Below, piece after piece: positions 1-64,000 of a stretch of 64,000 nt of DNA. Below the pieces are notes generated by a model. It worked only from the letters and a program-made list of their open reading frames with translations. It was not told the DNA's origin and did no database searches. The position numbers and the translations under genes were made by a program. How positions within the stretch are numbered: the first letter of the stretch is position 1; every line of letters starts with the position of its first letter. The DNA is taken from the NCBI GenBank assembly GCA_905178155.1, contig CAJINV010000003.1:6877612-6941611 (forward strand), given 5' to 3'. The stretch is from Amoebophrya sp. A120. Taxonomy: Eukaryota > Protista > Dinoflagellata.

Positions 1-100
1 GTCGGTGCCTCGCTGGGTACGGAAGCCTTGCAAGAGACAAAGTCTTCACCACATATCGGACGACTACAACAGGGTGGAGTCACCGCCAGACTGCGTACAA

Positions 101-2419
101 CTATTCCGTTTCGTACTTGTGCGCCCGAGTATCTCCTGCGGGAATCTTAAAGACCCCTCCCATGCCGTCCTTGGTGGGTTTGTGGGAGTCGACTACGTAC
201 ACGCTGCCGTCGCCGTCCCAAAGCAGACTTTCCGGCTTCACGGCATCTTTGGTGACGGGCAAGCAGGAGTTCGGGTTAAACCAGTCGCAGCGGGGGTATT
301 TCTGTCCCTTGGGGGAGACAAACACGGTCTCTCCAGACGCGAAGAAAACGTTCTTGGCGGAGAGACACAGTGCGTGTACGCCATTCGTCGTGTTGGCCAC
401 TTCGAATAATGCGGCACTCTCCCCGGCCAGGGGCTCGGGGAGAATGTGTGCCGTGTCCGCACTGGTGCTGAGCAGCGCGACTTTCACACCTTCTTCAGGT
501 GCTGATTTCATCTCGTCGGCCGCCGCTGGGCGGGCCAAAAAATCTGTTTCGCGCACGGCCTGCGCATCACCCCACCCGTAGGTCGCCTCCGAAGTCCGGT
601 GCGAGTCCAGTTTCGGGGCCGGCTTCGGCGCGGCGTGCGCAGGAACAAGGGGTCCCCGCACAACGGTCGGATTGGCGCCATCGCCGCCGGCGGCCGCGTT
701 GCCCCAGTAAACGTGGTTGGTGTGCTATGAGAGTGCGAACAGAACAACAACAGCTCCCGGTCCGACTTGCATTCGTCCTCATAATTTCACAGTGCGAAGA
801 ACGTTTACCACGAATATTACGGAAGCATTGGCAGATGCAGTCTCAGTCATCCTTTCTGCAACGTGAAGCAGCTATGTAGCAGTAGTGCCGCTAATATCCT
901 AATTCTGGCGGGCCGGCTTGAAGAAACAGATTTAGCCTCTGGCTCTGCCAACACAACCACAACCCGGGCCGAAACAAAAAGGCGTTCGAGAGTCGATTTA
1001 GCCGTCTGATGATCGGAAATCATGTTCGAATTCAATTTATTTACCAAAACAATCATTGTTATACAAGTACAACATTAGAGACGCATTTAGATTTATCCGA
1101 CCTGCATAAATAAAAAGAACCGACTCGTCATTGAAGTCTAAAGTCAGTGTTCAGTGTAAAGCAAATCCGTGAAGAGGGCGGAGACAGGGTAGTAAGTTGA
1201 CTAATTGTGCACTCGGATACGTCCACTGCCAGGGGTCCGGGGGCGGCCAGCCGGCTCGCGCCGGCAAACCCGGCGTCGTACAGCAGGGTTGGGTTGAAGA
1301 AGCGCGCACTCTCAAAGGCGGCGCGCGGCTGCAAGAACACCGCTTTCGCCGCCATCGCGTCGGGCGGGGGCAGCAGCAGCTTCCCGTCGAAGTAGAGGTC
1401 TCCCTCTTTGGATACTGCAATGCCGTCGGCCTCGACGGAGTCCACCGCCAGGTTCTGATGCCCATCAGTGATCGTATGGCATTCTCAAAGGTTTTTACGT
1501 GAATTTTGGAAGCAAGAATGGCACAGGGACAGGCACAGAGTGGAAAATCCCGGTCCCGGACAACGACAAGATCGTGCTTCCTGCATGACAAATCTGGCGG
1601 TGGCAGCGCACATTTGCATGTTATTAACCGCGTCGCAAGCTGGTACTAAGTCACGAGAGCCAGCTTGAAGATTATGTTGATTTTGACACTAGAGGCTCTA
1701 CAAGAAAAAATCCAGCCGATGAAATTATACAACGGCGATCAATGTAGCACTTGAGAACGCCATAAATCAACTTCCCTGCCTGGAGCTCCGCTAGGTTGTA
1801 GTACACGATCTTCCCAAGCCCGCTGTCCGCCACAAACAGCCGCATGCGGTCCGGGTCGACGACGACTAAATACCACGGAGAAAAAAGCTAGCATAATATC
1901 AACTGAATTATCATACTTGATGTCATGATGGGGGCACCCGGAGCACTCACCTGCGAAACGGAGACAAATTTTCATTTTTAGGGTATGATAGATAAGTTTT
2001 CGCATCACGAATATGATATGCAACACTGGCGCTAGTTCTTTTCTGTGTGATACCGCGGTCGGAGTGACGAGGCCGGCTCTCACCAAAGGTTTTAACTCCA
2101 CCGCATTGTCATCTGACTTCGAAGAGAGGTGCAGGTAAGACAGCGCACGCTCGCGCGGTTGCGACAAAATCAGGTACTCGCTGATGTCAGGCGTTGCGGC
2201 CGCAAATGAGAAACCTGCCGCGGACCAAAAGGTCCAAAGCACGCCGGAACTGGTCGCAAATACGGCTGCTGTAAGGCGGGTGATCATTGCTGAAGCTGAT
2301 AGCGCAATCTTCGTGCTTCCTACACGAGCTCCGCGCCCTTTGCCTTTGCCTGTGACTGGCCGGCAGCTTCGTCTTGCAATCATTGCACTGGATGTGGTGC
2401 AGGAACGATACTTCTGCAT
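101..2419 (-). CDS. Secreted beta-propeller protein (NHL/SMP-30/YWTD-like blades), multi-exon; start and 3' end uncertain
   Basis: Removing elements 1871-2052, 1475-1764 and 726-1219 (+5 nt each) joins the ORFs in frame: ...GLVTPTAVVVDPDRMRLFVADSGLGKIVYY...GKLITDGHQNLAVDSVEADGIAVSKEGDLYF...PGPLAVDANHVYWGN...KPESLLWDGDGSVYVVD. Hydrophobic signal-like N-terminus (MITRLTAAVF...). Confidence 0.7.
726..1219. mobile_element. Degenerate TIR intron element
   Basis: Left end tatgagagtgc vs reverse complement of right end tatccgagtgc; DR tgtgc/cgtcc; element+5 removal is in frame. Confidence 0.65.
1475..1764. mobile_element. TIR intron element, family D
   Basis: tatggcattctcaa...ttgagaacgccata; DR gatcg/aatca; in-frame excision. 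Confidence 0.8.
1871..2052. mobile_element. TIR intron element, family G (degenerate)
   Basis: taccacggagaaaaaagctagc...gctagttcttttctgtgtgata; DR decayed (sense CGCGG/TTTAG); in-frame excision. Confidence 0.65.
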
Positions 2420-3260
2420 CGTTCTTCTCTCCTCGTCGTCCTACTGTTGTAAGCAATAGCAATGCTGTGCTCGAAAAGACGATGAAAATTATCCTGGTCG
2501 CTTTTGGCCGCTCAGCCGTCGTGCCCCTTTCAGTAGCCTTTCGTCACGGGGTGTTCGCTGTTCCTGCGCCGGTGGACGAGTGAAACCTCATCGAGGCAGT
2601 CGCGCAGCGACAAGGAAGGGAGCGGCTGCATTTTCTGTTGCAGTTCCTCTAATCGCCCTCAGCCAACATCGCACCAACGGCTACGCAGTCTACTACATCT
2701 TCAACGGCGAACAATGTACGCAAAAATAGTGGTACCAGAGTGTGTTATAGTATATGTATAAAGAGGAGTCCACCGACCTGCTCGTAACGACGACCCTAGT
2801 AAGTACCTCTTCCTCGGCACCATGAAAACGTCGCCCATGATACCTCAAAAAGATGTTCTTTTAAGTTCTTGCACGCAGTGAAGCTCCACGAGCACAACGA
2901 GCCACAATGACAATCTCACACATAGCAAGCACTTTTTTGCTTTATTGTTGCCGGAGTCGTCACTGTCTTCACTCGTCTTTCCTTCCTCAGCGCTCGTTTC
3001 TCTACTTTTTTACATCGGCTTTTTTATAAAACGGAAGCGTTCGGTGGAAAACGATAAAAGGCCGATAGGCAGACGCTGTCGCTACGACGAGCAGCAGGCA
3101 CAGCCACAGGCTGGCCTGATTTTACAAGTATTATGCGGCTAGCCTTTGTAGTTCAGGTACAGATTCTTCACACTGGATCTTTACGTTTCATGTGCCCGCG
3201 ACTTCTAACAATATCAGTGACAGCCATAACGGCCAGGAAGTGTTCTTCGGTCTCCCAACC

Positions 3261-6200
3261 TCAAAGCCGCAGCGATACGCCGACAGGACAGTGGTCACCG
3301 AATTGGGCGGTGTACTTGGGTAGCATGAAGCTTTCAACGACCTTGTCCGCAAGTTTTGCCTTCGACGCGAGGCAATAGTCCAGCCGCAAGCCTCTATTGT
3401 ATTGCTTGTTCTTCATGCGCTGCGCCCAGTACGAAAAATGTCCTAGCTTGCTTGAATCTCCTCCGGAGTCCGAAAAAGCACCCACAGTTTGCTTGAAGCA
3501 ATCCACGAGCGAACATTCCTGGCGGACAAAATGTTTCTTTTTGATGTTTAGGTGAAACTGAAAGAGGATGCCGACTGAAACGAGAAACACTCCTGAAGTG
3601 GCATGTATTCCTTCTGGATCATGTACACAGGTTGCGAATACGAATAGGGCGATGTTTTTATCATTCATACCGATATCAGCTTTTACCTTTTGGTACTGGC
3701 CGGGAACTTTCAGTATTCAGCTGCTGGTATAAATTTCACTGCTGGTATAAATGCTACTTCTTCATCGTTCGAATAGTCATAACTATATGAAAATACATTT
3801 TTAGCTTTGACTTTGTACCTGCAACATTTTCCCGAAGGACGCCCGTTCCTGAGGGGTCAGGCCTGCCTGTTTTTCGACATCCTTTGATATGTTCAGGTTC
3901 CAAATGTCCTCATCCAAGTGGGCAACGTTAAAGTCGCCAATAGCCAGCACGGGTTCTTCATACCGTGTAAAAGCAGTATCGCACCCCCACCCGTATCTAT
4001 GAGTTCCAAACTGCATGGCTGACTTTCTTACTATACTTCAAGCAGCATGTCATGGGGAGAACTAAGGGTAGGTCGTCCTTTGCTCTTTTTATTTCTTAGG
4101 GCCGGCCAGAGAGTACGCGATTATAGGGCAAAGAGGCAAAGCTACTTACTAAAAACCACCTTGCGCTTGCTTCAGGCTCAGGCACCGAATGATAAATTCG
4201 TTCATGCATCAAAAATCTGTCAAATGGTAAATTCAAAAATTAGAAGTCGCAGTGGTGTCTGAATGCGATTCTTTTGCAATTCATATTTCTTCTGTTGCTT
4301 CACCAGCTCTCGAAAGCAAGGGTCCCAGACGTGTTCGCGGTACGACAATCGTTTCAACTCACTGCCACTGTTTGGCGTGTAAACGATCAGTAGGATAAAG
4401 CTTGTGTACTCGACCTTCAGCAAACGACCCTCGGCTTCCAATATGCAAATGAAGGACTGGTGTTGGTGATTTTTTGCTCACGGGGTCTGCCTCTTTGTCT
4501 TTGTTATTTCCAGCATGCACTACGAAGTTCGACTCCATACATTTTCGCTCCTCTTGAAGCAAGTTGTTGTAGTTCTACTGTGTACTTCTACTTCTACGTA
4601 GCTAGTGCCTCTACAAGAAACCAAACTTTTCTTCATATTCATCCATTTTACGGCGCAAACCCGTGGCTCGGTTTTTTTGTCACGTGACTTCCTGTAGCTT
4701 GTCTGTGGACGATGTAGTACACGCTCACGCACATGCAATCCGGTGAATATCAAACCGACCATATTTATCGAGAGACACATCACCTGAGGAACCTCGTGCT
4801 TCGAATCACATTTTTGTCCTCGTTTCGAATAGATAAGTAAGTTTACTAGATGACGAGGACGCTCTTCAGTGAAACCACAGAGCGCGTACCGCTACCAGTA
4901 CTTGTTTCATTTTCATATCCTGAGCCGGAACTTCCACGTTAGTCTTCGGTGCCGACTGAAAGAAGGTGTCGCGCTCCTTCGATATCTGCACAACGCTCAG
5001 TGGAGAGCTTTTCCTTGCCAGGAAGGCCACACCGGAATAGCCCTTCTTGTTGGGGTCGGTACAACTGTTCCAAGTAACGGCATATCCGGGTGCTAGCTCT
5101 GCGAGCTCGGACGTCATGTCTTCCTCGTGCACCTCCTGCAGTTTCGTCTCAAGCAGCGCGACTCCATCGGGGGCCTCTTGTTTTAGTACCTCCACCAACT
5201 GCCCACCCCGGCTTTTCACAAAGGAACCTGAAGAATAAAATGAAACTCAAAACAGTGTCACAGTGAGCCGGTAAAAACTTCTCTCTGGAGGTTTGTATTT
5301 GTTACCCCCCTTAGTCATTATCAACGATGACATTGCAGTGTACTGACACGGTTGCGTATCCAGATAATTCACACCAATGTTGTGTGATATTCCCATTTTT
5401 GCGATCAGTAGAAGTGTCCAAAAGTGCACCACATACAGATACAGTTCTAGCCGGAAGCTAATATATAAATATAACGAATTCATCCTTCGTCATGGTGGAG
5501 CACGAAAAGGACCGAGCGTCGAGGAGGCTCCTCGGCAGAGGCGTCTATGTGGTGTTCCGCAACCGTCTCGAGGTGCGTGCATGGCCTGTACTGTCACGCA
5601 AAGCAAAACACTTGCGCTTGCTGTGCTTCGTAAGTCGAAGTCAATGTGTCACCAAGACACTGAAACAAGAAGAACAAAACAAAAGTAAGGACCTATCCAT
5701 AAGTGTAGACCTTCACTTTTATTAAGTAGCATAAACATTGAAAATCATCATGACGGGGGTGATGTGCCATTTTATCGGACACAAACGAAACAAGCCCGCC
5801 CGCCGGCCTAGGTTTCCTTTTTTCTTTGGGTAGCGTTATATCACTCGTGAGAAGACGGCTAGCCTCCAAACTGGTTAACGTTAACTTAAACTTACTAAGC
5901 CATGCATTAACTCACACAAACAAAAAAAGAAAATGATGAGAATACGTAGTCCCGCAACGTTCCAAGACAGCAATTTGAAGTTTCCCCCTACTTTGCGCGT
6001 GAGCACCGGCCATGGGATAGCAGTTCGTGGTTCCCCATACTTTCCGTACAAGGCATCTGCAAACTTCTCCTTTTTTACCTTCTTCCCACCGGAGGCAGTA
6101 TTTTTATCTAGGTCCCCGTCGGCTTTCTTAGGTTTTTTCTTATCCTTTTGCGCTTTTTTTTTCGCGCTTTTTTCTTGTCCCTTGGCTTGGAATGAGGAAG

Positions 6201-6435
6201 GAGGTGCCTTTTGTTTCTTCTCCGCCTTTTTCATCACTTTCTTCGTCGCATTTTTCTTTTTCGCCGTTGATGACGCAGCAACTTGTTTTTTCATGGAGAG
6301 CGGCGTTTTCTTTCCGCTCTCCAGCTTCTGGCTCTGCTTCCGCGCGGCTGTGGTCCCCGGCACTGATTTGTTCGCATCGGCATCCTTTGCTGGACTCAAT
6401 GAATTTCGACTCTTACTCGTGGAGCGGGGAGGCAT
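3261..6435 (-). CDS. Exodeoxyribonuclease III / APE1-family AP endonuclease, multi-exon, with Lys-rich N-terminal extension
   Basis: EEP-family motifs in order across exons: LLSWNVAGLR, LETK, KKGYSGVA, EGRL, VYTPNSG..LKRLSYR, GDFNVAH, ERASF, FSYW, GLRLDY, GDHCPV*. The first intron (about 5228-5945) reads as GT-AG. Confidence 0.9.
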
Positions 6436-7500
6436 CGTGGTGGAGAAAGCTGGACTTGTTCTTAGGGTAGTTCCTCTCGCGCATGCAAGTTCCTCGCAAC
6501 TCCCAGCAGACACGAGTTGTGGTCGAATCCACCAACTTGCGTCGATGTTGTGCTTTGACAATCGTTCTTGCCTACTTGGTCTCAGTGGTAGCGAGAATCT
6601 GTGAAGGTTCCTACATCGACTGACATTTGACACGAGTGCGAAGCTGATTGTCTTCGGGACGATAGGCTTGCTCGTCCAAATGGGATCGAAAAAACGTGAC
6701 GAAAATTTGCTGCACTGGGCTACAATATGATCCTGTGATACTAGCGATCCGGAAAACGATAACAACATCCACACAGTCGATAGTATCGAATACTGCAAGC
6801 TAAAAATGATAAATCTTCGAGGAAGCTGTACTAGTTCTGGTTAGCGATGATCTCGTGACATGTAGGCGCTGTACTTTTCAAAAGCATTGACGCGTCGAGT
6901 TTGAATCTCGATCTATGTGGACCTGCCGGGGCAAATCGAGCTTGGATTGGCTTTTGTTTTTTGATCTGCAGCGTTGAGATTCACACAAGCCGAATGCAGA
7001 GAACACATAGCCGGATGTGATTGTGAAGGAGGCAGGCATATTGAATTTTATCCCATTACCATTTTTCGTTCAACTGTACCTTAGCCATGCCGGTTAATGG
7101 GGAATGTCAATGTGATGGTACAACCACGGCGGGTGGAAAAACCTCCTGCATTCATACTCCTCTTGTCTTCACGAATGAGCGGGGTGCACTCATATGAGAA
7201 ATAAAGTGTGGGAAAAACATCTATCTTTTCATCATTTCAGGTTCCATGAAAGAAACGCGCAATGTTGAGGTTCCTTTGGGTCTCATTTCGGATTATTCTT
7301 AGCCTTTGCGTGGAAAATCTAAGTCATGATCATCGAACTTGAATTTTCAATTTCATATACACATGAAAACTAAAGAGATTGATCCGGCGTCAGGAGGAGT
7401 CATCTGACTCCAAATTTTTCAAGACATCAAAGGCCGCAAAAACGCACGAATCCGGTGGGATAAATCAACTTGCACCTCCTCCTGCTCGTCTCCTTCAGCC

Positions 7501-9957
7501 CTACTGATGGAGGAGGATGATGTTATCACGGTGCGCCACTTCGGGCTCCGCGACATAGCCGAGCTTCTCTTGAAAGCAGGTAGAGCGGAGTCCGCGAATC
7601 TTGAGCATCTCTTCCGTAGTAAACTCGACGATTCCCTGGGCCACGAGCGTAGCGCCAGTGATTAATTCCAGGTGTTGCGCTTGTTTTTTTTCCACGGCCA
7701 GTAGGTCATCTGCCGACCGACCACGCGCCGCTCGATTTTTCGTAAGCGCTGCAGCAGGGGGAGGAAGGGCTCCACCGGCTGTCCACGCGGACGGGATCGG
7801 CCGGGCACTAGCGCCAGACATCCGCTGCGATCCTTCCGCAGATGCCGACACACCTCTCACGGACGTGCTGGCAGAGACGACGGTCGCGGCCGCAGAGCTA
7901 GAATTAGTGGCCACAAGAAGTTCTTGTACGGTTTCCGCTCCATCGTTCGCGTTCTTCGACGTGCTGATGTTCGGGTTTATTTGAGCGGGTAGTTGCACTT
8001 CGACTTCAACGTCGCGCTCTGATACATCGTCTGCCACATCCTGCAAATTCAGTAAGTGATTCGTCACCGCGCGGTCACTGCCAGTGCCGGCTTTATTGAT
8101 GTCGTGTTGTGCATCAACTTCTACTAGTGGTGCGCGTTGCAGCTCGCGCACCACGGGCCTCACGCCTGCTTGTGAGCGTTCTTGTTCGCCGTACCTATGT
8201 GCGTGGATCATTTCCGTTGCACCACCAGCGGTCGTGCCAGGGAGAGTATCGCGGACGAGATAGATCTGCACGCAATCGCCGCACAGAAAATCACCCTCTA
8301 CCGCGACAATGCCCACAGCAAGAAGCGACTTCTTGTTTTGCAGCGCCTGAAAGGCGCCGGGGTTCACAAACAGCTTGCCCTTTGCAGGGAGTGCTAGAAT
8401 CCAACGTCGCTGATACTTCAGCGTGGAGGCGCTCGGCATAGCGTGGAAAAACGTGCCAATCAAGGCCCTCTTTTTCGCATTTCTGGCTCCTTCGACTTGT
8501 TCTTGGTTTTTACAACCGTTGTTCAATATTCTGTTTGTAGTTGTGTCAGTCTCCGCTGCGTGATGCTGCTCGTTTGATGCCTGCTCACCGGTTTCTCGAC
8601 CTGGCTCCTTCTGGTGTTGAACTGCAACTGTCGGGAACCCTGGCACTTGAAGATGTTGTTCCGCTGGTTGCTGCTCTGGTTGTACTGTATTTTCTTTTCT
8701 TGAAGAAACACCCTGGCCCCTGCTTGCACTAGTTGTTGTTGTCGGCTGCTTGTTAGAATGGTCGTTGTATTCCGACAGGAAGTCGAGAATGCGTTCCGGT
8801 TCCGCCCCGTTTACGAGGACGCACTGAATCCCGGCCACTGCTGCCATCTTCGCAGCCACTAGCTTGGTTTCCATCCCTCCGGTTCCCCACTTTCCGCTAC
8901 TGGGCGCGGTTCCGGGTGGTCCTGCACCCACCGCCCCGGTGGACGAGGGCTGCGACGGGGGAGCAGGAGCAACAGGTGCAAGGGTCGGCGAGGAGGGTCT
9001 CGCAGTCGCGGCCGTTGTCGCGGCACTGCAAGAAGTTCCTTCCACCTTCGTCACCGTCTCCACCGGGGCCAGGTCCTGCATCGTCCGCACTTCGCGGATG
9101 GGCTTTGCTAGGTCGGGGTACAATCCCGGGTTGCACGTGTATACGTAGTCCACGTCCGTCAACAAAAAGAGCCAGTCGGCCTCCAGATTCACGGCCGTCA
9201 ATGCGGCCAACTGGTCGTTGTCGCCGAACTTTTCGTGCAGCCCGGTGGTTGGGTGGACGCTGTCGTTTTCGTTGAGAATGGGAATCACGTTGTACCGTAG
9301 CAGCTCGAACACCGTGTTGCGGATGTTCTCGAAGGTCGAAAAAGCGCTGAAGTCCCGGCGGGTGATCAGCAGCTGGGCGACCTTCTGCTTGCCCGCGCTA
9401 GCCACGTCGAACAGGTCCTCGTAGATCCGCATCAGGTAGCTCTGCCCCGCCGCCGCAACCGCCTGCTTGCCCGACACCGTCGTGGGCTTTTCCGCGAGCT
9501 GCAGCTTGATCCGCCCGCAGCCCTGGGCCCCCGAGCTGACCAGCACAACGCGGTGGCCGTCGCGGCGGAGCCGCATGATGGTCTCAATCAGTCGCCCGAT
9601 CGCGGGAAGCTTCAGTCGCGCATCATCGGTCAGCAGCGAACTGGTGCCGATCTTGATCACGCAAAGTTTCGACTTATAATTTGGATTTGCAGCTAGTACC
9701 GCGGAGGAAGTTGTCGCGGACGAGGTCGTCGCGGCCCCACTGGTTCTTGCTGCAGCTCCTCGTCCGCCGGAAGTAGAACTTCTACCTGCTGCCGTGGACG
9801 AGCGCGGGGAACAAGCTGTGCGGCCGGAGGACGACCGGTGCTTACAGGGTCCTTGATGTCGTTGCGCAAGAGCATCATCTTCATCCTCATCCACATCTGG
9901 GCGAGCGGCCGTGCCCTGCTTCGGTGATGCAAGCGGGAGCGGACGCGGGGAGTTCAT
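7501..9957 (-). CDS. proB: Glutamate 5-kinase with C-terminal PUA domain and low-complexity insertions
   Basis: 818-aa uninterrupted ORF: VIKIGTSSL, VLVSSGA, KQAVAAAGQ, IPILNEND, FGDND, LLTDVD, GTGGMETKL, PUA-type SLLAVGI..VEGDF..GD, HRDNI. Confidence 0.93.
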   Translation of the reverse strand: MNSPRPLPLASPKQGTAARPDVDEDEDDALAQRHQGPCKHRSSSGRTACSPRSSTAAGRSSTSGGRGAAARTSGAATTSSATTSSAVLAANPNYKSKLCVIKIGTSSLLTDDARLKLPAIGRLIETIMRLRRDGHRVVLVSSGAQGCGRIKLQLAEKPTTVSGKQAVAAAGQSYLMRIYEDLFDVASAGKQKVAQLLITRRDFSAFSTFENIRNTVFELLRYNVIPILNENDSVHPTTGLHEKFGDNDQLAALTAVNLEADWLFLLTDVDYVYTCNPGLYPDLAKPIREVRTMQDLAPVETVTKVEGTSCSAATTAATARPSSPTLAPVAPAPPSQPSSTGAVGAGPPGTAPSSGKWGTGGMETKLVAAKMAAVAGIQCVLVNGAEPERILDFLSEYNDHSNKQPTTTTSASRGQGVSSRKENTVQPEQQPAEQHLQVPGFPTVAVQHQKEPGRETGEQASNEQHHAAETDTTTNRILNNGCKNQEQVEGARNAKKRALIGTFFHAMPSASTLKYQRRWILALPAKGKLFVNPGAFQALQNKKSLLAVGIVAVEGDFLCGDCVQIYLVRDTLPGTTAGGATEMIHAHRYGEQERSQAGVRPVVRELQRAPLVEVDAQHDINKAGTGSDRAVTNHLLNLQDVADDVSERDVEVEVQLPAQINPNISTSKNANDGAETVQELLVATNSSSAAATVVSASTSVRGVSASAEGSQRMSGASARPIPSAWTAGGALPPPAAALTKNRAARGRSADDLLAVEKKQAQHLELITGATLVAQGIVEFTTEEMLKIRGLRSTCFQEKLGYVAEPEVAHRDNIILLHQ

Positions 9958-11014
9958 GCTGCTCGTTCGGAGAGCGAGAGGTCGATGTAGTGCAAGAATA
10001 TGTAAGAGATAAGGCTCAAATACTCATAGATTGAAAGGAGCTTCCTGGCGTACCAAAGTCTCTGTCACTGCTGTGAATCAAACAATAAAAAGCAGAAGAT
10101 CTCGAAATTTCGAGAATAAACCATCTAGACTCTAGAGTGGTAGAAGCCAAAAAATTAAAATCCACACCAAATTTGAAAAACTGGCATTGATAATTAATGC
10201 TTAGCGCAACGTCGAGCACAACGTACACAAGATGCAAGTAGGAAGTTCTTGGCACAATGGAACCTCATGTACTCGTCCTTTATTTTAAGGCGGGTGCCAA
10301 TGAGTAAGAAATCTCGCACGACACGTGAACGGATACAAAAAGACGGTTTGTGATGGAAAAGATCAAAGCTCCCCCCGCATGTGACTGCGCTGATGATCAT
10401 GATCTTATGCGGCTGCCACAAGCAAATTTTGCATTCCTTCATTTTTTTCGTTCTAGCTGTCTACTCCATGTCCACAGGCGATTTTTTCTCAATTATGGCG
10501 ATCTTGGGAACGGGTGGCATCAAGGGATCTGAATGTACGTTGTGCTATTAATATTCTCAGTTTGGGATCCCGATCCGCTAGTTATCTTCATAATCGTCTT
10601 CTAAAAATGCCTTAGAACAAAGCATTGCGTGTAAATTTCTTTTTCAGTTGCCGTTGTGATTTTGAATGTGATCGGCATGATCCGCTCGAATTCGTGCTCT
10701 TGATAATTATGAGCCAGCGCTGCAACACCGCTCACATCACCCTGGAGTGCCTTTCACTTCACAGCTTTTCACCAACAGTATCATGACTTTCCACTTTTCG
10801 TGTTTCCCCATGCTAATTTAGTCCTCTGGCTACCAACATTTTCTTGAGTTATGCCATCTACAGTGCGAGGAGGACGGGACAGCTATGACGACTAGCTTCC
10901 AGAAGCGAGGCTTTTATTTTTCAATCAGCTGCACCGAAGGGACAAACGTAATTCTTGTGGGAGAGGAGCCAGAGCAAGTACATGCTCTCTTACAACTACA
11001 AATTTAATAGAAAC

Positions 11015-14000
11015 TCAGTTGTCCTCGACTCGTCGGAGTTCCTCCATGAGGATGGGGGGCAGGGTTGGGCGCCCACGAGCCGGAGGGTCCTCAAGTGGCC
11101 GCTTAGGGATCAAGAAGTCCGGTTTTATTGCCTTTGCCGCGCCCGCGTCGTTTGCCATATACAACAAGAATGTGTGGTTTGGGTCGCGGTCTGGAAACGA
11201 ACTTTCGATGTTGTTCACTTTCAATTTCATCTTCATCATGGGCCACAGCAGCAACGTAGACACTCTAGGTCTAGTCTGGAGCAGCAGACATTGTGCATGA
11301 CATCAGATGACATCCAGCATATTGATTTAAGTTCCACTTTGACACCCAAATGACATAAACCGCAGCAGTTGATTTTGATATCCGAGTGCGGTGGAAGGCA
11401 GCGGTGGTGTAGTGGGACGGTCTTTCGACGATCCTGTGGTCTTCGACGATCTTTTCTCGGGGCGGCCCGCGATCGTCCCAGGGGGCATTCCTTCTTCCGT
11501 TTTCGACCGTGACTGCTGCAAGATGGATTCTGGCGCTTCAGATTGGGCACGCCCGGGACAGTTCCGCGCGAGCAATCCGGCGAAGGGATGCGGTGGCACG
11601 CGTTGCTCCCCCAAGGTGGGACAAAGCTTGATTTTGTGATGTACACCATTTGCTGGTGCTTGTGGTGGAGCTGCGCGAGCGCCTCCCCCCCGGGGCAGCG
11701 CTACGCTGTCCGTACTCGACGACGTTGTATCAAGTGCAATTTATGCTTGGGTCCGGAGACGTGGAACTTTTCTTGCATGTCTAGCATTCCTGAATCAATA
11801 TCTGTGTTGCGGTTACCCAGCAAAGGCGTCTTTCTACTTTTTCGTCATGCAAAGACGCAGTTTGTGTTTGTTATGCGTGCGTCAAACTCAAATTATAACC
11901 TGAACGTGTCATGCTTGTTGGCTGAAACTTTGGATTTGGTATCAGTATCACAAGATTTCAGACCCAGACATATTTGGGTTTGCAGTGGATACGGTGTCGG
12001 TCGCGTGTTTCCCGCTGTGAAGAGCAGACCAGCATGTTGATCCTCCTCGGTAGGATTGGCGGTCGCTGAAGGTTTCTTCACAACGAACTTGGCGGCCAAA
12101 GAAGAGGCTGCATGTACATGCAGAAGCTCTTCGCAAAACGCATACCGTGCTGTGCAATCCGTGGCGAAGAGGAAATTATGCAAGGCTCAAGCGCATCAAC
12201 GAGGGAAATCAGATCCATCCACATTTATATTTCTTGCAGAAACTACAGCGAGAGGAAACAATACTACTGCCTACTAGTGCATGACGAAATAAACTTTTGA
12301 TGGCTACATTCGCATTTCCTTTTCGACGCTGGTTGGCATTTTGGCCCTCACGCTCATGCACAGGGGCATCAAATTTAGGTACCGAAACAGAGCAGACGCA
12401 TGCCTGCGTGTATAAGCTCCCTTGCTGCACCAGTTCCACTTTTTACAGGTCGTGAGACCCTCCTACAACAACTCGATAAATTTCGTTGAAGCCACCGAGT
12501 ACAATTTCAACTTTTATTGGGCCGTAGGTTTCTTTGAGACCCTCAATAAACTTGAGCTGCGGACCATACACGAATCCCTTCAATTCTGCGAATCGCACGA
12601 ATCCGGGGAAAAATCCGAACCAGCCCACATGTGTCAAAAACTGCTTCATGCAAAGTGGCAAGCGGGATCTTCACTCACAGCACTGTACAATTGCATACAA
12701 CCATATGGCGCGTATAATGCCACGCGCAAGAACGAGCAATGCTTCAACATCTTCCGCCAAATTTCACTAGCAAGCTCCCTGTCGAAATAAACATCAAAAC
12801 CGCTGCACCGATGTTTCAGCAGCTGGGATACAGGTAGAAGGAGTCCTCGTGAATACGAGTTGACTATATTATGTATCAACCTCGAGCGGTGGCGGGTCAG
12901 ATCCAGATGACTGCAAAACCAAAAGTGAGTTCTCGTTTTGACCACACGTGGTTTTCTTTCAGTCTCGAACATTTTTTCGCTTGCGTAAGGCTACATCCTC
13001 AGCTTGCATATCAAGTTGTCTCGTCATGGTGCCGACGTTTTCCAACATTTCCATTGCAGTCGCGGTTACTCTAGCTTCCCGCTTCTGAGCATTCGCTCTC
13101 GCGTCGTCACTGCATGAAGTAGAATCGGTTCTTCGTCCCGGCTTGTCGCTTGCAGCTTCGGCGACGAGGTAGAGCGGAGTCTCTTGCAGCCACGCATGGC
13201 ACCAGTGCTCTGCTAGTGCGGCACTCCGTGGGGCGTCCAACAAGTTCAGAAGATCCTCCGATCGATTAGAAAGCCACCCAAGCGTATCGAGGTGGCAACT
13301 TTTTTCACTTGCAGCGGAACAAGAGACTCTACTTCAATGAATCAATATGAAGATACATTTGTTCTTGTTGTGTTCGTGACGAAAACGAACACAAATCCAG
13401 CCTTGCTTTTATGCAAATGCAAGTTCAACAACACAACGTCGACACGAAAACGCTATTCTTATTCGCTTGGGCAACGCACACGACATCCTTTCTTGCGTTA
13501 CCGACCCCGTAGTTGCTCCGAAGGCAATTACGGCGCACCAGAATTGCCTGCTGGGGCTGCACTATCCGTGCCTCGTTGATGTAGTGGGTAAATTGATTGT
13601 CTAGTGGTTTCTTGATCAAGTTTCGGTTTGGGGGCGGCTCTATCTTCACAATAGAGCAGCCACCTGCAGGGAAGTACACATCAAAGCGAAGTAGTGTAGC
13701 TGTCCACCTGCGATACATCACAACATCCCACTTTTCCCGACACAGGTGACGCGCCACTGCTGGTGTTGTTATAATCAACGACAATAGCTGCAGCTAGTAC
13801 TTGCGCATCATGCAAAACCAGAAACGCTAGCGAACCGCAAGACAAATACAGTCATAGCTTTAGTTAGTAGATGCATTGTCTGGGTGTGCAAATCCACATG
13901 CATTGATTTTGTGGCTAATCCTGTATCAACTCATGATAAGTTAGTAGCTCGCGGAAATGTTCATCTTCATTTGAAGCAGATATATGATTGTAATTGCGCT

Positions 14001-17000
14001 TCTAGTACTAGCTCAAATTATTTCTCGGGGGATAGTTGTTGAACCAGTCGCGAGGAAATCCAGAAACAAGGCTTGGATGCGGTCAACAGTGCTAATCAGT
14101 CCAAGGATGACGTCCTCAGCTGACTTGTTGCTCAAAGCAGTTTATGCATGGGAAAGCATTGCGCAAGTCATTTGATACATTTAAAAAGTATCTACAAGTT
14201 CGCCACTGGAGCTGGTACTAAGCACTGAAAAACGACGAAGACGAATACAAAGAGCTTTCGCTTTCCACAGGTACATAGTACATACAAGACAAAGACCACA
14301 TACACACAAATGGAAACGACGAGAGCATTACTTCTTCTGCAGAGAATAGAACGGCGGGAGGCCTGGACGCAGTGGTTTTCTTATTTCCTTCGGGATGAAT
14401 AGGTGTGGTCGACAAGGGTCGTGTGTTACCTGCGGCTTCCTTTTTGCGAAGTGAAGCAGACTCCGCAGCCAGCTCCGCGTAGGCCTGGAGATGAGAACCA
14501 TCTTCCTTCGGCAATATGTAGGGCGCAGAGGGGTCCGGATTTGCCCACATTGGTTGCGTCGGAGGTCCCCGTGAAGATGACGTCGCCGAAGTTGTATTTT
14601 TAACAGCCTTCCCCCGACCGCTCGTCCCCGTTTTATTTTTTTGCTTTCCTTCTAGGGCTCGCCGTACCGTGTGGAGGAAGTGCTCCGCGGCTTCCGCATT
14701 GCTTGCACAAGCCTCGAAGGCGGTGGTGTCGGTCTGGCGCTCCTCTTCTTCCAACAACACACGGCCCGCGGATTCCAAGGCTGGAATGCTGGCCGTTTCG
14801 CAGCGGCGAAGCGCCTTGCGCAGGTCAGTGAGTACCGCTGCAACGACCGGGAGCGTGGTAGTAAGTGACCAGGGACGCTGTTGAAACCCCTTGGTTACGG
14901 TTTGCACTTCGTTCTGCCCGAAATCCATGTGCTGCAGTATGCCCCACCCTGGCGTGATAATCTCAGTTCCCCGCGACGAAACTGCAGGGCGTCGCAGAAA
15001 CGAAACATCTAAAAAAAGTCCCCATGTATTAACGCAGCGTCGCCGTCGCACTCTTTCTTTCTGTCAATTTTGCGAACAATACGAAAGCCACACGAGGAGA
15101 CGAACTAGACATCGTTTTTATATACGATTACGTTTACGATATACGGTGAACGTGAAGGAAATCAAACAAACCTCTACCTCAGGGTGGAAGAATGCTTGCG
15201 TCTTGAAAACTGAATAGACTTAGACAACCATTCTCATCATGCTTTAAATACAGAAAAATGCTTCGAAAGCTATCAGACAAGGGGCGCTTCGGTGCGTTTA
15301 TTTGCGCGATGCCCCACACCCACACCTACTTTGTCACGGTGGTGATCATCATCACACCCGACCAGGCCATATTCACAAACCCGTGACGTCGCATGTCTAG
15401 CTGAGCCAGCGTAACCTTGAAGTTTTTGATGACAATGCGTGCCGTCGAGCGGGCGTTTCTCGTCTATCCAAGAAGAAAAGCATTACAGATACACTGCTGC
15501 TCTAACTTAACTTCAGCAAATGCAAAAGATGCAGTCTCGCTCGTTAGTTTGCTTGACATCGAATGCAACTGTTTTGGCGGAAATCATCAAGAGGGAAAAC
15601 GCACACTAAGCGAAACGGAAACTCGCAAGAGTTCCTTCGGGAATGACAGGGGTAGTCTGTCTGGCTTGTCTTACCGAGCAGTCGTCCAGCTGACAGTGTG
15701 CAAGAACTCTCACTGTTGTATCACGAGTTACACTTTTCTCTTTGCATATCGACGGGCTAGTGCTTATATGTGCTTCCGGTTCCGGCAAAGTGTGTGCCTG
15801 TGCGTGGTCAGTTTCCACAGCCGCAGGATCGCCGGTAGGCAGGTCCGCTTCATCCAGCCGGAGCGACTTGAGAATGGCCTTGTTCTCCTGGAGGAACTGC
15901 TGGAAAGCAGCCCACCAGAGTTTGATTTTTTCCAGGTCCAATTGACACTCGTAGAAGAAATAGTCGCACATGCGTATGGAAGCCCAGGCCCTGTGCTCAG
16001 ATGATCTCCATGTTTAACATACATACGCACAGCTAGTACCTCGCAGCTGACCTACTGTTTCCGCGTAGGGTGTCGTTGCTAGCCAAGCAGAAAAACTCGG
16101 GTCAAAAATAAAAATCCCTGCGACTATCCTCCTTTAGCGAAAATACTCAAGGGGGCATGGGCAACATTTTTGCAAATATAATATGCTCGTCCCAGAAGCA
16201 GGACCTTTCCCTTTGGAAAAGTCGAGGACGACATTAGTGCATATGCAACATCACCTGAGCCTGATCAGAAGGCGGAAAACATATCGGCGCGCGCGACCAC
16301 CGCGGGAACCGCCTCAGCGCGCTGACGCGCAAAGTCAAATTATCATTCGAAAAAATCGAAGTCCACCCCTTCCATATTACTTCGAACCCAAAAGCAAGGA
16401 ATAAGGAGATCGTCTGCCACTGCCTCGGACGGTGCATGCTTTATCATTTATTCATAGTAGATCGTAGTACATCGTGACTGAGTCTTCTCTTTCTAGTAAC
16501 TTCTCACAAGTAGCGTGGCCACCAGACGGAAAATGGAACTGAGAGCCTACTTCTGGTGCCGCAACATAAGTACTAACGGCTACTGTTGCCGCTGTATTCA
16601 AATTTATCGGGTCACCGAAAACAAAAATAGAGGTCTCACATGCTGATGTTCAACTGGAGCTAGTGCAAATAGAGTGCTAGCATCATAGCACCTGAGAACA
16701 GACCTGCCGGTTCTTGTGGCCGTGGACACACTGTTCATTCACGTTCTCATGCCGGCTATAAAAAAGGGGAGGTTCCTGCGTTTACTTTTTCAATACGGAT
16801 TCGCGCAGCATCTGCTCCTGGAAGGCGCGCAGTCGCTGGAGGTACTGGTGGAGGGTGTTAGCCTCCGTCACACACGCCGCCCAGATTTGTGGGCGCTCGG
16901 CTTTCAAACGCTGCACAGGGCCACTGTCGGCAGCCGTCAGCGTCACGCGGCCCTGAGTCCGCTCCTCCTTCTCTTGCCTGGCGATGCGGCGACCGAGTTT

Positions 17001-20000
17001 GATCTCCGCTTCCCGCGCGGCCTCGTAGACCGCGTCAACCTGCCGTAGCTGCAGGGCGAGAATTATCCTAGATAAAACAAGCGTCCTAATCTTCTCCATG
17101 ATCTCCCGCGCGCAAGGAAGAAAACGTGCTCTCCTGCATGACAAACGCAGTCTTGAGTCTTCGATTTTCTCGCTATATTAATATTACATTCTTTTGGACC
17201 TTGCTTTGGCGTCGCGAGCAGGTGCTTTAGAAGAGCCCAAAAAGTTTGCGAAACACCAAGAGTTTCGTGCGAACTATACCTATAATGCGCGACAAACTCT
17301 ACTTCACCGTCTGAAACTACATGTTACTTTCAAGTTGCTGTGCGTGAGACACCAGTTCAGGAGGGAGACGGTTCTATACAGGATCATAGGCAACTCGAGT
17401 AATGTCTTCCGCTCCAGGTCGCGGGGGTCCGCCTGGTTAGTATGGTATTGATGCCCGTTGGAAAATGGTCCAAGCGAAAATGGAAAAAAATAAAAAATAA
17501 GCGCGATTTACTGATGCATAAAATCGACACCAGTTCTTGGAGTACTTGGACTCACTTACCCATTCGAGAAGGTTCATGAGAATTGCGATATTTATTTTGG
17601 AGCATACATAACTTCAATCTGAAATAAAGGTCGGCGCAAAGACAACCGCGCCGCTTCGAAAACACAAGTCTTGTGTTTTCGAAGCGGCCCCTTCCTTGAC
17701 CGTTGCCCGGCCGCGCAGAGGCTTCGGCCTATCTTGCTTCCACCTGTGCAATGCAATTGCGGCCATGTTGTAGTAGCTTTAGCTTTAGGCTTAGCTCTGC
17801 TATTGCTTCGGCCACGACGTTGCATAATTTCATCGTGCAATAAAACATAAGTATGTACTCAACTAGGTAATCGTAATTCCGTTCTTTTCGACTCATTTTC
17901 TTCATTTGTCGATTTCCCACCGGAAGACGTGGGCATACTTAATCCAAGCTCCGTAGGGCTGGTAGTTGACGCGGTGCCGCATGTCGCGCCAAACGGGCTC
18001 CAATACAAGCTTCTCCACTGCCGCGCGGCCTTATGAGATTGCAGCGCTCTCTTCCCTCGCCCTGCTTTGACCACATTGATCATGGCGGGCATCCAGTACA
18101 GCAACATAGGCGTGGGCGAAGAGGAAACTTCTGCATTCTTGCCGCATGCTCACACGACAGGGCCTTCGCCTTTCAAATCCATCACGTGACAGTTACCAAA
18201 TATAGCCGCCGGGGCGTAGTGAGGTCGTGGGCGTTTTCTTGCCGGCCGTCGCCTTGGCCGCGGCTTTGCTTTTTCTGGGGTCGCCACACCGCCGTGAGTA
18301 ACGTTAGGCCGCCCGGTATGGCGGCCGCTTGAACAACGTCGCAAATTTTGGCAAATTCCCGACATTCCTTTCCAGAAGCCACCCCCCATGCTATGGGGCC
18401 GATCCGGGTGCCGCGGGGGGCGCCCAAAAAGCGAAGAAAAATCGGGCCCGTAGCATGCGGATTGGCTTTGCGCGTCTGGCGCAGTTTTGCTTTTTTGCGT
18501 TTTTATTTTTCTAGCCGGCGCTTTTTGCAAAGCTTCCCAGGATCTGAAACCGGCGAAAATGCGGCCGCTTTTGCGGCCGCCCAAAATGCTCCCAAATCGC
18601 GGCCGTGCCATGCTGTTTCGCTGTTCTGATTTTGGGCGCGTTTTTTTCGCGCCCCTTTTTGGGCGCCCCAAACCGCCAGAAATCAAGGCGGTGGGCGCCT
18701 CAGAAGGGCGCCCCTTTTGCCGGCTCCCCTGCGTCGTTTTACTCAGCGGCGACCGATAGAATCCGCTGGCGATTCGGTGCCAGCAAAGCCAAACAGGCTG
18801 GCGCGCTGCGATCTTTTTCATGCAAAAAAACTCTCTATAGGCTTCAAAACTGCTGGTCGTTTTGGACGGTATATGTCAAAAAAACTCCCTGGTTAGAACC
18901 GTTCGGTGACCTCACTACATACTACCCAGGTGCAAAAACACAGTCATCATCATCCAAGTACATGAATCAAGATCAAGTTGTGGCGAGGAGGAGAAGTAAG
19001 AAGAGTAAGGAACGCGCTCTCGTCATAAGCTTGCGTTCCTGACGGACCCGGGGCTCCAATTTGTGCCTTGCAAGACGCGCCCAGGGAAACACTTTTCAAA
19101 CAAGGATAGGTGTTCTTGCCACACTCGATCCTCCACGGCCGACCTATAGAGACGAAATAGTTTGCCACAGTCACTAAGTTGCACCAGTTTCTGACGCTTG
19201 AGAAATTTTTCTGACATGCAGAAGCACAAGGAGTATCACATATAGGGCTTAACTGTGATGATGCATTTTTGCGTAGGAAAAATATTTCTCCGTCGTGACA
19301 CTGCCCATGACCATGAGTGATCGCGACGAACTTTTTTACTGGATAAAAAACATCCTGCTCACACTGTCGGACACTTTCCGCTGACTGCTTCAGGCTCTCG
19401 CGCAACTCGCGAGATTTATCACCTTCTCAGATGTGGAAATCTCAATCAGAGCAATTTGTGACGCACTAACAAATTTATGCGATGCGCATGAGTTGTCTAG
19501 CTCCTACGAAGATGGAGGCCAGCATATTCTTGACAGACACGCGACAACACTCCCAACGGCGCTGTAATATGCACAAAGTTAGAGTTTGAGTTTGTCATTC
19601 AAAAGAGGAAGAGCATGCAGACCCGGCTCACGCTTAGGGCCGGTTTTTCCCAGCTATATTGCTTACGCGAGGCAACTTTTGCATCTACATGGTTCCAGTT
19701 GAGATTGTTCCAGCTGAGTAGGGCATAGCATTTCTCCGCACATTCTGAAGGTAATAAACTCATTGTAACATCATAGATACGACGGGGTAAAATCAATACG
19801 GGGCTGGATAATTTCTTTGGGTCTGACACTGACTACACAGCCTTGGTACTGCCATTTGCTGAATCATCTCCGATGCAACCTGTGTTGGACAAACAGGCAT
19901 TGCGTCCGGCGGTCGGTGCGTGCTGAGGCTGACACGACAGAGACGACGATTACAAAAATTGATATTCACAATATCTACATGCAGCGTATACTTTAATTTT

Positions 20001-20230
20001 AGGATTCGGACTACATCAGTCATTCTTTATTGGGTATGCTCTTGTCAAGCACTATGATTAAGATTGATGCACCCACTCTCACGCTCTTGCATTCTCCGTT
20101 TTTTTTTTACCCATGAACTTCCGGCAGCACCAGCAGCGCCACCGCCAGCGTTCCAAAAAAGACCTATGTCACCCACCCTCACATCGCACAACCTCAAAAC
20201 TCATACAGATTTATTATCATCTTCAATATT
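11015..20230 (-). CDS. Uncharacterised multi-exon gene or genes; 3' end at 11015 supported, upstream exon chain and gene number unresolved
   Basis: In-frame joins across elements 11158-11380, 11728-11991 and 13285-13715. Coding-like minus-strand segments near 12.0-13.3, 14.3-14.95, 15.75-15.97, 16.75-17.05 and 17.9-18.2 kb. No family recognised; the upper boundary is a guess. Confidence 0.35.
11158..11380. mobile_element. Degenerate TIR intron element
   Basis: tat...ata ends, weak TIR, DR tgcca/tccga; join gives TALG|NDAGAAK in frame. Confidence 0.55.
11728..11991. mobile_element. TIR intron element, family A
   Basis: tatcaagtgcaatttatgcttgggtccgga...tcagacccagacatatttgggtttgcagtggata; DR cgttg/cggtg; in frame. 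Confidence 0.8.
13285..13715. mobile_element. Degenerate TIR intron element
   Basis: tatcgaggtgg...ccacctgcgata; DR lost; element+5 join gives WDVVM|GWLSNR in frame. Confidence 0.5.
18201..18924. mobile_element. Non-autonomous GC-rich element, copy 1 (Helentron/HINE-like ends)
   Basis: Subterminal IR gtagtgaggtc (18216)...gacctcactac (18918), short hairpin cgccggggcg outside the left IR, strong similarity to 54476-55197. Confidence 0.75.
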
Positions 20231-21808
20231 TCACGTGTTTGTCGTCCTTGGCATGCTTGAGTTTTGCCATTTTCGTCCTCACACACTGGAACGCATTTTC
20301 TGCGAAAGCTACTAACTTCGTGTTCGTTGCGGTAAGATAAAACAAACACCGGCGGGGCAGAAGCGGATAGATTAAACGACAAGCAAGCATGACATTCTTG
20401 ACACTTAAACGCAAATAAAAAGCCTGCAAATTATACATGATAACCTGGATAGGGGGGTCGCGGTGCAACGACCTGAGGCCACAGGACGCTATTTGTCATT
20501 ACGTCGAACGCTTTATCGAATCACGTGGATCCTCCACATCGAATTGTGAGTCTGATCAACTCGGAGCCACCACAAAAGCCTGAAGCTTGTGCTTCTGGTT
20601 CTGTTCTTGCTTCAACTCTGCCTTGTTTTTCGGGGTCAAAAAATATTATATTTCCAGTTTCGTTTTCTGTTCATTGTGAAGTCGGCCTGATCATCAAATT
20701 CAAACTTGTTCTTGTGTAGGTTTATTTAGTGACACGAAAATATCAACATCAATGACTGATCTGTTTTTTTTTAATCTTACAACAGATCGGAACAGTAATT
20801 GCCTCTCTATCTTCTTCACACACTCGCAAAAGGTCGTACCTTGCGGCAACGAACTACTAGGAGCGCGAAGACAACGGGCCGTCTTATCGAGTCTTCTGCA
20901 ACAAACTCGCTCCGACGAGGCTGTTCTAGGCGACTTCCCTTCCCGTCTACAGAAAAAAGTCAGGAGAAAGAGACTCGAAGTACTAGTGACACAGTTTTTT
21001 CTTTTTTTCAAAAAGTTGTATATCTCGTGATTACGCTTCATTCTTTTTCGGTAACTAACATTGTACTTCAATCTGTGTGTGAGAAAGTAGATGAACTGAA
21101 AATACGTGTTGAAGGAGGGGAAGGTCAATCAGACATCGTGCCTGCACTTGATACTATTTTTACAAGTTGAAATAGAAGGGCTAGCCGACAACTAATTGTT
21201 AAACTTACTGAAACTGTTCGGTGTTTCGGTGCTAGAGCTTTAGAAATATCATTTGCGCTGCTGCATTTACTGAATACATTAGCTTTTGTTGGTCCTTAAA
21301 AAATAGTAGGGGTATTGTCATGTCACGAAACATTGGCTAAACAATCTCATGACGGTAACATCGGAGTTGTTTACTTTCTTGGAACTTGTTTAATTTTTTC
21401 TGCTGCTCTTTCGTTTCATAGCATCGTCGAGTTCTTGTCCGACAGAAAAAAACGACTAGAAATCATGCTACAAAAGAACTCGAGTGATGATGATCCTTAC
21501 TCACGAAAGTTAAAGCCTTAACCTTTTTACTTTGCATTCATTATCAAGTTTGCATTTGCCTAATTGCGCATTTACCTCGCGAGCAATTGATACTTGCATT
21601 TTCTTTCACGTAGAATTAGAGGCTGTTTCAAGTTGAACTAGAAGTTACGTCAAGAACGACGACGTCGAGAAGCAGGTTGGGTTGTAAATAGCGGTGATTT
21701 CACCCCTTTCTGTTTGCCTTGTACTTGAAGTTGTTGAAATGGACAACTAAGTTTTCGATAAGTGCGTAAGCTGCACTTAGTCAAGGGTACCATATCCTTC
21801 GTCTCATT

Positions 21809-24800
21809 CTATGTTTTCTTGTTCGCTCCTGATGGGGGCTTTGCGGGCCCGGTCGCGCCACGGCCCGACTTTGGGTTCACACGGACTGGCATCAAATGCA
21901 AATATGTCTGGATCAGGATCTGGAAGATTGGGGGAGGTTACCATGCAAATTTTACATGACCCGCGACGTCGGTGATGCATGCTCTACTGAGCAGCACTAC
22001 AGGTTTTGTAAAGGCTTTTTCAGGCCTATCCTGTTTGAGAAATGTCTTCTCCGGGCAGGAAAAATCTGAGAGCCTTTTGGTTTTGCTGCTTATGCAATAC
22101 AGATTTTTGTATCTTCATCGAAAGGTAGCATCATAAGTTCCATTCCTTCCAGACCCGCCAGACATATTTTTTGCAATGCGTAACTGGTGGGCGTTTGGGT
22201 GCCGCGGAGGGCGTGCTGGATTCATCCCCGCGGCTGCTTGCGCTGTCGGTAGTTTGGATCCGCAGCTCCGTTTGCTGAGCCGCTCTCATGGTCCTCGAGG
22301 ACGCCGAGGGCGGGGCAGACCCAATAACCTCCTGTGGTGGTTGCTGCGCCCCCGACAAGTGATCGTCGTCGCCTGGAGGTGCGTCGAGCCCGTAGCGAAT
22401 GCGTGCTTTGCTGACGGCGATACGGGGCACGTCTGGTTCTTTGGACTGCAGCGTCGATGCGCGTAGGGCCCGCGAGGAAGTTGGCTTCAGGCGCATCTCG
22501 ATGCGGCCACCAGTGACCACCTCCGAAGTCGATCCCTCGCCGCTTCCGGCAGGTCCCCCCTCGGGCAGAATTCCGGAGCCGGTCTTCGTCTCCGCCTCGT
22601 TCGTGAGCGCGAGCTGGTCGCCCTCGGGCCGGGGTCCCCGATGGGGCGCCCAGAAGAAGACTCCACGGTCGTTCGCGGAGTGCACACTTTCGAGGTCAAT
22701 CTGGCTGCTGAGCTCCTCCGAGTCCGTGGTGGCCGTCTCGCTCTGCAGGTCCAGATGGTCAGGACCCAGCAGGTGAGTTGATGTTTTCCGCCCGCGCGGC
22801 CTCGACCTGGGGGGGTCATCTCCGTCCTCGTCGTGTGGCGGCTCTCTTCCATCCTTCCCGCGCGCGCCTGGGATAGATATCTTCACTTTATCGCTGTTTG
22901 CGAAGGGGTCGTCATCGTCGGTTGGGTCAACGCCAGCCGGGAGGTACCCGGCCAACAGCATTTGCTTCTGGTACCAACGATCCACCACGTTTGCATACTC
23001 AGTGTCGACGTAATAGAAGTCCACAACCCCGAAGGGTTTGAAAGCCCGCTGCCACAGGGTCAGGAGCAGGACCAGGATGCCCCCATACCCCGCGTAGGCC
23101 CCGATCAACTCCAGAAAGTCGGTGGCGGAGAGCAGGGGGGTCTCCTGGATTCGTTGGGAGGTGGCATCGATGACAAAGATGAGGCGGATGGAGAAGGAGC
23201 TGGCCATGGTCGCGTCGGCCTTGCGGAAACGAACCTCCAATGCGGTGATGCTGTTCACCCACCGGTTCAACAGGATCTTGCCCGTCCACTTATTCACGTT
23301 GTACACCGGGTTCACGTATGCATTGCAAACATGTCCTCATCTGGGTGTGGACTCATTGATTTGTATGTAACGCAAGAGAATCAGAATTCATCCTCAACAT
23401 CGAATGTTGGGATAAGTATCTCTATTATATAATACAGATATTGCATTTGCATGCTCCCCTTCGAGATGTGTAATGCGTAAACGGCTAATGGGATTAGGAA
23501 CCGGCAGTTCTTGTGTCGTGCTGCATGGCACCTTGTCTTTGTCATGTTAAATGCGAAGGAATTCGCGAGATGAAGCCGAGAGGACGAGAAATGTCTTCTC
23601 GTGCTTTATAATTTTCACTTCGGCCGTAGTACTCTATTCGGGTTTTGTTCCAAGCTGCCAGTGTCACTCTGCATTTTTCTGGATCTGTGCAGCAGGTCAT
23701 ACGGGACGCCTCTACACGACCTAAAAACGCCGATTCCGACGCAACAAAGAAGCGAGAAAATATGGGAAGAGGCGCATTTTTCTGCTTCTTTTACTTGGCG
23801 GCCCGCCGCGACCACTTGCGGGCCACAGCTAACAAAACAAGGTGAAAGCGATGGAGTAGCACGCCGAAGCGCACCCGGCAGCGGCAAACCGGAGCACATT
23901 ATCACGGTCTCCGTCCCCGCGGCGACAACCGATGGCACTGCGCAAACATCTTCCCCGGGGCTGAATACGGAAACTTCTTCCGCGGAGCAACCACGGACGG
24001 GGCGGACTGCTACCGCCACCCGACCGACACCAGAACGCCAGCCTCCACCAGATCGGTCTGGCAGTAGCATAACCTCCAACCATCCACCGACGACGCCCCA
24101 GCCCTAGCTCGAGGTGGCGCCAGAGAGACACGAATGCCGGCGGTGAAAAGCCCCGCTCTTTGCAGCCCGGAGGTATGTACACGCGCGCCGACGCCGAGTA
24201 GCGGCATCCAAGCATGCGGAGGGGACGACGACAACGACAGACCGATCATACTCCCCAGGAGCGCGCGTACCTCCCACACTCCTGGTAGTATGATCGGTAC
24301 CGGCCTGATCGTGAAATAGGCATGACTGCACGTCTGCTGTGCGCAGCACAGACTGCTACTTGTACTACCCCTGCGCCCTAGATCCCGAGATAGGTCATGA
24401 CTACATGGACAAACGACAGGCCGTGCATAGTGCGGCAAGGGGCGGCAGCGGCCGGATAAGCTGAACAAGCGTGCGGGGACTGCGCCGGGGGATGGATGAT
24501 CAGGGACTAATTTTTTCTAGATGCTTGTGGTATTTTTTGAGGCAGCGATCAAGGTCAACTATTGTGGGTTCCGGTGGGAGAGTGACCGTCTGCCAATGGG
24601 CTACTAGCGGAAAAAAAAGTGTCTGTATGTTTCGGAAGATTTTCCAGGCGCAGTCTATCTGCTCGGCACTGGAGTCCTAGGCTCATACACCAGGCGGGAC
24701 TATTTGTCGTGCGGTGGGCTGTAGCTTTTTGCATCGCGACCAACGTCGAAGCTTGGGTTCCGGGGGGAAGATGGTCTTAGAGTAGCTCTCATGTCCATTC

Positions 24801-27800
24801 CGTTTTTTCATCCGATCATGCGATGCTTCATACAACAATCAAAATAATAACAGACCGAGGAAGGGTGGTGCGGGGCTTCGGTCACGTGCTGCCCTTCCTC
24901 ACGCCAACCCGGGAAGAAGACAACCGCAGGGGCTGCTGATGCCCAGCCACGAAAACCTGCACTGAGTGGAGTTGCGCCTGCTGCTGCCGCAGCAGGCTGG
25001 AAGCACGTAGATAGACGCCTCAGTACGTCTGAACCACCTAGAAAAAATAGTTTATCGCCTGTTCACAGGCAACCTCGATCGCACTAATTAACACGTACTG
25101 AGGCTAGGCTCAACCGGGTGAGTAGGTATGCCTTTGCAGGCTTAGAAACCGCCCCAGATCTCCCATATCGCCCCCTGTAGATCTAAAATTTTGTATGCGG
25201 CGAGACGAAGACCATGGATTACGGTGGAGACCCATGGCACTAGAATAACTATGTATGACCCGACGCGTGCAAGAGTTGATCAGATGCAGGGGTAGTAGTG
25301 TAGTTTTTGTTGTTCAGTAGCCGAAGGGACCATACAAACCTTAGTACAAGTCTAACAGAACCACTGACGCCGTGGTGCGAAAGCAAAGAAGTAGATCGGT
25401 CCTGTAAATCCAAAAAATGTCTTTCCACATGTTCCAACTCTGCAGCGCGGGATCCAGGCATGCCACAAAGTTAACAGTTGTAGTCAGCACGGGTTCAGGG
25501 CTTTACTTACATAGTGGCGTCGGTAGAAGCGAAAATGATTTTACAGATCATCTTGTAGAAAACTTGTATATAGCTCGGGGTTTAGGGTAAAGGCGTGTTC
25601 TCACGTCAGAGAGGCGACCACACTGCCCCCTCCTAGTCGTGTGCCAGGTTGCGAAAAGATGTAAAACCGCTCCTATCTATCGAGGGTTGGGGTAAGAGGC
25701 AACGCCAATCACCACCTATCTAAAGCTAAAACGCAAGTCTCCAAGTCCAAGCCCAGACATAATATTTGCCATGCATATCACCTGCCACACCACACGGATC
25801 AGCACCTTGGTCATGGGTTTCACCGCAATGTAGCCGTCCTCGGCACTGGAAAGCTGCCGGAGACCGTCGATCAAGTTCAACTATGCATTGCAAATATCCC
25901 TGCCCCTAGACGTCTGCAAAAGTATTAGTGTTACCTGTGCTGTGTCCATCCTGTAAAATGTGTACTATCGGATAAGGTAACCGACAAAAACGAATCCTGT
26001 TTTGTCATGCAAAAACACAGTTTCTATTTCTAATCCTAATGCGCGGCGGCGGCCGCGCTACGTATCAAGAGGCGTCCTCAAAATTTGTCATGCTTGGTGG
26101 CACGACTCAGGAGTGTGCTCAATGAATTATCGTGTTCGTGGCCATTCCGCATCACAAGTTTCTTTCCAGACATCCAGGGATCCGTTTGCAATCCATATCA
26201 AGACTGTGTCGTCAATCTGGTCCACCAGCGCGTTCAGCTGCACCGGGTCCGTATCAAATGCAAACGCGTCTGGGTCTGGAAGATTGCTAGCTTTGTCATG
26301 CATATCTGACATGACTCGAGACTCTGTGATGCGTGGGCACGAAAAGGTCCTCTTACGTGTGATGCAAAAACAAAAACGCAGTTTGTCACGCGGAATGCGC
26401 AACAGATATTTCTAATCAGGACAAAAATTATTTGTCATGCTTGGGCGCGTATTCGTATTGCAGTTCGGGTTCGCGTATGATCAGTCATTATCATTTTATT
26501 TAGCATTACAACTTTCTAGACCCAGCAGACCACGTAATTGCAATGCATAGTCTGTGGGCCAGTGCAACGGCTTCACGGCTTGCACCAAAGCTTCCGTGCG
26601 CTCCCGGTTCACGCGGATGGTAATCCCGGGCAGCAGCATGGGCGGGTTCGCGGGGATACCCTGCGCGCAGCCGCGGACCGTGGTAGAACACAGCGCGCGC
26701 CCTATCATGTGTAAAAACGTCCTCACCTCCCCATAGTCAAGTCTGCTGTTGCGCATGACAAGTTTGGTCTCGTAGTGTAACGCTCTTCAGCCAGTTCAGC
26801 AGCATCACGGATCTAGTATAATATCTCATGCTGATTTTTGGAGGAGCATGACATATTCCGAAGATAAACGACTAGAAATTGCTTCCCATGGGGCTGCTTC
26901 GCATGGGAAATCTGCAGGCAGCATGCAGATTTGCATATACAACTACGGGGAGGAGACGTTTTTAGTTAGGATACGCCCGCGCGCGAACGGCTCGGCCGCC
27001 CACAGCCTTGGCTCCCCGTTCACGTAGTTATCCTGTGCAAAAGCATCGCACTCATAGCAATCGCAAACATGCATTACAAATCTTGCTCTTAAGGTAAACC
27101 CGCATTACAAAATCATATTTCTCATGCTGAGGAAATTTGTAATGCATTTATACCAGTACGATACTTTTGCAGTTCGTAGTAGTCCGTCTCCGCCGACTGG
27201 GTCATGAATTTCCGCTCCACCTCCAGAAACTTGTCGTCAAACGTCAGCTCGTAAGTTGCCTCCAGGTCGATCGTGTACTCTGGCATTACCACGCGGTACT
27301 GCAGTCCGGGCCGCACCTCAGGGTACAGCCAGTGACCCGTCAGCGGACCTTCGATGCGGTAGTCCATAATGTTTTTCGGCGGAAATTCGGCCAAGCAAAA
27401 GAGCCGGAACTTCCCGCTCGCTTTGTCGCGCATCTGGTCCCGGTTCAGACACGTCCGCGAGGGTTCCCCGGTTTGCGGGTGGAAGAACGGCGTAATAGTG
27501 CAGTTGTGCACGCGAAACCGGTCGTGTATGGCGTTCTCAACTGTTACATTCTCAGCTGTTACATGAATTTGTGACGCTAAACCGACCGAAACCAACCACA
27601 TGAATTTGTGATGCAAGAATGGCAAAAGTGACAGGGGTGACCTTGCGCCTCTTGCATGACAGATCTGGCACAGATTCCGAGCCTGTTTGACTCTTCGAGA
27701 ATTTGTCATGCGAAGCAGCTTCCTCGTGTCGGTTTTGGTTGTGTTTTTGCATTACAAATCATGTAACAGTTGAGAATGTAACATTTGAGAACGCCATATC

Positions 27801-30800
27801 GTGGATGGGGTGATAGGCCCACTGGTTGTGGAACGGGGCGTATCCTGTGCAAAAGTATCGTACTCGTAGTAATTGCAGTCATGCATTACAAATCTCGTTC
27901 CTAAGGCAAATCAGCATGACAAATTGCATTTTTCATGCTGAGGGAATTTGTCATGCAATTTATACTAGTACGATACTTTTGCAGTTCATAGGGCGTACTC
28001 CTCCGCGCGGTTGGTGCCGTACACGTTTGTGATACGCTCCCCGGGGATGTTCTTTTTGGGGCAGAGGAATCGCAGCTTGACCCGCCTTGGCATCACGAAC
28101 ATGGCCAAGTCCACCGCCATGGTTTCGGGGGACTTGTAGTTCTCTTTCGAAGTGGGGAGGTAACGGTTCTGTGGCAGGTACATACTGCCCTTGTCCCGGA
28201 ACAGGTTCACCTTGCTGATCGTCTGCACGTCGTAAGACACGACTTTTTTCGAAGCGGGGATGAGGGCCGCAACGCTCTTGGCGAAGTCTGCGATGGCAGC
28301 GGACGCGGCGGCGTATGGAAGCCTCAGCCTCAGGTTGGAAATTCTCAAGAAATAAGTGGCAATAATCTCGTCCTGCGATGCATGAAGATGTCGAAATGCG
28401 GTGCCACAAATGTTGACTCTGTTGCAGCACAGGACGTCGCAACGGGGGCTGACGTCTACTGTGGCCCTGCTACAGTGGGTGTTTAAGAATTGTTGGGATG
28501 GGTGGCTGATGACGATTAGCATGACAGAAGGGTAGAAGTAACCCTTTGCCCTAAAAAATAGCAAGAGAGGTGGTAGGCTTCAAGTAGAGCCCGGCAAATT
28601 TGTCATGCGCCGACCAAAAATAAGTAAAACTATAACGGCACTGTAACTACAACTGAAGTCGTTTCTTTTGATTCGGGATTATATATCACTTTGAAAATTT
28701 GAATTTCCAAACTGAGGCTTTCATACGGCGGTGTCAGTGGCGCTCTGGCCGCTCGTGTCGTGTTTCATGTCGAAGAATCCAAGCTGCTCGAGCTGTGCCT
28801 GCGACAGGAACGGCCAGGCGCACGATATGCACGAAAAAAACTGTGTAAGTGTAAGTCTAGAGTTCTGTGTAAAAACCCAGAAGGAACAAGTTATGGGAAA
28901 TTCTAAGTCTCCTGTAATGCAAAGCGTAATGCGACATTACAGTGTACACTTGTCATGCTAGGCAGCCGCGAATCCCTATGTCATATGCGTCTTCACGTAC
29001 TAGCTGTGCGTGACTGGATTTCTCTGTTATGCGGAGCAGATCTGTCATGGTGTCACTCATCAAAGAAACCTACGCTAATCGACCGTTTTTTTCCTGGATA
29101 AACGAAGGAACCATGTTAATCGTGGGGTTCGCAGGCCACAAACTCTCGTCCGTCCAATCTAGCACAGGCTGACTGGCTTCGCCTGCACAGGCCACACTCA
29201 TGTTCGCTATCCCATGAAAAAAGTGCTCTTACACTTACACATGGTGCTGCAGGTGGACGACCACCGGCAACACAGACAATCTTTGTATTGTCATGCACGA
29301 AATGCTCCTTTCGAGCATCGTTTCATATGTGTTTATTTCCCTTATCATGATCTCTGCATTGCAAGTTTTTTTCTTCATCATGCAGAGAAAATTCGTGTTG
29401 CTGAATTCACAACATCAAATGTGCAACTGTTGTATGGAGCACTTTTTTCCCATGATATTCGCCGCCGACGCGCCAGTTAGCATCCGCACAATCCGCTCGC
29501 TATGCAATGCAAAAGTATCGTACAACTCGTAGTAATTGCAGTCCTGAATTACAAATTCTTTTAGCATTAGCAAGGCGCATCCGCATTCGAAATTTCATTT
29601 CTCAAGCTGAGGAAATTTGTAATGCAAGTATACGAGGACGAGGAGTACGATACTTTCGCAATTCATACTCGCCGTGCCCGCCGCGAATGTTAGGCCCGGC
29701 AAGCATCTCCTGTAGCTGCCGCCTCATGGCAAGCGCTTCGGTTCGGGTTGCTAGCATTCCACCCGCTCCTGCCTGACCAGTACCAGGAGCATTTTCCTTT
29801 TGACCTTCATCAAGGTCAGCTTCATCTGTAGCAACGGCACCGGCAAGGCCGCTTGTTCTACTGCCTTGCCGAGCATCGGCAGAGGAAGGCACCGACCGCT
29901 GAAGACCTCGCGTAGCGGCGCCCGCCTGGCTTGCAGAGTAGTCGAAACCTTTTAGAAGTCGGCTCGATAATTTGGCGTTGATTTGGAACATCGGCTCGTA
30001 AGCTGTGCTTGTTTGTTCTTCATCCAGCGGCCTGGCCAGTGAAGAGGTCCTGTTCCACACCGTGCTCAACATATCTTCGTGGTCGTCCTTTCGAGCGCCC
30101 CCTAGGTTTCGTGCGGGGAACAGCAACCCAGGTTGCGCTCCTGAGGAGACAAGCCGCTCATCTAGTACTTCCACCTGCAAGTGTCTGGCCGCGTTGCTGT
30201 TGTTCCCTGTAGCACGACCTCGTGCTGCCGCGTGCTCTGCACGGGAAAGAGCCTGAGGAGAGATAGAACCCTCGTCGCTTCTGTCACCGTCAGGGGCCGG
30301 GACCAGCACCCGGCGTTCCCAGGCGGGACGGGCGGGGTCCGGTGCTAGGCGCTGAAAGTGCTCAGAGAAGACGGGTGGAAAGCCGTTCCGGTGCAGGACC
30401 GCATTCACCTGGTCTTGCAGCTATCAAATGCAAATATGTCTGGGTCGTCTGGATGAGTCCAGGAGCTTGATCTCATGATGCCGATTTTTTTTGGAAGATG
30501 CACGACCACCACAAGGAGGAACGACTGGAGTTGTGCAGGGTATGGTACCACAGGTTTTCTATGTGCTTTGCTATGCATATGATCCCGCATGAGAAATGTC
30601 GTTTTAGTACCAGGCCAAAGCTGGGCCTGGGCTTCTTGTCGTGCTACCCGCGAAACAATCAAGAGGACAAGTTTTCATATGAAGATCTGCGGGATCACCA
30701 CGCGTCCCGACTTGCAACCTTCCAAACCCAGAGGACATATTTGCAATGCATAGAAGCTCCGCCAGCGTGCGCACCCCCCGCGAAGCGGCTTCCAGTTCTG

Positions 30801-33800
30801 CGAACAAAGCTCGGCCACTATCGTAAGCAAAAACCCTCCCTCCGCATATCGAAAAGCCACGCCTCAGAGACTTTGCGATGCTGATTTGTGACCAAAAATC
30901 GCGTCTGTCTTGCAAGAAAGCAACGGCATAGGCTCCCCCCCCCATTATGCGGGCGGTTTGAGTTTGTAATGCTGTTGGGCCTACAGCATAGGCGTTCCTC
31001 ATGCTAAGTGCCTACGGCCAAAACCTTTCCACAATGGCATGACTTGGGCCTGCAGCAGGCCCCTACTGCAAGACAAATCTGATTTGTGTACGCAAATCCA
31101 GCACCAGAAGATTCGTTTTGATGTGGGGAGGGGGAGTTTTTCCTTTTGATAGCCACGCTCCGTGTGGTCCCAGAACAGGGCAAAGGCTCCTTCTTCGTCC
31201 GGCCCGGAAGCTGTGGAGGGTCGATTCGCGGTCGTTAAGACCTGGAGCGAAGGTGGCGGCCTCTCCGTTCTAGAGTTGAAGACGCTTGTCATTTCATGCG
31301 ACTGCAACAGACGCGGATCGTCCTCGTCGCCGTGCTGATTTTCGTAGCCGTGTCCAAGAAAAACAGGATGATCGTCGGATGGAATTGTTGATGTTGTTGT
31401 ACTTCTCTCTTCATGGACTGTGCTGGTGTCGTGGTCTTCTACTTCTGTGCTTGCGGGAATATTTTCAAAGCCGGATGATCCGGACGATCGTTCTTGCGGT
31501 AGTTCCTTGCCGCGAGCATCGTGCGCTCTTGTGCTGGCTGCCCCGATTTTTGCAGTAGCTGACGTCGACCTCGTCCCGGGCAGATCAGGACCACTGGCCT
31601 TCGTGCCCTTAATAACCGGGAACCTGATCGCCTGCTTCAGATCCCGGCGAAACTGATTACCGATGTCGGCTTGCAGCTGCCTGCGCAGCAGTTGCTCGGG
31701 GGACAGGGGAGTGAAGTAATTGGGCACCTCCCGCTGGTTCAGCGTGGTGTGGAGCTCGTCGTCCGCGTCGACAGGGTCCGCCGCGCTGCGCTTAAGCTTA
31801 TCGCGTCCGCTCTTTATTCCTGTCCCTGCTCCCGCAGTACGCCGTAGGGATGAGGCGGAGGGTGCAGAAGACGATGCTGATACCAGAAGGCGTCGCCAGC
31901 GACGGTCGACAGGTATGCAAGGGAAGTGGGTGGTTTTATTCTACAAAATCTGCCAAGTAGCCGCGAATGAAGAAAGAATCCAAGAATCTATGGCGCTGCT
32001 TCGTATCATTGTTCCGATGAAGCACACTAGATATCACGACTTCTACGCTGGTGCGCATAGGGTTGTAGTTGACTGCATAAGTATAAGAACCTCTTCTAAG
32101 CTTAGCTTGTTGCTTTTTTTTTCTTTGAGGTGTGCTTTTAGCTTTTCTACTTGCATATGACAGAATTAGTTATATTATAACGTGGGACTCCTCGTCGCAC
32201 TCGGAGACAAACTACGAGGAGAAGTCACCAAGTAGAAATCCTCAATGCGAGACTGGGAATCGACGCGCTAGTCGTACCAGCAGCCGGCGATTATATGAAA
32301 ATCACTCACTTCCCTGCGATAGCGAAAAGTTTCTGCGTCAGCAGCTCTGCGGTCGTACCGGCATCAGGGAGCGCTGTCGCTCCGCCAGCCTCCAGGTTTG
32401 CAGTCTGCGTCACCCAAGGGTAGTCTTCCGCAAGAGCGCCCAAGGCATGCTGCGTCGACGTTGCAGCTTCTATTTCCTCGTCTTCGTCTTCGTCAATCAC
32501 GATCATGTTGCCACTTGTTGTTTTTTCTTGTTGCAATCGTCGTAATCCCCATGGCGATGCTTCTTCACAACAACTATTGTGACAAGATTCAGTATTCGGT
32601 GATTGTATATTGCAGGGGACGTGGCCGGGTTTTTTTCGGTAGTTCGAGCCCCATTTCTGACTGCAACTGGCGTTAGTAATAGCCGTCCAGCTACTACAAC
32701 GTTTCCACAGATCTCCATTTGGTACTGCACAACAGCCGCCGTCAATCACGGCGCTTAAGCAATGCTGTCGCTTTAGCTGCAGAGTTCTGTCGTCCCAGTT
32801 TTGCACGTTAGCGCCACTGCAATGTCGTGGTGTTTGTTGCTGATCGTCAATGTAGATTGAAGCCACAATCTGACTATTCTTATGGTACGCTCGACAAGCG
32901 TTGTGGTCTATAGGGACCGTTGGAAAAGCGTTGCATGGGATCAATCTCTTGTTGCAGCACCCGCCTTCATCCGTGAGTCTTGCGCATTCCTTTTTAGTTT
33001 CGAACTGGCACTTCTCAGTTTTGTCCTTCCCTGCTTTCAAGGTCGGATGCGTTTGCATGCACAAGGAGTCGGTCACACCAGACCACCACTCACATTTGTT
33101 CCACCAGGTGTCGCGTTGCCAGACTACACTATCAGGAGCAGTCTTCTTCTTACAGCATCTGAATTTGTCCTCCAGTCCCCTCGTACAGAGCTCAGTTTTC
33201 CTATCCGTATCTTTCGACCACAGCCGACACTCTCGCCAGGATGCTGATCCTTCCACCTTCTCATGCCCCATGTTCGTCTTGCACAAGTCAGTCAGCGATT
33301 GGCCAGCCGGAACGACTCCGCTATTTGCGTTGCACCCAAAGCTTTCTGGTGCGTAGTCACAGCAACCCCAACCACCTGCTTCATTTGCTTCTTTGACGCA
33401 GTCCGCGAAGGTGGAGCCCTGGCACACGGCGCCGGGCTTCTTCGGAGGTGGGTAATCTCCGGGGTTGTAGGTTCGACAATCCTGGTCTGTAATGTCGGCA
33501 CAGGAATAATATGAGGAGACGCAGCAGGCGTCGGGCCCTGTGGTAGAGCCGCAACCGTCCTTGTTCGCCAGGCTACAGGTACGGTCCTCGACCAAGCGGT
33601 GCCCTTCCGGACAGCGGTCGTCCACTCCGCGGCACAGCCAATCCTCCTGTTCGTGGGCGGCGCGGCAGCAGCCTCTTGGCAGCAGAGCAGCTGCTGTAGA
33701 ACCGGAGGACGCGCCGGCTACCGCAGGCTCGGAGAGCATCAAGCACGCCGTCTCGAAATCATGGGTGCACACGCTTTGAGCATCCGCCTTCTTGTGCCCG

Positions 33801-36800
33801 GGCCCGTGCACATCTACACACCGCGCGTCGTCAATGCGCTCCCAGTTCGAGCAGACGGTCCAGAGCTCCTGTTGGGTGTCTGCTGACGGAACGCTGCAAC
33901 AGCCAGGCGATCGACCGTCGTCCTCGCCCGGCCGCTCGTGCAATCTCGCAGCGCAGTCCCAAGCCTGTTCCTCATTAGTCAACTCCGACGTGGTGTGGGT
34001 TGCTGTAGTCCCGTCGGCGATATAAATTGCAAAAGTAACGTACTAGTATAAATTGCAATAGAAATTGGCTCAGCATTACAAATTGAATTTGTAATGCGGA
34101 TTTGCCTTAGGAACTAGATTTGTAATGCATAAACGCAATTACTACGAGTACGATACTTTTGCACAGGATAGGCGAGGACCTGTGTGACTACGTGGTATTT
34201 TCTGGGCTTGCACCAAGTCGCTTCTCCGTCGACATTTTCTGGATTAAATACCGCCGCTTCGTTACCCATCTCCTCTCGGCACATCTCGGTGGTTACCCCC
34301 AAAGCACTACACGATTTCGGGGACTCCTCAACTTCCTGGCAACAGAGAGACTGCGCACACGTGTAGCGACTTTGTCCTCCACTACAAGTCTCCTCGGGAA
34401 AGTAGTAGTAATTATCTCCTCTCGTGTTTTTGCAACTACTTGGTTCAAAATTCCACGACGCACAGGATTCAAAAACATGCAGGGGTAGATCTTGGTAGCT
34501 GCAGCATTTATCATCTTCCACGAGGCCTTCGGTGCAATAGATGGCGACTTCCACGCTCGTCAAAGTGCTGGGCCAGTACTTGCACTCTGCGTTAGGGTCA
34601 CTGGTCCCATGCACAAGTCGGTGCCCCATTTGATATCGACAAAAAGCGGCGTCGGGAAAGCGTTTGGGTGCTTCTGCGAGCGGCTGTTCGAAGGACGTCG
34701 GATGTGGAAGCTCCCCGCACTTGATGCTTCCCGGAGTGCCCGAGTTGGACGATGGTGGCGGATCGCCGCAACAACCTCCGCTGTCTATGTGTGCGGCACA
34801 TTGCTCCTTTGTTGTAAATTGGCAGATTTCATTGGATTCATCTCGATGAGCCACACTGGTAGCGGGATGAGACTGCTGACACATATCAAATGTGACGCCA
34901 GTCCAGAACTTACATCGCGATCGCTCTGCCTGGTAGAGAAACTCGTTTAATCCACCCGGCAACGTACTACTTGGGTCGCCCAGCGAACAGCACCCGTCTT
35001 CGAGTTTGGCACACCGCTCGCGGATCTCGTCGTCTGTTGGCGATGCGTTGTCATTGATCTCAAATTTGCATTCCCGCACGGGCGTCGGTTCTCTGTATGC
35101 TATCACCTTGGAATTCCCAACATTATCTATGCAGTCTGCGTTTGTGAGTGGCGTCCCGCCAACATCTGTTCCTGCTCCACTCGTCTCGACGAAGGGCGGG
35201 AGCGAGTGGCAGGAATAAGTGTGCTGGACGATAGTGATCGGAGGCTCTGCCTGGCAACAGGTAAAAAGGCCTTCGCTGTGGCCTCCGCAACCGGACCCAA
35301 GGTCGACGGGGGCAAAACCGTCCGCGCACTTTTTCTCCAGAGATAAGGCAGTCGGAGCGCAGCAGGGGTAGTCTCCCTCACCGCGGCACTGTTCGTGGTA
35401 ACTTACTTTGGTGTTGCTGCCGCAGACCGCGGGGCCGGTGTACTCGTACCCACTCCCTTGCGCAACACGGTTGACCGAGGTATGGCGTTCTCAAATGTAG
35501 TTACATGCTCAGCTGTTACATGGTTTGTCATGTTGGAAGGCTAAGGGCTGGGCGTCCCCTCGTAAATTAATCCGACAAACAGTAGCCTGAGGTCCTGAGG
35601 TGGGTGACGCGCCCGAGAGCACAGACACCGGCGGAATGGTGACGACCAGAAGGGTCAGGAGACTCACCTTTTGCGAAGGAAGTAGCCGCATACCCGGTAA
35701 ACTCTAGAAAAAATTACTTGGAGGACAAGGCGATTTTTATCGAAAGACAACCACAACAGCATCTGGGACGGCCGCGACGAAAGCTGTGTGGATATCTGGA
35801 TAGGAATAGCCCTGTACAAAAAATTTTTCTAGCACCGAGGCATTAAAAAGAAAGGTAAAAAAGCGATAAAAGTGCTACTAAGACACAGTCCCACCTACAA
35901 CGAAAAAATCACCCTAAACGTCATAGCCCCTGTAATAGCAGTCAAAAGTGTCCTCAACACGGGAGCGTGCGTGTGACAACAACACACAAGGACTTGCATG
36001 CAAACGGCCAGCAAAAACGAACCTGGTGACGACAGAGAGACCCAGGTGGGAAATACAAGCACCTGGGCGGACCAGGGAGGAAAATGCAAGACAAAAACCA
36101 AAAAACAGACACAGATCATGACAAAAACGGCCGGGATGTTACATGGTTTATCATGCAAAATTCCCTTCAGAGTCGACACCTTCAAGCTGCTTCGCATGAC
36201 AAATTCTCAGAGGGCCACGCAGGCTGATAATCTGTTCCAAATCTGTCACGCAAGACGCGCAAGGTCACCTCGTTCACTACTTTTTCCATTCTTGCGTCAC
36301 AAACTCATGTAACACTTGAGAATATAACAGTTGAGAATGCCATACGAGGGTAGGTCATTCCAATGGGGACACTCGATGTTTCGGTTTCTCTTCCAGCATA
36401 TGCATTGCAAAAGTATCGCACTCGTATAAATGCATTACACATTTCCCCAGCATGATCATGCGGATTTACCTTAAGAAAAGAATTTGTGACGCATGACTGC
36501 AATTGCTACGAGTACGATACTTTTGCACAGGATACAGCACCAAGACGGTGTCCCAGACCAGGGATCTCCTCCACCTCCCGGGGGACCTATGGAAGCGTCA
36601 GGTTTCAAATCGACAAAGTTGAAATGATCTGCCATGCATAAAAAGGATGCCAGTTGGAGCCCAGTTTGCAAGTGGCGCATGACAAATTTTGGCGGTTCCT
36701 AAATCCAGTTTGTCATGCTGTTTAGGCAAAGAAGACTGATTTTCTCATACTACGTACTTTAGCAGCTCGAGCTCTAACCCCAAACAGGCTTACAATCGGC

Positions 36801-39800
36801 CGCACTTGCCTGCTCTGTAACACACGTGCCTCGCGCCATGCATTTTATGCATTGCGAATTATTTCAACTTTGACGATTTCGATCCTGACACATCCATAGG
36901 ACCTGGGAAAAGTTTATTGACGTTTTCCGAGTCCCAATTTCCATCTGCTGGCGCTGGCTGCGCCTCACAGTGTCCACTGTCTTTGAGAAACTCTCCGGGT
37001 TTCACGGGTGAAGCAAGGGGGGCACCATCGGACTCGACATCCACGTACCCAGCGTAGCATTTTCCGTCGGAACACCATGCTGGACTGTTGGGGTTGGAAG
37101 GGCTTGTCCCCGCAGATGGGTTGCATCCCAGATACTTGCAGTCGCTGGACTGTACGCACCAGAGCGGGGCTATGCCACGAAAAAACTGCCTCACGCTCAC
37201 TGTGATGACTTGGCAGGATCACCTTGTCCTTTTGCGTCAACATTACAAATTTGCTGCACATAACAAGACAGATGAAAGAACTCGGTGCTTTACTCCAAGA
37301 GGGCTGGGGCGGGAGTAAACGGCTAAATAAAATTCCATATCATCTTGCATTTCGAGCACGACACACAGACACGTGTGTTTGGCATTCTCTGGTGCGATGC
37401 TGGCGTCGCTACCACAAGTTCAACACAGTGAGTCAGTTTTTTCTTGCGATAGGGGTGGTCGTCAGTGTAGTAGTCGTAGTAGTGGTTGTGGTTGGGGGTA
37501 TGCCCTCTATCAAATGCAAAAGTGTCTGGGTCTGGAAGATTCTGACACTTGTCATGCACGTTTTGGATGAGCCCTTATGTCTGTGATGCATGCCCTAGCG
37601 GCACAGATTTTTTGAAAGCTTCTTGATGGCTATTCCGCATGACAAATGCCATCTCCGCGTAGCAAGAATTACATTCCCTTTGGTACTCATGCAATACAAA
37701 TTTTTCTGGAATCCAAATGCAGCATCACAAGTTGGATTCTTCCAGACCCAGACATTTTTACATTTGATACCCTCCATGAGGGGACAACACACGTCCACGG
37801 TGCAGGGTGGTTGACCTGGAGGGACTAAGCGGCAGCGAGTCGTCGCGTCCTGCGTAACATCCCGAGACCAATGCGTCAGAATCGCTGCAGACATTTCCTG
37901 GCAGGCCGGGTGCAGTGTCGAGCAAGTCGGAACGTCCCGCGCGGCACAGCAGACCTCCGGCGTGCAGCTGGACGCCGCCTCGCCCGTGCATTTACTTTCG
38001 GGCGACACTACTGCACTGCCATAGGCGGTCTCGCACTGGTTTCCGAGAGAAGAGCTCGCGTCCACGCAGCGCGCGCGGGGTTTCAGTTCGCAGCATTCGC
38101 GGTTCGCGCAGAAACCGGGCCTCCGGCAAGGCGTACCAGCAGGAGCCGGCCGAAACTCCCCCGGAGAAGACCGCTCCTCGTCGACGTGGCGGCTGCAGGC
38201 GGTGTGCCAGTTGAAGGAAGCGTTGTGCCGCGCCTGCATCAACTGCGCAAAACTCCCACAAGTGTCCGGCGGCGTCACGCACGTGCCATTGGCTATGCAT
38301 TGCAAAAGTATCGCACTCGTATAAATGCATTACAAATTTCCTCAGCGTGAGAAATAAAGTTTGTAAATGCAGATTTGCATTGGAAAGAAGATTTGTAATG
38401 CAGGACTTGCATTTATACGAGTACGATACTTTTGCACAGGATATTGGCCGTGGCTCCCCAATTCTCCACCAGGACCGAGCCCACCGCCGCGTCCAGGAAT
38501 GCACAACTGCATTCGGCCACCGCCCGTACGGTTTCCCCACCAGGGGACAGTTTGTACGGGTCCACTCGACACTGCTTGCCGTGGACGCCGCAGAGTAGCC
38601 CGGGGACCGGGCGCGCGTCCGGGAGGACCCCCGCGGCGGCATCGGTGTCGCTGTTGAAGTGCACGTCTTGCTCTTCTTGTTCGCACGGCGACCGACACGT
38701 CTCGCGGCCCGTGGTCGGAATCCGCACGTGCAGAAAGCCGGGTCCACAGGCGCAGCGGTAACCCCCGGGGCGGTCTTGCCGCGGAACGCAGGCGTTTATG
38801 TGGGAGTAGTCCTGCCCAGATCGCGCGTCGAATTCGCCGCACGGGTAGTCGGAGCACGGGGCCGGATGGAACCGGATCACACCCCGTCCGGCCGGAATGT
38901 CCGTCGAGCGGTCGGCGGCGACCTCCGTTGTGAGATTCCCGTCCGCCCGCGAGCCCGTCACCAGGTACATCATTCCATCAGGCCCTGCGGCCAGATCCAG
39001 AGGCACAATGTCGGCACCAGCTCCTGAGAACATTGCTCCTTCAACCCCGCCGACACTGGTGACAGTGCCAGCGTCCACCGCGAAATCGTGAAACACCTCC
39101 CAGCCTTCCTCTAGCAGAGTCAGGAACCGGTGCCTCCCGACCACGTGTTCGATCCTCGGTGCTGTTAGTTCTCGCCTGCGTTTTAGGGCCAGCCTCTGCG
39201 GCCCGGGACCTGTCCGACGGTCGCCAGCGACCGCCCGGGCGAAATGAGCTCCTTGTCCATGTGAGGACTCCGTTCTGCTAGTGGTCGGCGCGGTTCTCCT
39301 GCCCCTTTGTGCACGCACGCGAGCCTTCGTCTTCTCATTCTTCCTTTCACGTCGACGCGTGGTCTCTGCAACGGCGCGCGGATCGTGGCCTGCCCGACTG
39401 CCGGCGTGGCGCGAAGTTTTCAGCGAGAGCGTCCTGCGAGCGGGAGGTTGTCGACGAGGACCGTGATTTGCCGCGACAGCACTCCTGGTAGTTGTGCGAC
39501 CTCCTATTTCGCTGTGTGGGACTCTGGTCGTGGCATCGGGGCCAAGAACCCGCTCCCGTTGTTCGTAGCCGGCACGACCCCCAACACTGCCGCCAACAGA
39601 GCAACAACCGCCGACCGGTTCGCTAGAGTACAGACATGCAGCGGCCCTGCTGCTCGTGCGGCCGCTTGCTGCTGCTGCTCTGCCGAAATAACCGCCTCCC
39701 GCTGCCCGCTCCTCTTCGTCTGGGGCTCCCACGGAGTGGAGGTCGCTACGCAGGATGGCGGCCGGGAGCAGGCGACAGGTCGCCCTCGCTGCGAAGGACG

Positions 39801-42800
39801 CTTCCGGTCCGTGATTTTCCCGGCATCGACGATCCGCGAGAAGCCGGCGCTGTCGTGCGTGGCCCGCTGGTATCATGTTCACTTTCGTTCTTCTACTTCT
39901 ATTCGCAACCCAAATCGTCCCGCCCTCATCGTCGTCCCCGGTAGTTTGTCGAACACGACGGGAGGTCGAGCTAGTAGCTGATGACTCGCGTAGAAGTTCT
40001 TGATTCGCGTTCTGCAGCTCGTGATCCTTGTGCGAGGCAGAAGGGATTTGATGTGGACCAAATAGGAGTAGCTCTTCGCACTCGAAAGTTTCCCTTTCGC
40101 GACGAGCAGTGTTGAGGTGGGTACGGAAAGCACTGGAACTGCTCCGCACAACTGGTGTCGTGGACTTGTCGGCAGCGGCGCTACGAAGCCGAACCGCTCC
40201 AGAATCCGAGAACCCGCGGGCGGTTGTCCTACTCCTACTTGCCCCCGCCGGGCGGGTTGCCGTCGTGCTGTGAATTATATGCTCTTCGACTTGATGATCG
40301 TGCGCGGTGCCGCTGCCGATCGGGAACTCGGTCGCGGAAGTGCCAAGCAGTTGCCGGCTATCAAATGTAAATATGTCTGGGTCTGGGATGAAACTTGTGA
40401 TGGGGAAACGCGAATGACATACAATGACTGGAACAGTTGTGCTGGTCGCAGCCAAGCACGACGCGCTTCATCTACAGCGTCCTGGCACGGTGCGCATGCC
40501 TCGCGCGCATTTTTACAAATTGCGTTGTTGAAAAATGTAGATGGCATACAGAAGCTGCGGTTTATTCATGTCCGTCATGCAATTTTATTTGATCTACAAC
40601 CCAGGAGTGCCCTGACAGGTCGAGGTCCCACCTTTCCAGACCCAGACATATTTGCAGTGGATAGCGGCTCCTTGTGGACGATTGCACCTCACGCACCAGG
40701 ACGCAGCATCCATTTTTGCCCTGGTACCAGACCAGGGACCGATGCGGCACGGCGCAGTCTGCAGCGGTAACAGGGACGATTTCTCCAGTATCTGTGACGC
40801 GGTTCGTATCGCAGTAAGCATCGGACTTCCACACGTACCGCAGTCCGCCGTTCTCCGCCGCCGGACCGCCAATCAGCGTTGTCTGGCATAGCTCCGAAGA
40901 TCCATTCGCCACATCGGAGCAGCGTTTCAGCGGGAAGCCATTGTCAGCGTCTGCCTCGAGTTCGACGGGCGTCCACATCAGGGGTCTGATGAAGGAGCGC
41001 TTCTTTGGACCGCCGTCTTCGCCCCCGGTGGCGCAGCTACCCGTGCAGCAGCCACCCGAATATATGCTTCCGTCTATTCGATAATCGTACGCCTCTTTCA
41101 AATTGTAATTTGATTTGAACCACTTGCTATCGCACAGAAAAACCTCCCTCGGACCACCTTTACAAAAAGGCTTGGAGTTGTATATTTGTCACTACGACTC
41201 CTGCACTTATACTGATTATGTATTATTTCCCGTCACCGAAGTGCATTTGCCTACTTTTCAGCACTATCTAAACCTAAAGGTAGACTTAATAAACTTGTAA
41301 GTACATGATGATGATCATACGTAAAGTGGGATTGAGAGACAGAGCTCCGTCTACTTTTATTTTAGTTACGTAATTTTGTTCGGTGCGTTCCTTCCATCTG
41401 GTATCCACAACCCGAGCGGCCCGATGTACCGCGCCGATGGGGCTGGGTAAGGCGTACTGGGCCTCACTACCCTCCTAGAGGCCCAGCACGCCTCCCCACC
41501 ACCTTGCCATAAGGGCAAGACTCCTCAGAACCCCACCACCGGTGGTTGATGTAATATTAGATCCTATCCTCTAAGATAGTCATACTATACACTGCAGTTT
41601 CTGTTTCACAGAGAGGAGCAGAGACAACTTGTTTCTGAGCGATAGCAGCAGTCGCTTGTCCAATCCATGTCAGCATCTTGGTTGTTCAAGCTATTCGTTT
41701 CGATCATGACGCAGCCCGGTTGGTTGTCGCAAATTCTTTCGCATTGACGCTGCGTTTTTGCTCCCATGGGGTTCATCGAAGTTCGTGCGTGTGACATGCC
41801 GAGCTCGAGCCGCGGACATCCACCAGGCCCGACAAGGCGTTTATGGGAGTGTCAGGAGCGAAATCGACAAAGTTGAATTAAGTTGCAATGCTAAACCGAC
41901 CGAAACCACAAACGCAACCGATACGGGACCTTTTCGCATGGTGACAAATACAGTATAAAACCGCGGACCAGTAGTTTTGCTTTTGCCCGCAAATTCAAGC
42001 CGGCGCATGCAAAATTTTGGCAGCACCGAAATCCAGCCTGATATGCTGTTTGGGAAAAGCAGACTCCTTCTGTTATGCTAGTTTACAAGCTCTTGGTCTT
42101 GCTTTGCTATCTCTGCCCTCTAAGCAGGCTTACCATCGACCACGACCGCAATTGCCAACCCTGCAAGACAGGCACTTCGCGTCTCAAGTTGTAGTACACA
42201 CCAGTATTTCATATTTATATAACCTCTGACGATTTCAATCCTGACACTTTCATAATATTGAATTTTGTCTTTCGTGATGTCATTGAAATCTGAAACCGAG
42301 GTGTCTCCAGCCGCGTCTAGCACTGGGGCGGGAAGCTCGACACAGCGGTGGACCGCAAACAGGTCTGCTTGACAAACGGCATTCGGCGATGCGCAGCAGG
42401 TTTCCCGAGTATTTACCAGCGCCTCACCATTGCCGTCCGTATGTTCCGTCGACCCGCACCTTTCCCCCGTTTGGGCGCAAACCTGGTCTCGCGGCCGCTT
42501 CAAGAAACAATTATTTCTTGCGACAGGAATAGTGCCTCTCAGTTTCATTCCTGCGGGGCGAGTGTTTGTCGCTTTGTAGTACACTAGTCTCCCGATATGC
42601 TCATCCAAGGTCTCGTATCCCATGCAGTACTTGCCAGCGGTCTCTGTGGTCGCAGCGTGGAGGCATTGCTTCTCAAGTTCCGCCGAGGACGACGAGCCGT
42701 CTTCGGTACTGCCAGCTGCAAGCGTGTACTCTACCCATTGCGAAAAGTCGTATTCTTGCCACCTGACAAGTTTCTCGCTGTTCACCCGCGCCTGGCACTT

Positions 42801-45800
42801 TTTTTGCACAGTCTTCCCGAAAGTGTCGTCTTCGTTGCGCTGCCAACATGCCCAACGCTCCGTATCGGGGGAGACGGCTGCGTTGTCAAAACTCAGTTCC
42901 GTGAGCATCCCGGGGGAACCGGTCTTCCCGTAGATCACTTCTCCAACGCGGTGCAAGCGAAAGCGGGTAGCGCGCGGGTCCGTAGCCCTGGGGTCGCTAT
43001 CATCTTTAAACCTCCACCACTCGTCGGTCTCCACCTATGGGGGTGTCAGGATCGAAATCGTCAAAGTTGAAATAATCTGTAATGCAAAAAAGCGATACCA
43101 GCTGGAGCCCAGTTTGCAAGTGGCGCATGACAAATTTTGGCAGCATGGAAATCCAATTTGTCATGCTGTTTGTGCAGAGAAGACTGCTTTTGTCATGCTA
43201 TTTGAGCACCTCTACCTCACACCCCAAGCAGGATTATAATCGGCCTCAGTTGCCTGCTCTGCAAGACAGGCACTTTGCGTCTAACATTTTACGCAACATC
43301 ACAAACTATTTCAACTTTGACGATTTCAGTTCTGACGCTTCCATACCACCACAAACCCGAGACACTTTGCATCGGACGCGCACATATCCACTGCAAAAGT
43401 ATCGCACTCGTGGCAATTGCATTTATGCATTACAAATTTCTTTCTCAAGGCAAATCAGCATTACAAATTTAATTTGTAATGTTGGGCTACTTTGTAATGC
43501 AATTAATATTATATAAGACAAAGACGAAGCGGGGGCGGTCGCGGTCAAACGCGGGTCGGGTAAACGCGGGGGGGGCGGTCAAACGCGGGGCGCCCAAACG
43601 GACGCGGTCGCGCCCCGGCAAAATCGCGGTCGTACCCCGGCAGAAACGCGGTCGCGCCCCCAAAAAAACGCCGGACGCCCCCCCAAAACGCGGTCGCGGT
43701 AAAACGCGGGGGCGGTCCCCAGAGGGGCGCTTCGCGGTCGCGCTAATCCCGCCGCGGTCGCGGTTTTGCAATCTTGGCCAAGGCCGGTCGAGGCGGGGGC
43801 GCGGCGCGTTTGGCCGCGATTTGGGGGGGGCGCGACCGCGATTTCGGCGGCGCGTTTGACCGCGATCGACCGCCAAGAAAAGGGCTGAATCGCGGGGCGG
43901 TCAAAGGCGCCGCGGCCAATCCCGGGGCGGTTCAAGGCGCCGCGGCCCATCCCGGCGCGGTCAAAGGCGCTGCGGCCCATCCCGGGGCGGCTCAAGGCGC
44001 CGCGGTCCATCCCGGCGCGGTCAAAGGCGCCGCGGCCAATCCCGGGGCGGCTCAAGGCGCCGCGGTCCATCCCGGCGCGGTCAAAGGCGCCGCGGCCAAT
44101 CCCGGGGCGGCTCAAGGCGCCGCGGTCCATCCCGGCGCGGTCAAAGGCGCCGCGGCCAATCCCGGGGCGGCTCAAGGCGCCGCGGTCCATCCCGGCGCGG
44201 TCAAAGGCGCCGCGGCCAATCCCGGGGCGGCTCAAGGCGCCGCGGTCCATCCCGGCGCGGCGCGTCCCGGGGCGGTCAAAGGCTCCGCGGTTCAGCCCGG
44301 TGCGGTCAGAGACGCCGCGGCGAAACCCGGGCGGCAGCGGAAAAAGGCACGCTGCGCTGTAATGCAAAACGGCCAAAGGTGGCACCACCGCGGCAATCCA
44401 TTGGAAAAGGAGCAGGAAATAGACGCAACCATGGTGAGTGTCGGCGCCGCAACGCCATCGCACAGGCGCTCGCCCTCGATGCATCCCCGTACCTTCCACG
44501 AGAACCTGTTCTGCCCATTTCTGCGTCGCGCTTCCAGTTTTTCTTCTTCCCACCGGCTGACTAGCCGCGCCGGAGGCGCGCACTTTTTGCAGTCCCTTTG
44601 CACAAACCGACTTTGAGCCGTTCTTTCCTACACCGACGAAAGGGAAAGGCGGCTCTCTTTTTTGCACGACCTGCGTTTCTTTTCCGACGTCTTTCTTTCT
44701 GTTCCACGACTTGCTCACCGAACGAGCGCCCTCTACGATTCTGCTGTTTTTGCAGTTAGCGCTGCGACTTTGCTCTGCACGCTCACCGGCTTCTTGCCTT
44801 TTCACATGCTCAGCTTTCAGGCGTACACGTACCGAGGCGGCAGCTTTTGCTGTTTCTCTATCGCGCCTTTCATCTATGCTTTCAACTTTTCCGCGCGTTC
44901 CGCCTCGCGCGTACACACTTCAAACTTTCCTCGGTTACCACAAGTACCCGCTCTTTCTTTTCGCCCCCCCTCATCGAACTTTCCCTCCCCGCACCCCCTC
45001 CCCGCTTCGTCTCTTCTTGGATCACAGTGCCACGCCTAGTTTATACTAGTGCGATGCTTTTGCAGTTCATAGCACAGCCGGTGGGCGACCGCGAAACCGC
45101 CAACGCCATGCAAAGAAGCGGCATGCTCGACGGTTTCGTTCGCCGGGACAACTCTGGTAACGTGCACCCCTAAAACCGGAAGGGGGTGCCCCGAGGCCGC
45201 TTGACAAAAACGGTCGCCCCATTTGGCCGGACTGATGATCCAGCTTCCGAGGTCCGCGAGAGAGCCCGGCACCGGAGTCGTGGTCGTGGTCACTAACTGC
45301 ACGCAGTGGTGCCCGACTTCACGGTTGACCTGGTTAAATAAATGCAGACTCGAGTCGAGGAAAGTCCGTAAGACTCGCCCGCCAGCTTCCGAGTCTACCA
45401 CGTACAACAGCCCATTTACAGCCGTGAGACGCCGGAAGTTACTGCCGGAGGACTCCTGGATAATATTCACGTACGGCACCTTGTGCTCTGCGGGTCCGGT
45501 ACACGACCGATCGCTTGCCCCACCGCTACTGGCCGACCCTAGGGACCGCCGCAGTAGCCGGCGTCGTCCACCCTGAGGCGTCACAACGGGCACCCCGGCG
45601 CTCCGCGGAGGCCGCCACTCCGCTGCGAGGAGAAGATCCTCAAGGGCGTAAGCTTGTAGGGCAGTGGAAAACAGCACAAATAAAGTTTGGCCGTCGTCGG
45701 TCACAAAAAAGTCCTGGGGCCGCTCGGGCTGCGGGTAGAGGGCGCCTGTGGCTGTGCTGGCGGCGGAAGAAAATGCAAACGCGGGGTGCGTTCCATCTTC

Positions 45801-48800
45801 GTACAGCTCCTCGAAAAGCCTGACAGACCAGTGCCCCACCTCGTTGCTCGGCAGCTGGTGGGCGCCTCCCGTAGGTGCCCGCAACCGTTCCGACACGAGG
45901 GCCTTTAGATCATACACACTGAAACCCCCACTGCCATGAAGTACGAACAAACTGGTGCGGGACTGCCGAATCCGGAGCAGGGTATCCGCATGTGTAGCAC
46001 TCCAGCTGATTTCGTTCGCACCACCAGGAAAATCGTACAATTGAAGCCGGTCGGGTTGGAAGTTCACTGGCGACCGGGCTCCCGAGAGCAGGACACTCGC
46101 CGCGGCTGTGTGAAAATTGTACTCGTATACTTTTTCAATGCAGCGCGACGTGGGCGGGTTTCCGTTTGGATTGTATTCCACATGTGAGAGGCTCCAGTGC
46201 TTGACGCACCTGCTCCCCTCATCCTCTCTGTCTGGAGCCCAGAGGAATGCGACACACGCAACGTCGCTCGCACACTTGTCTCTGCAGGTTTCCAAGGTTT
46301 CCGCATCGACTCCAACATCTTCTTTGAGGTTGTCGTCATCGCTAGGTCTACAATAGTGAAGTTCAGGATGATCTATCCACCGGATGCCTGTGTGGTGAAC
46401 TTTTGCGCCGCACCGGCTGCTGGAGCGTGGTTCCGTGTGTGAAAACTGCGAGTGGATCTCACACTTTGTACTACCTGACAGTTGGATCTCGTACGCAACA
46501 CATGTCGGATTCTGCAGGCATTTGTTTTTGCATGCCTCGACATCAAGCGCTTCGAAGTCAGTCTTGTTATGTCGTCCATTCGCGGCGTCTCTAAAACGGC
46601 AAGCTGCGTTTACGCGTTCCTCAAACTCAAAGTTGGCCTTCCCGGCGGCAAAGTTGGAAGGTGCCACGTAGACGCAGCACCCGTTCTTGCCCGAGTCAAA
46701 CTGCAACGAGCGATGAGGGGCCGTGCAATCGGTTAAGGAAAAGGGAGCAATGTCACAGTACGCGTCGGCTTTCCACGCGTACCGCGTTTCATCGTTGTCG
46801 CCGGGCGTCGTCCCAAGCAGAGTTTGCTGGCACTGCCTGCCGGTAGCTCCATCCTGAGCCAGTATCCAGTACAAATGTGTCTGGGTCTGCAGTGACACAA
46901 CTTGTGATGCCATCTTTGGACTCTATCTCTGCACAAAATCTGTATTGAATGAACAGCAAAAGCGGTCTTTTTTTCGCTACGCGAAAGGCAGTTCTCACGC
47001 GGTTTGAGCATCAGAAAGCCGATGCCGAAGTCCTCACAGAATCTGTGATGCTACTGGGGCATGCATCACAGACATCACGGGTCTTCGAAAATAAGAATAT
47101 GCATCACAAACCTCGCACTCTTCCAGACACAGACATATTTGCAATGAATAGCCAGGAAGGAGCTACATCGCTGCATTCGTACTCCTCGAGACGTCCGGGC
47201 ACTCGTTCCGGGCATCCACATGATGGGTTTCGCGAAAGCACGACGCTGTGTATTCGCAGCCACGGCCACCGGGTTACGGATATAAACATCCGTGCGCCAG
47301 TCGTGAGCGACTTTGCGGTCAGCTTGGTCCTCGTGTCGTCGAAAAAGGCAGCACACCGAATCGAAGAGCCCGAACCGTGCTTTTTCGATGAAATAGCAGC
47401 TCTCGTCGCTGTCGCAGCGCTCTTCACAGGCTCGGTAGCCTCTGTGCTCACAATCCCGCCCCATTAGGTCCGATCCGTCTCCATCTAGATCCTCGATGCC
47501 TCGCACGAAGCCCCCCACCCCGATCGCCAAATACTCCACGACACCTTTCGAAGCGTCTAAATTCTCCTGATACTCTTGGCGAACCCCGAACTGAGGCACT
47601 TTTCCGTTTTTGCTGGAAGAGTCGTCGATGCCAGTGCTTGCTGTACCCAGGGGTGTTGCCATTGGCAACAGGGAACATCTGTGCTCCCCCAAGTCGTTCT
47701 TCTGGCAGACGGCGCCCTCCGGTATGCAACAGGGTTCGTCGGTTTTTCGCTCGAGCATCCACGTACCGCAAGGGTCGTTAAACGCACGCGCGCACACGTC
47801 TCTTCGATTCACTTTGCGGTGACACTCGAAATCCCGCTCGCCTTCTGCGACAGCGTCGTCCGAGGGTTCGGGGTCCTGTAAACTTCGAAGCGGGTTTGCT
47901 GTGGTGCGGAGCGGGTCGGTCGCGGCCCCTGCAATCACACTGTACAGGTACTCCATGTGGAGCCAGTACTCGCCGGTGGCTGGATTCATGCGGAAGCCTA
48001 GACAGTACACCTCGCGCATACATTCCCGATGCGCCGCTGCGAACCCGCCGGTGCCCGCTAGGGGGCGGTCACGAGCAAAAGTGTTGCTTCGTGTGAAGAT
48101 CGACGTGGTCGTAGTAGTAGTGTTCCTTCTACCACTTCCAGTTGCAGGGTTTGTTGAAGACGCTCCGCGCCACGGCAACGAAGCCAGGTGGACGCGCGCC
48201 GCAGCTTCGTCGGCCAGGGCGGCATCAGCTCCTGCTGCTGGTATTCCAGCACGTGAGCGCGTCCGGGGCGGGATCGCGCCGTAGAGGGGCAGCCCGTCCT
48301 GGTCCCGGCAGTAACCGCGCGGGCTCCGAAGACTGATAATTCTGTCTCTCTGCACCCGGTGGGGGACAGTCGGACGAAACGCCAATACGCGGGTGTGGTC
48401 GGCCACGGCCGTCCACGCTGCAGGGCAGCGAAGAATCTCGCCAAACGTCCAGTTATGCTTGTCGTCGCCGGTTTTTTGTTTCCACCCGGTGTCCTCCCGA
48501 TGCGCTCTTTTCGGGTTGCACTTTTTCTCCGCCGCATTGTATCGAAAGGCAACGCATCCTAGGTTGCGGTAGCTATGACACAAAATTGCGCACGCGTCGA
48601 AGCTCGGGACATTTTCAATCACCGCAATTCCATCGACGCTCAAGTCCGCGCCCTTCGCTTTGATGCCACTCATTTCGCCGCAATGCAAGGAGACTCGGTC
48701 TTCGAACTGCAAAACGTCTGATGGCCGCGACGCCAGCGCAGTGGACGATAGTTTTCCCGAATGTGTTTCCCTCGCCTCATCTACGGAGACTACTCGGTCC

Positions 48801-51800
48801 CGCGCTTCGTGGATCAACCGCAGTCCCGTCATCCACTCCAGCTTAGCCCGAGTGTCGTACTTCGGAGCGGCTTGGTCGAGGCTTCCCCTGTCGAAGCTGC
48901 CCCTGGAAAGAAGCAGCATCTCGGGTTGCCGCGCGCTGGAGAAAGTTGATGCAAGGGAGAGTCCCGCGGGGGCTCCACTAGACGCAGTTTCATTGCCGAT
49001 TACCTGCTCCACTCGGATGAGAGGCTCGCAGGAAAGACCGCCGAAGACAGGGTCCCGATAGGCGACGTGGGTGTCGGCGTTACACAGACATCGATACAAC
49101 AATGCTGAGCTGCGTCTTCTCGTGCGGTTGCTGGCCTCCCCGGTGGACGACGACGACGTCCACTCAGATGAATTGAGCAGTGGTCCACCTCGTTCTTCAT
49201 CTGGTGGTAGGGACGCAACAAGTGGCGGGAGGCATACACCTCCGGGTCCGCATGGATTCTCCACGCACGCTTCGTGGATGCAGGTCTCTCGAAAGTTTCT
49301 GTTGAGCCCTCTCGTCCAGCCGGGTCCGCACGAACATTGGTAGGCGGCACCGTCGTGCTCGCGATCGAGCTGAGCTCCGGCAGCGTCTGCGGGATCTGCA
49401 TGCTCCCACGACAGGTGAGAAGTCTTCTCCGCTTTCACCCGTTCAAAAAAGTATCTGCCCGCCCGTGGCTCCTGGTTCTTGATGTGCTGGAACAAGCTCG
49501 CATTCGTGATGTTCGAGTAGTTCACGTGGTTCGCCCAGCCCCATCCGCCTGCCGCGGCGCCAGCCGATGTGTTTGCGTGTTGCAGCAACGGGACGCAGTG
49601 ATTGTCGGGAAAGGGCAGTCCAAACACATCCGGGTGGTACTCAGCACAAGGAAGGTCGGCACACGCATCGGACAAAAAGCCCTCTGCGACACGGGAAATG
49701 GGGCCGGCGTTTGCGCCGACCTGGGCAAGGCCACCGTTCACCAGGAGCAGCAGAGCGCCTCGCGCATCAAACAACGCCCCGGTGACCCCCCGAAGCGCGG
49801 CCGCATTGTGCCCACTTTCGAGTAAAATCGTGCGGTGGGATCCGCGAGGATCCTGTGGCGTGTCGGTCGTTTGGTTGACGTGAGGACGAGAAGTAGTGAT
49901 GTTGCCACGAAGATGGAGATCATAGTAATCGCCGGGTGTGTAGCGTGCGAGGAAAGTGGAGAGCACGTTCGGGGCCTCGGTTGCGCCGTTCTCGACGCGC
50001 TCCAACGTGAACGCTACGCCATTCCTGCAGGAGACCGATTCAATGCTGGTAGCACCACCTGTTACGTTGGAACTGGTACTACCATTGACACTGTTGCTGT
50101 CCCGCCCCAGTGGAACAGCGGTCATAACGATTTCGCTGGAGGACGACATGAACTGGTTGCCGTCCCGATCGTAGTCAACCAAAGCGTACAAACGGTGGTC
50201 GACCGCCGGATGAAGTTGTTCTTGAGAGAAGGACGAGCTATTGCTGCCTGTCGTATTTGCAGAGCTAGTATTCGTGTTGTTCCAACCCACCATGGACTGA
50301 TTCGCGGTTGCGTTGTAGTATTGATGCACGGATTATGGATTGCAAAAGTGTCTGGGTCTGGAAGATTGCAACTCGTCATGCTGTTTTTGGACTCTAAAAA
50401 AATTTGCATTGCAGTTGCATGACCAGCAAGAGGGATCCGGTTTGTGCTACACGGGCAGGGCATTTCTCATGCGGAAGGTGCATCAGGAAGCCCTCTAAAA
50501 CTAAAAGAAAAAGTCTAGTCTGCGATGCTAGGTCATGCATTACAGGCATTATGGGTCGTGAGAAATATGCATGGCAAATCTTACACTCTTCCAGACCCAG
50601 ACATATTTGCAGTTGATACGGATGAAGATGAAGACTCGTTCACAGCGACGCCCATCGCTAACCCCACGACGATGAGAGCTCCCCTGTCGCCTCGCTCAGC
50701 AGCAGTGGAGGATGCGCAGTACCTTGGCGACGGCACGACGAGGTCGCCGTGCTCGGTTACTGCTGTGACCCATTGCGCCACTCCACCGCCGGGAAAAGGA
50801 ACGCGGAACAGCCGCGACGCATCACTGCACCATGCGTACAGCCACCGCCCAACGACGACAACTGACTCAGGTCCGGAACTGCAGAAAGAGGGCGTGCTCG
50901 AGCTCTGCAAGATGCGGGGGCGTGGCTCGCCGTCTTTCTGGCGCTCTGCATCTGCTAGCACCAAGAGCGCGCGTTGAGATTTCCTGAACGAGTAGTCGTC
51001 CGGAAACGATATGGGGACTGTGCCTCGGTCCTCCGCGAGGGGAAACGCCTCCGACACAACGTCCTCCTCTGTGAACTCGGTATCGTCCACGTAGAACCAA
51101 GAAACTTGCCAGTCCACTGTGGTCTGAGTGATTTTCGTCTCGGCCACTCCATCCGCAATTTCAAGGAATTCTATGTGGTGAGTGGTGACAACAAGGACCT
51201 CACGCTCATTGTACGTGCTGAATGCCACACTGCTGACTCTCTCGAGGAGCGACGGCAGCACCATCGCTGCCGGACCGGCGCGCCTCCGGAGGCGCGTCGC
51301 GGGGGCAGCATACATCGCACGGGAACCAACCAGATTGTCGTAACCGAGTCGGTGACGCAGTAGCCGTGAAGGGTGCAGGTGCTGCAAAGCGGGGGCGTAC
51401 CGCTCATCTCGAAGCGCGTCAAGATTGCTTTCCCGGCCCTCCACGAGGTACAAAAAGGCGCCAGACGGCGATACCGCAATGGACTGCCTCCCGAGCAAGG
51501 TGGGCCACTCGAGCCGATTGGACGATGCAACCTCGTAGGGCATAGATGCGGCGGGAAGCACGGGGTGGGAAAGGAAGGAAAAGGCGTCGCCGTCAGCAAG
51601 AACGGGGACAAGGTCCGTGCAAGAGGACGAGGAAAACTGCAGCGATCCTCGACCGGGTCCCAGAGACACGCAATAGGTGCCCAATGGTTCGTCCGCAAGA
51701 TGAGAGAACAACAACGAATCTTCGCTGTCCGCGCACGTCGCGCTGGGTACAAAGAAGCGCACGGGCAGCTCCTCGTCGGCACCGGAGCTGCACCGCTCCG

Positions 51801-54800
51801 AGACGGACTGTGCTGCGAATTGCTCGCCACCAATGCTGACCCGGGAACACTTGTGGTTCAGATACATCCGCCGACCGTATTCGGCCAGCACTGGTGGCAT
51901 CGCGGCTGCAGTCGTGTCGTCAGACTCAAGTCGCTGCACCTGGTTGCATATCACACGGAAAAAAATGAATCACCAACAATATACATATAGTCTTTCTCAC
52001 TCTCACAGGCGGCCCATGGAGGACGATGAAAATCTGCCTGTGCTGGCCATTTTTCATTATTCATGCATTTCCCTTTGCTGGCGCTGGGTACATATCTTCA
52101 AGTGACCCCCACGACACTATGCAAATTCCCATCTAGTTGTACTTGTTGTATGTCTTGGACTAAGTACAACTTGAGGTAGATCTACTTTTTCTTCGCTGTG
52201 ATATTGCAGTTCCAGGAATCCGGGAAGTAATCGTAGCTGTACTCTACGGTAGGACTAACGCTGTCAACTTGGCCCAGCACTGGTTGAGTGAGGCCTGCTA
52301 GATCATCAGCCGTCGTGAGGACCCGCGCACAGCTTTCCGCCCCGGTCTCTGGATCTCGAACAGTGCGCAGCCGCGCTGGGCGGGCACCACTGGGAGGAGA
52401 TAAAGTACTACTACTAGCTGGGTTCATCTCGTCGCGAGTTGTACTAGAAGAAGCAGAGCCACCAGCACTATACGCACGCTCACAACGACATCGGTGAGCA
52501 AGCGCCCCGAAGCCAGGCGCCGCGGGGGTCAGCACTGTCTTGGAGCTGGAGCCGCGGTAGGCGCCGGCTTTGTCCGCTGCACGGTCCACTAGCAGCTCCG
52601 CCTCGCGGTTCCAGACCTCGCACACGGCATCGTGCTCTTCCCGCGTCAGCTGGCCGCCACAGGCTCGATAAGCGTAGTCGCAGGGCGACCTTCGTCGGCA
52701 CGTGGACCGGGAGAACTCTGGTTGATACTTTGCGATATCTGCGTCGGGGCGGTACCCTCGCAAAGACAAGGGCCGGAGCACGTGCTCGTAGTCGGGATGG
52801 TCACACGTACAGAAGTATCCCGCCCCCCCTTGCTCCCGAGCCTGGGTGGGCGTGCACGCATTTCCCAGGTTGCGGCGCCCCGTGGCAGGATCGAACTCCG
52901 CGCAAGGTGCCGCCGCGCAGACGGGAAGGCTCAGCTCCAAAACGCGCTGGTTGCCGGCGTCGGCCACGTACAGAATGTCCGTGCCCGGCTGAAACGCCAG
53001 TCGCCGGGGTTGTCGAAGCGTGTGGAACCCATTGGCGCCCTCGCCAAAGTCGCTCCCGAAGACGACGACGCCGAGCAGCGGCAACGCAGCTTGAGAATGC
53101 GGCACGTCGGCCGCTGTTGACCCCGAGGTGGATACCGAAGCGCCGCTCCGTTCGAGCAGCCGGTCCAGTGGAACGCGGACGATGCGATGGTTGCCCGAGT
53201 CCGTGATCCACAGGTACCCGTTGTGGATCACGATATCAGTTGGGTATTGAAGGAAGCGCGTGCCGCGTGCCTCCGTTTTGTTTTTCTTCAACACATACGC
53301 AAACGGGGCAGAGTTCAGGGAAGAATCCGAGCCGAATTGTTCTTGATTTTGCATCAACTCCTGGTCCTGGCCCCCACCATTACTCCAAAGGTATTGATAC
53401 TGTGTCATTTTCTCCTCGCGCGTACTAGGTTGCCACGCGCTCCCCACAAAGCTCTGCCCGAACACGACGCGACCACGGTGAGAGCCCCACGTTTCCTTTC
53501 GGCCTGTGAAAAAGCTGCTCTGGAGAGGCCAGGCGGAAATGCGGTGGGCTCCATACTCCGACACGAAGACTACCCCGTCCGTGATGGCTAGGCCACGGGG
53601 CATGGACGGATGAGTTAGGCCCCAGTGGTCGTAGGAGAACTTCTATCCCGAGAAAAAAGCGTTACACTCACATCACATTTGTTTCCCGATTTGTGCTTCA
53701 GCAACACATGCAGCGACAGGCTGTCTCAGTCTCTGCATGCCAGAGAAGACTTTGACTTACAATGCACAGATCATGAGAAATAAAAACTACATCAGCTGCA
53801 TATTTTATAGAACACTAGTAGAAGTAGGCAGGAGCTCGAGCTTCTCGTCCTGAGCATCTCCGGCATGACAGAGCTTCTATGTCCTCTGTCTTGCTCGGCC
53901 TGCAACATTACGCCACGGTGCGTAAAAACTGCAACACTTTTTTCCTTGCATAAACCAACATCAGCCTCAGGTCTGGAAGTGTCTGTCAACCTGCAGCGGA
54001 TCAAGTCCGTCACAGCGACCAGGCCCTCGCTCGTGTTTCGGGCGAGGTCATTGCCGAGTTTTCGCGGAATTACTTCGTCCAACTGTTCCGGCGAGTAGCC
54101 GGCTGAAGCCAGAAGGTCCTCGCACAGCTCCGCGCTCGAGCAGTCGACCACGCCAGCATATCCATATCCGCTGCTGCCCAGCCATCCGTGCCAACCTTGC
54201 CCGGAAGCGAACTGGAAAGGTACCAGACGTTTGGCAGTCTGATTCGCGTCCTGTGGCTATCCTTTGCAAACATGTCTGGGTCCTGTCCTGGCAGTCTGGA
54301 ATACTACTGCGCGAGCCTGCGATGCAGCTGTTGCATTCGCATTCCCTGCGCCGGAGGAGCTTTGCGATTGTAATTATGCCTACGATCCTTCATACTTACA
54401 GAAAGTGTTGAAAAGCACGGACTCCAAGTGGGACAAACCCAAAACAAAGCGGGCGGCGCAAAGGGAGTATACCAATAGTAGCCGCCTCAGCGGGGGTAGT
54501 GAGGTCATCGTGGTTTTTTTGTCTTCGTGCCAAAAAAAGACGCGACTTCTCTGTCCACCATGCCCCCGTGAGTGATGTTATGTACGACGGCGCGGCGGTC
54601 GATAAAGAACTCGGCAACAGCTGGCCTCCCTTTGGTTTCGAATCGGGAAGCCTTCCCCGCATGATATGGCCCCGCCCTGGCCCCCGCCAGGGTTGGCCCC
54701 TTGCCCTTGGGAGCCCCAAATCGGGCCCAGAGCATGCGCGCTGGCTTTTTGCTTCTGGCGGCCTTTGCATTTTTTGATTTTTTAATGAAAGAGTCGCGCT

Positions 54801-57800
54801 TTTTCTTTTTGGCTTGCTTTCTGCCTTGCAAATGCCGGACTCGACTTTTGTGGCCGGCGTGGCGGCTTCAAAATGGAGGCCAAAATAAGGCCCATAGCAT
54901 GCGGGCTCGCTTTCTTTTTCCCGCCGCCCCTTTTTGGGCGCCCCAAACAGCCAGAAGCCAAGGCGGTGGGCGCCTCAGAAGGGTGCCCCTTTTGCCGGCT
55001 CCCCAGCGTCGTTTTGTCAAGCGTGAGCCCATAGAATTGGCTCTGGCTTGTTTGACAATAAAGCCCCGGCCGCTTGATAAGTAAAGTTTTTCTATGTCAA
55101 AAAACACTTCCGGCCGCTTGAAAACTGCCAGCCGTCTGGCGCACTGCATGGCAAAAAAACAGCTAGGATAGAACGTTCGTGACCTCACTACATACTATTT
55201 CAATTTCTACACTTCTCCAGATGACTCAGACATAGTTGCTGTACGCGTAGTGGCGCAAACACAAACACGGTGGAGCTGGATGGCACAGCAGCATCGTACT
55301 GATCCCCGGCAGAGGTTGGAAAAATAGGGTCGTCTCGCCGATCTGATGGGAATTCGACAATGATGGCGTGTAGAGCCTCGTCGTCGTCCTGGTCAGACGC
55401 TCGCTCTAATTCGACTGGCAGTAGCACGTCTTCATCCGCAGCGGCGTGTGAGGTGGCCATCTCTTGAGCAAGGCGGCTTGCCGCAGGCCGTCGGCGAAAA
55501 CAGCGGCTGGGACCTCCCACGTTGCCCACACCTGCCAAGGCCCATTGATTTCTACTCGACGTCACCAAATCGGAATCACAACCGGTATCCAAAGCGGAGC
55601 TTCGCCTGCTCCGCACCCACACTCGGACTTGTGAAGCTCGGCTGGCGACATCTTCTGCCCCCTGCGTGCGCAAGTCAGTACCTGCGTCATGGTTGCCCAC
55701 CACGGGGCCCGGAACGCCCGCGAGCCGGCAGATGTCTTCGGGTTCGAGCGCTGCTGCCGCCTCAATAGCAGCTCCGTAATATGTCGCAAGAGCACCACCG
55801 CCGCCGGCGCGCACTTCGTAATACTCTCGCCTGTGGCAGCCGGCCAATTCGCACATCGCCGTGCGTGATTGACTGAAGAGCGACACGTGTCGCACGGTGT
55901 TAGGATCCGTCGCAACCAGAAACTCCGACCACGTGCCCGGGACGCGGACGATTGCCCGGGGGAAGGAAGTTCCGTGGGGAAGAAACCGCGCCACGCCCCA
56001 CCTCTCATGCAAGAAGGCTGCACTCAAACTCGTACCATTGATCGGGTCGGGCAACAGCAAGGCGGGCCCCTCATCCGGGGCGACAAGAAACCCAGCTGCC
56101 GTGACTCCTTCGTCTTCGCCGTTCACGTTCTGCCGCAAATCCTCGTATCCACTGGAAATAATATCCCTGGGTCTGGAAACATGCAAGCTTTCTCATGCGC
56201 ACTCGACATGACGACCCACGATGGCCGTCATTTTTATTTCTTATGCAGCCCTAGCTGCATCAGCCTCAGCGTCACAAATTTCGTGAGGGTCTCACGATGT
56301 AGCAGCTTCTTTCGTAGGAGAAAGGCCGTCTCGACGTCCGCGTAGGAGAAAGTACACGAACTCAACATCTCCTCTTGCTGCTAGTATGGAAAGCAGACTT
56401 TTTTAGAATCCAGAGACCGCATGATGATCAACATTGCATACAAGTTGCATTCTACTTCCAGACCCAGATGTGCTTGTTCTTGCATTTGATACCTCGGGCA
56501 CCGGAACCACAGTGGCGACGGGACCGCGTTGCAAGGCCGTGTTGACTATGCATTGCAAATATGTAGTCCGGGTCTGGAAAGGTGCAGACTTGCCATGCAT
56601 AAAAAAGCTAGATGAGATCGCGTTCGCGCCAAAATCTATCCCTTGCTAAGAGTAAAGTCGTGATGGCCAAACTATTATTCCGCAATTCGAAAGTGAAAGC
56701 CAAAAAGCCAAAAAGCTAAAAGCTAAAAGTAAAAGCTAAAAAAGTAAAAGCTAAAAGTAAAAGGCAAAGCTGAAAAATGAAAACTGCAAGCAAGAGAAAG
56801 GCAAAGCGTGCAGCAGAAGGCCAACGGCAGAATTTAAAAAACTTTTGAATTGCACAAGCAACAGCAATAGCAGGCAAGGCGGTGAAAGCTGGATAAAGAA
56901 AGCCAAAGCGTTTTCGGCGCTGACAGAAAATACGACACCTCAGGGTCAGGCTTTCAAAATCTGAAACAGCGGGCGCCCCAGCCCGAGGCTCGAGCTCGAC
57001 CAGCTGCCCGCCATCAGTTCGCTATATAGCGAACTGATGGCAGGCGCCCCCCCCCCGAGGTCCGACCAGGTCCCCGGGCACCTCAGCCCGAGGCTCGACC
57101 AGCTGCCCGCCATCAGCTCGCGGTATAGCGAACTGATGGCGGGCACTCCACCCCGAGGTCCGACCAGGTCCCCGCCATCAGTTCGCTATACCGCGAGCTG
57201 ATGGCGGGCGCTCCAACCCCAAATCCGACCTGGCAGAAAGAACGAGATCGACTGAAACAGCGCGGGAGTTTTTGAATTCCTGTTCTGGTTCTATTTTTTG
57301 TTTTTCGCTCTAGCGGAGTAACTTAATTTTTGGTCACACTTCTACAGGCGAAGCATACGTTGCTAGTTTGTGCTGCATGAGCAGAACCAAAAGTTGCCAA
57401 CTTCTTGCTACGCTGACAGCGAACTTCAATTTTCTCTGCGTGATAGCAACGATGCATGACAATAAACCTGGGCGCGGCAGCACTCTTCCAGACTCAGACA
57501 TCATATTTGCACTGGATATTGACCCTGTCAGCGTACCGCGAATCTGGACGCACGGTTGCATTCGCAAGTTGTGTCACAACGGAGACAAGACTACGACTTG
57601 AATCGGGGTCTGCGAAGCGCGGTAAGGTCTGCGCCTCATCTTCATCCACTTCCGCGAACCAGTACATTGCCAACGTATTCAGGCTGCCCACAGTCAGTCC
57701 ATGACTCGCGGTGAAGGAAAGGGCGGAAACGCCCTCAAGCCCTGACACGACGACCCTACTAAAGTTGCCCGCAGGGACGCACTCGGCATCTCGCGGGGGC

Positions 57801-60800
57801 CGGTCCGCCCACGGGGGGGACATGTAGGAAGCCCACGCGGCGTCGCTCCGAAGAACCGGAGCTACTCCGGGCGTCAAGGTCAGGCGGAAGTCATCCAAGA
57901 AGAACATCGTATCGGCGCGCATCCTGATCCGCGATTCGTAGTCGTCGTTGAGTCGCACAACGAAGCGGTACCGGCGCAGCAGGCCGCGCGCCGCGTAAGT
58001 AGCGGATACGGTACCGAACCTCTCTCCGTCGTCCGTGGTCACGTCTTCATCTTGCGAGTAAAGGGTGCCAGCAGGATCATCTTCAAGGATTTTGACAAAT
58101 AGTTCCATCCTTTTGTCAGTGTATTCCGTCGCGGACCACGGGAGCCTGCGCCCGCCCACATCTCGGACGCGAGGCACAACCACCGCCGTGAAGGAAATTT
58201 CCGCAAAAACAGGGCGATTTTGATCAATCGCATGGCCAGCAAGCCTTGTTTTCTTTGCAGGGAGTACGAAGTCCAGTGCGGCAGACGGGAACGCAACGCC
58301 GAGGGCCCATTTGTTTCGCCCGTCCGCGTAAGCCGTGGTATACTCTTCAAACCAAGCGGTCTCCGAGTTTGCCGCACTGTGCGGCGAACCTGCCCCGATG
58401 GAGGACGCTTCAGGGCGGGGGACTCCTGCGGCTTCCTCGTCGGACAACGGAAAAAATGACCATCCTGGTAAGCTGTACGAGTTCCGAACTTTCCCACCCG
58501 TCTGATACATGAACCGTTTGTCTTTACTTTGCGGCTGAAACAATCGAAAGAGACCTTCGGGTGTCATCGTGTCTGTGCGCAACGGTAGCAGCTCAAATGA
58601 CGGGTTCGGTAACAGGTCGCCCGGCGCCACGCCGGGCAGCGAGGACCCGAAGTGGAAGTCATTCGCGACAGGCCGGCGGCCTTCCGCGCAGGCGCAGGCA
58701 CCACCGAGCCGGGAAGTAGCTGCTGCGGCCGCGAGCTCCTTGACGCCCACACGCACTTGCATCGTTTGAGCTTGCAGCTCGGCCCAACTCGTCAAGGGCA
58801 AGTCATCTGCGTCGGAAAGCGGTGCCACTGGGCCCGACCAGAGTCCATGGGGGTACTGCTGCAGATCCGCCAGGCTGCAAATCTCGTCGCCCTCACGGGC
58901 ACGGCAGGAGTGGCATGCCCCGGGACTGGTTGCGGGGTCGGGTAGTTCGGCGCAACACTCGACCCCGCAGGTCGTGTTTAGACAGTAGACCTCCGGGCGG
59001 ATCACCTGGGTGGGCCGCATTGGGTCCACACCAAAAACGTTGCAGGTTCCCGTCTCCATCAAGAACTCCGCCTGGACCTTGCACTTGTCCATAGCAACGC
59101 TGCAACACAAGTCCTCGGTGCAAGCCCCGACGTCGGCGCCTGGGCACTGCTTATCCCGTGAAATCATCCGCCCCTCGCACCAATGCGGATGCAACCGTTG
59201 AAGCGCCCACTTTGCTTGCCCACAGGTCATGGGCTCCCGTTCTGGGCAGCAGGTCTGCATGGAACAGGAGTTTAAGCTGGTGGAGTAGCATCGCAGGTGC
59301 GGCTGCCACTGGCGCCGTGCCAGCTTGCAATGTTGTTGGAGGTTGCGCGCGGCCGCTTGACACATAATCATGTCCGCGCAACAATTTCCATGGCCGCAAG
59401 AGGACGCGTCTCCCGTGTCTCTCTCACAGTAGTGGTGGGTTTCGAAGGTGGTGATATTTCGGTACATTTCGGAAGACCCCGAGGTGCAGCACTGACCTGT
59501 GCACGCCTCCAGCGTTTCGCCCGTGTTGCACATGTCACTCGGCCACACCTTCCAGGACGCGGCCGAGTCTCCGTGCAGAGTCTGGCAAAGTCGCGTTGCC
59601 CTCTTTTCGTCATCCCGGGAGGCGATCATGGCGGAACAAGGGACGTTAGTACTGAGCCGCCGGCGCAGTTGTACTTCTGTGGGTCGTGCGGAGCCCGAGT
59701 CGGAGTTGTAGTATTCGTACTGCGACTTCTGCTGGTTGTTCTCGTGGTCGTCCACGACGGTGGGTCCAACCACCTCTTTTCGCCGACGCTCCAGGTCCAG
59801 CCCCGGCCCCGGGCGCTCGAATCCGCCTGTTTGTTCTTGAAAAGCGTCCTCTGTCTCCACGTCGTCGCCGTCGAGCTCGTCGACGATGTTGTTGAGGTCA
59901 ACATCTTGGTCGCCGTCGAGCTCGTCGACGTTGTTGAGGTCAACATCTTCAACATCGGGGCGCGCATCAGCGTTTTCTTCGATCCTTTTCACCGGTGAAT
60001 GAAAGGAGCTGCGATCTTCATCTTCACGAGCTGAGCCTAATCTTCCTCTCTTCGGAATACTCGAGGAACTGAAAGGTGTAGTCAACTTTCGGGACCACAC
60101 CCCTGGGAACCCGTCTGGGACTTGCCAAGGGGGGTTTTTTCCACTTTCCACGGCTTCTCGATTTCTCTGGTGCTTCTCATCGGTCGACCGATTCTGGTAG
60201 AAGTGGGTTCCATAGAAGACTTTGTTGTGCGACCCCAAGGAAAAATTGGCACCGGGCTGAAGCAGAGGAAACCGGACACAGTAAGCGTTCTCGCTGTACT
60301 GTCGGTATTCCGAAGTGATTTCAATCGGGCCACACATGCACTGCGGGGTCGGGTGCGTCTTATTGATTGCAAGGACACCCGTTGGCCCGAGGTCGCAATC
60401 TTCCCACTCCATATTGTGGTCGTCCCGAAGGTTGCCGATGCAACGCTCCCAGGGCAGGACTGTGCGATTCGGGTCTGGGTCAATGTCCTCACCGCCCTCA
60501 ACGTAGCACCAGATATCAAATAAAAAAGCTCTCGTCCACGATCACGCATGCGCATTTTTGCAATAAAAAACTGTCTGCGTTTGCCATGCGTAAAAATGCA
60601 CCACAGTCAAATTTCGCACGCAATTACGATTTTCTGCCTTGTACTTGTGCAAAAAAACAAGAAGACTCTGTAACGCGAGTAAAATTTCTACATGCAAAGT
60701 CAAAGACGGAAGTTAGTGACTATGACGTCGAACTTTTTTTATTCCATACCAGAGCGTTGGGCTGTAATGCCGCGCCCGTGCTTCGTCCCGATTTTGAAGC

Positions 60801-63800
60801 CCCTCATTGTTGTTGTTCTTCTGTCTATCCCACGAAAAAGCTGCTTCACTGTGATCATTTTGCAAGATCAGCATCACAAGTTTCTATCTATACACATGAC
60901 AGAAAAAATTTGCCATGCGCGCTTCCAAAGGGAAAACACACTTCAAGAGTCAAGATGGTCTTGCTGCGGGTATAGGAGCAAGACAAAGAAATAGTTATAG
61001 TTCTGCGTTCCATTTTATGCTGCGTCACAAGTTCAGAGTGAAACAGTTTTTTCTTGCGATAGTCTTGATACCACTGGTCCAGGTGTCTTCTCGCATCCGG
61101 GTTGCGGCAGTAGTTTCCGACCATCTTTTTCAGCTGGCCATCCATACTGCCAAGACCGGTTTCCGTCGCATTGAAATACACGTCCCCAAGACTCTGCGCT
61201 TCGGCCCAGCTCCGACACTGCTTTCCGGATTCGGTGACGGCCTGGCACCCTCGATAATTTGTCGATGTCGTTCGCCGCCATTCGTCACAACCGAACGCGT
61301 TGGCGTTGCAACAAGTGGCGCCGATCTTTTGGAAGGCCACCTCGCCGGTGGCGGCATCCACGAGCTGTGGCGATCCGTTGGGAAGGCAGCGAAAGTTGAG
61401 CAGCATGCCACCCAGCACCAAGCTCTTTGGGAGTGGCGGCGGGGGCCGCTCCACAGGACTAAACAGCACCAAGCCGTTCGGCTCGTCCATCCTCCCATCC
61501 CACTCAGGCTCGCAGTTCTCGAACAAAACGCAGCAGCGATGGTTGACGTGCGTGAGTACTACGTGTCCCCAGGGAAACAACGCGAACGCGTTGCAACGGG
61601 CGCCCGTGAGGACGCCATCAGGCGAATGATCCTGCGCATTCATTCCGAGACAGGCTTGGTTGCAGGTTGACCAGGAAACAAAGAAATCGTCCGGGTTCGG
61701 TCCGCGAAGAAGGTCGGTTTCCCCAGAAATCGGAAGGTTCCTCGTTTCGGTTTTGACTGTGCTGCCACCCGTTATTATTTGGTGCGCACACTTCCCACGC
61801 CGGCCCCACCGAGGTGTGGAATCGTTTATTCTGCGACACCGGGTACCACCAGGTAGGATCGTAGCTGGTAAATCTGGGGCGGGGATGTGCAGCAACTTTT
61901 TGGGCAATGTGTAGAAGGCCATCTGCGCGTAAAGATGCTCCGCCGCAGCATGCGACAGCCTGTGTTCCAGCTCACAGGTTCGGGTAGAATATACAATGCA
62001 GCAGGTAGCGCTCAAGCCTTGGCCTTTGGGCGACCACGTTCCTGGAACGTCGTCCCCTCGTTCGGCAGCGTCTGAAGTGCGCTCGTACCTCGGATAGGGG
62101 GGCGTCCATACAGCAAAAACGCCGCAGCCCTGCGTTGCTGCACAGCGAGCTGCGCAGCTTTCCTGCGATACCCGAAAGTTCGGGTCCCGCTGTGCGGGAG
62201 AGCCCTCGAAAAAAAGCGTGGCCTCCGTTCCTCGATCGTGCACTGCATTTAGATGGTAGTGGTCCGCAGTCACGTCTGATGTATCCAGGATGTCCGCCTG
62301 GCCGTCGCACGGACCTAGCAGTACGGATTCTGCGTTTTTTTTGCAACGAAATCCGCGCATGGACGGCACGTAATCGATCACCGGGTGTGCCTGAGTCGCA
62401 AATCGTGGCGCCGCGTCCTTGCGACGTCGGCAGTGAATCTCCAAGGAGGGACCCGAGGGGCGCGAGGTCAGCGATCCGGGCGCGCAAGCGGAGTAGAGAG
62501 CACAACCGTTTTGATTCTGCCACAGGAAGTAGTTGCAACTCCGAGAACGCGTACACGCAGCTGCGCACGCGCGTTTACTTTCGACGTGGGTCGCGTCTGC
62601 AGTCGGCCAGTTCGCAGAACCCAATACGTCCAAGTGTAGCATCTGCGGGACGGGACACCTTTGCTCTGCAATGACCAATTCGTACTGCAGGTCGCTGCAG
62701 ACGTCGGGCTCCACGGGCGGGGCGGAAGAGAGGAGAATGCGAGCACTCTTCGTGGTAGATGTTGTAGAAACCACGCCGGGGTTGGCGTCCTGCTCTGCCT
62801 CAGTAGTTTCATCAGCGTCTTCGTCTTCACCAGTCGCAGTCGCGTCAGTGGCCACGTCCAGCACCTCCTGCGGTACGGCGGTCACACCAAATGCGCCGAT
62901 GCGCGAAGTGCCGTCTTTCAGGAGGTCGCTGAAGAGCGTCGACCAGAGGCGGTTCGGGTGAAATGAGTTGTCTGGCTGGTAATCCTCCGCTCTATATGCA
63001 TTGCAAATATGTCTGGCTCTGGAGGGTTGCAACTTGAACTTGTGATGCTATCTCTGGATTCTATTCTATAAAAAAATCTGTATTGCATGACGAGCAACAA
63101 GAGCGGTCCAGTTTGTGCTACGCGTATCGTATCGCATCGCTTTGACATTTGACTCCTGTCAGGGTGGCGCTAGAACAGATTTAGCCTCTGCCAATGCCGT
63201 GGCGTTAGAACAGATTTAGCCTCTGCCAATGCCCCTAGGTGGGCACCCGTTCCACGTCCTACAGATACCACCCGACCGCATCCGCCGAACCGTTTCCGAT
63301 TTCTTACGCGTGCGTACGGCCAGTGGGCGCTAGATGTGGCTGACCTGCTTTACCATCCAAGCCCGCGAGCAAGGTGGAGCTCCAGCGTTGCCTTGTTGGG
63401 TTATTCTTACAAACTTGGAACGCTACTGCTTTTGTGGTCGGTTGCGCGCTAGATATAGGCATTTTTCATGCGGAGTAGGCATCACGGAGCCGTCTAAAAA
63501 TCTGTGACGCTACGTCATGCATTACAGGCGTTATGGGTCGTCATGGAAAATCTGCATGACAAGTCTTGCAACCACCTTCCAGACCCAGACATGTTTGCAT
63601 TTGATACTCTAGTGAAATGCCACACGTCTTCATCGTTGAACGAAATTCGCACCACCGATTCCCCGAGAACACCGTCAGACTGCACTGCGATCACCACTTC
63701 TTGTTGCGAAGGCAACCTGAACTTCTGGCCAGCGGACGTTGACGTCGGGTGGTCCCTGTAGTATGTGACTTCCTGTGCGGTTTCCGTATGTGTCGACCCC

Positions 63801-64000
63801 GCACGACTGCAGGTGAAGAATGCACGCCCACTGTGGCCGAAGTAGTACATGAAGTCTTCGAGGGCGTGCGGGTCGTACCCTGCTGTGTTCGCCAGGTCAA
63901 CACTGGCGTCTGCAAAGGCGCTCTGCTCATCACGGTATCTTTGCACATACACGGAAAACGGACCTGGATGGAGCCGGATACGAATCTCGCGCCAGGCGTA
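21809..64000 (-). CDS. Giant Cys-rich multidomain surface/adhesin-like protein (kringle, PAN/apple, EGF-like, NHL repeats, C-terminal TM); 5'-truncated; 38 exons, about 8,567 aa in window
   Basis: Exon blocks (including DR copies): 63607-64000, 61062-62994, 60749-60825, 57519-60513, 56492-56546, 55250-56145, 53953-54257, 52204-53643, 50619-51948, 47151-50333, 45072-46862, 43346-43384, 42255-43035, 41645-41841, 40664-41127, 38444-40358, 37770-38293, 37452-37507, 36899-37170, 36535-36587, 36345-36398, 34171-35480, 32322-34020, 31152-31913, 30753-30818, 29668-30421, 29458-29500, 29101-29207, 28726-28825, 27991-28313, 27799-27840, 27179-27526, 26974-27028, 26550-26702, 26198-26251, 25778-25881, 22183-23316, 21809-21889. 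All 37 junctions were translated by hand and stay in frame. Spliced total is 25,704 nt (divisible by 3), ending ...PPSGANKKT*. Confidence 0.85.
21890..22182. mobile_element. TIR intron element, family A
   Basis: catcaaatgcaaatatgtctgg...ccagacatattttttgcaatgcgta; DR actgg/actgg. Confidence 0.85.
23050..23115 (-). other. Predicted transmembrane helix of the giant protein
   Basis: LELIGAYAGYGGILVLLLTLW followed by a long disordered tail. Confidence 0.6.
23317..25777. mobile_element. TIR intron element, family A ends, with about 2.2 kb of unexplained cargo
   Basis: tatgcattgcaaacatgt...cccagacataatatttgccatgcata; DR tcacg/tcacc; join gives VVWQVNPVY. Confidence 0.8.
25882..26197. mobile_element. 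TIR intron element, family A (diverged)
   Basis: tatgcattgcaaatatccctg...cagggatccgtttgcaatccata; DR tcaac/tcaag. Confidence 0.8.
26252..26549. mobile_element. TIR intron element, family A
   Basis: tatcaaatgcaaacgcgtctgggtctgga...tctagacccagcagaccacgtaattgcaatgcata; DR gtccg/gtctg. Confidence 0.85.
26703..26973. mobile_element. TIR intron element, family C
   Basis: tatcatgtgtaaaaacgtcctcacctcccc...ggggaggagacgtttttagttaggata; DR cgccc/cgccc. Confidence 0.85.
27029..27178. mobile_element. TIR intron element, family B (150 bp)
   Basis: tatcctgtgcaaaagcatcg...cgatacttttgcagttcgta; DR gtagt/gtagt. Confidence 0.9.
27527..27798. mobile_element. TIR intron element, family D
   Basis: About 39-bp TIR tatggcgttctcaactgttacattctc...; DR tcgtg/tcgtg. 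Confidence 0.9.
27841..27990. mobile_element. TIR intron element, family B (150 bp)
   Basis: tatcctgtgcaaaagtatcgtact...agtacgatacttttgcagttcata; DR gggcg/gggcg. Confidence 0.9.
28314..28725. mobile_element. TIR intron element, family E
   Basis: tatggaagcctcag...ctgaggctttcata; DR cggcg/cggcg. Confidence 0.85.
28826..29100. mobile_element. TIR intron element, family G
   Basis: tatgcacgaaaaaaac...gtttttttcctggata; DR cacga/aacga. Confidence 0.8.
29208..29457. mobile_element. TIR intron element, family G
   Basis: tatcccatgaaaaaagtgctc...gagcacttttttcccatgata; DR ttcgc/ttcgc. Confidence 0.88.
29501..29667. mobile_element. TIR intron element, family B
   Basis: tatgcaatgcaaaagtatcgtac...gtacgatactttcgcaattcata; DR ctcgc/ctcgc. 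Confidence 0.9.
30422..30752. mobile_element. TIR intron element, family A
   Basis: tatcaaatgcaaatatgtctggg...gacatatttgcaatgcata; DR gcagc/gaagc. Confidence 0.87.
30819..31151. mobile_element. TIR intron element, family C
   Basis: tatcgtaagcaaaaaccctccctcc...ggagggggagtttttccttttgata; DR gccac/gccac. Confidence 0.85.
31914..32321. mobile_element. TIR intron element, singleton family
   Basis: tatgcaagggaagtgggtggtttt...aaaatcactcacttccctgcgata; DR decayed (acagg/gcgaa); element+5 is in frame. Confidence 0.75.
34021..34170. mobile_element. TIR intron element, family B (150 bp, opposite orientation to 27841)
   Basis: tataaattgcaaaagtaacgtact...agtacgatacttttgcacaggata; DR ggcga/ggcga. Confidence 0.9.
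35481..36344. mobile_element. TIR intron element, family D (opposite orientation to 27527), with nested ~600-bp insert
   Basis: tatggcgttctcaa...ttgagaatgccata; DR cgagg/cgagg. Confidence 0.88.
36399..36534. mobile_element. TIR intron element, family B
   Basis: tatgcattgcaaaagtatcgcactcgta...tacgagtacgatacttttgcacaggata; DR cagca/cagca. Confidence 0.9.
36588..36898. mobile_element. TIR intron element, family F
   Basis: tatggaagcgtcaggtttcaaatcgacaaagttgaaat...atttcaactttgacgatttcgatcctgacacatccata; DR ggacc/ggacc. Confidence 0.9.
37171..37451. mobile_element. TIR intron element, family G
   Basis: tatgccacgaaaaaactgcctcac...gtgagtcagttttttcttgcgata; DR ggggc/ggggt. Confidence 0.85.
37508..37769. 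mobile_element. TIR intron element, family A
   Basis: tatcaaatgcaaaagtgtctgggtctggaaga...tcttccagacccagacatttttacatttgata; DR ccctc/ccctc. Confidence 0.92.
38294..38443. mobile_element. TIR intron element, family B (150 bp)
   Basis: tatgcattgcaaaagtatcgcactcgtataaatgca...tgcatttatacgagtacgatacttttgcacaggata; DR ttggc/ttggc. Confidence 0.92.
40359..40663. mobile_element. TIR intron element, family A
   Basis: tatcaaatgtaaatatgtctgggtctgg...ccagacccagacatatttgcagtggata; DR ccggc/gcggc. Confidence 0.9.
41128..41644. mobile_element. TIR intron element, family C-like (degenerate)
   Basis: tatcgcacagaaa...tttctgagcgata; DR cttgc/gcagc; join SDCC|WFKSNYNLKEAYDYRID matches the internal paralog SVCCLFRR...KVAHDWRTD. 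Confidence 0.75.
41842..42254. mobile_element. TIR intron element, family F
   Basis: tatgggagtgtcaggagcgaaatcg...cgatttcaatcctgacactttcata; DR decayed (gcgtt/atatt); in frame. Confidence 0.85.
43036..43345. mobile_element. TIR intron element, family F
   Basis: tatgggggtgtcaggatcgaaatcgtcaaagttgaaata...tatttcaactttgacgatttcagttctgacgcttccata; DR ccacc/ccacc. Confidence 0.92.
43503..45039 (+). mobile_element. Helitron-like non-autonomous insertion
   Basis: Inserted between A and T with no TSD (host gcaa|tttatact is restored on removal); ends in CTAG after an imperfect hairpin (ggatcacagtgcc); 5' end is TT rather than TC. Confidence 0.55.
43891..44260. repeat. GC-rich minisatellite, about 12 x 30 bp, arranged as a 60-bp dimer
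   Basis: Alternating cccggggcggctcaaggcgccgcggtccat / cccggcgcggtcaaaggcgccgcggccaat. Confidence 0.95.
46863..47150. mobile_element. TIR intron element, family A
   Basis: tatccagtacaaatgtgtctgggtctg...ccagacacagacatatttgcaatgaata; DR gccag/gccag. Confidence 0.9.
50334..50618. mobile_element. TIR intron element, family A
   Basis: tatggattgcaaaagtgtctgggtctggaaga...tcttccagacccagacatatttgcagttgata; DR cggat/cggat. Confidence 0.92.
51949..52203. mobile_element. TIR intron element, family G
   Basis: tatcacacggaaaaaaa...tttttcttcgctgtgata; DR ttgca/ttgca. Confidence 0.82.
52940..53603 (-). other. NHL-repeat region of the giant protein
   Basis: PRGLAITDGVVFVSEYGAHRI; YPTDIVIHNGYLWITDSGNHRIV; LRQPRRLAFQPGTDILYVADAGNQRVL. 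Confidence 0.8.
53644..53952. mobile_element. TIR intron element, family G
   Basis: tatcccgagaaaaaagcgttaca...tgcaacacttttttccttgcata; DR decayed (acttc/aacca); element+5 is in frame. Confidence 0.75.
54258..55249. mobile_element. TIR intron element, family A, carrying a nested element
   Basis: tatcctttgcaaacatgtctgggtc...gactcagacatagttgctgtacgcgta; DR gtggc/gtggc. Confidence 0.85.
54476..55197. mobile_element. Non-autonomous GC-rich element, copy 2 (Helentron/HINE-like ends)
   Basis: gtagtgaggtca (54496)...tgacctcactac (55191), hairpin ccgcctcagcgg, same gacctcactacatacta end as 18201-18924. Confidence 0.75.
56146..56491. mobile_element. TIR intron element, family A
   Basis: tatccactggaaataatatccctgggtctggaa...ttccagacccagatgtgcttgttcttgcatttgata; DR cctcg/cctcg. 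Confidence 0.87.
56694..56785. repeat. A-rich microsatellite (aaaagct/aaaagt)n
   Basis: Tandem 6-7-bp units visible directly. Confidence 0.8.
57006..57209. repeat. Three 40-bp palindromes in tandem units
   Basis: gcccgccatcagttcgcta-ta-tagcgaactgatggcaggc and variants at 57006, 57105 and 57171. Confidence 0.92.
60514..60748. mobile_element. TIR intron element, family G
   Basis: tatcaaataaaaaag...ctttttttattccata; DR ccaga/ccaga; join gives TLW|CYV. Confidence 0.85.
60826..61061. mobile_element. TIR intron element, family G
   Basis: tatcccacgaaaaagctgcttcac...gtgaaacagttttttcttgcgata; DR decayed (sense AAGAC/GACAG); element+5 is in frame. Confidence 0.8.
62995..63606. mobile_element. TIR intron element, family A, with nested ~330-bp insert
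   Basis: tatgcattgcaaatatgtctggctctgga...ttccagacccagacatgtttgcatttgata; DR ctcta/ctcta. Confidence 0.9.

Follow-up and report, generated by a model that had tools for sequence, protein, structure and literature searches.

A giant gene interrupted by transposon-like elements

The window analyzed here is a 64,000-nucleotide stretch of the genome of the marine parasite Amoebophrya sp. A120. Its minus strand carries, at 21807..64000, a host gene with 38 exons within the window and a spliced open reading frame (ORF) of at least 8,567 amino acids; the frame is still open at 64000, leaving the 5' end open, and its stop lies near 21807. The encoded protein has kringle, PAN, and NHL domains and an Amoebophrya-type C-terminal domain, and homologs are collinear with it over junctions 2 to 11. 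A paralog of the gene is present in A120, and an ortholog was not found among 162 loci. The best named match of a neighboring gene is A25, at 63%.

The host gene is interrupted between 21890 and 63606 by 37 elements with terminal inverted repeats (TIRs), ranging in length from 136 to 2461 nt. We refer to these as introner elements (IEs), number them IE 1 to IE 37 by rising window coordinate, and take the minus strand of the host gene as sense. On the plus strand, 34 of the 37 have the ends TAT...ATA, the others being IE 1 (CAT...GTA) and IEs 6 and 32 (TAT...GTA); in the sense direction, all 37 start with TA and 34 with TAT. An A occupies TIR positions 11 to 13 in 29 to 33 of the 37, some families deviating there. 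The flanking 5-bp direct repeats are perfect in 25 cases (P of about 1e-64 at a per-site chance of 0.0012) and match at 4/5 bases in 7, giving at least 4/5 in 32/37, with 1 or 2 matches in the remaining 5. The initial annotation, made from the sequence alone, had described nearly uniform TAT...ATA ends and TIRs with these repeat classes at all 37 elements, and our counts reproduce it. The repeats are likely target-site duplications (TSDs), and across 330 elements the TSD is 5 bp long in 255 and 6 bp in none. TIRs and a constant TSD are features of MITEs, as is the absence of a transposase ORF: 16 ORFs of five long elements had no Pfam match, and the window yielded no transposase. Families recur inside the host gene, IE depth is high in a DNA-like run (X1), and near-full-length copies of 19/37 elements occur in a second assembly. 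IE 8 and IE 16 are 88% identical and are inserted in opposite orientations.

When each element was deleted together with k nucleotides, k = 5 on both sides was the sole offset yielding a single uninterrupted minus-strand frame of 8,567 amino acids from the window end. Offsets of 2, 8, and 11 preserved the frame and gave shorter ORFs (5,064 to 8,530 amino acids), and the remaining values gave ORFs of about 1,100 amino acids. The earlier claim that removal of element plus 5 nt restores the frame at 37/37 junctions was thus borne out. The same is true of the kringle said to be rebuilt at LW|CYV: LWCYV is reassembled across the junction of IE 35, and Pfam places a kringle start in the exon upstream of that element (E = 1.6e-7).

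Absence of the elements from transcripts

The transcript evidence comprises raw RNA reads for IEs 1 to 8 and putative-RNA contigs (X3 to X6). In 36 of 37 cases the element was missing from these data at exactly its length plus 5 nt, IE 37 lying outside the RNA data. Exact removal on this rule without GT-AG had been proposed from the sequence, with RNA gaps of element plus 5 nt as the suggested check, and both were seen for these 36. All 8 listed joints of IEs 1 to 8 appeared in raw reads (215 to 389 per joint), all 13 joints of IEs 24 to 36 were seen in contigs, and contig-offset checks matched the predicted spliced distance in 18/18 instances. The spliced contigs are 25 to 29 kb long and identical to the exons.

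Cut positions are expressed here as a register, r, where r = 4 denotes an intron N1-TAT...ATA-N4, cut one nucleotide upstream of TAT and four downstream of ATA; at that register, each intron spans window coordinates from element start minus 4 to element end plus 1. All elements below are given on the minus strand, with 5/5 direct repeats unless a lower match is stated. Raw reads joined the exons around IE 1 (21890..22182, 293 nt, sense ends TAC...ATG; joint 21884>22183, 272 reads), IE 2 (23317..25777, 2461 nt with an internal insertion, repeat 4/5, r at least 1; 23311>25778, 269 reads), IE 3 (25882..26197, 316 nt, repeat 4/5, r at least 1; 25876>26198, 256 reads), IE 4 (26252..26549, 298 nt, repeat 4/5, r at least 2; 26246>26550, 271 reads), IE 5 (26703..26973, 271 nt; 215 reads), IE 6 (27029..27178, 150 nt, sense start TAC; 389 reads), IE 7 (27527..27798, 272 nt; 253 reads), and IE 8 (27841..27990, 150 nt; 288 reads).

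Contig offsets agreed as a sum for IE 9 (28314..28725, 412 nt), IE 10 (28826..29100, 275 nt, repeat 4/5), IE 11 (29208..29457, 250 nt), and IE 12 (29501..29667, 167 nt). A contig piece (X3, X6) ends at 30416 beside IE 13 (30422..30752, 331 nt, repeat 4/5, r of 4 to 5), and a sum check covers IE 14 (30819..31151, 333 nt). Adjacent contig pieces run 31909>32323 across IE 15 (31914..32321, 408 nt, repeat 1/5, r of 3 to 4; X3, X6) and 34015>34171 across IE 16 (34021..34170, 150 nt). Another sum check covers IE 17 (35481..36344, 864 nt), IE 18 (36399..36534, 136 nt), IE 19 (36588..36898, 311 nt), IE 20 (37171..37451, 281 nt, repeat 4/5), IE 21 (37508..37769, 262 nt, from a very high-copy family by X1 depth), and IE 22 (38294..38443, 150 nt). 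At IE 23 (40359..40663, 305 nt, repeat 4/5, r at most 4), a contig piece ends at 40354, and contig offsets add to this.

Contig joints were seen for IE 24 (41128..41644, 517 nt, repeat 2/5; 41123>41646, zero slide, X3 to X6), IE 25 (41842..42254, 413 nt, repeat 2/5; 41837>42256, zero slide, X3 to X5), IE 26 (43036..43345, 310 nt), IE 27 (43385..45071, 1687 nt with an internal insertion; 1692 nt skipped), IE 28 (46863..47150, 288 nt), IE 29 (50334..50618, 285 nt), IE 30 (51949..52203, 255 nt), IE 31 (53644..53952, 309 nt, repeat 1/5, r of 4 to 5; 53637>53952, 2-nt slide), IE 32 (54258..55249, 992 nt with a nested element, sense start TAC; 997 nt skipped), IE 33 (56146..56491, 346 nt), IE 34 (56547..57518, 972 nt), IE 35 (60514..60748, 235 nt, interrupting the kringle), and IE 36 (60826..61061, 236 nt, repeat 2/5, r of 3 to 4; 60821>61063, 1-nt slide). 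IE 37 (62995..63606, 612 nt) is included on frame restoration only.

Position of the cut

The register is informative only at imperfect repeats, and 10 of these 12 junctions were observed (IEs 10 and 20 left out). The sole register compatible with all 10 is r = 4 (P = 0.0012 under independent uniform registers). IEs 24 and 25 each force it unaided, both from putative-RNA contigs of one study; raw RNA reads bound the register to r of at least 2 only. At junction 2, the RNA form encodes WQVNP, as in four of the five homologs shown, the fifth having WQVNA; r = 0 would encode H instead. At every junction that allows the cut to be located, it agrees with N1-TAT...ATA-N4; it does not slide freely along the repeat. 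A published register for Amoebophrya IEs was not found in the literature searched as text, PMC7789003 included.

The three elements from which the initial annotation had obtained GT-AG by sliding within the repeat, IEs 19 (36588), 26 (43036), and 33 (56146), are again the only ones that reach it. At the register fixed by RNA, however, GT-AG remains in IE 33 alone (1/37); IEs 19 and 26 have it at r = 1 only, a register that imperfect repeats exclude elsewhere. GT/GC-AG termini thus do not mark these introns as U2 type, and in a wider set GT-AG at r = 4 occurs in 7/128 (4.6 expected). A 3' AG is not enriched (15 versus 13.5 expected), and G at +1 occurs in 44/128 against a background of 31%. AT-AC termini are absent at r = 4 and positions +5 to +8 are variable, unlike in U12-type introns. 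There is no consistent +1/-1 pairing in the 37 elements and no sense-biased branch or pyrimidine motif among 165 elements. The proposal of a pathway independent of GT-AG stands for the dinucleotides but not as an exclusion of a modified spliceosome.

One intron base stands apart. U is found at +2 in 37/37 introns, as in U2-type introns, and the nine single-base changes at TIR position 1 (eight in the second assembly plus IE 1) all occur at the 3' end in the sense direction (P = 0.004). Among unseeded, better-called cases the ratio is 7:0 (P = 0.016), and in the strictest subset it is 5:0 (P = 0.06). The test uses a strand caller that was correct in 90/102 cases overall and 50/52 after filtering, and it is applied to elements outside the RNA check. 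TIR positions 2 and 3 vary at both ends (9 versus 6; Fisher P = 0.007). Since pair-breaking transitions outnumber wobble-making ones (9 versus 3), tolerance of G-U pairs does not explain the asymmetry. With terminal-base changes confined to the 3' end (9 versus 0), the +2 U looks to be under a sense-specific sequence constraint. Its partner, the A at -5, is dispensable, as IE 1 is spliced in 272 raw reads. In Table S4 of Farhat et al. 2021 (PMC7789003), T is second in 9/9 predominant noncanonical splice motifs of A120.

Candidate machineries

We consider, at a probability of roughly 0.5, that a relaxed U2-type spliceosome removes the IEs, the paired TIR ends, in place of GT, AG, or a branch signal with a fixed orientation, setting the two cuts. 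On this model, the element would be inserted in either orientation, with duplication of 5 bp, by a DDE transposase whose gene lies elsewhere. The TIRs are predicted to pair within the pre-mRNA, drawing both ends together, and folding predicts an end-to-end stem at TIR positions 11 to 13 in 28/32 elements. The catalytic core of the spliceosome would then read the +2 U, the sole donor base never seen changed, leaving +1, -1, and -2 free. As the RNA data show, four bases from the start of the upstream repeat and one from the end of the downstream repeat stay in the mRNA, the intron being N-U-A-U-(G/C)...A-U-A-N-N-N-N. The coding sequence as it stood before insertion is thereby rebuilt for any target. 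A120 is described as retaining U2, U4, U5, and U6 and 83/89 spliceosomal proteins, with U1 snRNA not detected and minor snRNAs reported absent (PMC7789003). Excision of transposon-derived noncanonical introns by the spliceosome is described for Fritillaria in a review (PMC11282704). Against a spliceosome stand the lack of preference for a 3' AG or +1 G, the lack of sense bias in branch or pyrimidine motifs, and the removal of one IE family in both orientations. The standard second splicing step depends on features such as AG, branch, and pyrimidine signals, so a spliceosome acting here would need large changes. Euglena, moreover, has a similar offset code that yields circles and is ascribed to a distinct machinery (PMC11282704).

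That independence of +1 G, AG, branch motif, and orientation would also suit a separate machinery, a protein ruler or an endonuclease-ligase acting on the TIR stem plus TAT/ATA, convergent with Euglena and releasing circles or linear introns. We regard this as a serious possibility but lean against it. The architecture parallels Euglena N3-CAG...CTG-N5 in its short 5' spacer and longer 3' spacer (PMC12501133), the products in Euglena are circular with a distinct machinery proposed (PMC11282704), and canonical introns coexist at 35%. However, the strand-asymmetric +2 U coincides with the invariant U of the spliceosomal donor, splicing can do without the partner A at -5, and a candidate enzyme was not found. 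Tentatively, A120 may possess, beside the spliceosome, a second splicing system with the code N1-TAT...ATA-N4 that uses the paired ends of transposons as a ruler. Such a system would restore any 5-bp target in either orientation and would make harmless introns of elements that belong to unrelated families and have inserted tens of thousands of times. After that of Euglena, it would represent a second code of this kind to have evolved independently.

Hairpin geometry alone might instead direct a sequence-blind cut, TAT/ATA being kept for transposition only. The two ends can pair, at TIR positions 1 to 3 in 34 to 37 of the 37 elements and at positions 11 to 13 in 34 to 36, and the MFE z score is below -2 in 23/26 short elements relative to mononucleotide shuffles. 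The outermost three pairs are, however, predicted in only 21/32, and pair-breaking changes at positions 2 and 3 are tolerated, IEs 1, 6, and 32 carrying such changes and yet being precisely removed in RNA. A symmetric DNA constraint, moreover, cannot produce the 9:0 sense asymmetry. We consider this reading improbable. Of the earlier suggestion that a TIR hairpin guides splicing, the stem at the ends is retained; the hairpin by itself is insufficient, given the tolerated outermost mismatches and the conserved +2 U.

Programmed, IES-like DNA excision in a life stage outside the DNA run would yield element-less templates, and the element ends are indeed transposon-like. Assembled contigs also lose rare variants, and X1 may represent a different life stage. 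In X1, however, the depth of the joined form is 0 for 8/8 listed joints (IEs 1 to 8), and contigs read through IEs 1, 9, 10, 15, and 24 with the elements intact, so that the loss from expressed DNA expected of IES-like elements was not seen there. The 4+1 chimera always tracks the sense strand in the seven junctions where it is distinguishable; excision that is symmetric at the DNA level ought to yield chimeras of both kinds. With elements lacking from RNA reads and contigs and present in the DNA-like run, we favor RNA splicing, as the initial annotation had done, and hold DNA excision to be very unlikely. The reading of the locus as a transposon-riddled pseudogene or assembly artifact was rejected, nothing having turned up in its favor and the reading being refuted by spliced contigs of 25 to 29 kb that equal the exons and by homologs collinear over junctions 2 to 11, and has almost no probability left.

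Comparison with known systems

The IEs are of an already published kind, the TAT-type introner elements of A120 (PMC7789003); the initial annotation, too, had stated that the class is not new. Those elements begin with TAT, which 7 variable bases separate from a run of A, and have inverted repeats of 8 to 20 nt and direct repeats of 3 to 5 nt (PMC7789003; also PMC12130899), the legend of Fig. S19 giving a 5-bp direct repeat (PMC7789003). Shared with the present set are the TAT and A run, the inverted and direct repeats, repeated families, and RNA-supported non-GT-AG borders. The legend of Fig. 3 describes splice sites whose place varies with respect to the hairpin and calls the positions of the borders unknown (PMC7789003), whereas here a single register serves the 10 informative junctions and the +2 U looks constrained.

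Nonconventional introns of Euglena share TIR-like ends, sliding-border direct repeats, fixed spacers with a longer 3' spacer, and coexistence with GT-AG introns (PMC12501133; PMC11282704). Their code, N3-CAG...CTG-N5, differs from N1-TAT...ATA-N4, the lineages are unrelated, and the Euglena introns are released as circles (PMC11282704). Amoebophrya does not appear in the passages of PMC12501133 searched. In the MITE-derived introns of Fritillaria borealis and the introners of Micromonas, Aureococcus, and Polarella, insertion with TIRs and a TSD likewise creates an intron, and the equivalent of one TSD is spliced out (PMC11282704). Those introns have defined terminal dinucleotides, either AG-AC/AG-AT or GT/GC-AG, the TSD supplying one site in the latter case (PMC11282704), whereas here both terminal bases derive from arbitrary target sequence.

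Among DNA transposons, IS3EU/GingerRoot elements have TA...TA termini and TIRs in common with the IEs, but their TSD is usually 6 bp (PMC10045372), a length seen in 0 of the 330 elements. In one TIR introner family of A120, an integrase-like ORF has been reported. The donor of euglenid plastid group III introns is 5'-NUNNG, its first base free and its second a U, as in the IEs; these introns belong to the plastid, derive from group II, and carry a pseudo-domain VI close to their 3' end (PMC3534033), whereas the IEs are nuclear, have TIRs pairing end to end, and show G at +5 in only 18/37 at r = 4.

Elements in the Host Gene

A scan for inverted ends with flanking repeats, completed by reading of the sequence, placed 37 terminal inverted repeat (TIR) elements between 21890 and 63606, where they account for 16.5 of 41.7 kb in the giant minus-strand gene. 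Of the 5-bp direct repeats that flank them, 25 are perfect, 7 match at four of five positions, and 5 at one or two of five, exactly the counts that the initial annotation had claimed. Several families are represented, with members of the same family in both orientations (elements 8 and 16 are opposite and 88% identical). When each element is deleted together with 5 nt, the minus strand reads open in a single frame for 8,567 codons, starting at the end of the window and reaching a stop near 21807; other deletion lengths gave shorter frames. The frame restoration proposed earlier thus holds, as does the claim that GT-AG can be reached by sliding the junction in three elements only (19, 26, and 33).

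Some elements carry additional DNA and are still removed precisely: element 2 (23317-25777) has about 2 kb extra, element 27 has 1.5 kb of inserted DNA that includes tandem repeats of 60 bp (43522-45012), and element 34 has palindromic repeats at 57005-57209. Element 32 was recognized by reading, having been overlooked by an unconstrained TIR scan of 54.7 to 55.4 kb (it starts further left). Nested in it (54496-55191) is a TIR element of another kind, about 700 nt long with ends GTAGTGAGGTCA, and a relative of this nested element lies outside the gene at about 18210-18920 (74% over 289 nt). A Pfam search of 16 open reading frames (ORFs) from the long elements gave no match.

Precise Removal from Transcripts

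Fifteen sequencing runs were listed and six were aligned to the gene; the estuary metatranscriptomes X7 and X10 to X12, with small word shares, were left out. In the raw RNA-seq run X13, aligned over 21750-41749, elements 1 to 8 were joined at exactly element + 5 nt by 215 to 389 reads each, and depth was zero in three bins lying entirely within element 2. Exon coverage in X13 is almost nil past about 30.4 kb, and 15 of its 1,514 joints were listed, which leaves room for minor alternatives. Contigs from runs X3 and X6 showed identical joints for the same eight elements. In the DNA-like run X1, whose kind is unrecorded and which is possibly the source sample of the window, depth was 0 for the eight joined forms, and contigs ran unbroken across elements 1, 9, 10, 15, and 24. 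Over 41093-61092, contigs from X3, X4, and X5, which represent one sample with an RNA status guessed by the tool, joined 13 of 13 elements (24 to 36) at element + 5 nt without other letters.

For each of the 18 intervals checked, the offset in the contigs equaled the distance predicted after splicing; one such interval, of 20,824 nt, covers elements 13 to 34. Altogether, the data support 36 of the 37 removals: listed joints show 21 of them, adjacent contig pieces 2, and summed lengths 13, and element 37 lies outside coverage. The element + 5 nt gaps that the initial annotation expected in RNA mapping were therefore found for these 36 elements. Removal is independent of GT, AG, and orientation. 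Homologs align collinearly across junctions 2 to 11, and the locus is real, expressed, and spliced. No ortholog of the giant gene turned up at any of 162 loci in a second assembly, so no empty-site allele was seen.

At 29835, near the fade in coverage, 99 raw X13 reads end in loose sequence that we take to resemble a template-switch adapter; these ends probably reflect library preparation, not the start of a transcript.

A Single Cutting Register

The cut cannot be placed where the direct repeat is perfect, whereas at an imperfect repeat the transcript shows which copy supplied each base. We denote by r the number of bases of the upstream 5-bp copy that are kept in the transcript. Ten of the 12 imperfect repeats could be used, namely all but those of elements 10 and 20. 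Joint tables gave r ≥ 1 for elements 2 and 3, r ≥ 2 for element 4, r = 4 for elements 24 and 25, r of 4 to 5 for element 31, and r of 3 to 4 for element 36; piece ends and offsets gave r of 4 to 5 for element 13, 3 to 4 for element 15, and ≤ 4 for element 23. Only r = 4 is compatible with 10 of 10 informative junctions, an agreement reached in 0.12% of simulations with independent uniform registers. The intron is therefore N-TAT...ATA-NNNN: the element, preceded by one base of the target and followed by four. At junction 2 the RNA form encodes WQV, which the five homologs shown all share, and r = 0 would read WHV. An orientation-flip test of the register, on informative junctions whose elements lie in opposite directions (3 and 23, 10 and 20), did not discriminate between r = 1 and r = 4.

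At r = 4, only element 33 has GT-AG. T at +2, A at +3, A at -7, and T at -6 are present in 37 of 37 elements, and positions +1, -1, and -2 are mixed.

A Second Assembly and U at +2

A pattern scan of the contigs of assembly JACKZZ01 found the same families, up to 93% identical, at 162 loci spanning 412 kb. Among 330 TA...TA elements, 255 had an exact 5-bp repeat, one had a 4-bp repeat, and none had a 6-bp repeat. A stop-codon test of the register on 22 imperfect repeats gave one that excludes r = 5 and one that excludes r = 0; the element boundary of the former (locus L004) is probably misplaced, and it was omitted from the count of terminal changes. A coding model assigned strand to 128 of 384 called elements; cross-validated on the window gene, it was correct in 50 of 52 cases under the filter and in 90 of 102 overall. 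In the 128 strand-assigned elements, GT-AG at r = 4 occurred 7 times against 4.6 expected, and AG 15 times against 13.5, so that the target sites give no sign of selection for canonical signals. At r = 4, 54 of 106 JACKZZ01 elements with perfect repeats would be in phase 0, an excess that is absent from the window gene and is possibly an artifact of the frame caller.

Of 21 elements with a single base change in TAT/ATA, 20 had flanks long enough for analysis. Changes at the outermost position fell at the inferred 3' end in 8 of 8 cases, and element 1 of the window makes a ninth (P = 0.004 for the nine, P = 0.016 for the seven unseeded and better-called cases, and P = 0.06 for the strictest five). 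Positions 2 and 3 were altered at both ends (9 versus 6), a distribution that differs from that at position 1 (Fisher P = 0.007). Transitions at these two positions broke pairs in 9 cases and made wobbles in 3. Among elements with changed ends, RNA confirms precise splicing for window elements 1, 6, and 32 only. Symmetry would be expected of a constraint at the DNA level, and a preference for wobbles of a constraint on pairing; the simplest reading is thus that U at intron position +2 is an RNA sequence requirement.

Structure of the Inverted Repeats

TIR positions 1 to 3 and 11 to 13 are complementary in 34 to 37 of the 37 elements, and positions 4 to 7 in 14 to 25. Positions 4 to 7 are also less complementary than 1 to 3 and 8 to 13 in the second assembly (54 to 97 of 128), and each end has an unpaired G or C at position 4. 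This weak pairing may let the transposase tell the left end from the right, or it may provide an internal loop to be bound by an RNA-binding protein or other such factor. Among 32 elements shorter than 700 nt, folding predicted an end-to-end stem at positions 11 to 13 for 28 and pairing of the three terminal bases for 21. Neither a branch motif nor a pyrimidine motif showed a bias toward the sense strand. A fixed branch A at -5 was rejected, that base being altered in nine elements, one of them shown to be spliced. The A at -7, present in 37 of 37 elements here and in 126 of the 128 from JACKZZ01, is a candidate branch A.

Relation to Published Introners

Densely packed in this gene, the elements most likely belong to an already published class, the A120 introner elements. 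As far as the available text of Farhat et al. (PMC7789003) goes, these have a TAT start, seven variable bases, an A run, and 3- to 5-nt direct repeats; the legend to its Fig. 3 describes splice sites as variable relative to the hairpin, with unknown borders. T is second in nine of nine predominant A120 motifs (Table S4 of PMC7789003), as the register predicts. In A25 the elements are of the TTA type, and AT5 and Kv carry canonical introns. Tens of introners per gene and one TIR family with an integrase-like ORF are described for A120 in the accessible part of PMC12130899. What the present analysis adds to the class is the cutting rule and the asymmetry of U at +2, which make the mechanism testable. 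No statement of the register occurs in the portions consulted of PMC11282704, PMC11453091, PMC12787238, and PMC12005148, and we found no paper reporting a fixed register in a literature with thin coverage of subscription journals, in which PMC7789003 was judged without Figures 3, 4, and S19 to S23. Partial texts on IS3EU (PMC10045372) and group III introns (PMC3534033) also served for comparison.

With a single register, dozens of apparent splice motifs and highly variable published borders reduce to one rule with exact intron ends. Lariat, circular, or linear products can then be searched for in existing reads, gene models can be amended where the repeats are imperfect, and a synthetic minimal intron can be designed, as for Euglena. 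The rule would also explain why TIR elements are able to invade exons freely in this genome.

Splicing Machinery

Pairing of the TIRs would bring the intron ends together, and U at +2 would be read. Second-step docking in splicing normally needs the terminal bases. We favor a relaxed U2-type spliceosome, with a probability of about one-half, because the sole constrained base sits at the invariant position of the donor, because A120 keeps U2, U4, U5, and U6 and most spliceosomal proteins, and because a tunicate precedent is cited in the part seen of a review (PMC11282704). U1 snRNA was undetected in A120, according to the available text of PMC7789003. A separate splicing machinery is only somewhat less probable, in view of the absence of any G at +1, AG, or branch signal and of the parallel with the nonconventional introns of Euglena, whose code, in the portion consulted of PMC12501133, was derived after slidable introns had been dropped. 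Either outcome would be notable: in the one case a spliceosome with no need of G at +1 or AG, in the other an alveolate that has two splicing machineries in its nucleus.

Host Protein and Neighboring Sequence

The host protein has at least 8,567 amino acids (21807-64000, minus strand). A contig of 29,466 nt from run X4 reaches 6,011 nt past the window end, which implies an mRNA of more than 32 kb. The protein has Kringle, PAN, and NHL matches and a C-terminal domain of about 550 amino acids that ends in a hydrophobic stretch and is common to Amoebophrya proteins of 3,600 to 3,850 amino acids. Pfam gave no match for this domain, and a protein atlas placed it in unnamed eukaryotic clusters only. 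The named homologs of this domain were Amoebophrya proteins (10 of 16 matches looked up), and one weak match was bacterial; the C-terminal exon had no homolog among proteins of 659 to 2000 amino acids, and the search across all lengths gave the homologs. The host is probably a very large protein of the cell surface.

The first 21 kb of the window contain additional TAT...ATA candidates, proposed from sequence alone and each flanked by imperfect repeats, at 1475-1764, 1871-2052, 4916-5366, 11728-11991, 15465-15748, and 19417-19727. An uninterrupted glutamate 5-kinase ORF with AA_kinase and PUA domains occupies 7501-9957 on the minus strand, and its best named match is from Amoebophrya sp. A25, with 63% over the kinase region.
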